A program made the translations under genes and the position numbers. A DNA stretch of 57,329 bases, taken from positions 1 through 57,329 of the forward strand of contig JAHQYM010000004.1 in the NCBI GenBank assembly GCA_024421095.1, written 5' to 3'. Position 1 is the stretch's first letter. Each line of letters starts with the position of its first letter. Below the pieces are notes generated by a model. It saw only the letters and a program-made list of their open reading frames with translations, had not been told where the DNA came from and searched no databases. Source of the stretch: Acidimicrobiia bacterium. GTDB taxonomy: Bacteria; Actinomycetota; Acidimicrobiia; Acidimicrobiales; Aldehydirespiratoraceae. Positions 1 through 57,329 of the stretch are shown one piece after another.

Positions 1-838
1 CGTCGCGTTTGTTGTGACGACGACTCAACTCAGCCAACGCACGGGATTTCATCGCCGCCAAAGTCGACTCGGCACGACCCAACACCTTCAACCGCGACCG
101 CAACCCCTCATCAGACAACCCCACCTCATCAACCAACGGCACCCGCAAAACCCCGCCGGCATTATCATCGCTGGCGGCGGGGAAGTAGGTCTGCACCGGT
201 GAAGTGCTATCGGTCCGCGAAGCTCCAGTGGTACAGTCACCTGACGCGGAGGAGGGCTGCATCCGTGAAGCACTATCGGTCCCCGATACTCCGGTGTTGG
301 CTTCACCGTTGGCCGCGGAGGAGGGTTGCATCCGTGAAGCACTATCGGTCCGCGATGTTCTTTGCGCGTCGTTGTCGGGGGCGGTCACCGCATCCGGTCG
401 CAACGGTGACGGGTTATCGGCCCGCGATGTTCTGGTGGTGCTACCTCTGGCTGCGTCAGAGGAGGGTTGCATCCGTGAAGCGCTATCGACCCGCCACGCC
501 CCACCGGCGCCATCGCTGGCCGCGGAGGAGGCCTGCATCCGTGAAGCACTATCGGTCCGCGATGTTCTTTGCGCGCCGTTGTCGGGGGCGGTCACCGCAT
601 CCGGTCGCAACGGTGACGGGTTATCGGCCCGCGATGCTCCAGTGGTACAGTCACCTGACGCGGAGGAGGGTTGCATCCGTGAAGCACTATCGGTCGGCGA
701 TGCTCCGGTGGTGGCGCCATCGCTGGCCGTGGAGGGGGTCTGTACCGGTGGAGTATTGTCGGTCCGCAACGCCCCGGCGGTGTTATCACCGTTGGCCGTA
801 CCTTCCTCAAAAAGCTCTGATGGTGTAAGTAAACTCAT
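1..838 (-). CDS. Partial gene (runs off the left edge): N-terminal tandem-repeat region followed by a probable DUF222/HNH (13E12-like) endonuclease-family domain
   Basis: Minus frame is open from ATG 838 to the window edge (MSLLTPSELF...). About 9 repeats like TDSASRMQPSSASGD are followed by LRSRLKVLGRAESTLAAMKSRALAELSRR, which resembles the start of actinobacterial DUF222 proteins. A -10 TAAGGT lies 7 nt upstream of the ATG. Not in the ORF track because no stop falls in the window. Confidence 0.55.
   Translation of the reverse strand, partial: MSLLTPSELFEEGTANGDNTAGALRTDNTPPVQTPSTASDGATTGASPTDSASRMQPSSASGDCTTGASRADNPSPLRPDAVTAPDNGAQRTSRTDSASRMQASSAASDGAGGAWRVDSASRMQPSSDAARGSTTRTSRADNPSPLRPDAVTAPDNDAQRTSRTDSASRMQPSSAANGEANTGVSGTDSASRMQPSSASGDCTTGASRTDSTSPVQTYFPAASDDNAGGVLRVPLVDEVGLSDEGLRSRLKVLGRAESTLAAMKSRALAELSRRHNKRD
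200..790. repeat. Coding tandem repeat, 66-72 bp units (22-24 aa), about 9 copies
   Basis: Recurring ...GGAGGAGGGTTGCATCCGTGAAGCACTATCGGT... with anchors near 209, 275, 344, 416, 485, 551, 623, 689 and 758. All spacings are multiples of 3. Confidence 0.9.
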
Positions 839-845
839 GGATCAA

Positions 846-868
846 ACCTTACTGACCCCCTGTGACAA
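846..868 (-). promoter_or_regulatory. PafBC/RecA-NDp-like DNA-damage promoter, leaderless
   Basis: Minus strand reads TTGTCAC-agggggtcag-TAAGGT-7 nt-ATG, matching the TGTCRN-N10-TANNNT geometry. Confidence 0.65.
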
Positions 869-1031
869 TGACCCCGTGAATTACTGAAAAATATTAAAAA
901 AATCCAAAATAATCTGTATAGCACAGAGAACGTAAACCTCTAAAATCCAGCGCACAGACGAGCACCGGGTCCATATTGAGCCCATCAGTCGAACCGGTAA
1001 CGCCGAGCCGACCGTCGTCGCGGAACTAAAT

Positions 1032-1312
1032 CACCCGTCGAGCTTGACGACTCCTCCGAGACTGGCTGGACTCGTTGAACACGCGGGGAATGTCGGTTGG
1101 CGTGGACGACCTGTCTAGTTTGGCGACTCCACCAAGGTTGGTGGATGGGTTGCGTTTGATACGTGGGTAATGTCGGTTGGTGTGGACGACCTGTATAGTT
1201 TGGCGACTTCACCGACGTTGGTTGGACTCGTCGAGCACGCGGCGAGTGTCGACTGGAGTTCAACCACCCGTCTAAGTTGACGACTCCACCGACGTTGGCT
1301 GAACCTCGACGA
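1032..1312. repeat. Degenerate non-coding tandem repeat, ~77 bp period, about 4 copies
   Basis: GRCGACTYC(A/T)CC anchors near 1046, 1122, 1202 and 1279. TGTCGGTTGGYGTGGACGACCTGTMTAGTTTGGCGACT occurs at 1091 and 1171. Confidence 0.75.
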
Positions 1313-1456
1313 TGAATACATTCTCCGGGTGCAGATCAGCCACCGGGTACACGTTCACGACCCGTCCGACAAGCCGGATCATCTCAACTCGGGAATGTGC
1401 AACAGCGAAACCGAACACCCCAACACCGCAACCCCACCAAAAACCAAAAACATGCT

Positions 1457-1708
1457 TGCGGTCACGTTCCAGACCGATCCTCCCTCGCGTTCAACTGGGG
1501 GCCCTCACCCCACTGACTGCACCCGTCAATGCGAAGAGCCCGATTACGTCATCCTCGGCACGTCTGGCGATGGTATTGTTGAGGTGCGGTCACGTTCCAG
1601 ACCGATCCTCCCTCGCGTTCAGCTGGGGCCCGCTCCCCACTGACTGCACCCCCGCACGCGAAGAGCCCGATTACGTCATCCTCGGCACGTCTGGCGATGG
1701 TATTGTTG
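1457..1708. repeat. Direct tandem duplication of ~125 bp (1457-1581 and 1585-1708)
   Basis: Near-identical TGCGGTCACGTTCCAGACCGATCCTCCCTCGCG...GGCACGTCTGGCGATGGTATTGTTG twice. Confidence 0.9.
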
Positions 1709-1845
1709 TACGTTGGCTGCGTGGACTAGGTGCGGTTGTGTATTGGTTTTCGTTTTCGATTTGTGTTCCTAGACTTGGGGGGCGTTGCCCGCTCACCGCT
1801 GTGACGGTGTTGGAGAATTCTGATATGAGAACGAAGCGCCGATAA

Positions 1846-2994
1846 ATGGGTTTGAGAGGGCCGCTTGCCGGTGTGAAGGTGTTGGAACTTGCGGGGTTGG
1901 GCGCGCTTCCGTATGGATCGTTGCGTTTAGCGGAGATGGGCGCTGAGGTTTTTCGGATTGATCGTTTGTCAGACGTAGCTAGCGAGAAGTCCGCTCAAGG
2001 TGACACTCTTTGGAACCGTGGAAGACGCTCAGTAGCGGTTGATCTCAAACATCCAGCCGGCGTGGAGGTTGTGTTGCGTTTGTCTGAACGTGTTGAAGTG
2101 TTTCTTGAAGCGTTCCGTCCGGGTGTGGTGGAACGTTTAGGAGTTGGCCCAAACGAAGTAATGGCCCGGAATCCGAAGGTGGTTTATGGCCGCCTCACGG
2201 GTTGGGGGCAAAATGGTGTCTTGTCACGTAGTGCCGGACATTCACTGAATTATGAGGCAATAACCGGGTTGATCCGTTCGGTTGGCCCTCACGGTGGTGC
2301 GCCAGTTCCTCAACTAAACGTCCACGGCGATTTCGCTGGTGGTGGGTTGACCATGGCATACGGAGTTGTGTGTGCTCTGCTTGAAGCCCGACAGTCAAAT
2401 GTGGGTCAGGTTCTCGACGTGGCGATGGTTGATGGTGCGGCATCTTTGGTGGGGATGTTTTACCCGTTGGCCGCGAGTGGTGCATATAGTGAGGATCTGG
2501 GTACTAATCTTTTGGATGGCGGAGCACCGTTTTATGCCATTTATGAATGTGCAGATGGTGGCTACATGTCGGTGGCCCCACTAGAACCGAATTTTTGGTC
2601 GTTGTTTTTGTCTTTGATTGGGGTTGACGAATCGGAGTTGCCTCCTCAATACGATCGTGATGGTTGGCCGTTCGTGAAAACCCGTTTAGCTAAGGTGTTT
2701 GCGAGTAAGTCTCGTGGCGAGTGGTGCGAGATTCTTGAAGGCACGGATGCGTGTTGCGCGCCAGTACTCACGTTCAATGAGGCTCGTGCTTACCAGCACA
2801 ATGTGGATCGTCAGACCTTTGTTGGCGAAGATGGCACGGAGGTGGCCCCGATCCCGAGGTTTAGTCGCACGCCTGGTGAGAGCAAGTTGGCGCCGGCTTG
2901 GGTGGGTGCCGATACCGACAAAGTTCTCACGGAGTTCGGATTCAGCCAAAACGAGATAACCCATCTCCGTTCAGTAAACGCGATAGACCGTTAA
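1846..2994 (+). CDS. CaiB/BaiF family III CoA-transferase / alpha-methylacyl-CoA racemase
   Basis: GPLAGVKVLELAGLG, NRGRRSVAVDLK, FRPGVVERLGVG, GDFAGGG and NLLDGGAPFY motifs. Confidence 0.9.
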   Translation: MGLRGPLAGVKVLELAGLGALPYGSLRLAEMGAEVFRIDRLSDVASEKSAQGDTLWNRGRRSVAVDLKHPAGVEVVLRLSERVEVFLEAFRPGVVERLGVGPNEVMARNPKVVYGRLTGWGQNGVLSRSAGHSLNYEAITGLIRSVGPHGGAPVPQLNVHGDFAGGGLTMAYGVVCALLEARQSNVGQVLDVAMVDGAASLVGMFYPLAASGAYSEDLGTNLLDGGAPFYAIYECADGGYMSVAPLEPNFWSLFLSLIGVDESELPPQYDRDGWPFVKTRLAKVFASKSRGEWCEILEGTDACCAPVLTFNEARAYQHNVDRQTFVGEDGTEVAPIPRFSRTPGESKLAPAWVGADTDKVLTEFGFSQNEITHLRSVNAIDR

Positions 2995-3266
2995 CAACGC
3001 TCGCTGGTGCGGATGTGCCATTCCCCACCCTGATGTCTGTTCGCGTGACAAGGAAGCGAAAAGCCCCAGACAATACCCAACCCAAACGAAACCAGACACA
3101 ACCCCTCCGTCCGTTAGCTATTAGTCGAGCACCGACTTCTTCTTTTGCTGAGAGTACCGCCGCAAACCTACCCACGAGCATCCAAAGAGTGCGGTTTCGC
3201 TATCGTAGGAACCAAGGACGGTAGCGTTACTGCTGCACCGCAATCAATGCACGAGGAAGATTTCGT

Positions 3267-6167
3267 ATGGATACCGATATGCGTGTTCAACAGGGATTTG
3301 AGTTTCTGCTGGACTCACAAGGCGAACAAGATATCCGCAGCCGATTAGCGCACCTCCTCAAAGAAATGGGCGCGGGAGATTACAAACTGGAAGTACGCGT
3401 CGGCACTGGCGCAGCTGACCTTGTGTGCCACCAGTACCGAGTGGTGATCGAAACCAAAGCCCGAAACGAGGCTGACCCAACAAAATCAAGATCGGGAACC
3501 AGCGAAACTCAATTCGAGCAGCTATCTCGATATGTCCAAACGCTTGCCGAAGGCCCCTTCACCGGTGGCGAAGAACGACCTTGGCGAGGGTTCTTGACAG
3601 ACGGCCGCCTTTGGTGGGGTTGGGAGTGGAACGCCGCAAGTGGGGCTTTCCAAACGCAAGATGGGCACTTGACCCCTCTGTCCAGTGCGAAACGCGTACG
3701 CATGACCGCTGTCGACGGCTTCCGCGAGTTCGTCAACCGGTATCTTGCGCCAGAGGCTCGCCGTGGTATGCCCCCGCCGCCATTTCCTTTGCGAATATTG
3801 TTTGACCCGTATATCAAAGAACTCCAAGCACTGTTGCCAAAAGTCGAATCGCAGCCCTCCTACGCAACAAAGTTCAATTTATGGTGGCGTACATTGCAAA
3901 GTTCGGGGTTGGTTGGCCCCGGTGCGGTCGGTCAAGCACACAACTTCGCTGAACACACAATCCTTGTTGTCGCCGCTCGCATGATTGTGCTCGCGGCGCG
4001 AGACGGTTCGCGTGTTGATGAACTACCTGAAGCGGTTGCAGATGGTTTTTGTGCCTGGCTCGGAGATTTCGAAGCTGGCTCGGTACTTTTGGAACGTCTG
4101 GCTCGCAGCGTTACGAAATATGACTGGCGAAGCGCCGATCGAGATTTGCTCAAAGAGTTGTATCACGATTTGGTTGATCGAGATGACCGCAAGGAATTCG
4201 GCGAATATTATACTCCTGATTGGCTGGCTGCTGATGTCGTGGATCAAGTGCTAATGAAAGATCCAGCCCGTCTGGATGCGGCAATCCAAGCCGCAGCACG
4301 AGCGATTGGCGTTGCTCAGAGTGCTGATGATGAACCGATGCGGGCATTTTCGGTTCTTGATCCTGCGTGTGGTTCTGGTACGTTCTTGTTTTGGTCAGCC
4401 AAAGCGATCACTAAACGTATTCGTGCGGCACACCCTCTTTTGGTTGGTTTCTCACGGGAGATCGTAGCGGCGATGGTGACTGGTTTGGATGTGCATCCGG
4501 TAGCTGTTGAGATGGCAAAAGCAACCCTAGCTACGGCTTTGCCAGCAGGTGCCGCGGTGCCTCTTCGTGTGCATCTTGCAGACGCATTGCTGCACTCACA
4601 ACAGACACAGCAAAACCTTCAGGGAACGCTTGGGGTTTTTTCGGCGCGTGGTCAACGCATTGATATCCCAGCAGCGGTCATTGAAGCACCCAACGCCGAT
4701 TCTCTGATTGCTTCCCTCGTTGATGCCGCCGTGGGGAACCGCAAATTAGTCACTACGGATCCAGAAACTCAGGAGATGCTCGGTGGAGTCGTAAAGCAGT
4801 TATCGAACGCCATTACCGACGAAGGCAGCCATTTTTGGCGTTGGTATATCGGCAACCAGGTTGCTCCGGCGGCGTTGAATCGGCAGAAGGTTATGGCGAT
4901 TGTCGCCAATCCGCCGTGGTTGGTGGCCAACGATACGCCCACAGGCATACGCAAAGACCAGTTGGCAACTCTCAGTGAACGGTACGGTTTGCGTCCGAAG
5001 GCAAGGTGGTCTGCGAAAGGAGATCTGGCCTCGGTATTCTCGGCGCGTGTGGCCGATCTTTATTTGGAGGACGGTGGCGCGTTCGGTCTTGTGCTGCCTG
5101 GAAGTGCGTTGATTAACCAGACATGGAAAACTTGGCGTTTAGGTGCTTGGGGTGACGCGCACGTCGATTTTGAGACTGTTGCGAGTTATGATGACGTTGA
5201 ACCGCCACCGTTTCCTCATTCTCCGAACGGTACTTGCACTGTTGTCGGCAAACGCAACAGTGCTGGCGGGCAATCGTGGAGCGATGCCGAGAAGCTTGCC
5301 TATGCGGGAGACCCGGTAACCCCAACGGTCACAGCAATGAGGTGCCGGGAGAGCGTTGCGTCGCGGTATGCAAAAAGGTTTCGGCGTGGTGCTGTGGCCT
5401 CACCTCTCGGACTTTGTTTAGTGCTGGCCCCGATTCAAATAGATGATGGCATAGCCACCGTTACCACGAAAGCATCCACCAAGGCTCCTTGGAAGGGTGT
5501 GAGTTTTACAACGGTTGTTGAGACCGAGGCGTTGCACAGGACACTTCGAGCGCAAACTCTGATGCCGTTTGTGTGTGCGCCCGATGCCTATTTTATCGCG
5601 CCGTTATCCATTGAGCGCACCACTGTTTTGGAGCTTCACAACCACGAGTTCAAAACACGATTACCTCTCACGCACGAGTACTGGGAAGAAGCTGAAACTC
5701 GGTATGCACGCAACCGGTCTGAAACGGCTGGGGTGACGTTATCGCAAAACGTAGATTTCCAGAGAACGCTCACGAGGCAAATCACCGCAAGCGATTCAAA
5801 GAAACTTAGCAAGGTTTTCTACAACAAATCTGGGGATAGGTTGAGGGCATGTCGGGGGCCAATCGGGCTTTTAGCAGATGACAAGACTTACTGGTATGTG
5901 GCATCGTCAGAAGATGAAGCATTGTATTTGATTGGAGTGCTGAACGCTGATTGCTTGCAGGAAGCGTGGCGAGAATCGAAGACCTCGAAACTGCATTTCG
6001 ATACTAACCCCCTGAAACATGTGCCCGTTCCGGCGTTCGATCGGAAGTCTGCATTACACGCTCGGGTTGTGGCGCAAGCGCGAAAATCTGAGCGGCAGCC
6101 CAAGGCTGCTCGTGTTGTGCTCAATGATGCGATTGCTGAATTGCTTCCAGATTATGCCGTTCTGTAG
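3267..6167 (+). CDS. Type IIG-like restriction-modification fusion: PD-(D/E)xK nuclease, N6-adenine methyltransferase and target-recognition domain
   Basis: N-terminal ADL...VIETKA and FLTDG motifs, GEYYTPDWLA, motif I VLDPACGSGTF, motif IV NPPW, C-terminal TRD-like region (YLIGVLNA...PVPAFD). Confidence 0.8.
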   Translation: MDTDMRVQQGFEFLLDSQGEQDIRSRLAHLLKEMGAGDYKLEVRVGTGAADLVCHQYRVVIETKARNEADPTKSRSGTSETQFEQLSRYVQTLAEGPFTGGEERPWRGFLTDGRLWWGWEWNAASGAFQTQDGHLTPLSSAKRVRMTAVDGFREFVNRYLAPEARRGMPPPPFPLRILFDPYIKELQALLPKVESQPSYATKFNLWWRTLQSSGLVGPGAVGQAHNFAEHTILVVAARMIVLAARDGSRVDELPEAVADGFCAWLGDFEAGSVLLERLARSVTKYDWRSADRDLLKELYHDLVDRDDRKEFGEYYTPDWLAADVVDQVLMKDPARLDAAIQAAARAIGVAQSADDEPMRAFSVLDPACGSGTFLFWSAKAITKRIRAAHPLLVGFSREIVAAMVTGLDVHPVAVEMAKATLATALPAGAAVPLRVHLADALLHSQQTQQNLQGTLGVFSARGQRIDIPAAVIEAPNADSLIASLVDAAVGNRKLVTTDPETQEMLGGVVKQLSNAITDEGSHFWRWYIGNQVAPAALNRQKVMAIVANPPWLVANDTPTGIRKDQLATLSERYGLRPKARWSAKGDLASVFSARVADLYLEDGGAFGLVLPGSALINQTWKTWRLGAWGDAHVDFETVASYDDVEPPPFPHSPNGTCTVVGKRNSAGGQSWSDAEKLAYAGDPVTPTVTAMRCRESVASRYAKRFRRGAVASPLGLCLVLAPIQIDDGIATVTTKASTKAPWKGVSFTTVVETEALHRTLRAQTLMPFVCAPDAYFIAPLSIERTTVLELHNHEFKTRLPLTHEYWEEAETRYARNRSETAGVTLSQNVDFQRTLTRQITASDSKKLSKVFYNKSGDRLRACRGPIGLLADDKTYWYVASSEDEALYLIGVLNADCLQEAWRESKTSKLHFDTNPLKHVPVPAFDRKSALHARVVAQARKSERQPKAARVVLNDAIAELLPDYAVL

Positions 6168-6723
6168 CTTGGGTAATTACGTTTCGGCTGCGTTCGTCTA
6201 GGTTCGCGCCTAATCCCTGAGCGTGCTGGGTGCCGGCATCACTCATCTTGGTGAGGGTCTTGGCCACGATGTCTGCCGCTTTGTTGTCGTCATTGAACCG
6301 GTCGAGCATCGGTTGAAGTTCCGTTTCTAGGAACGTCAGACTCACAGCGTCCTCAAAGGTTTGCACTTCGGGGTCGGAACCCAAGCCCTTTTTGGTCACT
6401 ATTTCGGAAGCCCTACTCGCTACCGAATCGGGTACCCCCGATTTGCTTAGCACCTCAAGCAGATCGCGGCCGTGACGTTTCCGTTGGTCTCGCCGCCAAC
6501 GCAGGTAGCCGGCTCGGCCGCTTGGATAGCTTGGTCGGGGAAGTTCCCAGCGGCGGAGATGGTGCGCTCGCGCGGCCAACCGCAGTGCCAGCGAAGCGTC
6601 GGGATCAAGGCGTTCTACCCATGCTTCGGCTTTACGGCCTTGGGCGAGCGCCAACGGTTCACGGTTATGTAAGCGAGGGTCGCAGGCGTTGATGGCATCG
6701 ATTGCGGCTTGAGGTTCGTTCAT
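6121..6723 (-). CDS. DUF4202 family protein
   Basis: AIDAINACDP, LRLAARAHHLRRWELPR, YPSGRAGYLRWR, VQTFEDAVSLTFL and KMS motifs. 3' end overlaps the RM gene by 47 nt. Confidence 0.8.
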   Translation of the reverse strand: MNEPQAAIDAINACDPRLHNREPLALAQGRKAEAWVERLDPDASLALRLAARAHHLRRWELPRPSYPSGRAGYLRWRRDQRKRHGRDLLEVLSKSGVPDSVASRASEIVTKKGLGSDPEVQTFEDAVSLTFLETELQPMLDRFNDDNKAADIVAKTLTKMSDAGTQHAQGLGANLDERSRNVITQATERHNLEAIQQSHH

Positions 6724-7052
6724 TGCAGCCTCCGCCGTCTACCTTATAGGCGCATTGTGCGCGGCCACAATCGCTGCAAACGTTCGCGGCGAGCGCTGCG
6801 GCGAGTTCTCCACAGCGACTCCAAGAGCGCTTAGTAGTCCGAATCTATTCGTAGAATTTGGTGAGAGTTCAGGCGCCTCGCCCGCAGAACCATAAAGCCC
6901 CCGTGCCACCCATCGCGTATTTGCATGCACGAACCAGATCGCCTGTATGTTGCCAGGGTTCAGTTACCAAAAAGTTGACGCGAAGTTGCACAGGCACCCC
7001 CAACCACCTCGACAACCCCGAGACTATTGACCGCCAAAATTAGCAGTACGGG

Positions 7053-7535
7053 CTATTCGACTAGAGCATCGTCGACCCGGTTGGTGGCTACCTCTTCGTC
7101 GACATCAAGGGCGAAAGCCAGTTCGGAAATCAACACGGTTCGCGCCTTCGTGTAGAGAGACTTCTCACCAGCCGAAAGGCCTTTGGTGTAGTTTCGCAGC
7201 GCCAAATTGCGCACAACTTCAGCGACTTGGTAGACATCACCCGACTTCAATTTTTCTTGGTGGTTCTTGAAGCGGCGAGACCAGTTGGCTGGCTCCCGAA
7301 CATCTCGCTTGGCAAGCACATCAATGAGGTCTGCGACATCTTCGTTTGAAATAGGCCAACGCATGCCGACTTGGTCTACTTGGTCGACCGGCACCGACAG
7401 CACTAGGTCTCCGTGCGCCATGCGTAGCACTAAGTATTCGCGCTCCTCACCGAAGGCAGTGCGCTTCTCCCGCTTTTCGATCACAGCGGCACCGTGATGC
7501 GGGTAAACAACACGGTCGCCAGGTTTGAAAGTCAC
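7053..7535 (-). CDS. carD: CarD family RNA polymerase-binding regulator
   Basis: FKPGDRVVYPHHGAA and NWSRRFKNHQEKLKSGD. GTG at 7535 follows an AAGGA RBS, so the ORF-track start at 7640 is likely too long. Confidence 0.92.
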   Translation of the reverse strand: MTFKPGDRVVYPHHGAAVIEKREKRTAFGEEREYLVLRMAHGDLVLSVPVDQVDQVGMRWPISNEDVADLIDVLAKRDVREPANWSRRFKNHQEKLKSGDVYQVAEVVRNLALRNYTKGLSAGEKSLYTKARTVLISELAFALDVDEEVATNRVDDALVE

Positions 7536-7630
7536 ACGGTTCCTTGAAGATAACGAAGCACCATCATCAAGGATGCCAGATTTGCAGCCGTTCTCAAACC
7601 TGCGCGGATAGGTGCGTTTGACATCCATGA

Positions 7631-8410
7631 TTAAATCCACCGCCTAATCCACTCTCCAGGCGAATCTAATGCTTCGTCGATACGTGTAATGAGCGAAGGT
7701 TCTAAGAGGTCACGTAGATCTTCAAGCAGGGTATCCTTCTCTGGCAAGTCTGCCAAACACCACCGAGCGAACGAACCGTCATCAAGCCAAGCGGCGATAG
7801 CCGGATCCATCCCCGGCCAGGGGGAACTGGCGTTTGAAGCTCGCTGGCGGAACGCATCCCAACCCAAGGTAAGCCCGGTACGCCGGTCGCGAAGTTGCCA
7901 CGGTTCTATCGCCTCATTACTGAGCGGGTGCAGCATCGCGATTGAACCCCAATTGAGTGGTTGCTCGGGCCCTAGACGCAAAGTTGCGCTGATGATGCTG
8001 TCAAGCCAAAACACATCCAACACATCAACAGGAGGCGTGTGTTCCTCGGGTGTGGCGATGCTGAGCACCCTCCGCCCCACATCAACAGCCGGCCCGAGTT
8101 CCGTTTTGATGTCTAGCGGAAGCGGGCGCCGTGGATCGATGATCTGAGCTGGTGCAGCACGGTTTACCACAACCGCGATAGTGGTGTTGTGCAGTTCGCC
8201 TTGAGCGCGCCCGATCAGGCGCGCTGCAAGTGGGTAGGCAACAGCCTGCACGCGTGGGCCGCAGCGCACACCCACAAGTGGGCCGTATGGGCTAACGGCG
8301 ATACCGTGAGGTGGTGGTAGGGCCAGTATTTCATTGTTGATGGCGGCGACACCACAATTTAGCTTGAGGGCGCGCCGGCCGAGGGTTGAGTTGGAAATGG
8401 GTTGAGCCAT
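7631..8410 (-). CDS. Hypothetical protein
   Basis: Long ORF with GGAG upstream of ATG 8410 and a C-terminal AAWLDDGSFARW motif. No function recognised. Confidence 0.7.
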   Translation of the reverse strand: MAQPISNSTLGRRALKLNCGVAAINNEILALPPPHGIAVSPYGPLVGVRCGPRVQAVAYPLAARLIGRAQGELHNTTIAVVVNRAAPAQIIDPRRPLPLDIKTELGPAVDVGRRVLSIATPEEHTPPVDVLDVFWLDSIISATLRLGPEQPLNWGSIAMLHPLSNEAIEPWQLRDRRTGLTLGWDAFRQRASNASSPWPGMDPAIAAWLDDGSFARWCLADLPEKDTLLEDLRDLLEPSLITRIDEALDSPGEWIRRWI

Positions 8411-8470
8411 CTTGGTCTCCGAAAAGTGTCGGTTTTGATGGCGTTCCAACCCGGATCGCGAGGGAACCTA

Positions 8471-8492
8471 AGCATGGCCGGGGGGTGTGACA
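8471..8492 (-). promoter_or_regulatory. PafBC/RecA-NDp-like promoter variant
   Basis: Minus strand reads TGTCAC-accccccggc-CATGCT, the same spacing as the copies at 846 and 18279. Confidence 0.5.
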
Positions 8493-8545
8493 CTGCGCTT
8501 TGAAGCAACGCTAGCCAACCGCCCGCAAGTGCGGTCGAGAGAGAA

Positions 8546-9835
8546 TTAGTTGAGAGTTAAGGTGACCAGAAACTGAGTCGGCCAGTTTTTGCCGCCGAGG
8601 ATCCACTGGCCATCACCACGGTAAGCCACGCCGTTGAGCACGGTATGAGTCTCGCTTGCGGAGATGCCAGCTTCCGTAGCCAACAGCGACCCGTCTACGG
8701 TCACGAACACTTCGCCAGAGTCAGGCTCAAAGATGATTATCTCGTTGCTGAGCCAGATGTTGGCGACCACCAAACCGTCAACACATTCAAGTTCGTTAAT
8801 ACGCACCACCGGTTGATTGTTGCGGCGCACCGTTACGGTTTTGGTGACGCTGAAATCGTCGCTGTTGCGCTGCGTTAAGGTTGCCGTGCCGTTGCTCATC
8901 AAGAACCGTGAGCGGGTGTCGTCCCAGCAGATCCCCCAGCCTTCGCCCGAGTAACGAAACTCGCCAAGCGGTTCGAAAGTATCGCGGTCGTAACGCAAAG
9001 CGCGGCCAGCCTTCCAAGTTAGTTGAATGATTTCGTCACCCGCGACGGTCAATCCCTCGCCAAACAAGTTGGACGCAAGAGCCCGCGAGCGTACTTCAGT
9101 GCTTCCCCGCAGAGCGCGCAGGCGAGAGCGCCCGTAAAGGCCAGTGCTTTCATAGATGGTGTCGCCGTGCAGTTCAAGACCTTGGGTAAATGCCTCCGTG
9201 CTGTGCGTCCATTGATCCTCAATCTGCACTCGCCATTGCTGGTCAGCAACCGTGCGAGGGTCAACCGGCCAAGGTGCTGCGGTTGTCGTGGTTGTGGTGT
9301 TGGTGGTGGTGATTTCAGAAGCGGTGATTGACGTAGTGTTGGTTGATCGACCGTTGGTTGTTGCGGTGCTCGCAACTGTGGTCGTGCTCGCAACTGTGGT
9401 CGTGCTCACACTCACACTCGTGCTCGTGCTCACGCTCGTGCTCGTGCTCACGCTCGCGCTCGTGCTCACGCTCGCGCTCGTGGTTTCAGTGTTGGTCGTG
9501 ATGGTGGGATTTGGGGGTGCGGTGGTGGTGATTTCAGAAGCGGTGATTGACGTTGTGGTGGTTGATTGACCGTTGGTTGTTGCGGTGCTCGCAACTGTGG
9601 TCGTGGTTCGCCCCGTACTAGTTGGGGCGGTAGTCGTAGAAATGGAGGTCGTTGGTTTAGCGGTAGTTTCAGCAGTGATCCGCTTAGAGGTGGTGGTTGG
9701 GAGAGCAGTAGTTGCACCTTGGTCGCTCGACTCGGCATTTTCGGAGTTCGCACAACCCGCAACTACTAGGCAAAAGGCAACGCTCAGCAAAAACAGGAGA
9801 GTACCAAGCGCCAATTGGTCTCGGGTATTCATCAA
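8546..9835 (-). CDS. Glutaminyl-peptide cyclotransferase lipoprotein with a long Thr/Ser-rich linker
   Basis: Lipobox VAGC. AFTQGL, YESTGLYGRS, FGEGL, QLTWK, GEGWG, INELE, ANIW and VLNGVAY motifs. Confidence 0.9.
   Translation of the reverse strand: MMNTRDQLALGTLLFLLSVAFCLVVAGCANSENAESSDQGATTALPTTTSKRITAETTAKPTTSISTTTAPTSTGRTTTTVASTATTNGQSTTTTSITASEITTTAPPNPTITTNTETTSASVSTSASVSTSTSVSTSTSVSVSTTTVASTTTVASTATTNGRSTNTTSITASEITTTNTTTTTTAAPWPVDPRTVADQQWRVQIEDQWTHSTEAFTQGLELHGDTIYESTGLYGRSRLRALRGSTEVRSRALASNLFGEGLTVAGDEIIQLTWKAGRALRYDRDTFEPLGEFRYSGEGWGICWDDTRSRFLMSNGTATLTQRNSDDFSVTKTVTVRRNNQPVVRINELECVDGLVVANIWLSNEIIIFEPDSGEVFVTVDGSLLATEAGISASETHTVLNGVAYRGDGQWILGGKNWPTQFLVTLTLN
9280..9610. repeat. 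Intragenic repeats in the linker
   Basis: 18-bp GTGCTCACGCTCGYGCTC tandem units (STSVS/STSAS) and a duplicated TTVASTATTNG..SITASEITTT block. Confidence 0.8.
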
Positions 9836-9885
9836 CGATTACCTCGCACAGCACGCGCCTCCGATGCCTGAACCAACCCCTATGA

Positions 9886-10335
<450 letters not shown>

Positions 10336-10375
10336 GCCTAAATCCCAATAAGATCAGCGAACCAAAGGAATCGTA

Positions 10376-10753
10376 ATGGCATTCACTATCTATCATAACC
10401 CGCATTGAAACTCTTCAAGCAATGCTGTAGCGGTCGCTACGCAAATGGGTGTCGAGTTCACAGAAGTCCGCTACATGAAAGACTTCCCAGATGAGGCCAC
10501 GCTCCACGAGATCATCAACAAACTTGAAGAACCAGTTGAAGACCTAGTTCGCAAAGACGCTCAGTTCGCCAAACTCGGCCTCAACGAGGAAGACTACGTG
10601 AACAACCCCGACGCTGTGGTGGCAACACTAAGCAAGTACCATAGGTTGCTGCAACGGCCGGTTATTGTGGGGACTCGCAAGGCGATAATCGGGCGACCAT
10701 TCAACGGCGTGCTGGGCAAGAAACGGATTTCTCAAATTTTGGGTAGCGATTAG
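10376..10753 (+). CDS. ArsC/Spx-family reductase, predicted selenoprotein (TGA 10406-10408 = Sec11)
   Basis: AAGGA RBS, then ATG 10376 gives MAFTIYHNPH-TGA-NSSSNAV... in frame with ORF 10445-10753. TGA aligns with the catalytic Cys of the ArsC YHNPxC motif. LVRK, LLQRP and IGRP are conserved. Confidence 0.85.
10423..10443 (+). promoter_or_regulatory. Bacterial SECIS hairpin
   Basis: TGC-(T bulge)-GTAGC-GGTC loop-GCTAC-GCA starting 14 nt after the UGA. Bulged U and GGUC loop as in the E. coli fdhF SECIS. Confidence 0.75.
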
Positions 10754-10777
10754 GCACCGAGTCGCTATGCTGTCGGC

Positions 10778-11407
10778 GTGATACTAGAACAACAACTCAG
10801 TCAAAACCAAAAGAGACGCCGTGACCGTGTATTGCGCGCGGCACTAGACCTAGCCGACACCGGCGGATACCACGGGGTGCAAATGCGTGATGTCGCCAAT
10901 CGTGCTGGAGTGGCGTTGGGCACCGTATACAACTATTTTGTGTCGAAAGATCATCTGCTAGCAGTAACGCTAGTTGAGTGGACACGAGAGCTAGCCCAGA
11001 GCGTAAAGCAAAATCCGGCCGAGGGCGATACCACTCTAGAAAAAGTGCTAGATCTGCTCCGCAGAATGACCTTCACCACGCAAAGCAATCAACGAATCGC
11101 CGCCGCCATTGTTGGTGGGTTGATAGCAGAAGGCGAACAGGTCGCGGCGTGCCACCAAGAAATTCATGAAACCTTTACCAACGTTCTGGAGACGGCTTTT
11201 GAACCCGGCTTCGACACCACCAATCGTGACCAGATCATTCGCACACTGCAGAACGTTTGGTTTTCTCAATTGATTTTTTGGAAAAATGGCTGGTTCCCGA
11301 TTGAGCGATGCGTGCAAGAGTTAGAAGACACCGCGAAAATGTTCCTCGCTGACGAACAGCCGGCGAGCGCCTCTGCGGTTACCGCCTCTGCACGTGTCGG
11401 ATGGTAA
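10778..11407 (+). CDS. TetR family regulator, KstR-like
   Basis: GGYHGVQMRDVANRAGVALGTVYNYFVSKDHLL. Leaderless: TATGCT 6 nt upstream of the GTG. Confidence 0.88.
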   Translation: MILEQQLSQNQKRRRDRVLRAALDLADTGGYHGVQMRDVANRAGVALGTVYNYFVSKDHLLAVTLVEWTRELAQSVKQNPAEGDTTLEKVLDLLRRMTFTTQSNQRIAAAIVGGLIAEGEQVAACHQEIHETFTNVLETAFEPGFDTTNRDQIIRTLQNVWFSQLIFWKNGWFPIERCVQELEDTAKMFLADEQPASASAVTASARVGW

Positions 11408-11621
11408 GGTACTCCAAACTCACACAGTACTAGGCCCAAGTAGGGCCAACGCTACTTCGCGGCACCAAAGCAAGTGTCGTGCAACTGTTGATAAAGGGCG
11501 CTTTCGTAAGTGTCAAGCAACGCCAAGTCGCAAAAGAGTGGATCGAAAACAATCGGGTACTAGTTGACCGTTGGTTGCAAGTGGCCCGGGGCTGACGGTT
11601 TATTTGGATTTAGGTTAGCGT

Positions 11622-13184
11622 GTGGAGTTTTTTGCTCCACGCTCTAAACTGATAGCTGTGAACAATGAACTAGGCGTGAACGAATCGGTTGCGGTCGATG
11701 CGGCCGAAGACCCTTCAAAAACGCCCGCATCAACCCCATTTGCGCCCGCAGAGCCTCCACCACCACCTCCGCTGCCGCCGCAACAGACAACGGATGTCTT
11801 CGAGCAAGCGTTGCCGCAAAATCCGCCAGTATCACCCTTTGAACGGGCTGGGTCACCCTTTGAACCGGCTGGGTCACCCTTTGAACCGGCTGCACAAGGC
11901 AGGTTGTTTCAAGCACCCCCAACCGTGTCGGCACCGGTCCCTTCGTCGCCAGTTCTCTCGGCACCTGCCCCTCCGCCTCCCCCGCCTCCACCACCACCGC
12001 TCACGTCGATGTCAGCGGCAGCGAGTCTCGGTCAACAGCGGAACCGCGGCTCCAAACCTTTCAGGATTGTGGCATCGGTGGTATTAGCGATTTTATTGTT
12101 GGGCGGGTCTTTTGTAGTGGGTCAAAATTGGTCTGCAAATAATCCAGTGGTGCCCGCTCAAAATGATGGCATTGAGGCTTTAGTACCTTCAACCGGCACG
12201 GACTTGGATGCCCCAATCAACGCCAACGCCGACACCCCAACAGTTGAGTCCATTCTTGAGGTGCAACCTGGGCCGTTAGCCAACAGCAATTCCAACGAAC
12301 CAGTAGCCGATGTTGCCGAAGCCCTCAGCCCCTCGATCGTAGTCATAGAAATAACTGACGTAAGTCAAGGTTCGGGTGTGGTTTGGGATGCCGAGAATGG
12401 TTACATCGTCACCAACAACCATGTCGTTGAGGGGGCCTCCACCGTAAGCGTTCGCTTTGCTGACGGTCAAGTGGTAACCGGCACTGTCATTGGTGGCGAT
12501 ACAAGCCGCGACATCGCCATCGTTGGGGTTGACCCAACCGAAGTCAACTCTTTGGTCCAAGCGGTTTTCGCACCGGCTTCTGAAGTGCGCGTAGGTCAGT
12601 TGGCGGTGGCTATTGGTGGCCCTTTCGGGTTGGAACAAAGCGTTACCGCCGGCGTGGTAAGCGCCATCAACCGTGTGTTATTGGGAGGTGGATCAGACCC
12701 AGCAAACCCTAACCCCGTGGAGATGATCCAGACTGATGCTCCGATCAATCCCGGTAACTCAGGTGGTGCCTTGGCCGACAGGCAAGGCCGCATAATTGGG
12801 ATCAACACACAGATCCAAACCACTAGTCTGGCGCGCGGTAGCGTGGGTGTGGGTTTCGCGATTCCTTCAGACACGATTGAGTTGATCGCAAGACGTATTG
12901 TCAGTGGCGAATCCTTAGATGTTGGCTACTTAGGGATACAAGGTGAGACACCCACTGATGGTTCACCGGGTGCTTTAGTGACCTCGGTAGTGGCCGGTTC
13001 GCCCGCCGAAATTAGTGGGCTGCAAATCGGCGATCTAATAATTGCGATCAACGGCAAAGAACTCGCTTCAATGGCCGACTTGGCGGCTGAGGTGAAGCTG
13101 TTCCGGCCAACTGAGGTGATAGATGTTTTGGTGTTGCGTGACGGTGTAAGGTTGACGCTGCGAGCGATCCTTGGTTCCGCTTAA
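11622..13184 (+). CDS. HtrA/DegP-like serine protease with PDZ domain
   Basis: Pro-rich N-terminus with SPFEPAG repeats, a TM helix, TNNHVV, DIA, QTDAPINPGNSGG and a C-terminal PDZ. Confidence 0.92.
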   Translation: MEFFAPRSKLIAVNNELGVNESVAVDAAEDPSKTPASTPFAPAEPPPPPPLPPQQTTDVFEQALPQNPPVSPFERAGSPFEPAGSPFEPAAQGRLFQAPPTVSAPVPSSPVLSAPAPPPPPPPPPPLTSMSAAASLGQQRNRGSKPFRIVASVVLAILLLGGSFVVGQNWSANNPVVPAQNDGIEALVPSTGTDLDAPINANADTPTVESILEVQPGPLANSNSNEPVADVAEALSPSIVVIEITDVSQGSGVVWDAENGYIVTNNHVVEGASTVSVRFADGQVVTGTVIGGDTSRDIAIVGVDPTEVNSLVQAVFAPASEVRVGQLAVAIGGPFGLEQSVTAGVVSAINRVLLGGGSDPANPNPVEMIQTDAPINPGNSGGALADRQGRIIGINTQIQTTSLARGSVGVGFAIPSDTIELIARRIVSGESLDVGYLGIQGETPTDGSPGALVTSVVAGSPAEISGLQIGDLIIAINGKELASMADLAAEVKLFRPTEVIDVLVLRDGVRLTLRAILGSA

Positions 13185-13257
13185 CCTCAACGCACACACG
13201 CGCACACGCAAAGCACGCAAGTTTAGACCATGAAAGATTAGGTAGGGTCCATCGGCC

Positions 13258-14331
13258 ATGTTCCTCACGATCATTATCGCTATCGCTGCGCTGATCATTA
13301 TCGGTTTCTCAGCGTATTTTATTGTTCAGGCGCGCCGTATTGAACGCGGCGAAGAGTTGCAACTTGAAGAGTCTGGCAGCACCACAACACCCGAACCAGC
13401 AGTTGCCGCACCCTCGTTCAGGGATCGCCTCGGAAAGACTCGCGCCGCACTTTCGGGCTATCTTGGCTCAGTTTTCGGACGTGGTGATATCAACGATGAG
13501 ACTTGGCAACACTTACAAGACGCATTGATTCGTGCGGATGTGGGCGTGGGCACATCCGCTGACATCGTGGCCACAGTCCGCAGCAAAGCTGCTGCCGATG
13601 GCGTAACCGACAAGACAGAATTGGCTGGCTTGGTGAAAACCGAAATCGTCTCACGCCTCAAAGGTTTCGACCGTTCGATGAGCACCGCGCGAGAAGATTC
13701 TGCCACCGAGAACGGCAAAACCAAGCCAGCCGTTTGGCTGTTCGTGGGAGTGAACGGAGTTGGCAAAACCACCACAATAGGAAAGTTGGCGCACCGAGAA
13801 GCGAGTGCTGGGCGTTCAGTGGTGCTGGCCGCTGGCGACACCTTTAGGGCCGCTGCTGTGGAACAGTTGTCGGTTTGGTCTGAACGCAGTGGGGTAGAGA
13901 TTGTTAAAGGGTCTAGCGGAGCTGATCCTTCGTCGGTTGTTTTCGACGCGGTGGAGCATGCCGCGGCGCGTGCTGTGCCATTAGTGATGGCCGACACCGC
14001 AGGCCGTCTCCAAACCAAGACCAACTTGATGGAAGAATTGCGCAAGGTGCGCCGGGTTGCCGAAAAAGGTGCCGGGACGGTTACCGAAACGCTGCTAGTG
14101 ATTGATGCCACAACCGGGCAAAATGCGCTGTCGCAAGCGCGGCAGTTCGGTGAAGCGGTAGACGTGAGTGGTGTGGTGTTAACCAAGTTGGACGGTTCCG
14201 CTAAGGGCGGGATCGTGATTGCGATTCACGCCGAGTTGGGGGTGCCGGTAAAGTTCGTCGGCCTCGGGGAAGGGATCACTGATTTGGTTGAATTCGACCC
14301 GCACGAGTTCGTTGCCGCGCTCTTTGAATAA
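13258..14331 (+). CDS. ftsY: SRP receptor FtsY
   Basis: GVNGVGKTTT, DTFRAAA, DTAGR and TKLDGSAKGG. Confidence 0.96.
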   Translation: MFLTIIIAIAALIIIGFSAYFIVQARRIERGEELQLEESGSTTTPEPAVAAPSFRDRLGKTRAALSGYLGSVFGRGDINDETWQHLQDALIRADVGVGTSADIVATVRSKAAADGVTDKTELAGLVKTEIVSRLKGFDRSMSTAREDSATENGKTKPAVWLFVGVNGVGKTTTIGKLAHREASAGRSVVLAAGDTFRAAAVEQLSVWSERSGVEIVKGSSGADPSSVVFDAVEHAAARAVPLVMADTAGRLQTKTNLMEELRKVRRVAEKGAGTVTETLLVIDATTGQNALSQARQFGEAVDVSGVVLTKLDGSAKGGIVIAIHAELGVPVKFVGLGEGITDLVEFDPHEFVAALFE

Positions 14332-14408
14332 CTCAAACTTGAGCGTTGCCGTAACCAAGCGGCTAGCTCAGACGCACGCAAAGGCAGATCACCGCTAGGC
14401 TAGAAGTC

Positions 14409-15875
14409 ATGTTTGAAACCCTTTCAGACCGTTTTGAGCGGATCTTTCAAGGCATTCGTGGACGAGGCAAACTAAACCAAGCCGACATTGATGCCACGCT
14501 AGCTGAGATTCGATTGGCGCTGCTTGAAGCGGATGTCAACTTGGATGTGGTTGAATCGCTGACTCAGCGTATCCGCAACCGTGCCCTCGGTCAGGAGCTT
14601 TCTAAGGCTCTCAACCCCAGCCAACAAGTCGTCAAAATAGTGCTTGATGAGTTGACTGTGAGCCTCGGCGGGGAAGCGATGAAACTCACTTACGCGTCGA
14701 AACCTCCAACCGTGGTGTTGTTAGCGGGTTTGCAAGGCTCTGGCAAGACCACCAACGCAGCCAAACTAGCACAATGGTTCAAAAAGCAGGGGCGGCATCC
14801 CTTACTTGTTGGTGCAGACCTACAAAGACCGGCAGCAGTTGAACAGCTACGCACCTTGGGTGAACAGATCGACGTGCCGGTCTTTTCTGAAACCAGTCGA
14901 CCGACTAAGGTCGCTAAAAAGGCCCTCAAAGAAGCCGCCCGCACTGCCCGTGACGTGGTGATTGTCGACACTGCCGGTCGGCTCGCCATAGACCAAACGT
15001 TGATGGCCGAGATTGCCAACATTTCTTCGGCGGTCAACCCCCACTACACACTTTTGGTTGTGGACGCCATGACCGGTCAAGATGCCGTGACCATGGCCCG
15101 AGCCTTCGACCAAACCCTTGCCCTAGACGGCGTGATCTTAACCAAACTCGACGGCGATGCACGTGGCGGTGCGGCGCTGTCGGTCAAAGAAGTAGTAGGC
15201 AAACCGATTGCGTTTGCCTCAACCGGTGAAAAAATTGAAGATTTCGACACCTTCTACCCAGACCGTTTAGCAAGCCGCATTCTCGGAATGGGAGATGTCG
15301 AAACACTGATCGAGAAAGCTGAGGAAGCGTTCGAGCAGGAGCAAGCCGAAAAAGCGGCGGAACGCTTGCTTGAAGGCACCTTCACGCTCGAAGATTTTCT
15401 GGAACAAATGCAGCAGATAAAGAAAATGGGCCCCTTAGGAAATTTGGTGGGGATGATGCCGGGGCTCCCCAAAGAAGCCCGAAACGCTGAATTGGATGAC
15501 AGCCATCTGGCGCGGGTTGAGGGGATCATTCGCTCCATGACACCAGCAGAACGAGCGCAACCCGATGTCATCAACGGTTCTAGGCGGTTACGTATTGCCA
15601 ACGGTTCAGGTGTGCAACCCACCGAAGTCAAGCAACTTCTTGACCAATTTTCGCAGATGCGTCAGATGATGAAACAGTTCTCCGGTATGGGTTCAAAAAA
15701 GTTCAACCCGAAAGCCCGAAGTAAGGGCAAGAAAGGTAAGCAACGGCGAGGCGGACGCGTAACCCACAACGACTCGGCGCGAAGCACGGCAAGCAACCCG
15801 GCGAAGGGCTCTGCTAAACCACCGAAAGTACCATTGGCTCTACCCGGGCTCGAAGACCGTTTGCGCGGGTTTTAG
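14409..15875 (+). CDS. ffh: Signal recognition particle protein
   Basis: GLQGSGKTT, DTAGR, TKLDGDARGG and an M domain. Confidence 0.97.
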   Translation: MFETLSDRFERIFQGIRGRGKLNQADIDATLAEIRLALLEADVNLDVVESLTQRIRNRALGQELSKALNPSQQVVKIVLDELTVSLGGEAMKLTYASKPPTVVLLAGLQGSGKTTNAAKLAQWFKKQGRHPLLVGADLQRPAAVEQLRTLGEQIDVPVFSETSRPTKVAKKALKEAARTARDVVIVDTAGRLAIDQTLMAEIANISSAVNPHYTLLVVDAMTGQDAVTMARAFDQTLALDGVILTKLDGDARGGAALSVKEVVGKPIAFASTGEKIEDFDTFYPDRLASRILGMGDVETLIEKAEEAFEQEQAEKAAERLLEGTFTLEDFLEQMQQIKKMGPLGNLVGMMPGLPKEARNAELDDSHLARVEGIIRSMTPAERAQPDVINGSRRLRIANGSGVQPTEVKQLLDQFSQMRQMMKQFSGMGSKKFNPKARSKGKKGKQRRGGRVTHNDSARSTASNPAKGSAKPPKVPLALPGLEDRLRGF

Positions 15876-15992
15876 CGTTATGGGAAACATTTTGGGTAGG
15901 GTAGTTGGCTTATGAGGTTGGAATTGGTTGGTCCGCTAGGATTGAATTGAGCATTCAGTCCCTAAATCATCATTTACAGAAACAGAGAATAT

Positions 15993-16304
15993 ATGGCAGT
16001 CAAGCTCCGCCTTATGCGGATGGGTAAAAAAAAGCAGCCCACTTACCGAGTTGTAGCGGCCGATTCGCGCTCTCCCCGCGATGGTCGCTTCCTAGAGATT
16101 CTCGGCACGTATGAACCGCGCCAAGATCCTTCGCGGATCAAGATCAACAACGACCGCGCCTTGCATTGGCTGAGGCACGGCGCACAACCAACCGACCGAG
16201 TTGAGAAGCTCCTTAAGCTCTCGGGCGCGTGGGAACTATTCAAGGACAAACCGCCTAGTTCCGACACCGCAGTAGCAGCCACCGAAGCTGAAGTAGGTGT
16301 TTGA
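15993..16304 (+). CDS. rpsP: 30S ribosomal protein S16
   Basis: [31 protein letters not shown]. Confidence 0.97.
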
Positions 16305-16305
16305 G

Positions 16306-16551
16306 ATGTCGTTGGATAAGGCTCAAGCAGTTTGTGAATATCTGGTGCAACAGTTGGTTGACGACCCAACAGCTGTAGGCGTTGCGGCCACGCAGACGGG
16401 ATCGAAGTTACGCCTTGATGTGACTGTTGGTGAGGGCGACATGGGCCGGGTGATCGGTAGACGCGGGCGTGTGGCCGGGGCTATTCGTACGGTAGTGCGC
16501 GCTGCTGGCTACGAAGAAGGCACCTCCATTGAGGTTGAGTTCATCGACTGA
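16306..16551 (+). CDS. khpA: KH-domain RNA-binding protein
   Basis: DMGRVIGRRGRVAGAIR, located between rpsP and rimM. Confidence 0.9.
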   Translation: MSLDKAQAVCEYLVQQLVDDPTAVGVAATQTGSKLRLDVTVGEGDMGRVIGRRGRVAGAIRTVVRAAGYEEGTSIEVEFID

Positions 16552-16578
16552 CCCTGCGGCACCGCGCCAGGTATATTG

Positions 16579-17091
16579 ATGCTTGAAGTCGGCCGTGTCA
16601 CCCGCCCGCATGGCGTATGCGGCGATCTGGTAGTGATTTTGACTACCAACCGCAGCGAGCGTTTAGATGTTGGGTCGGTGTTGACGGCCGCAGATCGTGA
16701 GTTGGTGGTGGCTCACGCGAGGCCACACAAAAACTCTTGGATTGTCGGGTTTCGTGGTGTGACCGATCGCCTTAGTGCTGAGGCGCTGAGCGGCACGGTT
16801 CTTCGTGCTGTGCCGCTTGTGGATGCTAATGAATTATGGGTGCATGAGTTGGTAGGCGCGCGGGTGCTAGACCAAGACGGGGTCGAACGTGGTGAGGTGG
16901 CAAAGGTAGTGGAAAATCCGGCCAGTGATCTTTTGGAGTTAGACACCGGCGCGCTGGTGCCGTTGCGCTTCCTTACCGAACTAGTACCCACAAAGCGCAT
17001 CGTTGTTGATGTGCCTGAAGGTTTGTTTGATATTGCGAACAACCCAACCGAAAGTGCTGTCGGTGCTGCTGATTCTGGAATGCCTTCGTGA
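16579..17091 (+). CDS. rimM: Ribosome maturation factor RimM
   Basis: VGRVTRPHGVCG, ENPASDLLEL and operon context. Confidence 0.92.
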   Translation: MLEVGRVTRPHGVCGDLVVILTTNRSERLDVGSVLTAADRELVVAHARPHKNSWIVGFRGVTDRLSAEALSGTVLRAVPLVDANELWVHELVGARVLDQDGVERGEVAKVVENPASDLLELDTGALVPLRFLTELVPTKRIVVDVPEGLFDIANNPTESAVGAADSGMPS

Positions 17092-17813
17092 GTTGTTTGC
17101 GCATTGATGTCTTCACCATTTTCGCGCAACTAGTTGATTCGTTTGCTAGTGAGTCGGTGATTGGTCGGGGGCGTCGTGAGGGGGTGCTTGATTTGCGGGC
17201 TTTCGGTCGCGGGGTTCACCAAAGTGTTGATGACGCTCCGTTTGGTGGTGGAGCGGGGATGGTCATGGCTGCGCCGCCAGTGTTTGCTGCGGTAGAGAAA
17301 CATGAACCCCCTCGTCCGTTGCTGTATTTGTCTCCGGCTGGCAAAATTTTCGATCAACGTATGGCTGAACAGTTAGCAGCGAGCGGTGGCTTTTCGTTGT
17401 TATGTGGACGCTACGAAGGCATTGATGAGCGCATTCGTGAGCATTTGGTTGATGCTGAGGTGTCGGTTGGTGATGTGGTGCTTGCTGGTGGCGAAGTTGC
17501 GGCCTTGTTGATAGTGGAAGCTGTGGGTCGTTTAGTGCCGGGTGTTGTGGGTAACGCCGACAGCATCACCGAGGAATCCTTTACGGATCATTTGTTGGAG
17601 TATCCTCATTTTACTCGCCCAGCCGTTTTTCGCGGTTGGCAAGTGCCGCGAGTGTTGCTCTCGGGTGACCACGGCCAGGTGGCTCGTTGGCGCAAGGCGC
17701 AAGCGTTACGGCAGACGCTTAATCGCCGCCCCGACTTGATCGCAAGACGCGGAGGTCTTAGCGACCAAGACAAGAATCTGCTCGCAGAATTTGGATATCT
17801 TGACGAGTTTTAG
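17088..17813 (+). CDS. trmD: tRNA (guanine-N1)-methyltransferase
   Basis: VDDAPFGGGAGMV, CGRYEGIDER, SVGDVVLAGGE and LLEYPHFTRP. Confidence 0.95.
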   Translation: MSCLRIDVFTIFAQLVDSFASESVIGRGRREGVLDLRAFGRGVHQSVDDAPFGGGAGMVMAAPPVFAAVEKHEPPRPLLYLSPAGKIFDQRMAEQLAASGGFSLLCGRYEGIDERIREHLVDAEVSVGDVVLAGGEVAALLIVEAVGRLVPGVVGNADSITEESFTDHLLEYPHFTRPAVFRGWQVPRVLLSGDHGQVARWRKAQALRQTLNRRPDLIARRGGLSDQDKNLLAEFGYLDEF

Positions 17814-17901
17814 GGTGGTGGTTGGTTGAGTTGCCTCTAGGCTTGCTGTCTGGTACGGCTGTTCGGTCCGTCCTTTAGTTCTCACCGCCGCGGAGTATGC
17901 G

Positions 17902-18249
17902 ATGCAGCCCACAGATGTAATTGACAACCTAATCGATAATGCAGAAATACCGGATTTTGCTTCTGGGGATACGCTGCGTGTTCATGTTCGTGTGATGGAG
18001 GGCAATCGTGCCCGTACGCAGGTCTTTGAGGGTGTGGTGATACGCCGTCAGGGTAGCGGTATCCGTGAGACGTATACTGTGCGAAAGTTGAGTTTTGGTG
18101 TTGGTGTGGAGCGCACATTTCCTCTTTACACACCGATTGTGGAGCGCATTGAGCGGGTGTCTCGTGGTGATGTGCGTCGAGCTAAATTGTATTACCTGCG
18201 CGAGCGCGTTGGTAAAGCTGCCAAGGTAAAAGAAAAGCGAGACAACTAG
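17902..18249 (+). CDS. rplS: 50S ribosomal protein L19
   Basis: [20 protein letters not shown] and RRAKLYYLR. Confidence 0.97.
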
Positions 18250-18278
18250 CCGCTCTAAGCTGGTGTCGTTCAAGGCAT

Positions 18279-18300
18279 TGTCACACCCCCTGATTACTCT
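18279..18300 (+). promoter_or_regulatory. PafBC/RecA-NDp-like promoter for yraN, leaderless
   Basis: TGTCAC-accccctgat-TACTCT-6 nt-ATG. Confidence 0.65.
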
Positions 18301-18306
18301 TGAGGG

Positions 18307-18660
18307 ATGCACAAATCCATGGATAAATCAAAGGTAGCCTTAGGGCGTTGGGGTGAAGCCCGAGTCGCCAAATTTTACGAAAACCGCGGTTACGCAGTGG
18401 CGGATCGCAACTGGACGATCAAGGGCGGCGAACTTGACTTGGTACTGACTCGTGGCGACGAGATTGTGTTTTGTGAAGTAAAGACTCGCAATTCGGATCG
18501 CTTCGGTAGCGCTGTAGAAGCTGTTGGTTATCGGAAACAGCAACTTTTGCGCCGTACGGCTGCGTCTTGGTTGAACTGTCATCAGCGGCGTGGCAAGTTG
18601 CGCTTTGATGTTGCTGCGGTGGTGGCTGGCAAGGTGGTGGTTACTACTGCTGCATTTTAG
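18307..18660 (+). CDS. yraN: YraN family nuclease
   Basis: LGRWGE, RNW...GELDLV, FCEVKTR and RFDV. Confidence 0.93.
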   Translation: MHKSMDKSKVALGRWGEARVAKFYENRGYAVADRNWTIKGGELDLVLTRGDEIVFCEVKTRNSDRFGSAVEAVGYRKQQLLRRTAASWLNCHQRRGKLRFDVAAVVAGKVVVTTAAF

Positions 18661-18685
18661 CCCGTAGCTGTCTGCCGTTTGCTTT

Positions 18686-18796
18686 TCAACCAAAGAGTGC
18701 CCAAAGCACTAGTAGCACCGCTACCAATAGGCCGCTACCCACGTAGAGATAGTCGGTTGGTCTGCGACGATGTGTTCGGGTGGGATCCATGCCCAT
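18686..18796 (-). CDS. Small membrane protein, 36 aa (below the ORF-track cut-off)
   Basis: MGMDPTRTHRRRPTDYLYVGSGLLVAVLLVLWALFG: basic N-terminus and one TM helix, filling an intergenic gap. Confidence 0.6.
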   Translation of the reverse strand: MGMDPTRTHRRRPTDYLYVGSGLLVAVLLVLWALFG

Positions 18797-18866
18797 GTTG
18801 CTAATTTGGCCTTTACGCTTTGCTGTGTCAGTTTGATCTTGATGTGGACGGTCGTTTGGAGTTGAT

Positions 18867-19211
18867 GTGTACCGTATCGTTAGCGGATTGCTTGCCGTTG
18901 GATTAATGCTTGGCGCTTGCGCTAGCGAGCCACCGGAGGTGCCCCTCGGGCCCGATGGGCTACCCGATTTGGTGTTGGCGACGGGTCGTGGCGTGTATGG
19001 GGAACATTGCGCGTCTTGCCACGGGCGTAGTGGTGGTGGTGGTCAGGGGCCGCAACTTAACGCTGGAGTGGTAATTGCAAATTATCCAAATATTTCTGAT
19101 CAGGTTGCGGTAATTGCCGACGGTAGCGGTAGTATGCCCTCGTTCGCCAAGCGATTGTCTCAAGCAGATCTTGAGGCGGTCACTCGGTATACACGAGAGG
19201 TGTTGAGTTAG
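18867..19211 (+). CDS. Monoheme cytochrome c lipoprotein
   Basis: Lipobox LGAC, CASCHG heme motif and GSMPSF axial Met. Confidence 0.88.
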   Translation: MYRIVSGLLAVGLMLGACASEPPEVPLGPDGLPDLVLATGRGVYGEHCASCHGRSGGGGQGPQLNAGVVIANYPNISDQVAVIADGSGSMPSFAKRLSQADLEAVTRYTREVLS

Positions 19212-19297
19212 GCGGGGTCACAGACTTGGTCTAACACCTCTTAAACGCTCGCTGTTTGCGAAAGACAGCCTTTTATCACTTATTGAAAGGTTGTCTA

Positions 19298-20806
19298 ATG
19301 CTTGCTTCTATTCGTTCGTCCACGCTTGACGGGATTGACGGTGCCGCGGTTGATGTGGAGGTTCATGTCACCAACGGCCTTCCCGCTTTTACTATTGTGG
19401 GGTTACCTGATGCCTCGTGTCGTGAGGCGCGAGATCGGGTGCGTGCTGCTATCGAGTCGAGCGATCTTGCTTGGCCGATGCAACGTATCACGGTCAATTT
19501 GGCACCGAGCGGAGTGCGTAAAGTTGGCGCTGGCCTTGATGTTCCTATCGGGTTAGGAATTCTGGCCGCTTCTGAGCAGATCCCTCTGTCGGCGCTAGAA
19601 GATATTTCTGCTGTGGGTGAGTTGGGTCTTGATGGTTCGCTGCGAGCCGTGCCGGGCATCTTGCCTATGGTCGACGTTTTGAAGACGAATAGGGTGATTG
19701 TTGCCGCTGGTGACGCTGGTGTCGCTGCGCTTGGTGCGGGTGAGCGGGTTCGGCCGGTGCGGCGCTTGCGCGACATCGTTGATGCGGTCGCTGAGGGTTT
19801 ACCGTGGCCCCATGTTGAACCGCCGCAGTATCACGAGGAGATCCGTAATGACCCCGATTTGGCTGATGTTCGTGGGCAGGTGAGCGCTCGCTGGGGTCTT
19901 GAAATCGCGGCTGCGGGAGGCCATCATTTGTTGTTGGTTGGTCCGCCGGGTGGCGGCAAAACGATGTTGGCAAGGCGTTTGCCGGGTTTGTTGCCCGACC
20001 TTTCACCCGAAGCTGCTCGTTTGGTCACCCGTGTGCATAGTGCTGCGGCGATTCGTCTTCCCGGGTCTGGTTTGGTGCGTCGTCCACCGTTTCGGGCACC
20101 GCATCATTCAGCATCAATGGCCGCGTTGGTCGGTGGTGGGTCGGGGCGGATCGTGCCTGGTGAGATTAGCGTGGCTTCTGAGGGTGTGCTTTTTCTAGAT
20201 GAACTAGGAGAGTTTGCTCCTAGTGTGCTCGACGGTTTGCGTCAGCCTTTGGAGGAGGGTGTGGTGCGTGTGGCTCGCAGTGGTGTGATGCGTGAACATC
20301 CGGCGAACGTTTTGCTAGTTGCGGCGATGAACCCGTGCCCTTGTGGTGAAGGTGGTTCGGTGGGTTGCCGTTGCGGCCCTTCGGCTCGGTTGCGCTACTC
20401 GCGGCGTATTTCTGGGCCGGTGCTGGATCGCCTTGATGTGATGGTGCATGTGGATCGTCCGTCACCAACTGCGTTGTTAGACAGCGCGCCCGGCGAGTCT
20501 TCTGGCGAGGTGAGCCAGCGTGTGGCACGGGTGCGTGAACTTGCTGCGTGCCGTGGTGCGCCCACCAACGCTTCGTTAAGTCGTGAGCAACTCGAAGATG
20601 CGGCACCGCTAGATGCCGAAGCGACCGATGTGTTGCATCAGGCGCTGACCGATGGACGCTTGAGCGCGCGCGGTGCCATGCGAGTACGTGCAGTGGCGCG
20701 CACGATACGAGACTTAGACGATGCTGGCAGCACGCTTAGAGCATGCGATGTCTATGCGGCGATTGGTTTTAGGGTGCGCCCTCCGATGGGGGGATATGAT
20801 GCTTGA
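19298..20806 (+). CDS. comM: YifB/ComM Mg-chelatase-like AAA+ ATPase
   Basis: IVGLPD, ITVNLAP, GPPGGGKTMLA, PFRAPHHSAS, LFLDE and AAMNPCPCG. Confidence 0.94.
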   Translation: MLASIRSSTLDGIDGAAVDVEVHVTNGLPAFTIVGLPDASCREARDRVRAAIESSDLAWPMQRITVNLAPSGVRKVGAGLDVPIGLGILAASEQIPLSALEDISAVGELGLDGSLRAVPGILPMVDVLKTNRVIVAAGDAGVAALGAGERVRPVRRLRDIVDAVAEGLPWPHVEPPQYHEEIRNDPDLADVRGQVSARWGLEIAAAGGHHLLLVGPPGGGKTMLARRLPGLLPDLSPEAARLVTRVHSAAAIRLPGSGLVRRPPFRAPHHSASMAALVGGGSGRIVPGEISVASEGVLFLDELGEFAPSVLDGLRQPLEEGVVRVARSGVMREHPANVLLVAAMNPCPCGEGGSVGCRCGPSARLRYSRRISGPVLDRLDVMVHVDRPSPTALLDSAPGESSGEVSQRVARVRELAACRGAPTNASLSREQLEDAAPLDAEATDVLHQALTDGRLSARGAMRVRAVARTIRDLDDAGSTLRACDVYAAIGFRVRPPMGGYDA

Positions 20807-21944
20807 CGAATTGCGCGGGGAGGCGCGTGAGGATGTGTTGGCGGCTGCTCTCGCGGCCTTGCCCGGGGCGACCGCGCTGCGTTTGCACAACTTGCTTGAA
20901 GCCAGATCCGCTAGCGAGGCTTACGCGGCGATCAATGACGGTGTACTGAGTAGCGATGTAGCACCACTTGAAGTGCTTGAAGAGTGGCAAACTGGGATCA
21001 CTAGGTTTGACTTAGGGATTTTGCAGGCACGAATAGATGCTGCGGAAGTGCGGGTGAGCATTCTCCATGACGCGGATCACCCACTGCAACTCAAACACGA
21101 CATTGACCCGGCAGCAGTGTTGTTTCGTCGCGGCAACCTTCCCGATCCGGGTTTGGCGCATGTGGCCGTGGTGGGCACTCGGCGAGCAACTGCGATAGGA
21201 CGGGAGGTGGCGCGTCAACTCGGATTTGGGCTGGCGCAAGCTGGGGTCGTGGTGGTTTCTGGGTTGGCTTTGGGCATTGATGGTGAGGCGCATCGTGGCG
21301 CGCTATTAGCTGAGGGGGCTGCGCCTGTGGCGGTAGTGGGTAGCGGGGTTGATGTGGTGTATCCGAAACGCCACGCTGATCTTTGGCAACAGATTGCTGA
21401 GTGCGGCGCGGTGGTTAGCGAGGCACCGATTGGGGCGAACCCTGAACCGTGGCGCTTTCCGGCGCGCAATCGATTGATCGCGGCTTTCGCGGATTTGGTT
21501 GTGGTTGTGGAATCGCGTCGGGCGGGGGGATCGTTGTTGACCGTTGAGCAAGCAATGCGTAGAGATATTGATGTGATGGCGGTACCCGGTTCAGTGCGTA
21601 ATCGCGCGGCCGAAGGCACTAATGCGTTGCTTGTTGATGGTTGTGCGCCGGCCCGTGACGTTGCCGATGTTTTGGTTGCTTTGGGTCTCAGCGAGATCGC
21701 GGTGACGGCGCGACGCGACAATTCCTTTGCTGACCGTGGCGCAGCACCGAACCTGAGAGTTGTTGGCGGTGCTGGGTCAAAAGAAATGATCACGGTTCTT
21801 GAGGCGATTGATGACGGCCCAACTTCGATTGATGAAGTGCTAGCCCGCACTGGCTTGGCTGTTTTTGATGTTTCAGCGTGTGTTGAGGAGTTGGTGACAG
21901 CCAATTTGGTGACCCATGACGGTGCGAGAGTTAGGAGGCTTTGA
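20796..21944 (+). CDS. dprA: DNA processing protein DprA
   Basis: VAVVGTR, VVSGLALGIDG.AHRGAL, FPARNRLIA and VPG. Confidence 0.93.
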   Translation: MMLDELRGEAREDVLAAALAALPGATALRLHNLLEARSASEAYAAINDGVLSSDVAPLEVLEEWQTGITRFDLGILQARIDAAEVRVSILHDADHPLQLKHDIDPAAVLFRRGNLPDPGLAHVAVVGTRRATAIGREVARQLGFGLAQAGVVVVSGLALGIDGEAHRGALLAEGAAPVAVVGSGVDVVYPKRHADLWQQIAECGAVVSEAPIGANPEPWRFPARNRLIAAFADLVVVVESRRAGGSLLTVEQAMRRDIDVMAVPGSVRNRAAEGTNALLVDGCAPARDVADVLVALGLSEIAVTARRDNSFADRGAAPNLRVVGGAGSKEMITVLEAIDDGPTSIDEVLARTGLAVFDVSACVEELVTANLVTHDGARVRRL

Positions 21945-22021
21945 TGCGGTCGCGTCAGCAAAAACCTGGTTTGCAGAGGGAGTTTTCTTGGTGGCGTGTG
22001 GTTTTGGGTAGGATAATGGTT

Positions 22022-22912
22022 ATGCAGTCGTGGAACCTCACTACTTGGCTCGACTCGCTTACCCGACTTGCGCCATCAACGAAGGCTGTCTACAAGCGTG
22101 ACATGGATGCTGTCGTGGAATGGTTTCGTGGTAATGATGTGTTGGCACCTGATCTGGTGACACGTCGGCACCTGCGAAGCTATCTGGCAGAGTTGCACAG
22201 TGCTGGTTATGCCCGCCGCACAACTGCACGTAAGGCATCGGTGATTCGCCGCTACTTTGGTTGGTCTTGCCGCGCTGGTGGTCTTGTCAACGATCCGAGT
22301 ATTGAGCTTTTGGCCCCGCGTGGTAGAGCGGCGCTACCTACGATCCTCAAGGCTGCGGAACTTGATGTCTTACTTGTTGGGTCGACTGCTGCTGCGGAGC
22401 AGGCAACGCAACACCCCCATATTGAGTTGCGAGACCGTGCGGTCGTGGAGTTGTTGTATGGCAGTGGTTTGCGGGTCAGTGAACTTTGTGGGCTTCGTTA
22501 CGAAGACCTGCTTGGCTCTAACGACATGATTACGGTTTGGGGCAAAGGTTCCAAGCAACGGCGGGTGCCACTTTCTCAAGCAGCTGCCGTGGCTTTGCGT
22601 GCTTGGATTTATGATGGGCGCCCTGAGATGCTTACTGAGGCCACCCCCGATGATTACATTTTTTTGAATCGGCGTGGTAAACGGTTGTCACCTCGCGATG
22701 TGCGCCGCATTCTCGATCGTCGCTCGCTTACCCCAACGCATCCTCACGCTTTGCGCCACACTTGTGCCACCCATCTCCTTGATGGTGGCGCGGATTTGCG
22801 CAGCGTGCAGGAGTTCTTGGGTCACGCAGACCTGGCAACTACGCAGATCTACACTCGGGTTAGTCGGGAGCGTTTGCGTGAAGTGCATCGCGCTACGCAC
22901 CCTCGGGCTTAG
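22022..22912 (+). CDS. xerC: XerC-like tyrosine recombinase
   Basis: ELLYGSGLRVSEL, GKGSKQR, HALRHTCATHLL and LGHADLATTQIY. Standard position after dprA. Confidence 0.88.
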   Translation: MQSWNLTTWLDSLTRLAPSTKAVYKRDMDAVVEWFRGNDVLAPDLVTRRHLRSYLAELHSAGYARRTTARKASVIRRYFGWSCRAGGLVNDPSIELLAPRGRAALPTILKAAELDVLLVGSTAAAEQATQHPHIELRDRAVVELLYGSGLRVSELCGLRYEDLLGSNDMITVWGKGSKQRRVPLSQAAAVALRAWIYDGRPEMLTEATPDDYIFLNRRGKRLSPRDVRRILDRRSLTPTHPHALRHTCATHLLDGGADLRSVQEFLGHADLATTQIYTRVSRERLREVHRATHPRA

Positions 22913-22954
22913 GGCCCGTCTCGGTTTCGGAAGTTCATCGTTGCTGGCTCAACG

Positions 22955-23581
22955 GTGGCGCAAACATTAAAGAGAAGCATGATGGATTTATTTTGGCTTA
23001 GCAAATGCCTGAGGCGTTGGGTCGTGGCCATAGCGTTGTTGGTTGCCGTTGTGGCGGTTGAGTTACCGCTAGGTTCAGCCGCCGATATGGTTTTTCGGCG
23101 GCCGACTTCGGCCCCGGTCTTAGATCCGTTTCGTTTACCTGACGGCCAATATGGTGCCGGTAATCGTGGGATTGAATACGACACCAAAGAAAACGAGCGG
23201 ATTGTTGCGGCGGCGCGTGGGTTGGTGGTATTCGCCGGACCAGTAGCGGGTTCGCTTTTCGTGACCGTTGATCATGGGAATGGTTTGGAGACTTCCTATG
23301 GGTTCGTCCAGAACATTCTCGTTCGTAAGGGTCAAGATGTGCTTGATGGCGATCTGCTAGCGTTGGCTGCTGGACCGTTTCATTTCAGCGTGCGGCGCGA
23401 TGGCGAATATCTAGACCCGGAACCGTTTTTTGGGGTTCGACGGGTTCGGGTGCGTTTGGTTCCGCACAGCAACGCTAGACTACAGCACGGCTCTTCGAGC
23501 CTCGGACGTTATCAGATTGATATCGACGAATACATGACTGCCTATGCCATTCCCGGTCGCCTTGGTGCTTGGTATGGGTAA
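22955..23581 (+). CDS. M23 family peptidase-like protein
   Basis: YGAGNRGIEY, VFAGPVAG and FHFSVR..YLDP. The canonical HxxxD zinc ligands appear substituted. Start and 3' tail uncertain. Confidence 0.75.
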   Translation: MAQTLKRSMMDLFWLSKCLRRWVVAIALLVAVVAVELPLGSAADMVFRRPTSAPVLDPFRLPDGQYGAGNRGIEYDTKENERIVAAARGLVVFAGPVAGSLFVTVDHGNGLETSYGFVQNILVRKGQDVLDGDLLALAAGPFHFSVRRDGEYLDPEPFFGVRRVRVRLVPHSNARLQHGSSSLGRYQIDIDEYMTAYAIPGRLGAWYG

Positions 23582-23600
23582 CAACCGGGAAGAAAGGCAA
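23474..23600 (+). promoter_or_regulatory. rpsB promoter and structured 5' leader (putative S2 autoregulatory element)
   Basis: TAGACT -10 and a GGCTC-TTC-GAGCC hairpin. 23539-23549 pairs with 23570-23580, and TTCCCGGT (23550-57) is complementary to ACCGGGAA (23584-91) next to the SD. Confidence 0.55.
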
Positions 23601-23602
23601 GT

Positions 23603-24607
23603 ATGGCAGTAATTTCGTTGCAGCAGTTGTTGGATGCGGGTCTACATTTTGGGCATCAGACCCGCCGTTGGAACCCGAAGATGAAACGTTTTATTCATGG
23701 TGAACGTTCGGGAATCCACATTGTCGACTTGCACCAGACGCTAAGGCATGTAGAGCAGTCCTACGTTTTTGTGCGTGACCTCGTGGCGGGCGGTGGAACT
23801 ATTTTGTTCATTGGCACTAAGAAGCAGGCACAGGATTCCATTCAGTCTTTTGCGCAACGTTGCAAGATGCCCTATATCAATGAGCGTTGGCTCGGTGGCA
23901 TGCTCACCAATTTCCAGACCATCTCGAAACGAGTGGGCAAGATGAAGGACTATCAACGCATGCGAGACTCAGGCGAGTTTGATGCCATGCCCAAAAAAGA
24001 GGCACTGCTCATCAGCCGCGAACTTACCAAATTGGAACGCAATCTCGTGGGCATCCGCGACATGGAAACGCTGCCTGCAGCAATTTTCGTGCTCGACACT
24101 AAAAAGGAACACATCGCGGTCACTGAGGCTCGCAAAGTTGGCGTTCCGATTGTGGCTGTGGTCGACACAAACTGTGATCCCGACTTGATCGATTATGCCA
24201 TTCCCGGCAATGATGATGCCATTCGTGCGGGTCAACTCATGTGTCGGGTGATCTCTGATGCAGTTCAAGAGGGCCGCTATATGTGGTCGAAGCGCGCCGA
24301 GTTGGCTGCGCCGGCTGCCCGTGACGCTGCCGAAGAAGCAGAATTTGCTAAACAGCAGGAGGAGGCTCGCAGTAAAGCAGCGAGTGAAGCAGCGCTCCGC
24401 GAAGCCCGCCTAGCGCAAACCCAGCAACCAACAGAAAACGCCGAAACGACTGAGCTCGCCGAAACTGCGGAGCCCGCCGAGTCGGAAGATAATGTAGCTC
24501 CAACCGAAGCCAACGAAGCTATCGAAGCCACAGGAACCAGCGCAGCTAGCGAAGCGGTCGCAATAACCCAACCAACTGAAGCAACCGCAGCGGTTGAACC
24601 CTCTTAA
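23603..24607 (+). CDS. rpsB: 30S ribosomal protein S2
   Basis: [25 protein letters not shown] and PGNDDAIR, with an acidic low-complexity tail. Confidence 0.97.
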
Positions 24608-24630
24608 ACTCAAAATCGGAGACAAACAAA

Positions 24631-25419
24631 ATGTCAATCACCGCCAAAGACGTAAAGGCGCTACGCGATGCAACCGGCGCAGGCATGATGGATGCCAAGA
24701 AAGCCCTCGTGGATTGCAACGGAGACAGCGAAGCGGCAACACAGTTGCTGCGCGAAAAGGGGCTCGCCAAAGCCGCCGCGCGCAGCGACCGCGGCAACGA
24801 TGAAGGCACCGTTGCCCTAGTCGCAAGTGTCAACCTCGCAGCAGTCGCGCAAATCAAAACTGAGACCGACTTCTCAGCCAAAAGTGCAGCAGTAACGGAA
24901 CTGGCTCGCCGCATCGCCGATGATGTCTTCAACTCGGGGCTAGACGCTGCGAACCAGCATGCTCCGGCGATAGAAGACTTGCGTGTCAAGATCAAAGAAA
25001 ACGTTGCGCTAGGAGCAGTGCATCGGGTTGAAGCCGCTCCCGGCAACATCATCGACACCTACTTACATAGCCAAGACGGCCGAGGTGTGAACGCGGTTGT
25101 GGTTGAGGGAACCAACGTGCCTCAAGACGCATTGCACCAAGTTGCGTTGCATATCGCCTTCGCCAAACCGACTTACCTTGCTGCATCTCAAGTGCCAGCG
25201 GCTGAAGTTAAAAGAGAACGTGCCTCATTGCTTGAAATCACCAAAGCCGAAGGCAAACCGCAAGTGGCTTGGGAAAAAATCGTGGATGGTCGCATGCGCG
25301 GCTGGTTTGCCGAACGAGTGCTCCTTGAACAGGGTTTACACGGCGATAAGGCCACCGTTAAACAAAGTTTGAAGGGCGGCTCGATTGTTGGATTTTTGCA
25401 GGTTGTGATCGGTAGCTAA
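24631..25419 (+). CDS. tsf: Elongation factor Ts
   Basis: VKALRDATGAGMMDAKKAL, ETDF and EGKP. Confidence 0.96.
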   Translation: MSITAKDVKALRDATGAGMMDAKKALVDCNGDSEAATQLLREKGLAKAAARSDRGNDEGTVALVASVNLAAVAQIKTETDFSAKSAAVTELARRIADDVFNSGLDAANQHAPAIEDLRVKIKENVALGAVHRVEAAPGNIIDTYLHSQDGRGVNAVVVEGTNVPQDALHQVALHIAFAKPTYLAASQVPAAEVKRERASLLEITKAEGKPQVAWEKIVDGRMRGWFAERVLLEQGLHGDKATVKQSLKGGSIVGFLQVVIGS

Positions 25420-25421
25420 CC

Positions 25422-26216
25422 TTGAGCCACGCCACTGAAGCTTTACGAGGGTTGAACACACCGCAATGGCGGAGGGTCCTTTTGAAGATCTCTGGACAGG
25501 CGTTCACCGGGTCGCTTGATTACGGCATAGACACAGACACGGTTAACCGTATTGCCCAAGATATTGTCAGCGTCAAAAGCTATTTTGATATTGAAATAGC
25601 TGTGGTGGTTGGCGGGGGCAACATTTGGCGCGGCGTTCAAGGCGCTCACGATGGCATGGACCTAGCTCAAGCTGATTACATGGGTATGTTGTCAACGGTA
25701 ATGAACGGCCTCGCTTTGCAAGACACCATGGAACGTTTCGGTGTCGACACGCGTTTACAAAGTGCCGTGCATATGGCGCAAATCGCCGAACCATATATCA
25801 GGCGCCGTGCGATCCGTCACCTAGAAAAAGGGCGGATCGTGATTTTGGCGAGTGGTACCGGCAATCCCGGTTTCACCACAGACACCGCTGCGAGTTTACG
25901 AGCGGTAGAGATTGAGGCCGAAGCTGTGCTCAAGGGTACGCATGGGGGCATTGACGGGATCTACACAAACGATCCGAACATTGATAGCGAGGCCGTCAAA
26001 CTAGATCATGTTACTTATCTTGATGTGGTTAATCAAGGCTTGAAAGTGATGGATACAACAGCTATTACATTGTGCATGGAGAACCAAATGCCGATTGTGG
26101 TATTTGATTTGATGGGTGAGGGCAACCTTCAATCTGTGCTAGAAGGAAAGGGGATCGGAACCTTAGTAAATTCTGGCGATACAGCCACTCTTGAAGGTAA
26201 GGTTTCTAGGAACTGA
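25422..26216 (+). CDS. pyrH: Uridylate kinase
   Basis: RVLLKISG, GGGNIWRG and GTGNPGFTTD. Confidence 0.96.
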   Translation: MSHATEALRGLNTPQWRRVLLKISGQAFTGSLDYGIDTDTVNRIAQDIVSVKSYFDIEIAVVVGGGNIWRGVQGAHDGMDLAQADYMGMLSTVMNGLALQDTMERFGVDTRLQSAVHMAQIAEPYIRRRAIRHLEKGRIVILASGTGNPGFTTDTAASLRAVEIEAEAVLKGTHGGIDGIYTNDPNIDSEAVKLDHVTYLDVVNQGLKVMDTTAITLCMENQMPIVVFDLMGEGNLQSVLEGKGIGTLVNSGDTATLEGKVSRN

Positions 26217-26217
26217 T

Positions 26218-26784
26218 ATGAACGAGATGATTGAGATAGTGCTTGAAGAAGCGGCTGATCAAATGCTCAACGCGGTAGACCACACGCGCCGAGATTTCTC
26301 TTCAGTCCGCACCGGACGAGCATCTTCAAGCCTCATCGATCGCTTGACCGCCGAGGCCTACGGCGTGGAGATGCGTTTGCAGGAGTTGGCAAGTTTTTCG
26401 GTGCCCGAAGCCCGCTTGCTAGTCGTTGCCCCGCACGATGCTGCGAATCTCAACGCTATCGAAAGGGCTATCGTCAATGCCAATCTGGGGTTGATGCCGA
26501 GTAATGATGGCCGGGTGATCCGTTTGGCGTTCCCGGCGTTGACTACGGAGCGGCGGCGTGAACTTTCGCGGGTTGTGGGTGCGATGAGCGAAGATGGGAA
26601 ACAAAGAATCAACGCGGTTCGTAGGGCTGCTCGTAAACAACTTGATGATCTTGATAACGATGGGGGAGTGTCCGAGGATGAGATTGTGCGTACCCAAACG
26701 CGCCTTGACGCACTCAAGGACACACATTTGGCTATGATTGATGAAGCACAGGCCACCAAGCAGCAGGAGTTGATGGAGGTTTGA
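26218..26784 (+). CDS. frr: Ribosome recycling factor
   Basis: VRTGRAS, PSNDGRVIRL and ERRREL. Confidence 0.95.
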   Translation: MNEMIEIVLEEAADQMLNAVDHTRRDFSSVRTGRASSSLIDRLTAEAYGVEMRLQELASFSVPEARLLVVAPHDAANLNAIERAIVNANLGLMPSNDGRVIRLAFPALTTERRRELSRVVGAMSEDGKQRINAVRRAARKQLDDLDNDGGVSEDEIVRTQTRLDALKDTHLAMIDEAQATKQQELMEV

Positions 26785-26814
26785 CTGCGGTCACTCCAGC
26801 GAAAAGAGATATTG

Positions 26815-28128
26815 ATGAGCCACGACCAAGACAACGAGGGATTCGCAATTGAGCGTACCGACCCAATTGATGATGATGTGGCACCAGGTCGGTCAGTGTT
26901 CGGAGAAGACAATGTTTCTTTCGAGGCTGACGATGCGGCGGTGCCGCATTGGAGCGCGCCACCCACTGGGAGGGTTCCAAAAGTGGAGGCACCGGCGGCG
27001 AGCATCACTTTTGATCCCCGAACCGCACCGCTACAACATGAGCAACCGCAGATGCATTCACAAACACAATTGCCGCCCTCGCAACCACCGTTGATTGGTG
27101 GAGACGACACTTCAGGATGGGCTGCCGAAACTAGCCAAACTACATGGGCAGGAGAGCAGAATATGTTGCCGCCGAGACAGCCGAATATCTCTACCGATGT
27201 GGATGCCGATGCCTTCTTTGCCCATAGTGACGATGATGTCGGCGCGCCAGACCAAACAGAGCGCTCGCCTTTGAGTGCGGCTTTTGGTGTGAATGGAGGT
27301 GGCGATCGCAATATTTTTACGGCCACGATCGTGGGGCTCGGGCTTGCGGCTCTGATACTCGCGGCCATGGCGTATCGAGAGTGGGTAGCGGTTGCGATAA
27401 TTACGGTTGCGTTGGGGGTTGCGGCAGTTGAGTTTTTCAACGCGGTGCGTGTTGCGAACTTGCATCCAGCGGTGTTGCTTGGCCTTACCAGCGTGGTGGC
27501 GATGCCTCCGGCTGTGTATTGGAGGGGCGAATCAGCAGCGGGTTTGGTGTTGATGTTATCGGTGGTGTTTGGCGGAATATGGTATGTTGTTGTTGCTCCG
27601 AATGATTCACCGATACGCGGCCTCGGTTCAACCGTGTTGGGTATACTCCATATCGGTTTGTTGGGGTCTTATGCGGCGTTGATGTTGTCTATTCCAGTTC
27701 ATGGAACGGGGCTTTTGACTGCGGCGATTATCGTGACAGTTGCTTATGACACTGGTGGGTTTGTGGTTGGGCGAACCATGGGTCGCTCGCCGTTGTCGCC
27801 AGCGAGCCCAAATAAGACTCTTGAAGGTTTGATTGGTGGGGTAGTGGCGGCGATTGCTGCGGCTTTTGTTATGGGTTGGTTTGAGCAACCTTCGCCGCTC
27901 GCTGATACCGCTTTTGGCGGGGGACTTGGTACCATGATGATTCTTGGTGCTGCTGCGGCGATTGTTGCGCCTCTCGGTGATTTGGCTGAATCTTTAATTA
28001 AACGTGATTTGGGGATTAAAGATATGGGTTCGATTCTGCCCGGCCATGGTGGCGTTCTTGATCGTTTCGATAGTTTGTTGTTTGTTCTGCCAACTACCTT
28101 TTACGTATCTCGTTTCGTCTTGACCTGA
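26815..28128 (+). CDS. cdsA: Phosphatidate cytidylyltransferase with N-terminal extension
   Basis: SPNKTLEG and GDLAESLIKRDLGIKDMGSILPGHGGVLDRFDS. Confidence 0.93.
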   Translation: MSHDQDNEGFAIERTDPIDDDVAPGRSVFGEDNVSFEADDAAVPHWSAPPTGRVPKVEAPAASITFDPRTAPLQHEQPQMHSQTQLPPSQPPLIGGDDTSGWAAETSQTTWAGEQNMLPPRQPNISTDVDADAFFAHSDDDVGAPDQTERSPLSAAFGVNGGGDRNIFTATIVGLGLAALILAAMAYREWVAVAIITVALGVAAVEFFNAVRVANLHPAVLLGLTSVVAMPPAVYWRGESAAGLVLMLSVVFGGIWYVVVAPNDSPIRGLGSTVLGILHIGLLGSYAALMLSIPVHGTGLLTAAIIVTVAYDTGGFVVGRTMGRSPLSPASPNKTLEGLIGGVVAAIAAAFVMGWFEQPSPLADTAFGGGLGTMMILGAAAAIVAPLGDLAESLIKRDLGIKDMGSILPGHGGVLDRFDSLLFVLPTTFYVSRFVLT

Positions 28129-28129
28129 T

Positions 28130-29323
28130 GTGACCGTTCCCGTTGCTGTTTTGGGTTCTAGTGGCTCCATTGGGACTCAAACACTTGATGTGATTCGGGC
28201 TGAACCTGACCGTTACCGGGTGGCGGCGCTTGGGGTGGCTAACTCTGTTGATATTGTTTGTGAGCAAGCGCACGAGTTCCGTCCTGAAGTTGTTGTTGTA
28301 GCTGATGCGGATTGCGCGAAAGGTTTGCGCGGCCGTTTGCCGGCGGGAACGGAACTGCTTGTTGGTGCGGATGCGTTGGTGTTGGCTGTGCAATGCGCCG
28401 ACACTGTGATCAATGGGGTGGTTGGTTTTGCTGGGTTGCCGGTGACGTTGGCAACTCTTGAGGCTGGTAAACGGTTGGGTTTGGCGAACAAAGAATCACT
28501 TATCGCTGCGGGTCCTCTGGTGCAACGGGCTTGGACGACTGAGGGTGCGGAATTGTTGCCGGTAGACAGTGAACATTGCGCTATTCATCAGTGCCTTCGC
28601 GGCGAGAGTGTTTTCGATGTGGGGTCTGTGGACTGCCAAAGAACGGGAGCGGTGGAGGTGGCGGAACTGGTGTTGACGGCTAGTGGTGGGCCGTTTTGGG
28701 GTCGCTCCAAGGCGGAACTTGCTGGGGTGACGGTTGCTGATGCGTTGGCGCATCCTACTTGGCAGATGGGTCCGAAGATAACGGTCGATTCGAGTACCTT
28801 GATGAATAAGGGGCTTGAGGTTATTGAGGCTCATGAATTGTTTGGTGTTGATTATGATCAGATTCGGGTGTTGATTCATCCTCAGTCGATTGTCCATTCG
28901 TTGGTTAGTTTCGTTGATGGGTCTACGTTGGCGCAACTTTCGCTGCCCGATATGCGCTTGTGCATCGGTTATGTTTTGGCGTTTCCGCGGCGTTGTCGAG
29001 CGAGTTTTGGGAAGATTGATTGGGCGGATGTGCCCGGTTTGGAGTTCGCCTTAGCAGATAGCGATACTTTCAGATGCTTGACCTTGGCTTATGACGCTGG
29101 CAGAGCCGCGCAGACGGCTCCGGCTTGGTTGAGCGCTGCTAATGAGGTTGCGGTTGAGGCGTTTTTGGCTGGGGTGATCCCTTGGTTTGCGATTGCTGAT
29201 GTTGTGGAGGCCGTGATGCAAGTCTGGCCGGGTGTGGTGGCGAGTGATGTTGAGGCGGTTCTTGAAGTTGACCGCGCCGCCCGTGAAGTGGCTCGCGCTA
29301 CGATTCAAAGAACTAAGTTATGA
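28130..29323 (+). CDS. dxr: 1-deoxy-D-xylulose 5-phosphate reductoisomerase
   Basis: LGSSGSIG, ANKES, PVDSEH, TASGGPF and HPTWQMG. Confidence 0.96.
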   Translation: MTVPVAVLGSSGSIGTQTLDVIRAEPDRYRVAALGVANSVDIVCEQAHEFRPEVVVVADADCAKGLRGRLPAGTELLVGADALVLAVQCADTVINGVVGFAGLPVTLATLEAGKRLGLANKESLIAAGPLVQRAWTTEGAELLPVDSEHCAIHQCLRGESVFDVGSVDCQRTGAVEVAELVLTASGGPFWGRSKAELAGVTVADALAHPTWQMGPKITVDSSTLMNKGLEVIEAHELFGVDYDQIRVLIHPQSIVHSLVSFVDGSTLAQLSLPDMRLCIGYVLAFPRRCRASFGKIDWADVPGLEFALADSDTFRCLTLAYDAGRAAQTAPAWLSAANEVAVEAFLAGVIPWFAIADVVEAVMQVWPGVVASDVEAVLEVDRAAREVARATIQRTKL

Positions 29324-30921
29324 CCGACACCCCAATTTCTCAACGCCGACTTCCATTGTTGGCAGAGGGCCGTAGAGCTCCTGACACTGCGCTAAATCTG
29401 GGTGCGCCGGCGAACCTCGCTGCCGGTGATTCCACGTCATTTATTGGACTAGCTATTTTGATTACGGGTTTGCTTGCATTGGGCGTTTTCGTTAGTTGGG
29501 GTTGGGCACTGATTATTTTGTGTTTGGTGTTCATGATTTTTATGCACGAGTTGGGTCATTATCTCACTGCTCGTTGGACTGGTATGAAGGTGGTGGAGTT
29601 TTTTATTGGTTTCGGTCCGCGTTTGTGGTCTTTTCGTCTTGGTGAGACCACTTTTGGCGTAAAAGGGATTCCGGCGGGTGCCTATGTGCGGATCATTGGC
29701 ATGAACAACCTTGATGTGGTTGCCCCTCAAGATGAAAACCGCACTTATCGTGTGAAGTCTTTTCCACGTAAGTTGCTTGTGGTGAGTGCTGGTTCGGCGA
29801 TGCATTTCCTGATGGCGATCGTGTTGTTGTTTGTAGTTTTTGCCCTTAACGGCAAGCTCTCCGTGGACGGCCCTTGGTCGGTTGCGCGGGTGAGTCCACT
29901 GAGTACGGCGAACGTTATTGGTGTCCAACCGGGCGATGAAATCGTTTCGGTTGATGGCGTGGAGATTGGCAGTTTCGAACAACTTGGTGATGTGGTCAGA
30001 ACTCGTGGTGGTCAAGAGGTGGAGGTTGTGCTGAGGCGCGCTGAGCAGACGTTGAGCGAAACTGCGGTGTTGGGTTATCGGTTGAGTGCTGCGGGCGAGA
30101 AGGCGTTTATTGGTTTATCGGAGGATAATCCCGGGTTGTTGGCCGGCGACCGAATCCTCGCTGTTGATGGGGTTAAGGTATCTTCTTGGGATGATGTTCT
30201 AGAGGTGATTGATGGTCGGCTCGGTGAACCTTTGACTTTTATTGTGCTGCCTGCCGCAAGCCCTGATGAGTTGCTTGTTGTGGAGGAGACGGTGGTGGAT
30301 CACGTGCCGTCTCGTGGGGTTGCAACAACGGGCTTTTTGGGTGTTGGTCCACAATTCTCACTGGAGCGTTTCGGGGTTTTGGGGAGTGTTCGAGAAGCCA
30401 TTGTCGGGTTTGGTTCTTACACCAAGATGTTTATGGTGGCTATGTCCCATTTGGTGACGGGTGGCGGTCTTCAGAACTTTGTGACAGACACAGTCACTGG
30501 TGATTTTGGCGCTACGCAAGAACCTGCGCCAACTGCAACTGGGGAGGATGCTAGAGCGTCCGCTGGTCGTGGAGCGGCCACTAGTGATGCAGACCCAGAT
30601 CGGATCATCTCCATTTATGGTGCGGCCCGTGTGGGTGAACAACTTGCTGACGATAGCTTTCAGCGTTTGTTGACTTTCTTGGCGATCCTCAACATTTCGA
30701 TCGGTTTAATCAACTTGTTGCCGTTACCGCCTTTGGATGGCGGGCATGTAGCGGTGGCGGTTTATGAGCGGTTGCGTTCTTTTGGTGGTCGCCGTCATCA
30801 GGTGGACTATGCGAAAGTGTTGCCAGTTGCCTATGGCGCGTTGGTTTTGTTGTTGGCGATCGGGTTGCTTGCGGTGTTCCGCGACATTGCCGACCCGCTC
30901 AACGTTCCACGGAACGGCTAA
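29320..30921 (+). CDS. rseP: RIP metalloprotease (M50, RseP/Rip1) with PDZ domains
   Basis: HELGH, NLLPLPPLDGG and two PDZ-like segments. Confidence 0.92.
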   Translation: MTDTPISQRRLPLLAEGRRAPDTALNLGAPANLAAGDSTSFIGLAILITGLLALGVFVSWGWALIILCLVFMIFMHELGHYLTARWTGMKVVEFFIGFGPRLWSFRLGETTFGVKGIPAGAYVRIIGMNNLDVVAPQDENRTYRVKSFPRKLLVVSAGSAMHFLMAIVLLFVVFALNGKLSVDGPWSVARVSPLSTANVIGVQPGDEIVSVDGVEIGSFEQLGDVVRTRGGQEVEVVLRRAEQTLSETAVLGYRLSAAGEKAFIGLSEDNPGLLAGDRILAVDGVKVSSWDDVLEVIDGRLGEPLTFIVLPAASPDELLVVEETVVDHVPSRGVATTGFLGVGPQFSLERFGVLGSVREAIVGFGSYTKMFMVAMSHLVTGGGLQNFVTDTVTGDFGATQEPAPTATGEDARASAGRGAATSDADPDRIISIYGAARVGEQLADDSFQRLLTFLAILNISIGLINLLPLPPLDGGHVAVAVYERLRSFGGRRHQVDYAKVLPVAYGALVLLLAIGLLAVFRDIADPLNVPRNG

Positions 30922-30936
30922 TCCGCGGGTTGGCTG

Positions 30937-31209
30937 TTAGCTGGACGCTTGTCTGGAGTGGGTGACGCTACCGATGAATTCTTCGAAGCTGTGCAACACC
31001 TCTTCGGGATTGGCGTGGCATCCTGTTTTGTCTTTAGAGTAGATCACTTTGTCGTTGACGGTCACGTCAAAGACCCCGTTGGATCCGGTTGTGAGGTTTA
31101 ACCGCTCAATGATGTGTTGATGGTTGGAGAGTAGGTCTTGGGCTGCGCTCACGGCGTGGCTCAGGTAGTTTCAAGGAACGCAATAGGTGATGTCAATTTG
31201 GTATTTCAT
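30937..31209 (-). CDS. SelW/Rdx-family protein, predicted selenoprotein (TGA 31171-31173 = Sec13, CxxU)
   Basis: ATG 31209, 7 nt after TAGCCT, gives MKYQIDITYCVP-TGA-NYLSHAVSAAQDLL..., in frame with ORF 30937-31152. Rdx motif GSNGVFDVTVND..IYSK. Confidence 0.88.
31141..31164 (-). promoter_or_regulatory. Candidate SECIS hairpin (weak)
   Basis: CUG-A-GC-CAC-GCC-GUG-A-GC-G-CAG can fold shortly after the UGA. The alternative apex CGC-CGUGA-GCG is also possible. Confidence 0.4.
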
Positions 31210-31311
31210 GCGAAGCAGGCTAGCAGCTTTTTCGATTCTTGTGTCTTTCTTGGTTGCGTCGGTTCTAGGCTTGCTGAAGCAGTTTTATCCACCAATTTGG
31301 GAGCACATCAA

Positions 31312-31812
31312 ATGGCTGAGATCACGTTTCACGGCACAACCATAAACACTAGTGGTTCGTTACCGGCGGTTGGCAGCGAAGCGCCACCGTTGGTGCTTAC
31401 GGGCAAAGATGGTGGCTCGATTTCGTTAGCGGATTTCGCTGGTCAACGCCTTGTCTTGAACATCTTCCCTTCTGTAGACACCCCCACTTGCGCCATGAGT
31501 GTTCGTACTTTCAACGAGCGTGCGGCGAGCCTTGAAAACGCCACGGTACTTTGTGTTTCTGCCGACCTGCCCATGGCCCAGAACCGCTTTTGCGGCGCCG
31601 AAGCCATTGAGCGTGTGCAGACTGGTTCCACTTTCAGGAATCCTCAAGTGTTAGACGATTACGGGGTGCGTATTGTGGATGGCCCTCTTGAAGGTCTTGC
31701 GGCTCGTGCGGTGGTGGTGCTTGACGAGACTGTAACTGTGTTGCATGCTGAACTTGTTGGTGAGTTGGCTGACCAGCCAGACTACGAAGCCGCGCTTAGC
31801 GTTTTGCAGTAA
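31312..31812 (+). CDS. tpx: Thiol peroxidase (Tpx peroxiredoxin)
   Basis: LNIFPSVDTPTC, SADLPMAQNRFCGAE and EPDY-like QPDY. GGAG precedes ATG 31312. Confidence 0.93.
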   Translation: MAEITFHGTTINTSGSLPAVGSEAPPLVLTGKDGGSISLADFAGQRLVLNIFPSVDTPTCAMSVRTFNERAASLENATVLCVSADLPMAQNRFCGAEAIERVQTGSTFRNPQVLDDYGVRIVDGPLEGLAARAVVVLDETVTVLHAELVGELADQPDYEAALSVLQ

Positions 31813-31898
31813 TTTGCGTGCGCCATATGTCTGGCGTGTCAAACTAGAGTTGGCCGCGTTGGCATCCAACCGCGCTGCGAATGGCGTACGCTAACGGC

Positions 31899-33272
31899 AT
31901 GGCAATTCACGAATCGGTGCTTGATTTGGTGGGCAACACACCGTTGGTGAAACTGCGGCGCATCAGCGAGAACTTGCCTTGCGCGGTGGTGGCGAAGATA
32001 GAAGCCACTAACCCTGGCGGGAGTTCCAAGGATCGTCCGGCGATTGCTATGGTTGATGCTGCTGAACGTGCGGGTTTGCTCAGCGCCGGTGGCACGATTG
32101 TGGAACCAACTTCGGGCAACACGGGAGTTGGGTTGGCGATGGTGGCGGCGCAGCGTGGTTATCGCTGTATTTTTGTGGTGACGAGCAAGGTTGGGGTGGA
32201 AAAGGTTGATTTGTTACGGGCTTATGGTGCTGAGGTGGTGGTTTGCCCGGTGGCCGTTGCACCCGACGATCCCGAGTCTTATTATTCGGTTGCTGAACGG
32301 TTGGTGAGAGAAATTCCAGGTGCTTTTCGGCCAAACCAGTACCACAATCTCACTAACCCTCAAGCCCATTTTGAAACCACGGGCCCAGAATTGTGGCACC
32401 AGACCGAGGGTAAGATTACGCATTTCGTGGCGGGTGCTGGCACAGGCGGCACGTTGAGTGGTGTTGGCCGATATTTGAAAGGCAAGAATCCGGCGGTGCA
32501 GATTATCGCTGCTGATCCTGAGGGTTCGGTTTTTTCGGGTGGTAGTGGTCGCCCGTATCTTGTTGAGGGGATTGGTGAAGACTTTTTTCCTACCACTTAC
32601 GATGTTTCGGTGATTGACCAGACGATTGCGGTAAGCGACCGCGATTCGTTTCTTGCGGCCCGTGAGGTAACCGAATCTGAGGGTTTGTTGATCGGCGGGT
32701 CTTGTGGTACTGCGGTTTATGCTGCGGTGAAGGTGGCGCGTGAATGCAGCGCGGATGATCTGGTGGTGGTGTTGTTGCCTGATAATGGGCGGCTGTATCT
32801 AAGTACAGTGTTCAATAATGAGTGGATGGCGGGCTTCGGTTTCTTGCGAGGTACGGGGCCGGTAGTGGCTGATGTTTTAGCGTCTCGCCGTGAGGGGGTT
32901 CCCGATTTGTTGTATGTGCAACCGCATGCATCGGTTAGTGAAGCGGTACGGATTATGAGTGATCATGGTGTGTCGCAGTTGCCTGTTGCTAAGGGTGAGA
33001 TGCCTTTGGCTAATGCCGAGGTGATGGGTTCGGTGAGTGAGTTGCGGGTTATGGATCTGGTGTTTGGCAACGATTCGGTTTTGGAAAAGACTGTGGAAGA
33101 CATTATGGGGCCTAAGTTGCGTACTGTCGGTTCGGGCCAACCAGTGGCGTTGGCGGTGGAGATGTTGGAGTCTTGTGCGGCTTTGCTGGTGCTTGATGGT
33201 GGGCGGCCGAGAGCGGTTATTTCTTCTAGTGATGTTTTGTCGTTTCTTTCGAAAGGTGGCGATAATGGCTGA
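31899..33272 (+). CDS. cbs: Cystathionine beta-synthase with CBS domains
   Basis: GNTPLV, NPGGSSKDR, EPTSGNTG, GTGGT and a C-terminal CBS pair. TACGCT lies 6 nt before ATG 31899. Confidence 0.93.
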   Translation: MAIHESVLDLVGNTPLVKLRRISENLPCAVVAKIEATNPGGSSKDRPAIAMVDAAERAGLLSAGGTIVEPTSGNTGVGLAMVAAQRGYRCIFVVTSKVGVEKVDLLRAYGAEVVVCPVAVAPDDPESYYSVAERLVREIPGAFRPNQYHNLTNPQAHFETTGPELWHQTEGKITHFVAGAGTGGTLSGVGRYLKGKNPAVQIIAADPEGSVFSGGSGRPYLVEGIGEDFFPTTYDVSVIDQTIAVSDRDSFLAAREVTESEGLLIGGSCGTAVYAAVKVARECSADDLVVVLLPDNGRLYLSTVFNNEWMAGFGFLRGTGPVVADVLASRREGVPDLLYVQPHASVSEAVRIMSDHGVSQLPVAKGEMPLANAEVMGSVSELRVMDLVFGNDSVLEKTVEDIMGPKLRTVGSGQPVALAVEMLESCAALLVLDGGRPRAVISSSDVLSFLSKGGDNG

Positions 33273-34437
33273 CGATATTTTTGCTGATCTGTCTTGGGGT
33301 TTTGAGACGCGAGCTATTCGGGCGGGGCAGCCGCATGATGTGAGTAGCGGAGCGGTGGTTCAACCGATTTCTTTGGCTACGACTTTTGTGCAAGAGGAGG
33401 TGGGGGTTAATCGCGGTTATTTGTATTCGCGTGTTGCGAACCCTACTCGTGCTGCGTTGCAGGATTGTTTGGCATCGTTAGAAGGTGCCGATTACGGTTT
33501 AGCGTTCGCTTCGGGTATGGCTGCTGAAGACACCTTTTTGCGGACGCTGGCTCCCGGTGATCATATTGTGTTGGGCAACGATGCTTATGGCGGGACATTC
33601 CGTTTGGTTGCCAATGTGTTGTCGCGGGTGGGTATTACTTGGTCGGCGTTTGATTTGTCTGCTGTTGATAGTTTGCGGGAAGAGTTGCCGCCAGCCACGA
33701 AGGTGATTTGGGCGGAGTCTCCTACTAATCCTTCGCTTGCGGTTGTTGATATCGCGGCGCTCGCAAATATCGCTCACGACTTGGGTGCGAAACTGGTGGT
33801 AGACAACACGTTCGCCACACCTTATTTGCAGCAACCATTGCGTTTGGGGGCTGATGTTGTGGTGCATTCAACCACTAAGTATTGCGGTGGCCATTCTGAT
33901 GTTGTAGGCGGTTTTTTGGCAACGAATGACGGAGAGTTGGCGCAAGAACTGGAGTTTTTGCAGAAGGCGGTCGGCGCGGTGCCTAGCCCGTTCGACAATT
34001 TTTTGATTATGCGGGGTTTGAAGACTTTGCCTGTGCGAATGGACCGTCATTGCCGTAACGCGGCATTGGTGGCTGAGTTTTTGGCTGGGCAGGATTTAGT
34101 GGTTGAGGTTTTTTATCCGGGTTTGCGTGAGCATCGCGGCCATGAGATCGCGGTCCGGCAGATGAAAGACTTTGGGGGGATGGTGTCTTTTCGGGTTGCG
34201 GGTGGTGCGGGCGCGGCGATGCGCTTGGCGGCGTCTACCGAGGTGTTTGTTTTGGCGGAGTCTTTGGGGGCGGTGGAGTCTTTGATTGAACATCCTGGGG
34301 CGATGACGCATGCCGCTGCGGCGGGTTCGCCGCTTGAAGTGGCTGATGATTTGTTGCGGCTGAGTGTTGGTTTGGAATCGATAGAAGACCTGATAGGTGA
34401 CCTCAAACAAGCAATTGCTCGTCTTCCCGATGCCTAA
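33265..34437 (+). CDS. metB: Cystathionine gamma-lyase/synthase
   Basis: YSRVANPTR, ESPTNP, VDNTFATP, HSTTKY..GHSD and AESLG.VESL. Confidence 0.9.
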   Translation: MADDIFADLSWGFETRAIRAGQPHDVSSGAVVQPISLATTFVQEEVGVNRGYLYSRVANPTRAALQDCLASLEGADYGLAFASGMAAEDTFLRTLAPGDHIVLGNDAYGGTFRLVANVLSRVGITWSAFDLSAVDSLREELPPATKVIWAESPTNPSLAVVDIAALANIAHDLGAKLVVDNTFATPYLQQPLRLGADVVVHSTTKYCGGHSDVVGGFLATNDGELAQELEFLQKAVGAVPSPFDNFLIMRGLKTLPVRMDRHCRNAALVAEFLAGQDLVVEVFYPGLREHRGHEIAVRQMKDFGGMVSFRVAGGAGAAMRLAASTEVFVLAESLGAVESLIEHPGAMTHAAAAGSPLEVADDLLRLSVGLESIEDLIGDLKQAIARLPDA

Positions 34438-34509
34438 GCGCAATCCTAATTCAGCCTCCCAATGCATTCTTTTTTGGTGCCGAAGGACGGGTGGGCGATT
34501 TTCAAACGT

Positions 34510-35181
34510 TCACTCCCGCTGGTCTGGCTCTTCGGCATCTTGTGCAGTATCTTGTTCAGCATCGTTTTTAGCATCGTCTTGGTTGGCAGAATGTTCATCG
34601 GGAACCAAATGCAATCCCCGTTCCAGCGTTTCCACGACCTCTGCTGATGGGAAGAAATCGCCCAACGGCAATAGTTCCTTTACCGAATCGATCCCCATCC
34701 GTTCGCAAAACGTCGGTGTGGTGCCGTATAGCACGGCCTGACCCGGCCCTGGATCGCGGCCTATTTCGCTAATGTAACCGCGCACTTGCAAAGTCCGCAC
34801 CACGCCATCAACGTTGACTCCACGGATGGCGGCGATCTGATTGCGCGAAACTGGTTGCTTATAGGCAACCACGGCTAACGTTTCTAGCGCTGCGGCTGAC
34901 AAACGAGAAGATTGCCCGTCAAGCACAAAACGTTCAACATAACGCCGCTGCGCCGGCGCGGTTTGGTAGCGGTAACCCCCAGCTACGCGCACCAGCGCAA
35001 AGCCACGACCTTCAGCTTCATACTGTGCAGCTAAATCGTCGCACACTGCTTCAACCATTCCAGGGGTGGTGTCCACCATCTGCGCCAACAACTCAGACGG
35101 CAAAGGCTCCTCGGCTACCAACAAAATCGCTTCAAGCGCCCCAGGAATGTGTTCTTCGATCATCTCAACCGGCGTGTTCAT
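34510..35181 (-). CDS. scpB: SMC-Scp complex subunit ScpB
   Basis: LSAAALETLAVVAYKQPVSR, IRGVN and LYGTT. Confidence 0.94.
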   Translation of the reverse strand: MNTPVEMIEEHIPGALEAILLVAEEPLPSELLAQMVDTTPGMVEAVCDDLAAQYEAEGRGFALVRVAGGYRYQTAPAQRRYVERFVLDGQSSRLSAAALETLAVVAYKQPVSRNQIAAIRGVNVDGVVRTLQVRGYISEIGRDPGPGQAVLYGTTPTFCERMGIDSVKELLPLGDFFPSAEVVETLERGLHLVPDEHSANQDDAKNDAEQDTAQDAEEPDQRE

Positions 35182-35293
35182 CAACGATCTGGCTCAAGTT
35201 GATGTGGTAAAGTGCGACGTGCTGTTTCAGGATTAGGTGCAGCAACAAATCGAAGGCCCCCTCAAACACGGGGGTTTGAACCTCATATGGCAT
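35165..35293 (-). pseudogene. scpA: Truncated ScpA (42 aa N-terminal remnant)
   Basis: GGAGG RBS, then MPYEVQTPVFEGAFDLLLHLILKQHVALYHINLSQIVDEHAG*. This carries the FEGPxDLLLxLI kleisin signature and then runs straight into the scpB start. Confidence 0.8.
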
Positions 35294-35388
35294 GGCCTCC
35301 AAGCCTAGAAGCGGGATGCGCGGATAAGCAGGTTCTTTCCGCATGTTTGAGGGAGTGAATATCGGTCGAACCTCTAACGTAGGTGTCT

Positions 35389-36375
35389 ATGCAGCGCGTC
35401 TTTTCGGGTATTCAGCCCACTGGTCAACTACACCTCGGTAACTATCTGGGGGCGGTACACAACTGGGCGAAAATGCAGCAACATTCGGATGCCTTCTACT
35501 GCATAGTTGACCTGCATTCGATTACTACACCCCAAAAGGCGGGCAGCATCGGCCGAGAAACGCTGCGGCTGGCGCAGATGTTGTTGGCTGCTGGCCTTGA
35601 CCCGCAAGTCTGCACCTTGTTTGTGCAAAGCCATGTGCGTGAACACACCGAATGTGCTTGGCTGCTCGAATGCACGGTTTCGTTCGGCGAACTCTCACGT
35701 ATGGCGCAATTCAAAGACAAATCTTCGCGCCACGAGTTTATCTCTGCGGGGTTGTTCACTTACCCGGCGCTTCAAGCAGCCGACATTTTGTTGTACGACA
35801 CCAACGTGGTTCCGGTAGGGGCCGACCAGAGGCAACACATTGAACTGACACGCGATATTGCCGAACGGTTCAATCACCGCTACGGCGATACTTTTGTGTT
35901 GCCCACAGCGGTTGTGCCTGCCACGGCTGCTCGGGTGATGGACTTGCAACGACCTAGCGACAAGATGTCTAAATCGTTGAACTCACCTAAAGGTACGATT
36001 GATCTGCTTGATGAACCAACACATATCCGCAAGAAGATCCGCAGCGCAGTTACCGACAACGAATCTGATGTGCGTTTTGATGTGGCCAACAAACCCGGTG
36101 TGAGTAACTTGTTGTCAATCCTCGCGGCTGCTACCGACCGAGACCCCAATACGGTAGCCACCCAATACCATCAATATGGGGCACTCAAGGACGACACCGC
36201 TGATGCCGTAATCGCTTTGCTAGCTCCCTTTCAGGCGAGGTTCTCTGAACTTGAAGCCGACCCGGCGCAAACCTCTCGGCTGTTGCAGGACGGTGCCGAT
36301 AAAGCTCGCGAACTCGCTGCTTCGACCCTGCGGCGCGCCAAAACGAACATTGGGTTCTTGAGTGACACTTATTGA
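35389..36375 (+). CDS. trpS: Tryptophan--tRNA ligase
   Basis: SGIQPTG.LHLGNY, VPVGADQRQH and KMSKS. Confidence 0.96.
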   Translation: MQRVFSGIQPTGQLHLGNYLGAVHNWAKMQQHSDAFYCIVDLHSITTPQKAGSIGRETLRLAQMLLAAGLDPQVCTLFVQSHVREHTECAWLLECTVSFGELSRMAQFKDKSSRHEFISAGLFTYPALQAADILLYDTNVVPVGADQRQHIELTRDIAERFNHRYGDTFVLPTAVVPATAARVMDLQRPSDKMSKSLNSPKGTIDLLDEPTHIRKKIRSAVTDNESDVRFDVANKPGVSNLLSILAAATDRDPNTVATQYHQYGALKDDTADAVIALLAPFQARFSELEADPAQTSRLLQDGADKARELAASTLRRAKTNIGFLSDTY

Positions 36376-36427
36376 GCGGTGAGCCGGTACTGCGATTGAG
36401 CCGGCACTGCAACTATTGCTGCGGTGC

Positions 36428-36613
36428 TTACTCTGGAAGCGGCATGAATGCTTGTTTTGTGCTGATTGGATCGGCAAAATCGTCTGGCAAGGGAACATCG
36501 GGGGCTTCTTCTGTCCCGCAACCGTTGCCGCCTACGATTGCTCGCAGTTCTTCTTCGGTGAGTTCGTTCTCTGTTTGAGAACGCGCTTCGTGTGTTTGTA
36601 GGGTATCGCCCAT
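36428..36613 (-). CDS. Small peptide (61 aa) with a double-glycine leader motif, RiPP/bacteriocin-precursor-like
   Basis: AAGGAG RBS, then MGDTLQTHEARSQTENELTEEELRAIVGG|NGCGTEEAPDVPLPDDFADPISTKQAFMPLPE. Confidence 0.65.
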   Translation of the reverse strand: MGDTLQTHEARSQTENELTEEELRAIVGGNGCGTEEAPDVPLPDDFADPISTKQAFMPLPE

Positions 36614-36753
36614 CGCAATCTCCTTCGTTTTGGTGGTTCTTGCTTGCCCAGATTGAACAAGAAAGTCTGGACACCAGACAGTATAAGTGTTTTCAGCACT
36701 TGTCAACATTAGCGATAACAATATTGCCGAGGCTGCGGGTAGCGTCGCATTCC

Positions 36754-37818
36754 GTGAATGGACAGGGAACTGCGATTGTTGTCGGTGTGGGGTTGATTGG
36801 TGGTTCTGTGGCGTTGGCTTTGCGTAGGGCAGGTTGGTATGTCGTTGGTGTGGATACCGATGCGGCCACCGCGCAACATGCTCTAGCAACCGGCGTGGTT
36901 GATGAGGTTGGTGGTTTGGGGCCTTGCGACTTAGCGGTTATTGCTACGCCGGTTAATCTTATTGCGGGTCTGGTGCAGGCTGCCCTTGACGCTGGCGCAG
37001 CGGTGGTTACTGATGTGGGCAGTGTGAAAGCGCCGCTTGCCGCACTTTTGAGTGATGGGCGTTTTGTTGCTGGTCACCCAATCGCTGGCAGCGAACAAGA
37101 TGGGGTTTCTGGCGCGAACGCCGACATTTTTAGCGGCTCAGTGTGGGTGTTGTGTCCAACGGCAGACACTGATGATGCGGCGCTGTCTCGGGTGAAGGAG
37201 GTGGTATCGGTGTTCGGCGCGCAGGTGTTGGTGATGTCGCCGGAGCGTCATGATGAACTCGTGGCGGTGGTTTCACATGTGCCACATCTCACTGCTGCGA
37301 CGCTGATGCGAGTGGCGGCCAACCACGCTGAGCAGCAACGCAATTTGTTGCGTTTGGCCGCGGGTGGGTTCCGCGACATGACCCGCGTAGCTGCCGGTCA
37401 ACCATCGATATGGCCAGCGATATGTACCCAGAACTCGAAAGCTATTGTGAATGTGTTAGACGATTTGCTTACCGATTTGGCCTGGTTACGTGAAGCGGTG
37501 GCGAACCAGGATGAGCCGGCGTTGTTGACCCATCTTGAGGGAGCGAGGGTGGCGCGCCGTAATCTGCCGACCACCGCACCGGATGCTCAAAACATGTCCG
37601 AGATGCGGGTGCCGGTGCTTGACCGTCCTGGCGAGTTGGCGGCGATAGCGGTGCTGGCAACCGAACTTGATGTCAACATTTTCGATTTGGAGATTGCCCA
37701 TTCAAGCGAGGGGCCTCAAGGCGTGGTGGTGCTGTTAGTCGAATCTGAGACCGCTCCGAAATTGTCGATTGCGTTGCGTGAACGGGGTTATCGGCCTTCG
37801 ATTCAACCGTTGGGTTGA
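36754..37818 (+). CDS. tyrA: Prephenate dehydrogenase with ACT domain
   Basis: GVGLIGGS, TDVGSVK, GHPIAGSE, HD..VA.VSH.PH, GFRDMTRVA and a C-terminal DRPG ACT domain. Confidence 0.93.
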   Translation: MNGQGTAIVVGVGLIGGSVALALRRAGWYVVGVDTDAATAQHALATGVVDEVGGLGPCDLAVIATPVNLIAGLVQAALDAGAAVVTDVGSVKAPLAALLSDGRFVAGHPIAGSEQDGVSGANADIFSGSVWVLCPTADTDDAALSRVKEVVSVFGAQVLVMSPERHDELVAVVSHVPHLTAATLMRVAANHAEQQRNLLRLAAGGFRDMTRVAAGQPSIWPAICTQNSKAIVNVLDDLLTDLAWLREAVANQDEPALLTHLEGARVARRNLPTTAPDAQNMSEMRVPVLDRPGELAAIAVLATELDVNIFDLEIAHSSEGPQGVVVLLVESETAPKLSIALRERGYRPSIQPLG

Positions 37819-38096
37819 TGCGCCAGCATGGCGCAGCGGAGATGGCTTTGCTTTGTGCGCCCGCCAAGTGGACAGTTTCGTTGGGTGTCACTGGAGTTCG
37901 TGACGACAACTAGCATCTGATTGATGCTGAGATGCTGAGCCCCAATCTTTGTGATGTGGTTGAGATTGCCGACTGGGTTTGTCTTTGTGCAACGCGCCGC
38001 ATCTGGTTGCTCCGTGTACGTTGCTGTTGCACCACCGCCGCGTGGGTTCTCGAAATGCCGAATCGCTCGGCGTTCAAAGCCGTGCTAGCACGCGTC

Positions 38097-38120
38097 AAAC
38101 CCGAAGAGCCTCTTCGGTTT
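38097..38120 (-). terminator. Possible intrinsic terminator
   Basis: CCGAAGA-GCC-TCTTCGG stem-loop flanked by AAAC and TTT, just past the stop of the 38131-38598 gene. Confidence 0.45.
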
Positions 38121-38130
38121 GTTCACGGCT

Positions 38131-38598
38131 TTAGGCGACTTCGGTATCATCGGTATCTTCAGTTTCTTCGGTATCATCGGTGTCATCGGCAGGTGGTGTT
38201 GTTGGTTCAGTGACTGGGTACTCGGGGAACGTGGTAGAAGGCGGAATCGTGGTAGTCGTTGTCGTGGTGGTAGTGGTAGTAGTTGTTGGTGGTGCGGTTG
38301 TTCGTGGCGTGGCGACAACTGGCGAGGTAGTGGTGGTCGTTGTAACCAACGATGTGGTCGCCGGCGTACGCAATGTTGTGGTAGTCGTGGGCTCGGTTGT
38401 GGTAGTGGTGGGTAGCGTCACCGTAGTTGTGGTGGTGGATGACGTGGTGGATGACGTGGTGGAGGTGGTCGCAGGAGGGGGACTAGGCTCTGGATCATTT
38501 TGTATGGCGTAATACCCGATCAAAATCGATGTCGCGAGCATTACCGGTAACCACCACTCGAGTCGCATTAGTAGAAATACTAGCGGATGCTCGCCCAA
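38131..38598 (-). CDS. Membrane-anchored Thr-rich hypothetical protein
   Basis: N-terminal TM helix, poly-Thr mucin-like stalk and acidic tail. Confidence 0.6.
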   Translation of the reverse strand: MGEHPLVFLLMRLEWWLPVMLATSILIGYYAIQNDPEPSPPPATTSTTSSTTSSTTTTTVTLPTTTTTEPTTTTTLRTPATTSLVTTTTTTSPVVATPRTTAPPTTTTTTTTTTTTTIPPSTTFPEYPVTEPTTPPADDTDDTEETEDTDDTEVA

Positions 38599-38628
38599 GT
38601 GCGAACCCTGTTAGCAAAACCACAGTAC

Positions 38629-38904
38629 CTAATCCGCTTGGTGGTGGGTACGGTCGTGACGGATTGCAGCTTTGACGGCGTAATCTAAGATGATCGCTGG
38701 GGCTAACAAGACCGACCCAACGATCACGGCAACGATCACGATTCGCGCAACCACAGTATTGAAACCGTTTACGAGCCCAAACACAAACACCAGCAGAGAA
38801 AATAGGTACAGCAGGTAACCAAGCCTTTGACCCCACTTAGCCGCGCGGGCGGCGCGAGCACGCGCAACAATAACCGGGTCAACGGGTTGATCTGCTGCCA
38901 TCAC
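38629..38904 (-). CDS. Small two-TM membrane protein
   Basis: DPVIVARARAAR..GQRLGY...LLAPAIILDYAVKAA. Confidence 0.7.
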   Translation of the reverse strand: MMAADQPVDPVIVARARAARAAKWGQRLGYLLYLFSLLVFVFGLVNGFNTVVARIVIVAVIVGSVLLAPAIILDYAVKAAIRHDRTHHQAD

Positions 38905-38942
38905 ATGCCAATCGCCTGAAACCGATTAGGTGGCGGCGTTCA

Positions 38943-39689
38943 CTAAGGTGCAGGAGTCCAATTTTGGTCGGGTTTTGATTGAAGGTCAGGTGGACTCGAT
39001 TCAGGAAATCTGGGTGGCGGATCAGCGTATACGGAAACTTGTGAAGTTTCGGTTAGCTCAAGGTCTATGTTGATAGCCTTCGTGGGTTCGGGATCCTCAG
39101 CGCTGGCGTGAGTGAACTCATCGGCAGTGAATAATTGGGAATATGGATCGCTCCGTCTTCGGTTGTTGAGTAGCACATTGCCGACAACATTGGCTAAACC
39201 GACCAGAAAAATCAAGTCGCCGATAGATAGCACTTGTTCGATCCAGCGAACCGGAAATGTGTCACCCAAGAAACCAAGTAAGGTGTCGCCGTCGGCAAGT
39301 TCAGTATGACCTGACGTGTAACGGACACCACCTTCTAGTGCTTCGCTGGTGACTATTTCTGCTTCGACTAGGGCGTGTGGCCGAACCGGTGTCTCAAAGT
39401 TGAGGAGAAAAACGAAAAGGTTCAGCGCTAAACCTATTGAGATGATGACCATACCCACTAGATGCAGGTTCATAACCGTGAACACAAAGGCAGTAGCAAG
39501 AGCCACGAAAGCGATTACGCCTTGTCGGTCTATGTTGGTCAGGGTCACAACCAGAGCGCACAACACTGCAGAGGCTAGGAACTCAGGATGGTAGATGCGT
39601 GTGTCGAGGATGGCTCTCAAGGTGCCGCCGCGGATTACCCCAACGATGGCACCGATAATCAGGGCCAATACCAGAACAGGGATTGTCAT
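38943..39689 (-). CDS. DUF5317-like membrane protein
   Basis: GLALNLFV..LN, LGFLGDTFP and SIGDLI. Confidence 0.7.
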   Translation of the reverse strand: MTIPVLVLALIIGAIVGVIRGGTLRAILDTRIYHPEFLASAVLCALVVTLTNIDRQGVIAFVALATAFVFTVMNLHLVGMVIISIGLALNLFVFLLNFETPVRPHALVEAEIVTSEALEGGVRYTSGHTELADGDTLLGFLGDTFPVRWIEQVLSIGDLIFLVGLANVVGNVLLNNRRRSDPYSQLFTADEFTHASAEDPEPTKAINIDLELTETSQVSVYADPPPRFPESSPPDLQSKPDQNWTPAP

Positions 39690-39788
39690 TGTTGTCCTCT
39701 CGGTTTCGCTTGCATTGCAACGGTTAGCTCCACACTAGCCGTTCAAGCGGTGAACTCGGCAGTGCTGCTGTAGTTGTTGATAGAAGCG

Positions 39789-40397
39789 CTACCAGCCAGA
39801 TTGGTGGGCATTTCCGACTAGTGCTTCTCCATCAAAACGTTCGACCCAGCAATGGATTTGGCGGTAGCGGGTATTGTCGCCCTCGAAGTTCGTTTTGTTG
39901 GGTGTGATCACGCCGATACCCAACTCCGACAGTTCGTAGCTGCTGCCAACCCAGAATTCAAACTCTCGGTAACAAGATTGCACAGCAAAGTCTTCCATGA
40001 TGTCGTCACCCGGATAGATTGATGGATGCGGAGCTGGATAGTTTAACGTGAAATAGATTTGATGATCATGTGGCAAGTCACAGTTTATGAGACTCGTGAT
40101 GACAACTGATTTGCCGGCTTGTAGGCTCTCGAGCCGATTGAAACAATCCCCCACAGTTAGTGAGTACTGATTGACTATGGCACCCCGAATTTGGGGAATG
40201 GTCGTGTCGGTTTGTGCGTCAGCGTTAGCTGATCTTGAGGTGGTTTGGTTGGGGGGAGCGTTTTCTTCGGCATTGAGCCGTTCCGAAACGTACTCGGCTG
40301 GGTCATCCAACGTGGGTGGCTCGCCAGCATCGTTACTGCAAGCGAGGACGACAAAGGCCATAACGCAAAGCTGGCAAAGCAACATTTTCATTACCAC
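39789..40397 (-). CDS. Septum_form-family lipoprotein
   Basis: Lipobox VLAC, VGDCF, C..PH..Q and R..C cysteine pattern. Confidence 0.7.
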   Translation of the reverse strand: MVMKMLLCQLCVMAFVVLACSNDAGEPPTLDDPAEYVSERLNAEENAPPNQTTSRSANADAQTDTTIPQIRGAIVNQYSLTVGDCFNRLESLQAGKSVVITSLINCDLPHDHQIYFTLNYPAPHPSIYPGDDIMEDFAVQSCYREFEFWVGSSYELSELGIGVITPNKTNFEGDNTRYRQIHCWVERFDGEALVGNAHQSGW

Positions 40398-40477
40398 GAT
40401 GCTAGACCTTGATGTGCGACTGCGGATGCTTGAGTTATGCGCCCACCGCGAGCGATTTCTGTCGGTAACGTTTAGTT

Positions 40478-41155
40478 GTGCCTATTGTGGAGTTGCGTGA
40501 TGTGGTCGTTTTGCTGGGTAGGTTTCCTGCCCTCAGTGGCCTGAATCTTTCGCTGAACAGAGCCGAAGTGGTGCTGCTGCAAGGGCCGAATGGCGCAGGC
40601 AAATCAACTTTGTTGCGGTTGTGCGGGGGTTTGTTGCGTCCCCATTCGGGTAGTGCAGTGGTGTTGGGTCATGACTTATGCACGGCTCGGGCTGCGCTGC
40701 GTTGTCGTGTGGGGCTTTTGGGCCACGACAGTGCGCTCTATGATGATTTAAGCGTTGTCGAGAATCTAAGGTTTTTTGCTAAGGCTGCAAGACTTCCGCC
40801 TCAAACGGTAGTTGCGGCGCTGGATCGTTTGGAGTTGTCCCGGCAGCTACATTCCGTGCCGGTGAGGCAACTTTCGGCAGGTCAAAGGCGGCGAGTGGCG
40901 TTAGCGACTGTGGTGCTGCGCCGTCCCGAATTATGGCTACTTGATGAACCCCATGCCGGTCTTGATCAAGAGGCGCGGAATCTGCTGGACGAACTAGTTG
41001 CTCAAGCGGTGTCTGCTGGGGCCACCGTGATAGTGGCATCTCACGATCATGAACGCACACTCAACTTGGCAACCCGCACGGTTACCATTGTTGGCGGGGC
41101 CGTGGCCACTCAAGCACAAACCGCTGCGGATACCTCTTCGAATCGGCGCTTGTGA
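40478..41155 (+). CDS. ccmA: Heme exporter ATP-binding protein
   Basis: GPNGAGKST, LSAGQRRR and WLLDEP. First gene of the ccm operon. Confidence 0.9.
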   Translation: MPIVELRDVVVLLGRFPALSGLNLSLNRAEVVLLQGPNGAGKSTLLRLCGGLLRPHSGSAVVLGHDLCTARAALRCRVGLLGHDSALYDDLSVVENLRFFAKAARLPPQTVVAALDRLELSRQLHSVPVRQLSAGQRRRVALATVVLRRPELWLLDEPHAGLDQEARNLLDELVAQAVSAGATVIVASHDHERTLNLATRTVTIVGGAVATQAQTAADTSSNRRL

Positions 41156-41823
41156 TGCTCGCGGATGTCTGGTTGGTGACCAACAAAGACCTTAGGATTG
41201 AGTGGCGTTCACGCGTTACCTTCAATCAAGTTGTGCCTTTTGCTCTGATTGTCTTGGTGCTTTTTGGTTTCGCGCTAGACACGAACCGAGCAGTTCTGCG
41301 AGCAGCCACCTCTGGCGTGTTTTGGTTGACGGTGCTGTTCGTGGCGGTAGTGGCGGTGACGCGATCAACAATGATCGAAATCTCCGATGGTGCTCGCCGC
41401 GCCCTGCTTTTGGGAGGCATTGAACCGGTGGCGATCTATTTTGGGAAGACGTTAGCTATTGCGATCCAACTGTTTGGAGTTGAGTTGTTGATGGTGGGTG
41501 GAGTGATATTTTTTTTCGACGCAACGATTGCATCTTGGCCGCTGCTCTTGGCCACTTGCGTGGTAGCAACTTGGTGTGTTGCTGCGAGTGGTACGTTGCT
41601 TGGTGCTTTGGTGGCAAATGTTGCGGCGCGAGACACCGTTTTGCCGATATTGTTGTTGCCGGTGTTGGCTCCGGTGCTGATCGCCGCTTCGCGGGCTTTT
41701 GATGATGCGCTTGGGGTGTTGGTTGTTGATGGTTGGGTTTGGCTTGGGTTGTTGGCAGCTTTTGGGATAGTGAACGCAACGCTTGGAACATTGGCTTACG
41801 GTACTTTGTTGGAGGAAGCCTGA
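41155..41823 (+). CDS. ccmB: Heme exporter protein B
   Basis: KDLRIEWR and LLPILLLP-like motif, multi-TM. Confidence 0.88.
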   Translation: MLADVWLVTNKDLRIEWRSRVTFNQVVPFALIVLVLFGFALDTNRAVLRAATSGVFWLTVLFVAVVAVTRSTMIEISDGARRALLLGGIEPVAIYFGKTLAIAIQLFGVELLMVGGVIFFFDATIASWPLLLATCVVATWCVAASGTLLGALVANVAARDTVLPILLLPVLAPVLIAASRAFDDALGVLVVDGWVWLGLLAAFGIVNATLGTLAYGTLLEEA

Positions 41824-41826
41824 ACT

Positions 41827-42594
41827 ATGAAAAATATTGCTACTAGTGTTGATGCTGCAACTACCAAGAGTCGCGCTACGCAAATCTTGGGTTTTGTGGT
41901 TCTGTTCGGGGTTTTGGCGCTGATCCTACTCGGGTTTTTTGCCGCTCCTGAAGATGACGAGCAGCGTGATGCTGTGCGTATGATATTTGTTCATGTGCCG
42001 TCAGCGTTTTTGACGTATGCGGCTTTTTCTGTAACCGCTGCCGGTTCGTTGATGTGGTTATGGAAACGTTCTCGGTGGTGGGATATCGTGGCCCATTCGG
42101 CTGCGGAGATTGGTGTGATTTTCTGTGGTTTGACTTTGTTTACTGGCTCGGTTTGGGGTCGACCTACGTGGAACACTTACTGGGATTGGGGGGATGTCCG
42201 CTTGGTCACCACTCTGATTCTGTTTTTGATGATGGTTGGCTACTTGGCTCTGCGCGCTGCTGGAGGCGAGGAAAACGCGGTTGCTACCCGTGCCGCGGTA
42301 GTGGGTCTCTTAGCGGCTGTCAACATCCCGATCATCAATCGGTCGGTGGAATGGTGGGCTAATCGCACACTTCATCAACGCTCTTCTTTGACTGACGGTA
42401 ACCTTGAAGATCTGACGTTGTTCACGCTTGTGGTTGGCATTGTGGTGTGGGTTCTGTTTTTCGTTTGGGCGATGATTCATCGTTTCCGTATTGGTTGGTT
42501 AGAGCACCAACTTCGGGACATCGAGTTGCAAGCTGCTATCGCTGGGCGCCGTGCCGAAACTGCTAATGATCCAACGGGGGGATCGTTGCCATGA
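41827..42594 (+). CDS. ccmC: Heme exporter protein C
   Basis: HVPSA, WGRPTWNTYWDWGDVRL (WWD domain) and WW..TLHQ. Confidence 0.92.
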   Translation: MKNIATSVDAATTKSRATQILGFVVLFGVLALILLGFFAAPEDDEQRDAVRMIFVHVPSAFLTYAAFSVTAAGSLMWLWKRSRWWDIVAHSAAEIGVIFCGLTLFTGSVWGRPTWNTYWDWGDVRLVTTLILFLMMVGYLALRAAGGEENAVATRAAVVGLLAAVNIPIINRSVEWWANRTLHQRSSLTDGNLEDLTLFTLVVGIVVWVLFFVWAMIHRFRIGWLEHQLRDIELQAAIAGRRAETANDPTGGSLP

Positions 42595-42755
42595 CACATC
42601 TTGGTTATCTGTTAGTGGGTTGGAGCGTCAGTCTTGGTTGCGGTGTGCTCTATGCCATGCGGATTGCGTTTCGTGGCCGAGTGTTGTCACGCCAAGTTCC
42701 GGCAGACAAACGGCGTTGGATGCAGAGCAGCGACCACAGCAACAATGACTACTGA
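42591..42755 (+). CDS. ccmD: Heme exporter protein D (54 aa, missed by the ORF track)
   Basis: ATGA overlap with the ccmC stop. MTHLGYLLVGWSVSLGCGVLYAMRIAFRGRVLSRQ..., one TM helix plus a basic tail, between ccmC and ccmE. Confidence 0.75.
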   Translation: MTHLGYLLVGWSVSLGCGVLYAMRIAFRGRVLSRQVPADKRRWMQSSDHSNNDY

Positions 42756-43290
42756 TCTCACCCCGCTCCCGCCTCGACCACGCTATGCGCGCCGAACCGC
42801 GGGGCTTGCGGTGACGGTAGCACTCGTGGCCACAGCTGCCGTTGCGGTACTAGTTGTCAACCTTGTTGGAGGCACCCTGTATTTCTACAATGCTGATGAA
42901 GCTGTTGAGGAACGCGCCAGCATTGGTGATAGACGTTTCACTCTGCAAGGAACACCGATTGGTTGTTCGATTGTTGAAGGCTTGAGTGGCAACGAATCGG
43001 TAGTTGCCTTTAGCGTGATGTTTGCTGGGACTGCGGTTGATGTGGTGCATTTTGGCGACCCAGCCGAACTGTTCCAAGCAGATGTTTCTGTGGTGCTTGA
43101 CGGTGGTTGGGTTGAGCAATCACCCCAAGTTGCAGGGTTCGCTCCTCTCGCCAACGATGGTTGGCATTTCGCTTCAGACCGTATGCGTGTCAAACACGAC
43201 AACGATTACATCAACCGCGAAGGTTACGATGAACGGTTAGCGCGCAGTGCCGAGGCGGGAGGTTCAACCGAGGTGGTTTGCGAGGCGTGA
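42745..43290 (+). CDS. ccmE: Heme chaperone
   Basis: TM helix, YF, PAELF and KHDNDY (HxxxY). Confidence 0.88.
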   Translation: MTTDLTPLPPRPRYARRTAGLAVTVALVATAAVAVLVVNLVGGTLYFYNADEAVEERASIGDRRFTLQGTPIGCSIVEGLSGNESVVAFSVMFAGTAVDVVHFGDPAELFQADVSVVLDGGWVEQSPQVAGFAPLANDGWHFASDRMRVKHDNDYINREGYDERLARSAEAGGSTEVVCEA

Positions 43291-45275
43291 GCAACGCCAC
43301 GCTAGGCACGTTGTTGGTCACTCTCGGGGCGGTTAGCGCTCTTTGTGGCGTGGTGTTGGGAGTGTTCGCTTTATTTGGATGGCGGGTGAACTTCTGGCGC
43401 GCCTGCACGCTTTTGGTGGGTGCGATGATGGCCGCTGCTTTAGGTGCGGTGCTGGTAATGGAACGAGCGTTGATTACCCGCGACTTCACGGTCGCCTTTG
43501 TGGCTCAAAATGGTTCTTCGCGTACGCCGCCACTGTTCAATGTGGCAACGTTGTGGTCGGCACTTGAAGGCTCAATATTGTTGTGGACTCTGGTTCTTTG
43601 CGGCTACGTGTTGGCGGTAGTAGTGAAGTTTAATAGCCGCCGCCACGACCCGATGATGGCACCAGTGATGTTGACATTGTTCGTGGTGTGTGCCTTTTTC
43701 TTTTTGGTGATGGTCGGGCCGGCGCAACCGTTTATTGCATTTGATCCGTTGCCACTTCCTAACGGTCAACCTTTTGATGGACCTGGCCCTAACCCTTTGC
43801 TTCAGAACCATATTCTGATGGCTTTTCATCCACCTATTCTTTATCTGGGTTATGTGGGTTTTACAGTTCCGTTTGCTTTCGCGATGGCGGCTTTGGTAAC
43901 TGGCCGGGTGGGTGAGGGTTGGCTATTGGCAACACGGCGGTGGACCGTAATGGCTTGGGGTTTTTTGACTTCTGGGGTGATTCTCGGTGCGTGGTGGAGT
44001 TACGAAACGCTTGGTTGGGGCGGTTACTGGGGTTGGGATCCGGTAGAGAATGTTTCGCTTCTGCCGTGGCTTACTGGTACCGCGTTTATCCATTCGGTGA
44101 TGGTGCAGGAGCGACGACCGATGTTACGGGTTTGGAATCTGTCGTTGGTGATTGCCACATTCTCGTTGACGATTCTGGGCACGTTCATCACTCGCTCTGG
44201 GGCATTGGAATCGGTTCACGCTTTTGTGGAGTCAGGTATCGGCCCCTGGTTTTTGGCTTTTTTCGCTTTGATAGTGGCAGTTTCGTTGGCTTTGATTGTT
44301 TGGCGCGGTGATGTATTGCGTTCACCGGGGCGTATCGATTCGCCGTTGTCACGAGAAGGTGCGTTCTTGTTAAACAATGTAGTCTTCGCGGTTTTTGCCT
44401 TTGTGGTGTTGTTGGGAACGATTTTTCCTTTGATTGTGGAAGCTGTGAACGGGAGCAGGCTTTCTGTAGGTAGCCCATATTTCGAGCGTATGACTATGCC
44501 GATTGGTTTCGTTTTGTTATTTTTGATGGCGGTTGCGCCAGTGTTGCCCTGGCGCAAAGCCTCGTCGGGAGTTCTGAGTCGGCGTTTGATCTGGCCTGCG
44601 TGGTTGGGTGTCGCGGCTATTTTGTTGAGTGTGTTGTTGGGTGCTCGTGGTGCTGCACCGTTGCTGGCGTTTGGGCTTGGGGGTTTTGCTGGGGGCGCGG
44701 CTCTGCGACAGCTTGTCTTGTCGACTCGCCGTGCGGGTTTGCGTGGTCTGATAGGTCGAACAAATGGCGGGATGATCGTGCATCTTGGCGTGGTTTTGGT
44801 GGCGGTTGCTTTGGCGGCGAGCAACTCATATGTGCGTCAAGAAACCTTTGAATTGTCTACCGGCGATACAGCAGAGTTGGCGGGACATACGTTTACTTTC
44901 GTTGGGACTGATCTAGTTGAATACGAAAACCGAGTGGAACGCCAAGCCGGGGTGCGTGTTGATGGTGGTCAGGTTTATGCGCCGGCGATTGCTGTTTATG
45001 ATTTTGCTGGTCGTTTGATAGGTATTCCTTCAGTGCGTTCCACGTTGACTGATGATGTGGCTTTGTCGATTGCGAATTTGTCTGATGATGGCCAGACGGT
45101 GTCTTTGCGGGTGACTGTGCAGCCGTTGGTCGTGTGGTTGTGGATTGGCGGGTTGGTGATGGCCGTGGGTACTTTGTTGGCGATTATTCCAGGTTCGCGG
45201 CGCACTTCGCTAATGGCTGGTGCAGTGCCGCATGGGGTTGTGCAAACGCCTCTTGAGCAGCCGTTGAATCGATGA
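43287..45275 (+). CDS. ccmF: Cytochrome c heme lyase
   Basis: NPLLQ, HPPILYLGY, LGWGGYWGWDPVEN and SVHAF. Confidence 0.95.
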   Translation: MSNATLGTLLVTLGAVSALCGVVLGVFALFGWRVNFWRACTLLVGAMMAAALGAVLVMERALITRDFTVAFVAQNGSSRTPPLFNVATLWSALEGSILLWTLVLCGYVLAVVVKFNSRRHDPMMAPVMLTLFVVCAFFFLVMVGPAQPFIAFDPLPLPNGQPFDGPGPNPLLQNHILMAFHPPILYLGYVGFTVPFAFAMAALVTGRVGEGWLLATRRWTVMAWGFLTSGVILGAWWSYETLGWGGYWGWDPVENVSLLPWLTGTAFIHSVMVQERRPMLRVWNLSLVIATFSLTILGTFITRSGALESVHAFVESGIGPWFLAFFALIVAVSLALIVWRGDVLRSPGRIDSPLSREGAFLLNNVVFAVFAFVVLLGTIFPLIVEAVNGSRLSVGSPYFERMTMPIGFVLLFLMAVAPVLPWRKASSGVLSRRLIWPAWLGVAAILLSVLLGARGAAPLLAFGLGGFAGGAALRQLVLSTRRAGLRGLIGRTNGGMIVHLGVVLVAVALAASNSYVRQETFELSTGDTAELAGHTFTFVGTDLVEYENRVERQAGVRVDGGQVYAPAIAVYDFAGRLIGIPSVRSTLTDDVALSIANLSDDGQTVSLRVTVQPLVVWLWIGGLVMAVGTLLAIIPGSRRTSLMAGAVPHGVVQTPLEQPLNR

Positions 45276-45826
45276 CCACCCAAGCACCTAATCGCGCCGC
45301 GTGGATTGTTGCGCCAGTAGCGGTTGTGTTGTGTTTGTTGATGCTCTTGCTCGCAACCCGTGCTCCCGGGTCGACAAACCTTAATGCAGTGGTGGGTAAA
45401 GGCAAGCTCGCTCCGTCTCTTGCGGGTCAGACCCTTGATGGTGAAGTGTTTGACTTGGACGCGCACCGCGGTCGTTTCGTGGTGGTCAACTTCTTTTCGA
45501 CCACATGCGTTCCCTGCATCCGTGAACATCCAGAACTCGTGAGTTTTCATGAGCGTTACGCGCCGAGCGGTTTTGCTGAGGTCGTCTCGGTGGCTTTTGA
45601 CGACAGCGCCGCGAATGTGGCTGCTTTTTTTACTAAATACGGTGGCGATTGGCCAGTGATCGCGCAAGATACCGGTTCGATTGCGGTGAGCTACGGCGTG
45701 GCTTTGGTGCCTGAAAGCGTGCTTGTCGCCGATAACGGCGAGGTGATCGACAAATTGGTGGGGGGAGTGACTGCGAGCCAACTCGAGTCGGTCATCGCCA
45801 CGTATTTGGAAAGTTCGCAAACGTGA
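45272..45826 (+). CDS. ccmG: TlpA/CcmG thiol-disulfide oxidoreductase
   Basis: VVNFFSTTCVPC and YGV..VPES. Confidence 0.85.
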   Translation: MTTQAPNRAAWIVAPVAVVLCLLMLLLATRAPGSTNLNAVVGKGKLAPSLAGQTLDGEVFDLDAHRGRFVVVNFFSTTCVPCIREHPELVSFHERYAPSGFAEVVSVAFDDSAANVAAFFTKYGGDWPVIAQDTGSIAVSYGVALVPESVLVADNGEVIDKLVGGVTASQLESVIATYLESSQT

Positions 45827-46356
45827 AGCACTCGGTATTGGCAGCGTTTCGCCACGGCATCACGCCACGTTTGTTGTCTTGGTTAGGCGTGTTCTTAGTT
45901 GGTGTGTCGGCATTTTTGTACGGTGCATTAGCTGAAGGTGCGCCGCGTACTGATGCCGACCGCGTTTATGCCCTAGCGCAGAACTTTGGTTGCCCAGTAT
46001 GTGACGGGCAGTCGGTCGCGGAATCCGATTCGGTGGTGGCTCGCAACATCCGCGCACAGATTGCGCGGCGGGTAGATCAAGGCCGAAGCAACGATGCAAT
46101 CATCGCCGAACTCGAAACAGCATTTCCCGGGAACGACTACACGCCTGGCGCAACTGGCTTGTCTAGTTTGGTTTGGATTCTCCCAGTTGTGGCGAGCGTT
46201 GCTGGTCTTAGCGGGCTATTTTTCGTTTTTCTGCGTTGGCAACGAGAAACCCAATCCATCGCAACTCCCGTTGACGAAAAGCTAGTCACCGAATGGTTGA
46301 GTGATGCAACCACCACAACGGCACCAACCGGTGCAACCGAACCGGGCGATGTCTGA
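45823..46356 (+). CDS. ccmH: Cytochrome c biogenesis protein CcmH
   Basis: CPVCDGQSVAESDS and LVWILP. Confidence 0.88.
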   Translation: MKHSVLAAFRHGITPRLLSWLGVFLVGVSAFLYGALAEGAPRTDADRVYALAQNFGCPVCDGQSVAESDSVVARNIRAQIARRVDQGRSNDAIIAELETAFPGNDYTPGATGLSSLVWILPVVASVAGLSGLFFVFLRWQRETQSIATPVDEKLVTEWLSDATTTTAPTGATEPGDV

Positions 46357-47485
46357 GAGTCATCAAGACAGATTTTCTCGGGAACAAGAATTCTTGGTGA
46401 CCTCATTAGCCGACCTTGAAACGCAGTATTCTGCGGGTGAATTGAGCGGCGAGGATTACGATCTGCTGAAGTCTCAATACGTGGCTCGCATCGCTCGCAC
46501 TATCGGTGCTCATGAGGAAACCGCGGCAACTCACGCTAGGAGCGAAAGGCACTGGCCGGCGTTAGCGCTGTGGTTCTTGGGGATGGTGTTGTTGGCGACG
46601 GTTGCGGGAATAATGTTGGCCACGTTTTCTGGTAGCCGCGGGGTTAACGATCAGATAACTGGCGGTATCCGTGAATCGGTGCGTTCGCGCCTCTTTGACG
46701 CGCGTGAGGCGATGGGTAACCAAGATCTAGGCCAAGCGATCGCCATCTATGATGATGTGTTGCGAGATGAACCGTCTAATGCTGAGGCGTTGGCCTATCG
46801 CGGTTGGCTCGCCAATCTCACTGGTGAAACAGTGGTGGCGCGTGAATTTGTTGAACGAGCCATTGCTGTAGACCCTAGCCTCCCAGACGCTCGTGTGTTC
46901 GCGGCATCGCTGTTGTTGGCGGCTGGGGAACCCTTAGCGGCAAGCGATCAACTGCGCACACTCGACCGCATTGATAGTCCACCTTTTATTGGTCAACTAG
47001 TCGAGTCGCAGCAGTTAGACATCAATGTTGCTATTGCCGCAGGTGAAGCGGCCGCAATGCTCACGGCACCGTTACTTGCAGGCACCACCTTTGACTCAAC
47101 AGAAATTCCAGTCCGCTACGTGGTAGCTGCAGCGGAACATCTTGCGGCAACTCGGCAGCTAAGTGAAGGCTTGAATCTGTTCAAGGCGATGCTTGCAACG
47201 TCGGCCGACGATCCAGAGGTGTTAGTTGCTTTCGCATGGTTTCTGGCTCGTGCTTCAGGCGGGGTCGATGCTGGTGTCAACGAAGCGCGCGCATACTTAG
47301 ATAGGCTTATCGAAGCCGACCCCAACAACCCTGAGGCGTTGGTTTATCGGGCGTTTGTTCTGCAGAAACTCGAAGAACCTGAAGCCGCGTTAGCTGACCT
47401 TGAGGCTTACGATGCACTAGGAGTGGTGCGCCGTGACCTTGATCGATTGTTGACTAATCAAGGCCTACGCGAGGCACTCAGTTAG
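46349..47485 (+). CDS. CcmI-like TPR membrane protein
   Basis: SLADLE...GELS..DY..L motif, TM helix and TPR repeats. Last gene of the ccm operon. Confidence 0.75.
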   Translation: MSESHQDRFSREQEFLVTSLADLETQYSAGELSGEDYDLLKSQYVARIARTIGAHEETAATHARSERHWPALALWFLGMVLLATVAGIMLATFSGSRGVNDQITGGIRESVRSRLFDAREAMGNQDLGQAIAIYDDVLRDEPSNAEALAYRGWLANLTGETVVAREFVERAIAVDPSLPDARVFAASLLLAAGEPLAASDQLRTLDRIDSPPFIGQLVESQQLDINVAIAAGEAAAMLTAPLLAGTTFDSTEIPVRYVVAAAEHLAATRQLSEGLNLFKAMLATSADDPEVLVAFAWFLARASGGVDAGVNEARAYLDRLIEADPNNPEALVYRAFVLQKLEEPEAALADLEAYDALGVVRRDLDRLLTNQGLREALS

Positions 47486-47511
47486 GCCTTTGTATCGGCT
47501 GAGCGCCGATT

Positions 47512-47979
47512 CTACGGTTGTGCGGTGTAGATGCCTTCGCTGAATTTGGTGCCGTCGACTTTGAGTTCCCAGATGCTGGCCTTGGCGCAACCCCTAGCAC
47601 CGCTCACTTGGAGCCCGGTTCGCAACAGACGGTCGACAGTCCAGCCGATTACGTCACCGTGGCTGCATACCACCAAGTCACCTAGTGCTGCTTGTTCAAG
47701 AAGTAACTCCCAGATTTGTCTGGTGGCGGTTCCTTCTCCAAGTTCGTGGCGCATGTCAAGTTCAAGCGAGTGGCACTCGGCCACGCCGCGAATGGTTTCT
47801 AGGCATCTAGTAGCTGGAGATGACCAGACTGCGCGCACCTCAGCATCAGCGAAGAATGCAGTGATGCGTAGGGCTTGTTGGCGGCCTCTCTCGTCGAGTG
47901 GTCGTTCGTGGTCAGCAAGGTGCCAGCGCTGGCGGTCTCCCGCTGAAGCGTGACGCACAAGAAAAATACTCACTGCCAA
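47512..47979 (-). CDS. Histidine phosphatase family protein (SixA-like)
   Basis: LVRHASA, RPL..RG, SSP..RC..T and CSHG. Confidence 0.85.
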   Translation of the reverse strand: MAVSIFLVRHASAGDRQRWHLADHERPLDERGRQQALRITAFFADAEVRAVWSSPATRCLETIRGVAECHSLELDMRHELGEGTATRQIWELLLEQAALGDLVVCSHGDVIGWTVDRLLRTGLQVSGARGCAKASIWELKVDGTKFSEGIYTAQP

Positions 47980-48019
47980 AGAGTTTATATCGGCGTGTCC
48001 ATCGCTACTCTATTTAGAT

Positions 48020-49159
48020 ATGACCCTCACCGAAGCCCAGATACTCGAGGCATTGCGTCCAGTAGAAGATCCCGAACTCCACCGCAGCATCGTTGATTTA
48101 GGAATGGTGCGTTCCACCACAATCGACGGTGGCCAGGTGCAAGTTGGGATTGATCTCACCATCTCGGGTTGCCCCTTGCGAAACGAAATTCACAGACGAG
48201 TAACCGAAGCGGTCAGCGCGCTTGACGGGGTAAGAGTGGTGACCATCGACTTTGGTGTGATGAGCGACACGCAGAGAGCGCAAGTGCGCCAAATGCTCCA
48301 CGGCGACCCGGCGGCCACCGCCGGTTCGCAGCCAACACACGGCCACTCGCAAGGACGGGCGATCCCTTTTGCTCAACCGGGCAACCGTACGCGCGCCCTG
48401 CTTATCGCTTCAGGCAAAGGTGGTGTGGGCAAATCATCGGTGACCGCCAATCTTGGTATTGCTCTAGCGCAGCGTGGTCATAGCGTGGCTGTGGTTGACG
48501 CTGATGTCTGGGGCTTCTCCATACCGCGGATGCTTGGCGTGCAGCAAGCCCCGACAGTAATTGACGAGATGATTATTCCGCCCACCACGCATGGTGTGCG
48601 CTGCGTGTCTATGGGCTTTTTTGCACGCGAGGACCAACCAGTCATTTGGCGTGGTCCGATGCTGCACAAAGCCCTTGAGCAGTTCCTTACAGATGTTTTC
48701 TGGGATGACCCCGACTATTTGTTGGTTGACCTTCCCCCGGGTACGGGCGACATTTCTTTGTCTTTAGCCCAGTTCCTGCCGAGGTCGGAAGCCTATGTCG
48801 TCACCACTCCGAACCCGGCTGCCCAGAGGGTCGCACAGCGCAGCGCGTTTATGTTTGAACAAGTCAAGATTCAGGTTAAAGCTGTGATAGAAAATATGTC
48901 TTGGTTCACAGGAGATGATGGCAAACGTTATTTGTTGTTCGGTTCGGGGGGAGGTGCTGAACTAGCGAAGCGTCTCAATGTCGATCTTATCGGCCAGATT
49001 CCAATGACCATAGGGTTGCGTGAAGGCTCCGACCATGGGCAGCCAATCACCGCGGTCGACCCGCAAAGTCCACCAGCGGTGGTATTCGCGGAGATGGCAG
49101 AGTGGATCGAAATTCACAAACCGTCAAAGCGCACACACGCGGAACTAGTAATCAATTGA
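48020..49159 (+). CDS. mrp: Mrp/ApbC Fe-S cluster carrier ATPase
   Basis: DPEL..SIVDLG, SGKGGVGKSS, WRGPM, DLPPGTGD and ENMS. Confidence 0.93.
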   Translation: MTLTEAQILEALRPVEDPELHRSIVDLGMVRSTTIDGGQVQVGIDLTISGCPLRNEIHRRVTEAVSALDGVRVVTIDFGVMSDTQRAQVRQMLHGDPAATAGSQPTHGHSQGRAIPFAQPGNRTRALLIASGKGGVGKSSVTANLGIALAQRGHSVAVVDADVWGFSIPRMLGVQQAPTVIDEMIIPPTTHGVRCVSMGFFAREDQPVIWRGPMLHKALEQFLTDVFWDDPDYLLVDLPPGTGDISLSLAQFLPRSEAYVVTTPNPAAQRVAQRSAFMFEQVKIQVKAVIENMSWFTGDDGKRYLLFGSGGGAELAKRLNVDLIGQIPMTIGLREGSDHGQPITAVDPQSPPAVVFAEMAEWIEIHKPSKRTHAELVIN

Positions 49160-49193
49160 TCGCTCAACAGGCTCACACAACGGAGGTGCAACT

Positions 49194-49421
49194 GTGTATA
49201 TTCGTATTGGGGTAACCAACCACGCACACGAGATTTTGGTGCAACTACCCGACAACACCGACCGGCGCTCGGTCAAGGATTCGGTAGACAAGTCGATCGG
49301 CAGCAACACTGCCACGCTCTGGTTGACCGATGCCAAAGGCAAAGAGGTAGCCGTGCTAGGTTCCAATATTGCCTTTGTAGAGCTAGGCCCCGATGCCGGT
49401 AACCCGATCGGTTTCGGTTAG
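49194..49421 (+). CDS. DUF3107 family protein
   Basis: IRIGV....EI, LWLTDAKG and IAFVELG. Confidence 0.8.
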   Translation: MYIRIGVTNHAHEILVQLPDNTDRRSVKDSVDKSIGSNTATLWLTDAKGKEVAVLGSNIAFVELGPDAGNPIGFG

Positions 49422-49435
49422 TTCTTGGGGCCAAC

Positions 49436-49486
49436 CCAAGATGACCCGAGTGCCAAGATGATCCAAGTGCCAAGATGACCCAAGTG
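49436..49486 (+). repeat. 3 x 17-bp tandem repeat spanning the GDPD start codon
   Basis: CCAAGATGAYCCRAGTG-like unit at 49436, 49453 and 49470. Confidence 0.85.
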
Positions 49487-50167
49487 ATCGCACATCGAGG
49501 CGCATCTCAAGCAGCGCAAGAGAACACCTTGATAGCGTTTCGTTTGGCGCAAGAGATGGGTGCAGATTGGGTCGAACTAGACGCTCGTCGTGCTGCCGAT
49601 GGAGTGGTTGTGGTTCATCACGATGCCCATTTACCCGACGGACGGATTTTGGCCGACGTATCTAGCGAAGAGCTGCCCGACTACATACCTAGCCTGGCTG
49701 AAGCGCTTGAAGTCTGCGAATCCATGAACGTCAACATTGAGATCAAGAACCTTCCGAGCGACCCCGACTACGACCAAGACCATTTGGTGGTATACGCAGT
49801 TGCGGGTCTAGTACAAGCCTATCTAGGCGTAGAAAGGGCGTTGATAACCTCTTTCAACATTGACGCGGTGCAGCGGATCCGTTCAGTTGACCCATCGCTA
49901 CGCTGCGGTTGGGTGCTCTATGAAATGACCGATCCGGCCAGCGCAATTGGCCGAGCGCTGGCCCACGAAATGGACACCATCCACCCTTGGGACGTGCTAG
50001 TCGACAGCAACTTCGTGAAACGCGCCCATCAAGCGGGACTGCAAGTCTACGTCTGGGCTGTTGATCAAAGAGAGCGGATCGCGGAACTCACCAAAATGGG
50101 AGTTGACGGCATCTGCACTAACGTTCCCGACCTGGCCAGAAAAGTAATCGACGAACTTGGCGCTTAG
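49475..50167 (+). CDS. Glycerophosphodiester phosphodiesterase
   Basis: IAHRGAS, ENT, ELD, HHD, NIEIK and GVDGICTN.PD. Confidence 0.92.
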   Translation: MTQVIAHRGASQAAQENTLIAFRLAQEMGADWVELDARRAADGVVVVHHDAHLPDGRILADVSSEELPDYIPSLAEALEVCESMNVNIEIKNLPSDPDYDQDHLVVYAVAGLVQAYLGVERALITSFNIDAVQRIRSVDPSLRCGWVLYEMTDPASAIGRALAHEMDTIHPWDVLVDSNFVKRAHQAGLQVYVWAVDQRERIAELTKMGVDGICTNVPDLARKVIDELGA

Positions 50168-51084
50168 GGTGGGTCGGGCATTAGCAAGGCGAGCCTCTCG
50201 GGTGTCCAAGTGAAACGCAGACTTTTGCTAGTGCCGAGATAGTCGCCGTCAACTTGGTACGGGGCCGGAGGATCGGCTTCGACGAGAAAGGAGCGCTGGC
50301 CGGTGCACAGATCAACTTGTTTTTTTGGGGTTAGGTCTTTACCCCGCAAGGCGCTTGCCATCACCCCGGCAAGACTTGCCAATTTCAGGTCTTTGAGAGT
50401 GACCAGCGCGAGTGGGTCTTTGAGCGATAGGCCGCCCACAAGGTCAATAGGGCGACTACCGAGGTAGGTGTACGGGTTGGTGTTCATCGCAACCGCTAGC
50501 GAACCCTCAGTGAGGAGATTGCCGTGCATATCAAGAACTCTGAGCGAGGGTTTGTTCCGCTCGACCCTGCGCAACCAGGTATCAAACGCGGCCCACACAA
50601 ACAACGGATGACCCGCCCATCGCTTCCAAGTGCCACGATTCTCGACTTGCTCAACCACCGCCGCATCAAAGCCGACACCGCAATGAAAAAGAAAATAGCG
50701 GCCCTCTACTGCACCTAAACCAATGCGAAAAATCGAACCTCGGTCAATAGCATCCAAGAGTACCAAAGCGGCATCAACAGGATCGTCAGGTAGACCTAGA
50801 ATACGCGCCAACACATTGGTGGAGCCCCCCGGAAGTGTAGCCAAGGCAGTTTCGGTTCCAGCGAGACCGTTCGCTGCCTCGTTCACGGTTCCGTCACCAC
50901 CCAACACAACCACAAGGTCGAAGTTGTTGTTCGCTGCCGACAACGCTAAGCGGGTTGCGTGCCCGGAACGGGTGGTTTCGGCCAAGGTCACTTCGTGGTC
51001 GGCCGAGAGTATTTTTTGCGTGATGACACGCCGCCGTGCTGTTACCGACGATGCAACCGAGTTGACGATAAATAAAATCCGCAA
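50164..51084 (-). CDS. Diacylglycerol kinase-family lipid kinase
   Basis: GGDGTVNE, LPGGSTN, GVGFDA and QVDGD. Start could be TTG 51084 or ATG 51120. Confidence 0.88.
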   Translation of the reverse strand: MRILFIVNSVASSVTARRRVITQKILSADHEVTLAETTRSGHATRLALSAANNNFDLVVVLGGDGTVNEAANGLAGTETALATLPGGSTNVLARILGLPDDPVDAALVLLDAIDRGSIFRIGLGAVEGRYFLFHCGVGFDAAVVEQVENRGTWKRWAGHPLFVWAAFDTWLRRVERNKPSLRVLDMHGNLLTEGSLAVAMNTNPYTYLGSRPIDLVGGLSLKDPLALVTLKDLKLASLAGVMASALRGKDLTPKKQVDLCTGQRSFLVEADPPAPYQVDGDYLGTSKSLRFTWTPERLALLMPDPP

Positions 51085-51150
51085 GAATATCAAAACTATC
51101 TGCTCAAAGTAGATAGGCATTCGTCAACTTTGCTGGCAAACTCTCCGCCT

Positions 51151-51930
51151 ATGAAAATTGTTGTCTGTGTAAAACAAATCCCTGACCCGGCCGACCCTGG
51201 TGCTCTCGACCCAGAAAGCAAAACTTTGGTGCGTGACCAGAAACTCATCTTGGACGAATCCGACAGCTACGGAGTTGAGATGGCTTTGCAACTTGCCGAT
51301 GCCAACGGTGAAGGTTCGGTGCATCTAGTGTCCATGGCCCCCGACAACCAAATTGCTGGACTGCGCACCGCCCTAGCGATGGGTGCCGATAGCGCAACTT
51401 TGGTAAGCGACGAAGCCCTGAAAGGTAGCGATGCGTTGAGCACGGCAAGGGTTCTTGCCGCGGCGATAGCGCGCAGCGAACCCGATTTGGTGTTAGCGGC
51501 GACCGAATCGAGCGACGGTTACACCGGTACCGTACCCGAAATGATGGCCGAGTTTTTGGAGTTACCGTCGGTGACTTTCGCCAAAGCCGTAACCGTGGAC
51601 GGCAACGTCGCCAAAGTAAAACGCCAAACCGAAGCCGGCTACGACGACGTGCATTGCCCGTTGCCAGCCGTGGTTTCGGTAACCGCGGGTGTGGTCGAAC
51701 CGCGTTACCCGTCTTTCAAAGGAATCATGTCTGCCAAATCGAAGCCACTCGACCAGCTTGGCGTTTCCGACCTCGGTATTGAACCCGGTTCGGTTGGTTG
51801 GGCGGGTGGAAACCAAGAAATCGTTAGAATCGCCGATGCTCCCTCACGCGCTGCTGGCGAAGTATTCGAAGACGAGGGAGATGCCCATGAACGCATCGTG
51901 GCCTTCCTTGAAGACCTCAAAGTATTGTGA
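51151..51930 (+). CDS. etfB: Electron transfer flavoprotein beta subunit
   Basis: MKIVVCVKQIPD, ALAMGAD and EPRYPS. Confidence 0.94.
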   Translation: MKIVVCVKQIPDPADPGALDPESKTLVRDQKLILDESDSYGVEMALQLADANGEGSVHLVSMAPDNQIAGLRTALAMGADSATLVSDEALKGSDALSTARVLAAAIARSEPDLVLAATESSDGYTGTVPEMMAEFLELPSVTFAKAVTVDGNVAKVKRQTEAGYDDVHCPLPAVVSVTAGVVEPRYPSFKGIMSAKSKPLDQLGVSDLGIEPGSVGWAGGNQEIVRIADAPSRAAGEVFEDEGDAHERIVAFLEDLKVL

Positions 51931-51942
51931 AGAGGAGACAAA

Positions 51943-52911
51943 ATGGGGCTTGACAAGATCTGGGTCTTTGCTGAAACCGACGGTGCTGCCGTAGCCACGA
52001 TCTCTCTTGAAATGTTGGCGAAAGCCCGAGAAATAGCCGGCACGGTCGAAGTTTTCATGGGTTGCGATGGTGAGGATTACGCCACCGAACTTGGTGACCA
52101 CGGTGCTGAGGCGGTCTATTGCACTGGCGACCTTGACGGTGCCTTGCAAGGCGTGTCGGTTGCTTCGGCTGTTGCCAACGCAATCCAGCGGGGTGATGTT
52201 GACGCACCAGACGCGTTTATGCTTGGCACCACCCAAAATGGTCGTGATGTTGCGGCACGGCTTTCAGTGAAACTCCAGTCGCCGGTGATAACCAACATCG
52301 TCGACTTAGTACTAGATGGCGATGACCTCCTCGGTAGTGAACCCATTTTTGGTGGGACAACCGATGTGATGACCAAAAACATCTCCGACAATCCAGGAAT
52401 CTTCTTGGTGCGGCCCAAGTCGTTTACGGCGCAAGCAGTTGGTGCTGCCGAGGCTATGCTAGAAGACCTTGAAGTTGGTGACCTCGGAGCTGTGGGAGCA
52501 GCGCGGATTATCGACACTTTCGCCGAGGAATCCCAAGGGCCCAAACTTGATGAGGCCAACATAGTTGTGTCTGGAGGGCGCGGACTCGGAGCCAAAGAGG
52601 CTTATGCGATGATTGAAGAGTTGGCCGGGTCTTTGGGCGCAGCTCCGGGTGCTAGTCGAGCGATTGTTGATGCCGGTTGGGTTCCGTACAGTTATCAGGT
52701 TGGTCAAACCGGCAAGGTGGTGAAGCCAACAGTTTATATCGCCTGCGGGATCTCTGGTGCTACCCAGCATTTAGTTGGCATGAAAGGTTCAAAGCACATC
52801 ATCGCCATTAATTCAGATTCGGAAGCTCCGATTTTTGCGGTTGCGGATCTGGGTATTGTCGGTGATGTCCACAAGGTTGTCCCCAAGCTGATTGAAACCC
52901 TGAGCGACTAA
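51943..52911 (+). CDS. etfA: Electron transfer flavoprotein alpha subunit
   Basis: VVSGGRG, GASRA, QVGQTGK and GISGATQH. Confidence 0.95.
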
Positions 52912-53018
52912 AGGAGCGCTCCGTTTGGCAAATTGCGCGATTGAGCCGAAACCACTGTAAACCAGAAATGCACAGGTTTGTCCACACCTGTTGAATAACC
53001 CCAGATGGTGTTTGGTGA

Positions 53019-53768
53019 TCAGATTAGAGGCCAAGGCCAGCGATGTCCGCTACTGTCTTCTTTCGGGAAGGTTCCGCTCTGGGCTAAGGCTTTGGTTCTG
53101 GTCAGCATGGCATCCTGTTCAAGTGGGTTTAGCAGGTCGGCTACCGCCGAGGAGACGCCTCGGTCAGCGAAACTCTGCAAGTCGGCGCGCAATTTTTCTG
53201 GTAAGGGCTCTGAGGCGAAGTCCCACAATACTGTGCGGAGTTTGAACTGATGGTGAAAAGCGACTCCGTGATCGATTGCCCAGATGCGCCCGTCGGTGCC
53301 CAAGATGCAATGCCCAGACTTGCGATCGGTATTGTTGATTACGAGGTCGAAAGCGCAAATTTGTCGGAAGGTGCTGTCGTGGTTTTCGTCGGTCTGGTAC
53401 AACGTGAAGTAATGCTCAGAGAAGTAGTGCGGCATAAAGAGTTGTATCGCACCGGTTTCCAACGGCGCATCCTCACGAACCACGGTTGGTGGTACGATGT
53501 CCCACCCCAGTTCTTGAGCCACATGAAAGGCTGCGACCTCGCGGCGATAAAGACCGCTGGGGAAGTCCCAAAGCGGGCGTTCTCCCTTGCGTGGTTTGTA
53601 GATGCCTTGGGCTTTGAGGCCCGCGTCTGAGATGTTGACCAAGAAAGTGGCGTTCGAAGAATACGGCATGCGACCCACGAGTTCTAACTCGCCGTCTGCT
53701 AGCAGGGTTAGCGCCCGAGGCACCCCTATCGGTTCGCGTGCAAAGAAGGGAGACTCGCTTTCGCTCAT
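53019..53768 (-). CDS. SCO1664-family kinase-like protein
   Basis: SNATF, YKP..GERPLWDFP, REVAA, NNTDRKSGH and IDHG. Confidence 0.88.
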   Translation of the reverse strand: MSESESPFFAREPIGVPRALTLLADGELELVGRMPYSSNATFLVNISDAGLKAQGIYKPRKGERPLWDFPSGLYRREVAAFHVAQELGWDIVPPTVVREDAPLETGAIQLFMPHYFSEHYFTLYQTDENHDSTFRQICAFDLVINNTDRKSGHCILGTDGRIWAIDHGVAFHHQFKLRTVLWDFASEPLPEKLRADLQSFADRGVSSAVADLLNPLEQDAMLTRTKALAQSGTFPKEDSSGHRWPWPLI

Positions 53769-53799
53769 GTCAAGTTGCGTTTAACGTTGTCTGGGTTGT

Positions 53800-54309
53800 T
53801 CAGTTTTGGCACGCACACCAACCACCATTGCGACTCTCGAGTGGTTGGCCGCAATAAAGGCACGGAGGCCGCCCTGCCGCCACGATCGTTCGGGCACGCC
53901 CAATGAGCCCAACAACATCTTCACGTTCAAGAAAGAAACGCGCTTGGAAAGGTTCCTCGTCTTCGTCGTCAACAAAGGACTCCGCCACCACCACGAGTTG
54001 GTCGAGTTCTTGGGTGTAGGCGATGGCTAGGCTAGCAACCGTCCATTGTGCGATCACCGGTTCTCTGAGTTCGAGATCTTTGGGTGGGGTTGCGGCTTCG
54101 GATTCATGTGCCAACCCGCTTTGTTTCGGCAGTTCGTTGAGCACTCGGTCTAGGTACTCGGCAAGTGCAGCTACTTGCTGTTTTTCTACTTTGAGCGACA
54201 CCAACTGACCTTCGCTGCGGGCTTGAAGAAAGAACTCGCGTTGACCTTTGGGCCCAAGCGTGCCCACGGTGAGAAAGTCAGGTTCACGAAAATCGAAAGA
54301 TTGGCTCAT
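53800..54309 (-). CDS. DUF3090 family protein
   Basis: GPKGQREFFLQ, EKQQV and AGRPPC..CG.P. Confidence 0.88.
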   Translation of the reverse strand: MSQSFDFREPDFLTVGTLGPKGQREFFLQARSEGQLVSLKVEKQQVAALAEYLDRVLNELPKQSGLAHESEAATPPKDLELREPVIAQWTVASLAIAYTQELDQLVVVAESFVDDEDEEPFQARFFLEREDVVGLIGRARTIVAAGRPPCLYCGQPLESRNGGWCACQN

Positions 54310-54953
54310 GACGGTATTAGGCAGTTTAGTTCGTCGCCAACGGAGTTAACGGTTAATACGGTTGGCCCTTGCGAATTGTAAAGGATTGCCGATATCGAAC
54401 ACGGAGAAATAACCATACGTTGGAACAAATCGAGGGGCGTACCAGCGGCTGCGGCCACAATTGCTTTGATGACATCGGCGTGTGAAACGGCCACGATTGT
54501 TGCCCCCGTATGACGCTCTACAAGGCTGTCTACAGTGGCAACGGCGCGGTGCTGCATTTCGGTGAAAGACTCCCCTTGCGGGAAACGAAACCCGCTTGGA
54601 TAACGCTGCACTGTGTCCCAGGCCGGTTCTTTGCGCAGTTCTGCAAGCTTTTTGCCGGTCCAAGCGCCGAAGTCGCATTCGATTAACCCGGCTGATTGTT
54701 GCACATCAAGTTTGCGCGCCGTTGCGATTGGTTCGGCGGTTTGCAGCGTTCTCTCCATGGGTGAGGCGTAGATGGCTGCAACCGACTTGAGTGTTGAGAT
54801 GCGTTGAGCGGCTGCTTCGGCTTGGGCGATGCCTATGGAACTCAGGTGCAATCCGGCTGCTCTGCCTGGCAGTGTTTCCCCAGTGGTTGGTGTTTGCCCA
54901 TGGCGCACAAAAAGAACCAGCGTGGGGGTAGGGGCGCTTGCGGGTCTGGCCAT
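54306..54953 (-). CDS. MSMEG_4193-family phosphomutase (histidine phosphatase)
   Basis: VRHGQT, SPMERT, ECDFGAW, FPQGES and SHADVIK. Triad with DUF3090 and SCO1664. Confidence 0.88.
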   Translation of the reverse strand: MARPASAPTPTLVLFVRHGQTPTTGETLPGRAAGLHLSSIGIAQAEAAAQRISTLKSVAAIYASPMERTLQTAEPIATARKLDVQQSAGLIECDFGAWTGKKLAELRKEPAWDTVQRYPSGFRFPQGESFTEMQHRAVATVDSLVERHTGATIVAVSHADVIKAIVAAAAGTPLDLFQRMVISPCSISAILYNSQGPTVLTVNSVGDELNCLIPS

Positions 54954-55021
54954 GATTGTCTCTAAGCTATCTGGAGTTGCGGTGTCACCAAAGTGCTCTT
55001 TCCCCGCTAACCTCTCAACGG

Positions 55022-55402
55022 ATGAAGATGCACAACGAATCTCGTTTTGGTGAGCCATGTCGTTTTGCTCGGCCACGCCCTTGGGCTATCGTCGTTTTGG
55101 TTCTATTGGCGTTACTAGCTTCTAGTTGCGGTTCTAGCAACAACCCCACATCTTGGGCGGATGCAATGGAGCAACGCACGCTCGAAGAAAACTTTATGCG
55201 TTCTTGCCAGGAGGCCAATGTTGGTGGCGAATTGGATTTGGAGCAGGCTGCACAATACTGCACCTGCGCCTTTCAACTCTTAGTTGACCGCTATGAGAAC
55301 GATTTCGACGGTTTCAAAGAGGCCGAGAGTCGCTTGCGGAGTGACCCCAACGATATTGATGCTTCGCTACGCGGAGCATTCTTGGATTGCGCCACGCAAT
55401 AA
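55022..55402 (+). CDS. Small Cys-containing lipoprotein
   Basis: Lipobox ASSC, NFMRSC and YCTC. Start uncertain. Confidence 0.65.
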   Translation: MKMHNESRFGEPCRFARPRPWAIVVLVLLALLASSCGSSNNPTSWADAMEQRTLEENFMRSCQEANVGGELDLEQAAQYCTCAFQLLVDRYENDFDGFKEAESRLRSDPNDIDASLRGAFLDCATQ

Positions 55403-55428
55403 CTACGCTCACGCGAACTGCCCAGTCG

Positions 55429-56043
55429 CTATGGTCGGTTACCGAATTCGGGGTGTTCGGTGCGGGTGCGTTTCAGTTCCCAAAAACCGTCAACATCCAT
55501 CATGGTCACAAGCGCATCCCACATGGCTAGTGAATCTTCTGTGGGCGGGACTCGGGTGATGACCGGCCCAAAGTATCCCTGTTTTTCTCCTCGGCGGTTA
55601 TTGAAGGCAATGATCGGTGTGCCGACATCATCTCCGCAAAGCTCCAAACCTGCTTGGTGGCGTTTTTCGATTTCAGCATCGTAGGTTTCGCTGTGGTAGG
55701 CGCTGGCGTGTGTGGGGTTAAGCCCGATGTTGTCGAGAGCTTCGGTTAAGTTGAAGTCTAGTTCTTGGTCGTGGTGGATGCGTCTGCCGTATTCCCAATA
55801 AAGATCGAACACCGCAGCTTCGCCTTCGCTGGCACGTACCGCCTCCATAACCCGCAACAGACGGTATGTCCTCTTGGTTGGCTCGTAGAACCGCGAATCC
55901 GGGTCTGGTTGGTTTTTGAGCAACAAGCTGATCGGTTGCCAAATGATGTTGAGTTGGCGTGCTGGCTTGATTTCGTCAACGACCCAACGGGCCGTCACCC
56001 AACACCAAGGTCAAAGTGGGTCTACCCAAAACTCTATTTCCAT
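55429..56043 (-). CDS. Rv2466c/DsbA-like (mycoredoxin-2-type) oxidoreductase, predicted selenoprotein (TGA 56011-56013 = Sec11, UxxC)
   Basis: GGAG RBS, then ATG 56043 gives MEIEFWVDPL-TGA-PWCWVTARW, against the family motif DPLCPWCW.TSRW. DVGTP, FGPV and FWELKRTR are also present. Confidence 0.88.
55977..55997 (-). promoter_or_regulatory. Bacterial SECIS-like hairpin
   Basis: UGACGGCCC-GUU-GGGUCGUUG stem-loop starting 13 nt after the UGA, with a G-initiated loop. Confidence 0.6.
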
Positions 56044-56046
56044 TTG

Positions 56047-57216
56047 CTACTCCGTTGGTTTGTTGGTGATGGTTACCTTAGCCGCGGGTTGTGCCCAATC
56101 AGGCCAACGGTCGCGGCTCTTTTGAGCTAGTTTGTGCATCAGCGCGATAGCACCCGGGTCGTCATCGCCAGGCCGGCTTTGGATTACTCCGTCGGCTAGC
56201 ATGGCATTAATCACGGCTCGCCCAAGTTCGGTGCGTACAATGGTGAGTGTCCAGTCGCTCAGCTCGCCAATCCCTCCAGTGGAAATGTCGGCGTGTTCGG
56301 CTGCGAAGTCGGGGCAGTGGTGGCAGCCTTGACGCGTCCAAGCGTGGCATTCTTTGAGGTTGATTTCGTGGTAGTCACCGTCTTTTGTCCAGATCTGGAA
56401 CACCCCTTTGATGTTCATTTTGGCGATGTTCTCTTTTTTTAGGCCGTATTTCACGTGAAAGAGTTCGTCGAATAAGGCATCGTCAAATGATTTGGAGCAG
56501 AGTAAGCCGATGTTGAGTTTGATTGGTTTGGAGACTTTGCCGACTTTGCGGTGCCACATCACCGGCGCTACTGAGGTTTGGCAACTCATGCCTACGAGCG
56601 CTAAGCGTTCTAGGCCCTTTTCTTTGGCTTGAGGGAAGGCCATGGTGTTAGCTGAGTAGGTGTAGCGACTGCCGGCACCGCGCAGGACTTCCTCGCGGTT
56701 GACAGCGACCATCGGGAAGGCCTTCCAACCGGGTTCGCCGTTGGGTAGATTTTCGACTCCGCTAGTGAGCGCTCCGTCGATGATGTCGTTTTCGAGGCAC
56801 CAGATGAGGATTGCTGATACAAGACCGCCGTCTTGGCCGGTTTCGTACACAAAGTCTTCGCTAGCGCGGGTCAGTAGTATGTCGGAGTAAATCCCCGACA
56901 CTTCTTCGGGGTTGCGGGTACGTCCGAATAGGTGTGCATCGGCTTCGGGTTCCCACATGCGGAAGCGGGGGCACGCTCTGGTGCAGGAGGTGCAACCTTT
57001 TTGACCGTGTACGCAGTCGGCGTGACCTAGTTCTTCTTCAAGGTGAAATGGTGTGTATGCGCCGGGTTCGTGTTCGTAGCCGATCACATCGTGGGGGCAG
57101 GAGATCACGCAGCCAGCGCAACCAGTGCATAGTCCGCTGGTGATTACCTCGTCAAAGAGTTCCTTCCATTGGTAAGTCCAACGCGTTTTCACAGATGATG
57201 TTGTGCTAACAGGCAT
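56047..57216 (-). CDS. Coenzyme F420 hydrogenase/dehydrogenase beta subunit (FrhB/FdhB family) with N-terminal 4Fe-4S ferredoxin domain
   Basis: CTGCAGCVISCP, CTSCTRACP, GQDGGLVSA, GSRY, VGMSCQ, IGLLC and C..C.DF..EHADISTGG. Confidence 0.9.
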   Translation of the reverse strand: MPVSTTSSVKTRWTYQWKELFDEVITSGLCTGCAGCVISCPHDVIGYEHEPGAYTPFHLEEELGHADCVHGQKGCTSCTRACPRFRMWEPEADAHLFGRTRNPEEVSGIYSDILLTRASEDFVYETGQDGGLVSAILIWCLENDIIDGALTSGVENLPNGEPGWKAFPMVAVNREEVLRGAGSRYTYSANTMAFPQAKEKGLERLALVGMSCQTSVAPVMWHRKVGKVSKPIKLNIGLLCSKSFDDALFDELFHVKYGLKKENIAKMNIKGVFQIWTKDGDYHEINLKECHAWTRQGCHHCPDFAAEHADISTGGIGELSDWTLTIVRTELGRAVINAMLADGVIQSRPGDDDPGAIALMHKLAQKSRDRWPDWAQPAAKVTITNKPTE

Positions 57217-57329
57217 GCGTTGTCAGCATAGTCGGGATTCTTGGCGGCATTCCCATACAGGTTTCTTTCATGGAGGTGGTAGGTGTCATTGATCCTAGCT
57301 CTGCTGACTTTCAAAGATATTTCATTATT

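Follow-up and report, generated by a model that had tools for sequence, protein, structure and literature searches.

Candidate selenoprotein genes of three known families and a conserved selenoproteome in a sponge-associated Acidimicrobiales genome

Relation to described selenoprotein families

Three families of bacterial selenoproteins provide the closest described systems. Arsenate reductase with a UxxS motif (under TIGR00014 in PMC13188914), DsbA-like proteins with a UxxC motif (form 1, PF01323, in PMC13188914) and SelW-like proteins with a CxxU motif appear among the selenoprotein families of PMC13188914 and PMC1794560, the latter using the name 'ArsC-like'. We analysed a 57,329-nucleotide stretch of DNA (the window) in which one ArsC-like, one SelW-like and one DsbA-like gene each contain an in-frame TGA. 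The ArsC-like protein belongs to the same Pfam family as the known ArsC-like selenoproteins and, like them, would have selenocysteine (Sec, U) at the catalytic Cys of a U-x-x-S motif (here U-N-S-S). Unlike the arsenate reductase listed under TIGR00014, it scores 78.5 against that model, under the arsC equivalog cut-off of 106.05, and because of this score "arsenate reductase" should be read as a family-level label only. Its host is an Acidimicrobiales metagenome-assembled genome (MAG) lineage, whereas the 2006 tables in PMC1794560 name Deltaproteobacteria.

The DsbA-like protein of the window is U-x-x-C, as is form 1 in the PMC13188914 list, and has in common with form 1 and with Rv2466c (PDB 4nxi, 5xur) a DsbA-like thioredoxin fold with (C/U)-P-W-C in the same place. 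It differs from Rv2466c in that Sec would replace the first Cys, and from form 1 in that its best Pfam match is the Rv2466c-like PF22234 (139.7 bits vs a cut-off of 27) rather than DSBA (PF01323; 34.9 bits vs 25.6). The SelW-like protein resembles bacterial SelW-like selenoproteins in its C-x-x-U motif, its small size and its scores above the cut-offs of Pfam Rdx (PF10262; 62.7 bits vs 22.6) and TIGR02174 (48.1 vs 34.2). By contrast, its score of 66.3 against NF041051, a Campylobacter-type equivalog, stays under the cut-off of 88, and the genome has two SelW-like paralogues.

Within the class Acidimicrobiia, Sec machinery has been reported for Actinomarina, a member of another order (bioRxiv 10.64898/2026.04.03.716425). 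Actinomarina and the present genome have in common selA, selB, selC, selD, a Sec-containing SelD and several selenoproteins hidden from standard gene callers; the Actinomarina genomes are of 1.1 Mb with ~5 predicted selenoproteins each, whereas the sponge-associated genome studied here has 2.7 Mb and at least 10. For the present genome, the families are identified and the SECIS hairpins show covariation. The three genes of the window are added members of known selenoprotein families, with no new mechanism.

Reading frames, catalytic residues and Sec machinery

A sequence-only reading of the window had placed in-frame TGA codons at 10406 (+), 31171 (-) and 56011 (-), 10–12 codons past the respective starts. 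All three were found, at distances of 10, 12 and 10 codons, 31171 being the low coordinate of its TGA. With TGA read as U, the ArsC-family (arsenate-reductase-like) gene (10376..10753, + strand) runs from the ATG at 10376 to a stop at 10751–10753 and encodes 125 aa, with U11 in YHNPH-U-NSS (TGA at 10406..10408, codon 11). The SelW/SelT/SelH (Rdx) family gene (30937..31209, - strand) runs from the ATG at 31209 to a stop at 30939–30937 and encodes 90 aa, with the motif C10-V-P-U13 (TGA at 31171..31173, codon 13). The gene for the Rv2466c-like/DsbA-like thiol(selenol) oxidoreductase (55429..56043, - strand) runs from the ATG at 56043 to a stop at 55431–55429 and encodes 204 aa, with the motif U11-P-W-C14 (TGA at 56011..56013, codon 11). 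Each start had been said to come with an RBS or a -10 box: by eye, AAGGA and GGAG lie ~7 nt upstream of the ArsC-like and DsbA-like starts, respectively, but no clear Shine-Dalgarno sequence was seen upstream of the SelW-like start.

Under translation table 11, the ArsC-like, SelW-like and DsbA-like genes are reduced to 102 aa (10445–10753), 71 aa (31152–30937) and 189 aa (55998–55429), with loss of the redox motif from all three; standard callers would thus truncate them, as had been predicted. The existence of these shorter ORFs past the TGAs is what would be expected if the TGAs were real stops, each separating a short upstream ORF from a truncated protein without the redox residue, or if the genes were pseudogenes. 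We consider this very unlikely, since in-frame conservation extends over the 10–12 codons before each TGA, which lie within the Pfam domains (e.g. FWVDP-U-PWCW), and since the truncated products would be without the entire active-site motif.

Consistent with the proposal that each TGA occupies the redox Cys of its family, the U of all three proteins lies opposite the catalytic Cys in alignments with homologues of solved structure. In the ArsC-like protein (Pfam ArsC, PF03960, 37.7 bits vs a cut-off of 24), its counterpart is the Cys of YHNPrCsKS in the PDB arsenate reductases 3rdw, 3f0i and 1i9d. The Arg residues in 'vRkd', 'qRPviv' and 'iGRP' of this protein align with Arg of 3rdw and 3f0i, and may correspond to the catalytic Arg triad of R773 ArsC. 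In the SelW-like protein, the U falls on the second Cys of the CxxC in 2fa8 and 3dex, with C-V-P-U matching C-T-Q-C of 2fa8. In the DsbA-like protein, the U matches the first Cys of CPWC in 4zil, 4nxi and 5xur (Rv2466c); this protein matches the solved Cys forms with ~146 bits across its whole length, and no NCBIfam model matched it in the profile search. Rv2466c is a mycothiol/mycoredoxin-dependent reductase. The DsbA-like gene follows an FrhB/FdhB-like Fe-S gene at a distance of 3 nt.

The earlier reading had proposed a search for selA, selB, selD and tRNA-Sec, and all are present in the genome (2.72 Mb, 98% complete, a draft of 231 contigs). The tRNA-Sec reaches 67 bits with the Rfam model RF01852, whose cut-off is 47, and ARAGORN gives its anticodon as TCA; it is the only tRNA with a UCA anticodon among 47 tRNAs, and tRNA-Trp has CCA. 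selA (387 bits) adjoins selB (300.7 bits) on contig C49, and selD (363 bits) has one in-frame TGA of its own. UGA might instead be generally reassigned (e.g. to Trp), or a near-cognate tRNA might allow selenium-free readthrough, and UGA-to-Trp reassignment was indeed reported in 2026 for Eggerthellaceae, in the same phylum (PMC13462651). We judge such decoding to be highly improbable here. The code is not reassigned, because TGA terminates 621 of the 1278 ORFs in the genome that measure at least 300 codons from stop to stop, and is their commonest stop; in agreement with what had been noted for the window, it is also the ordinary stop of rpsP (16302–16304), khpA (16549–16551) and rimM (17089–17091). 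Moreover, the sole tRNA with a UCA anticodon is tRNA-Sec, the homologues have Cys rather than Trp at the aligned residue, and the full Sec machinery is present.

We conclude that the three genes are very probably genuine bacterial selenoprotein genes in which UGA is decoded as selenocysteine. The UGA positions, machinery, conservation, RNA covariation and family membership were computed here; actual selenium insertion, substrates and reductants we infer. SelB loaded with Sec-tRNA(Sec) would bind a short hairpin (bSECIS) within the coding sequence, and this binding would bring Sec to the ribosome instead of termination. The predicted products are small thiol-type oxidoreductases with Sec in place of the nucleophilic Cys: the ArsC-family reductase would act as U-x-x-S, the SelW/Rdx protein as C-x-x-U with a selenenylsulfide couple, and the Rv2466c/DsbA-like reductase as U-x-x-C.

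Conservation among relatives and SECIS hairpins

We compared the genes across 60 relatives, all within the family of this genome and spread over 11 genera. An in-frame TGA is present in 57/58 DsbA-like, 57/57 ArsC-like and 57/57 selD orthologues and in 41/41 SelW-like homologues, with protein identity down to 49–62%; the relatives are kin, and these counts therefore overstate independence. Pseudogene decay would not hold the TGA in such proportions at this level of identity. At least four genes (the ArsC-, SelW- and DsbA-like genes and selD) are kept as Sec forms across the family. In the fetched loci, alignment puts the TGA at one and the same codon in 22/23 DsbA-like, 21/21 ArsC-like and 20/20 SelW-like sequences, and among 44 public MAG loci of the DsbA-like gene, 39 have TGA and five distant ones have TGT or TGC. 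The lack of selABCD in a complete genome, combined with Cys in relatives and with TGC/TGT or other decay in reads, had been named beforehand as evidence for errors or pseudogenes. The lone Cys relative, G025 (91% complete), has a TGT codon where the other DsbA-like genes have TGA, together with three broken stem pairs, and a search of this genome for selA, selD, ArsC-like and SelW-like genes found none; G025 is a natural Sec-loss control.

These comparisons also bear on whether sequencing or assembly errors turned TGC or TGT into TGA, as might be suspected of a draft in 231 contigs. We regard the probability of this as negligible: dozens of genomes that were assembled independently, single-contig ones among them, carry the same TGA, and it is implausible that three errors would each fall precisely on a catalytic Cys. 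In addition, the DsbA-like TGA is present in a contig (X5) from an independent sponge-metagenome run that is not flagged as the source, with 0 differences over 55940–56143. RNA-library contigs also cover the DsbA-like gene, which is no proof of transcription.

A hairpin had been proposed to follow each TGA, and folding found one in all three genes, with stems starting 10–19 nt and apical loops 17–23 nt after the UGA, and with a G in each apical loop. The candidate SECIS hairpin of the ArsC-like gene (10425..10442, + strand) has a 6–7 bp stem and the apical loop GGUC (10432–10435); 97% of cells are paired in alignment A2, with one compensatory pair (GTAGC/GCTAC in the window vs GTGGC/GCCAC in relatives). 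That of the SelW-like gene (31142..31160, - strand) has a seven-position stem and the apical loop CGUGA (31153–31149). In the window itself only 5/7 positions are paired; across alignment A1, 85.7% of cells are paired, compensatory changes occur in 5/7 pairs, and the covariation score was reached by 0/500 shuffles. The hairpin of the DsbA-like gene (55977..55997, - strand) has a 9 bp stem and the apical loop GUU (55988–55986). Its stem hardly varies across all 22 Sec forms of alignment A3, at synonymous sites too, with G-U in place of G-C at one pair in the window; in alignment A4 (40 sequences), 97% is paired, two pairs have compensatory changes, and the covariation score was again reached by 0/500 shuffles. 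Slid-partner controls were 10–71% paired, as compared with 86–97% for the actual stems. Folded as single sequences, the three regions past the TGAs were not more stable than shuffles (z of -0.75, -0.51 and -0.78), which is a point in favour of the TGAs being real stops; because these energies are no better than those of shuffles, the support for the hairpins rests on the cross-genome comparison.

Size and wider bearing of the selenoproteome

Genome-wide, we identified seven more selenoprotein genes, encoding SelD, FdhA, PrxQ, an AhpD-like protein, two TlpA-like proteins and a second SelW-like protein. The total of 10 is a lower bound, and each of these genes has a single domain that contains one in-frame TGA; a scan of 10 further script candidates supported none. 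The term "selenoprotein-rich" is applied in PMC1794560 and PMC5029168 to organisms with at least six selenoprotein genes, and with at least 10 genes the present genome belongs to a selenoprotein-rich organism. The three genes of the window would form part of a larger selenoproteome in a sponge-associated Acidimicrobiales genome, and the earlier proposal of a selenoprotein-rich Acidimicrobiia lineage is supported by this gene number and by the family-wide conservation of Sec forms. The selenoproteome is conserved and maintained by selection in a family of uncultured Acidimicrobiales that occurs in sponge metagenomes. Beyond the family, selA was found in 204 of the 301 Acidimicrobiia genomes sampled, suggesting that Sec is commonly used throughout the class. 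Hence, of the background from which the earlier reading started, the existence of ArsC-, SelW- and DsbA-like selenoproteins agrees with the published lists, but the view of Sec use as sparse in cultured actinobacteria does not extend to Acidimicrobiia.

Standard annotation of the three genes and the seven others would give truncated proteins without active sites, and the redox and detoxification capacity of the lineage is therefore under-read, with a bearing on selenium ecology and on the annotation of MAGs. A broader reading, which we offer tentatively and think somewhat unlikely, is that Acidimicrobiia are a large, overlooked, mostly aerobic clade of heavy selenoprotein users, with a core of Sec thiol-oxidoreductases fixed throughout the sponge-associated family of the present genome, including an Rv2466c-type enzyme whose FrhB-like Fe-S/flavin neighbour may serve as its dedicated reductant. 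If true, this would provide a taxonomic home for the host-unknown ArsC-, DsbA- and SelW-like selenoproteins of marine metagenomes, and a link to the enrichment of SelA and SelB that has been reported for sponge symbionts. The Sec forms of Rv2466c and ArsC are candidates for biochemistry. As a separate observation, the SelW-like proteins of two relatives apparently have the motif U-x-x-U.

Three window genes with TGA at a catalytic cysteine

The finding that three genes of the window encode selenoproteins is well supported. With TGA read as selenocysteine (U), the ArsC-like gene runs on the + strand from an ATG at 10376 to a stop at 10751-10753, giving a 125-aa product in which U is encoded by codon 11. 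The SelW-like gene runs on the - strand from an ATG at 31209 to a stop at 30939-30937, giving a 90-aa product whose residues 10-13 are C-V-P-U, and the DsbA-like gene runs on the - strand from an ATG at 56043 to a stop at 55431-55429, giving a 204-aa product whose residues 11-14 are U-P-W-C. An earlier sequence-only reading had claimed in-frame TGA codons at 10406 (+), 31171 (-) and 56011 (-), each at a redox cysteine, with TGA serving as an ordinary stop elsewhere. All three codons are present in the window sequence, and TGA terminates rpsP, khpA and rimM in the window and 621 of 1278 long ORFs genome-wide. Translation with table 11 leaves truncated ORFs of 102 aa (ArsC-like), 71 aa (SelW-like) and 189 aa (DsbA-like), with the redox motif lost in each.

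Pfam scores were above the cut-off for all three proteins: 37.7 bits for ArsC (cut-off 24), 62.7 for Rdx, the SelT/SelW/SelH family (cut-off 22.6), and 139.7 for Rv2466c-like (cut-off 27); the last protein also matched DSBA. Among NCBIfam models, TIGR02174 exceeded its cut-off for the SelW-like protein, TIGR00014 (arsC) fell below its own for the ArsC-like protein (78.5 against 106), and none matched the DsbA-like protein. As the sequence-only reading had it, every U column corresponds to a catalytic Cys of solved structures: the Cys of YHNPxC in arsenate reductases 3rdw, 3f0i and 1i9d for the ArsC-like protein, the second Cys of CxxC in 2fa8 and 3dex for the SelW-like protein, and the first Cys of CPWC in 4zil, 4nxi and 5xur (Rv2466c) for the DsbA-like protein.

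The three genes are indeed unlinked, because the adjacent genes differ at each site. P-II and TetR genes flank the ArsC-like gene, and the SelW-like gene adjoins an M50 protease gene and a divergent Cys-type Redoxin gene. The latter, a Redoxin/AhpC-TSA gene at 31138-31812 (+), overlaps the SelW-like 5' end when its ORF is taken from the listed TTG start at 31138; its Redoxin domain starts only at 31369. The DsbA-like gene is preceded, at a distance of 3 nt from stop to start, by an FrhB/FdhB-like Fe-S gene (56047-57216, - strand; 389 aa, F420 hydrogenase/dehydrogenase beta family, 4Fe-4S motifs). This gene lies directly 5' of the DsbA-like gene in 9/9 same-genus loci, and ~1.4 kb from it in two loci of another genus. 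The FrhB/FdhB-like protein may be a redox partner of the Sec-containing DsbA-like protein.

We compared the region around the DsbA-like TGA with contigs from sequencing runs. A contig from X5, a sponge-metagenome run not flagged as source, showed zero differences from the window at 55940-56143. The X6 contig ends short of the TGA, and the pieces from X16 leave it uncovered. Contigs from X15 and X16, both metatranscriptomic libraries, derive from a strain 95-99% similar and span most of the DsbA-like gene (window 55429-56143), which is no proof of transcription; the X15 RNA-library piece starts only 8 nt before the TGA. This piece also lacks 1 nt where the window has the ATG (56043), so the start codon may differ between strains.

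Conservation of the TGA codons and their hairpins

We surveyed 60 genomes from 11 genera of the same family as the window's host. A DsbA-like orthologue was found in 58/60 genomes, 57 with one in-frame TGA and one without; in the remaining two, the query matched only Cys paralogues, ~40% identical. All 57 ArsC-like orthologues contain TGA (one in 53 genomes, two in four), and no ArsC-like orthologue was found in three of the 60 genomes searched (G025, G029 and G033). The SelW-like homologue, found in 41/60 genomes, has TGA in every case (one in 39, two in two); it was not found in the other 19, which include 16/16 sampled genomes of three genera. selD was found in 57/60 genomes, with exactly one TGA in all 57. 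At the codon aligned to U in fetched loci, TGA is present in 22/23 DsbA-like, 21/21 ArsC-like and 20/20 SelW-like genes. The codon is covered by 44 DsbA-like loci in public MAG contigs. It is TGA in 39 of them, at 46-82% identity, among them records titled Candidatus Aldehydirespiratoraceae, Candidatus Poriferisodalis and Microthrixaceae, and TGT or TGC in the five most distant (31-41% identical).

In the SelW-like orthologues of two same-genus relatives, L053 (genome G053) and L082 (genome G038), the motif reads Y-*-V-P-* (*, stop codon), the Cys codon also being a stop, and two TGA codons were reported. Judged from sequence, the motif would be U-x-x-U, with one hairpin serving both codons.

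Candidate SECIS hairpins lie 3' of each TGA. Folding of single sequences from the three regions gave no significant result. In alignments of relatives, the SelW-like 7-pair stem (loop CGUGA) has compensatory changes in five pairs and 85.7% of cells paired, compared with 10-51% for slid partners, and its covariation score was reached by 0/500 shuffles; in the window's own sequence just 5/7 positions pair. The ArsC-like stem (loop GGUC) is 97% paired with a single compensatory pair, at which two synonymous changes separate the window's copy from its relatives. The DsbA-like 9-pair stem (loop GUU) is near-invariant in 22 family Sec forms, including at synonymous sites; the sole exception is the window's copy, where G-U replaces G-C at one pair. 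In a 40-sequence set, this stem shows compensatory change at two pairs, one of them occurring as G-C (n=25), A-U (n=3) and C-G (n=2), and 0/500 shuffles matched its covariation score.

The lone fetched DsbA-like locus without TGA carries TGT. It is L062 (G025:C17:17547-18358), from G025, the only family relative with Cys in this gene, and four substitutions in its stem leave three pairs unpaired. We found no ArsC-like, SelW-like, selD or selA gene in G025. This genome is 91% complete, and it is possible that the absences are due to incompleteness. Taken with the TGT codon and the altered stem, they look like the pattern expected from loss of the Sec trait, with one gene converted to Cys and subsequent decay of the released hairpin.

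Selenocysteine machinery and selenoproteome of the host genome

The sequence-only reading had proposed searching the whole genome for selA, selB, selD and tRNA-Sec, and all four are present in the host genome (2.72 Mb, 231 contigs, 98% complete; the window is contig C207). selA (387 bits) and the adjoining selB (300.7 bits) are on contig C49, and selD (363 bits) has an in-frame TGA of its own. A single tRNA-Sec scored 67 bits with the Rfam model, and ARAGORN assigned it the anticodon TCA; it is the sole UCA-anticodon tRNA among 47 tRNAs, and tRNA-Trp has CCA.

Seven further genes outside the window each have one TGA within a single domain, bringing the total to 10. They encode an AhpD-like protein (TIGR01926; C208:7641-8189, +; motif CHY-U), PrxQ/BCP (C208:15089-15553, -; TPG-U-T), two TlpA/ResA-like lipoproteins (C208:47577-48170, +, and C213:2689-3822, -; both WAPx-U-PTC), FdhA (C15:11172-13259, +; CNRT-U-HAPS; start codon uncertain), SelD (C230:14798-15844, -; GAG-U-GC) and a second SelW (C139:4365-4628, -; in-frame TGA). 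FdhA scored 643.7 with TIGR01591, slightly under the cut-off of 666. Contig C208 holds three of the seven genes, and one of the two lipoproteins has a ~200-aa Thr/Pro-rich linker.

Passages of two papers set the threshold for "selenoprotein-rich" at six genes (PMC1794560, PMC5029168); with at least 10, the host genome bears out the earlier description of the lineage as such. Ten is a lower bound because the scans were insensitive and the genome-wide family scans covered five thioredoxin-fold families; GPx, rhodanese, OsmC, MoeB, GST, HesB, DsrE and others may add to it. AhpC-TSA and Redoxin each gave eight matches, with TGA in the same three; Thioredoxin gave five, with TGA in two, both among those three; CMD gave one, with TGA; and Glutaredoxin gave none. 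A genome-wide coding-TGA scan with a custom dicodon model was noisy and insensitive, missing the DsbA-like gene, and its use was limited to nominating candidates. A tblastn comparison of 3244 ORFs with the genome, aimed at within-genome Cys paralogues, brought no selenoprotein gene to the fore; the FdhA site, C15:11541, aligned poorly there and was recognised later through a hairpin scan.

The loop GGUC also occurs 3' of TGA in the AhpD-like, SelD, FdhA and one TlpA-like gene, and a simple scan for TGA, stem and GGUC retrieved 5/10 selenoprotein genes. Apical GGUC may be a SECIS signature specific to this lineage, on which a covariance model could be built.

Ten extra motif candidates were set aside, a Pfam domain (TGA=U) spanning the TGA in 0/10. 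A junction at C88:71817-74495 (-) and a remnant of it on C45 were both rejected, on reading, as adjacent genes or fragments; at C88, TGA closes a hydantoinase-like ORF, and eight codons on a separate ATG opens a flavin-reductase-like ORF in the same frame. The C88 junction imitates a selenoprotein in mechanical scans.

Selenoproteins in the literature and across Acidimicrobiia

Parts of two papers place these families among selenoproteins: PMC13188914 catalogues arsenate reductase (UxxS), DsbA-like form 1 (UxxC) and SELENOW-like families, and PMC1794560 gives ArsC-like, DsbA-like and SelW-like proteins. Our literature search turned up no publication that treats selenoproteins of Aldehydirespiratoraceae or sponge Acidimicrobiia, and neither BSepDB (PMC13326102) nor deep-Sep (PMC12013277) has the terms "Acidimicrobi" or "Actinobacteri" in its main text, although their supplements may list such genomes. 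The three window genes are new members of known selenoprotein families, and the lineage's selenoproteome is undescribed in the literature searched. Runs containing window DNA carry the label sponge metagenome; a section of a 2017 paper reports that most sponge-symbiont bins have the SelA and SelB COGs together. Within the class Acidimicrobiia, Sec use is widespread: of 301 sampled genomes, 204 had selA above the cut-off, a count that includes three unpublished genomes, as did 104 of 151 genera.
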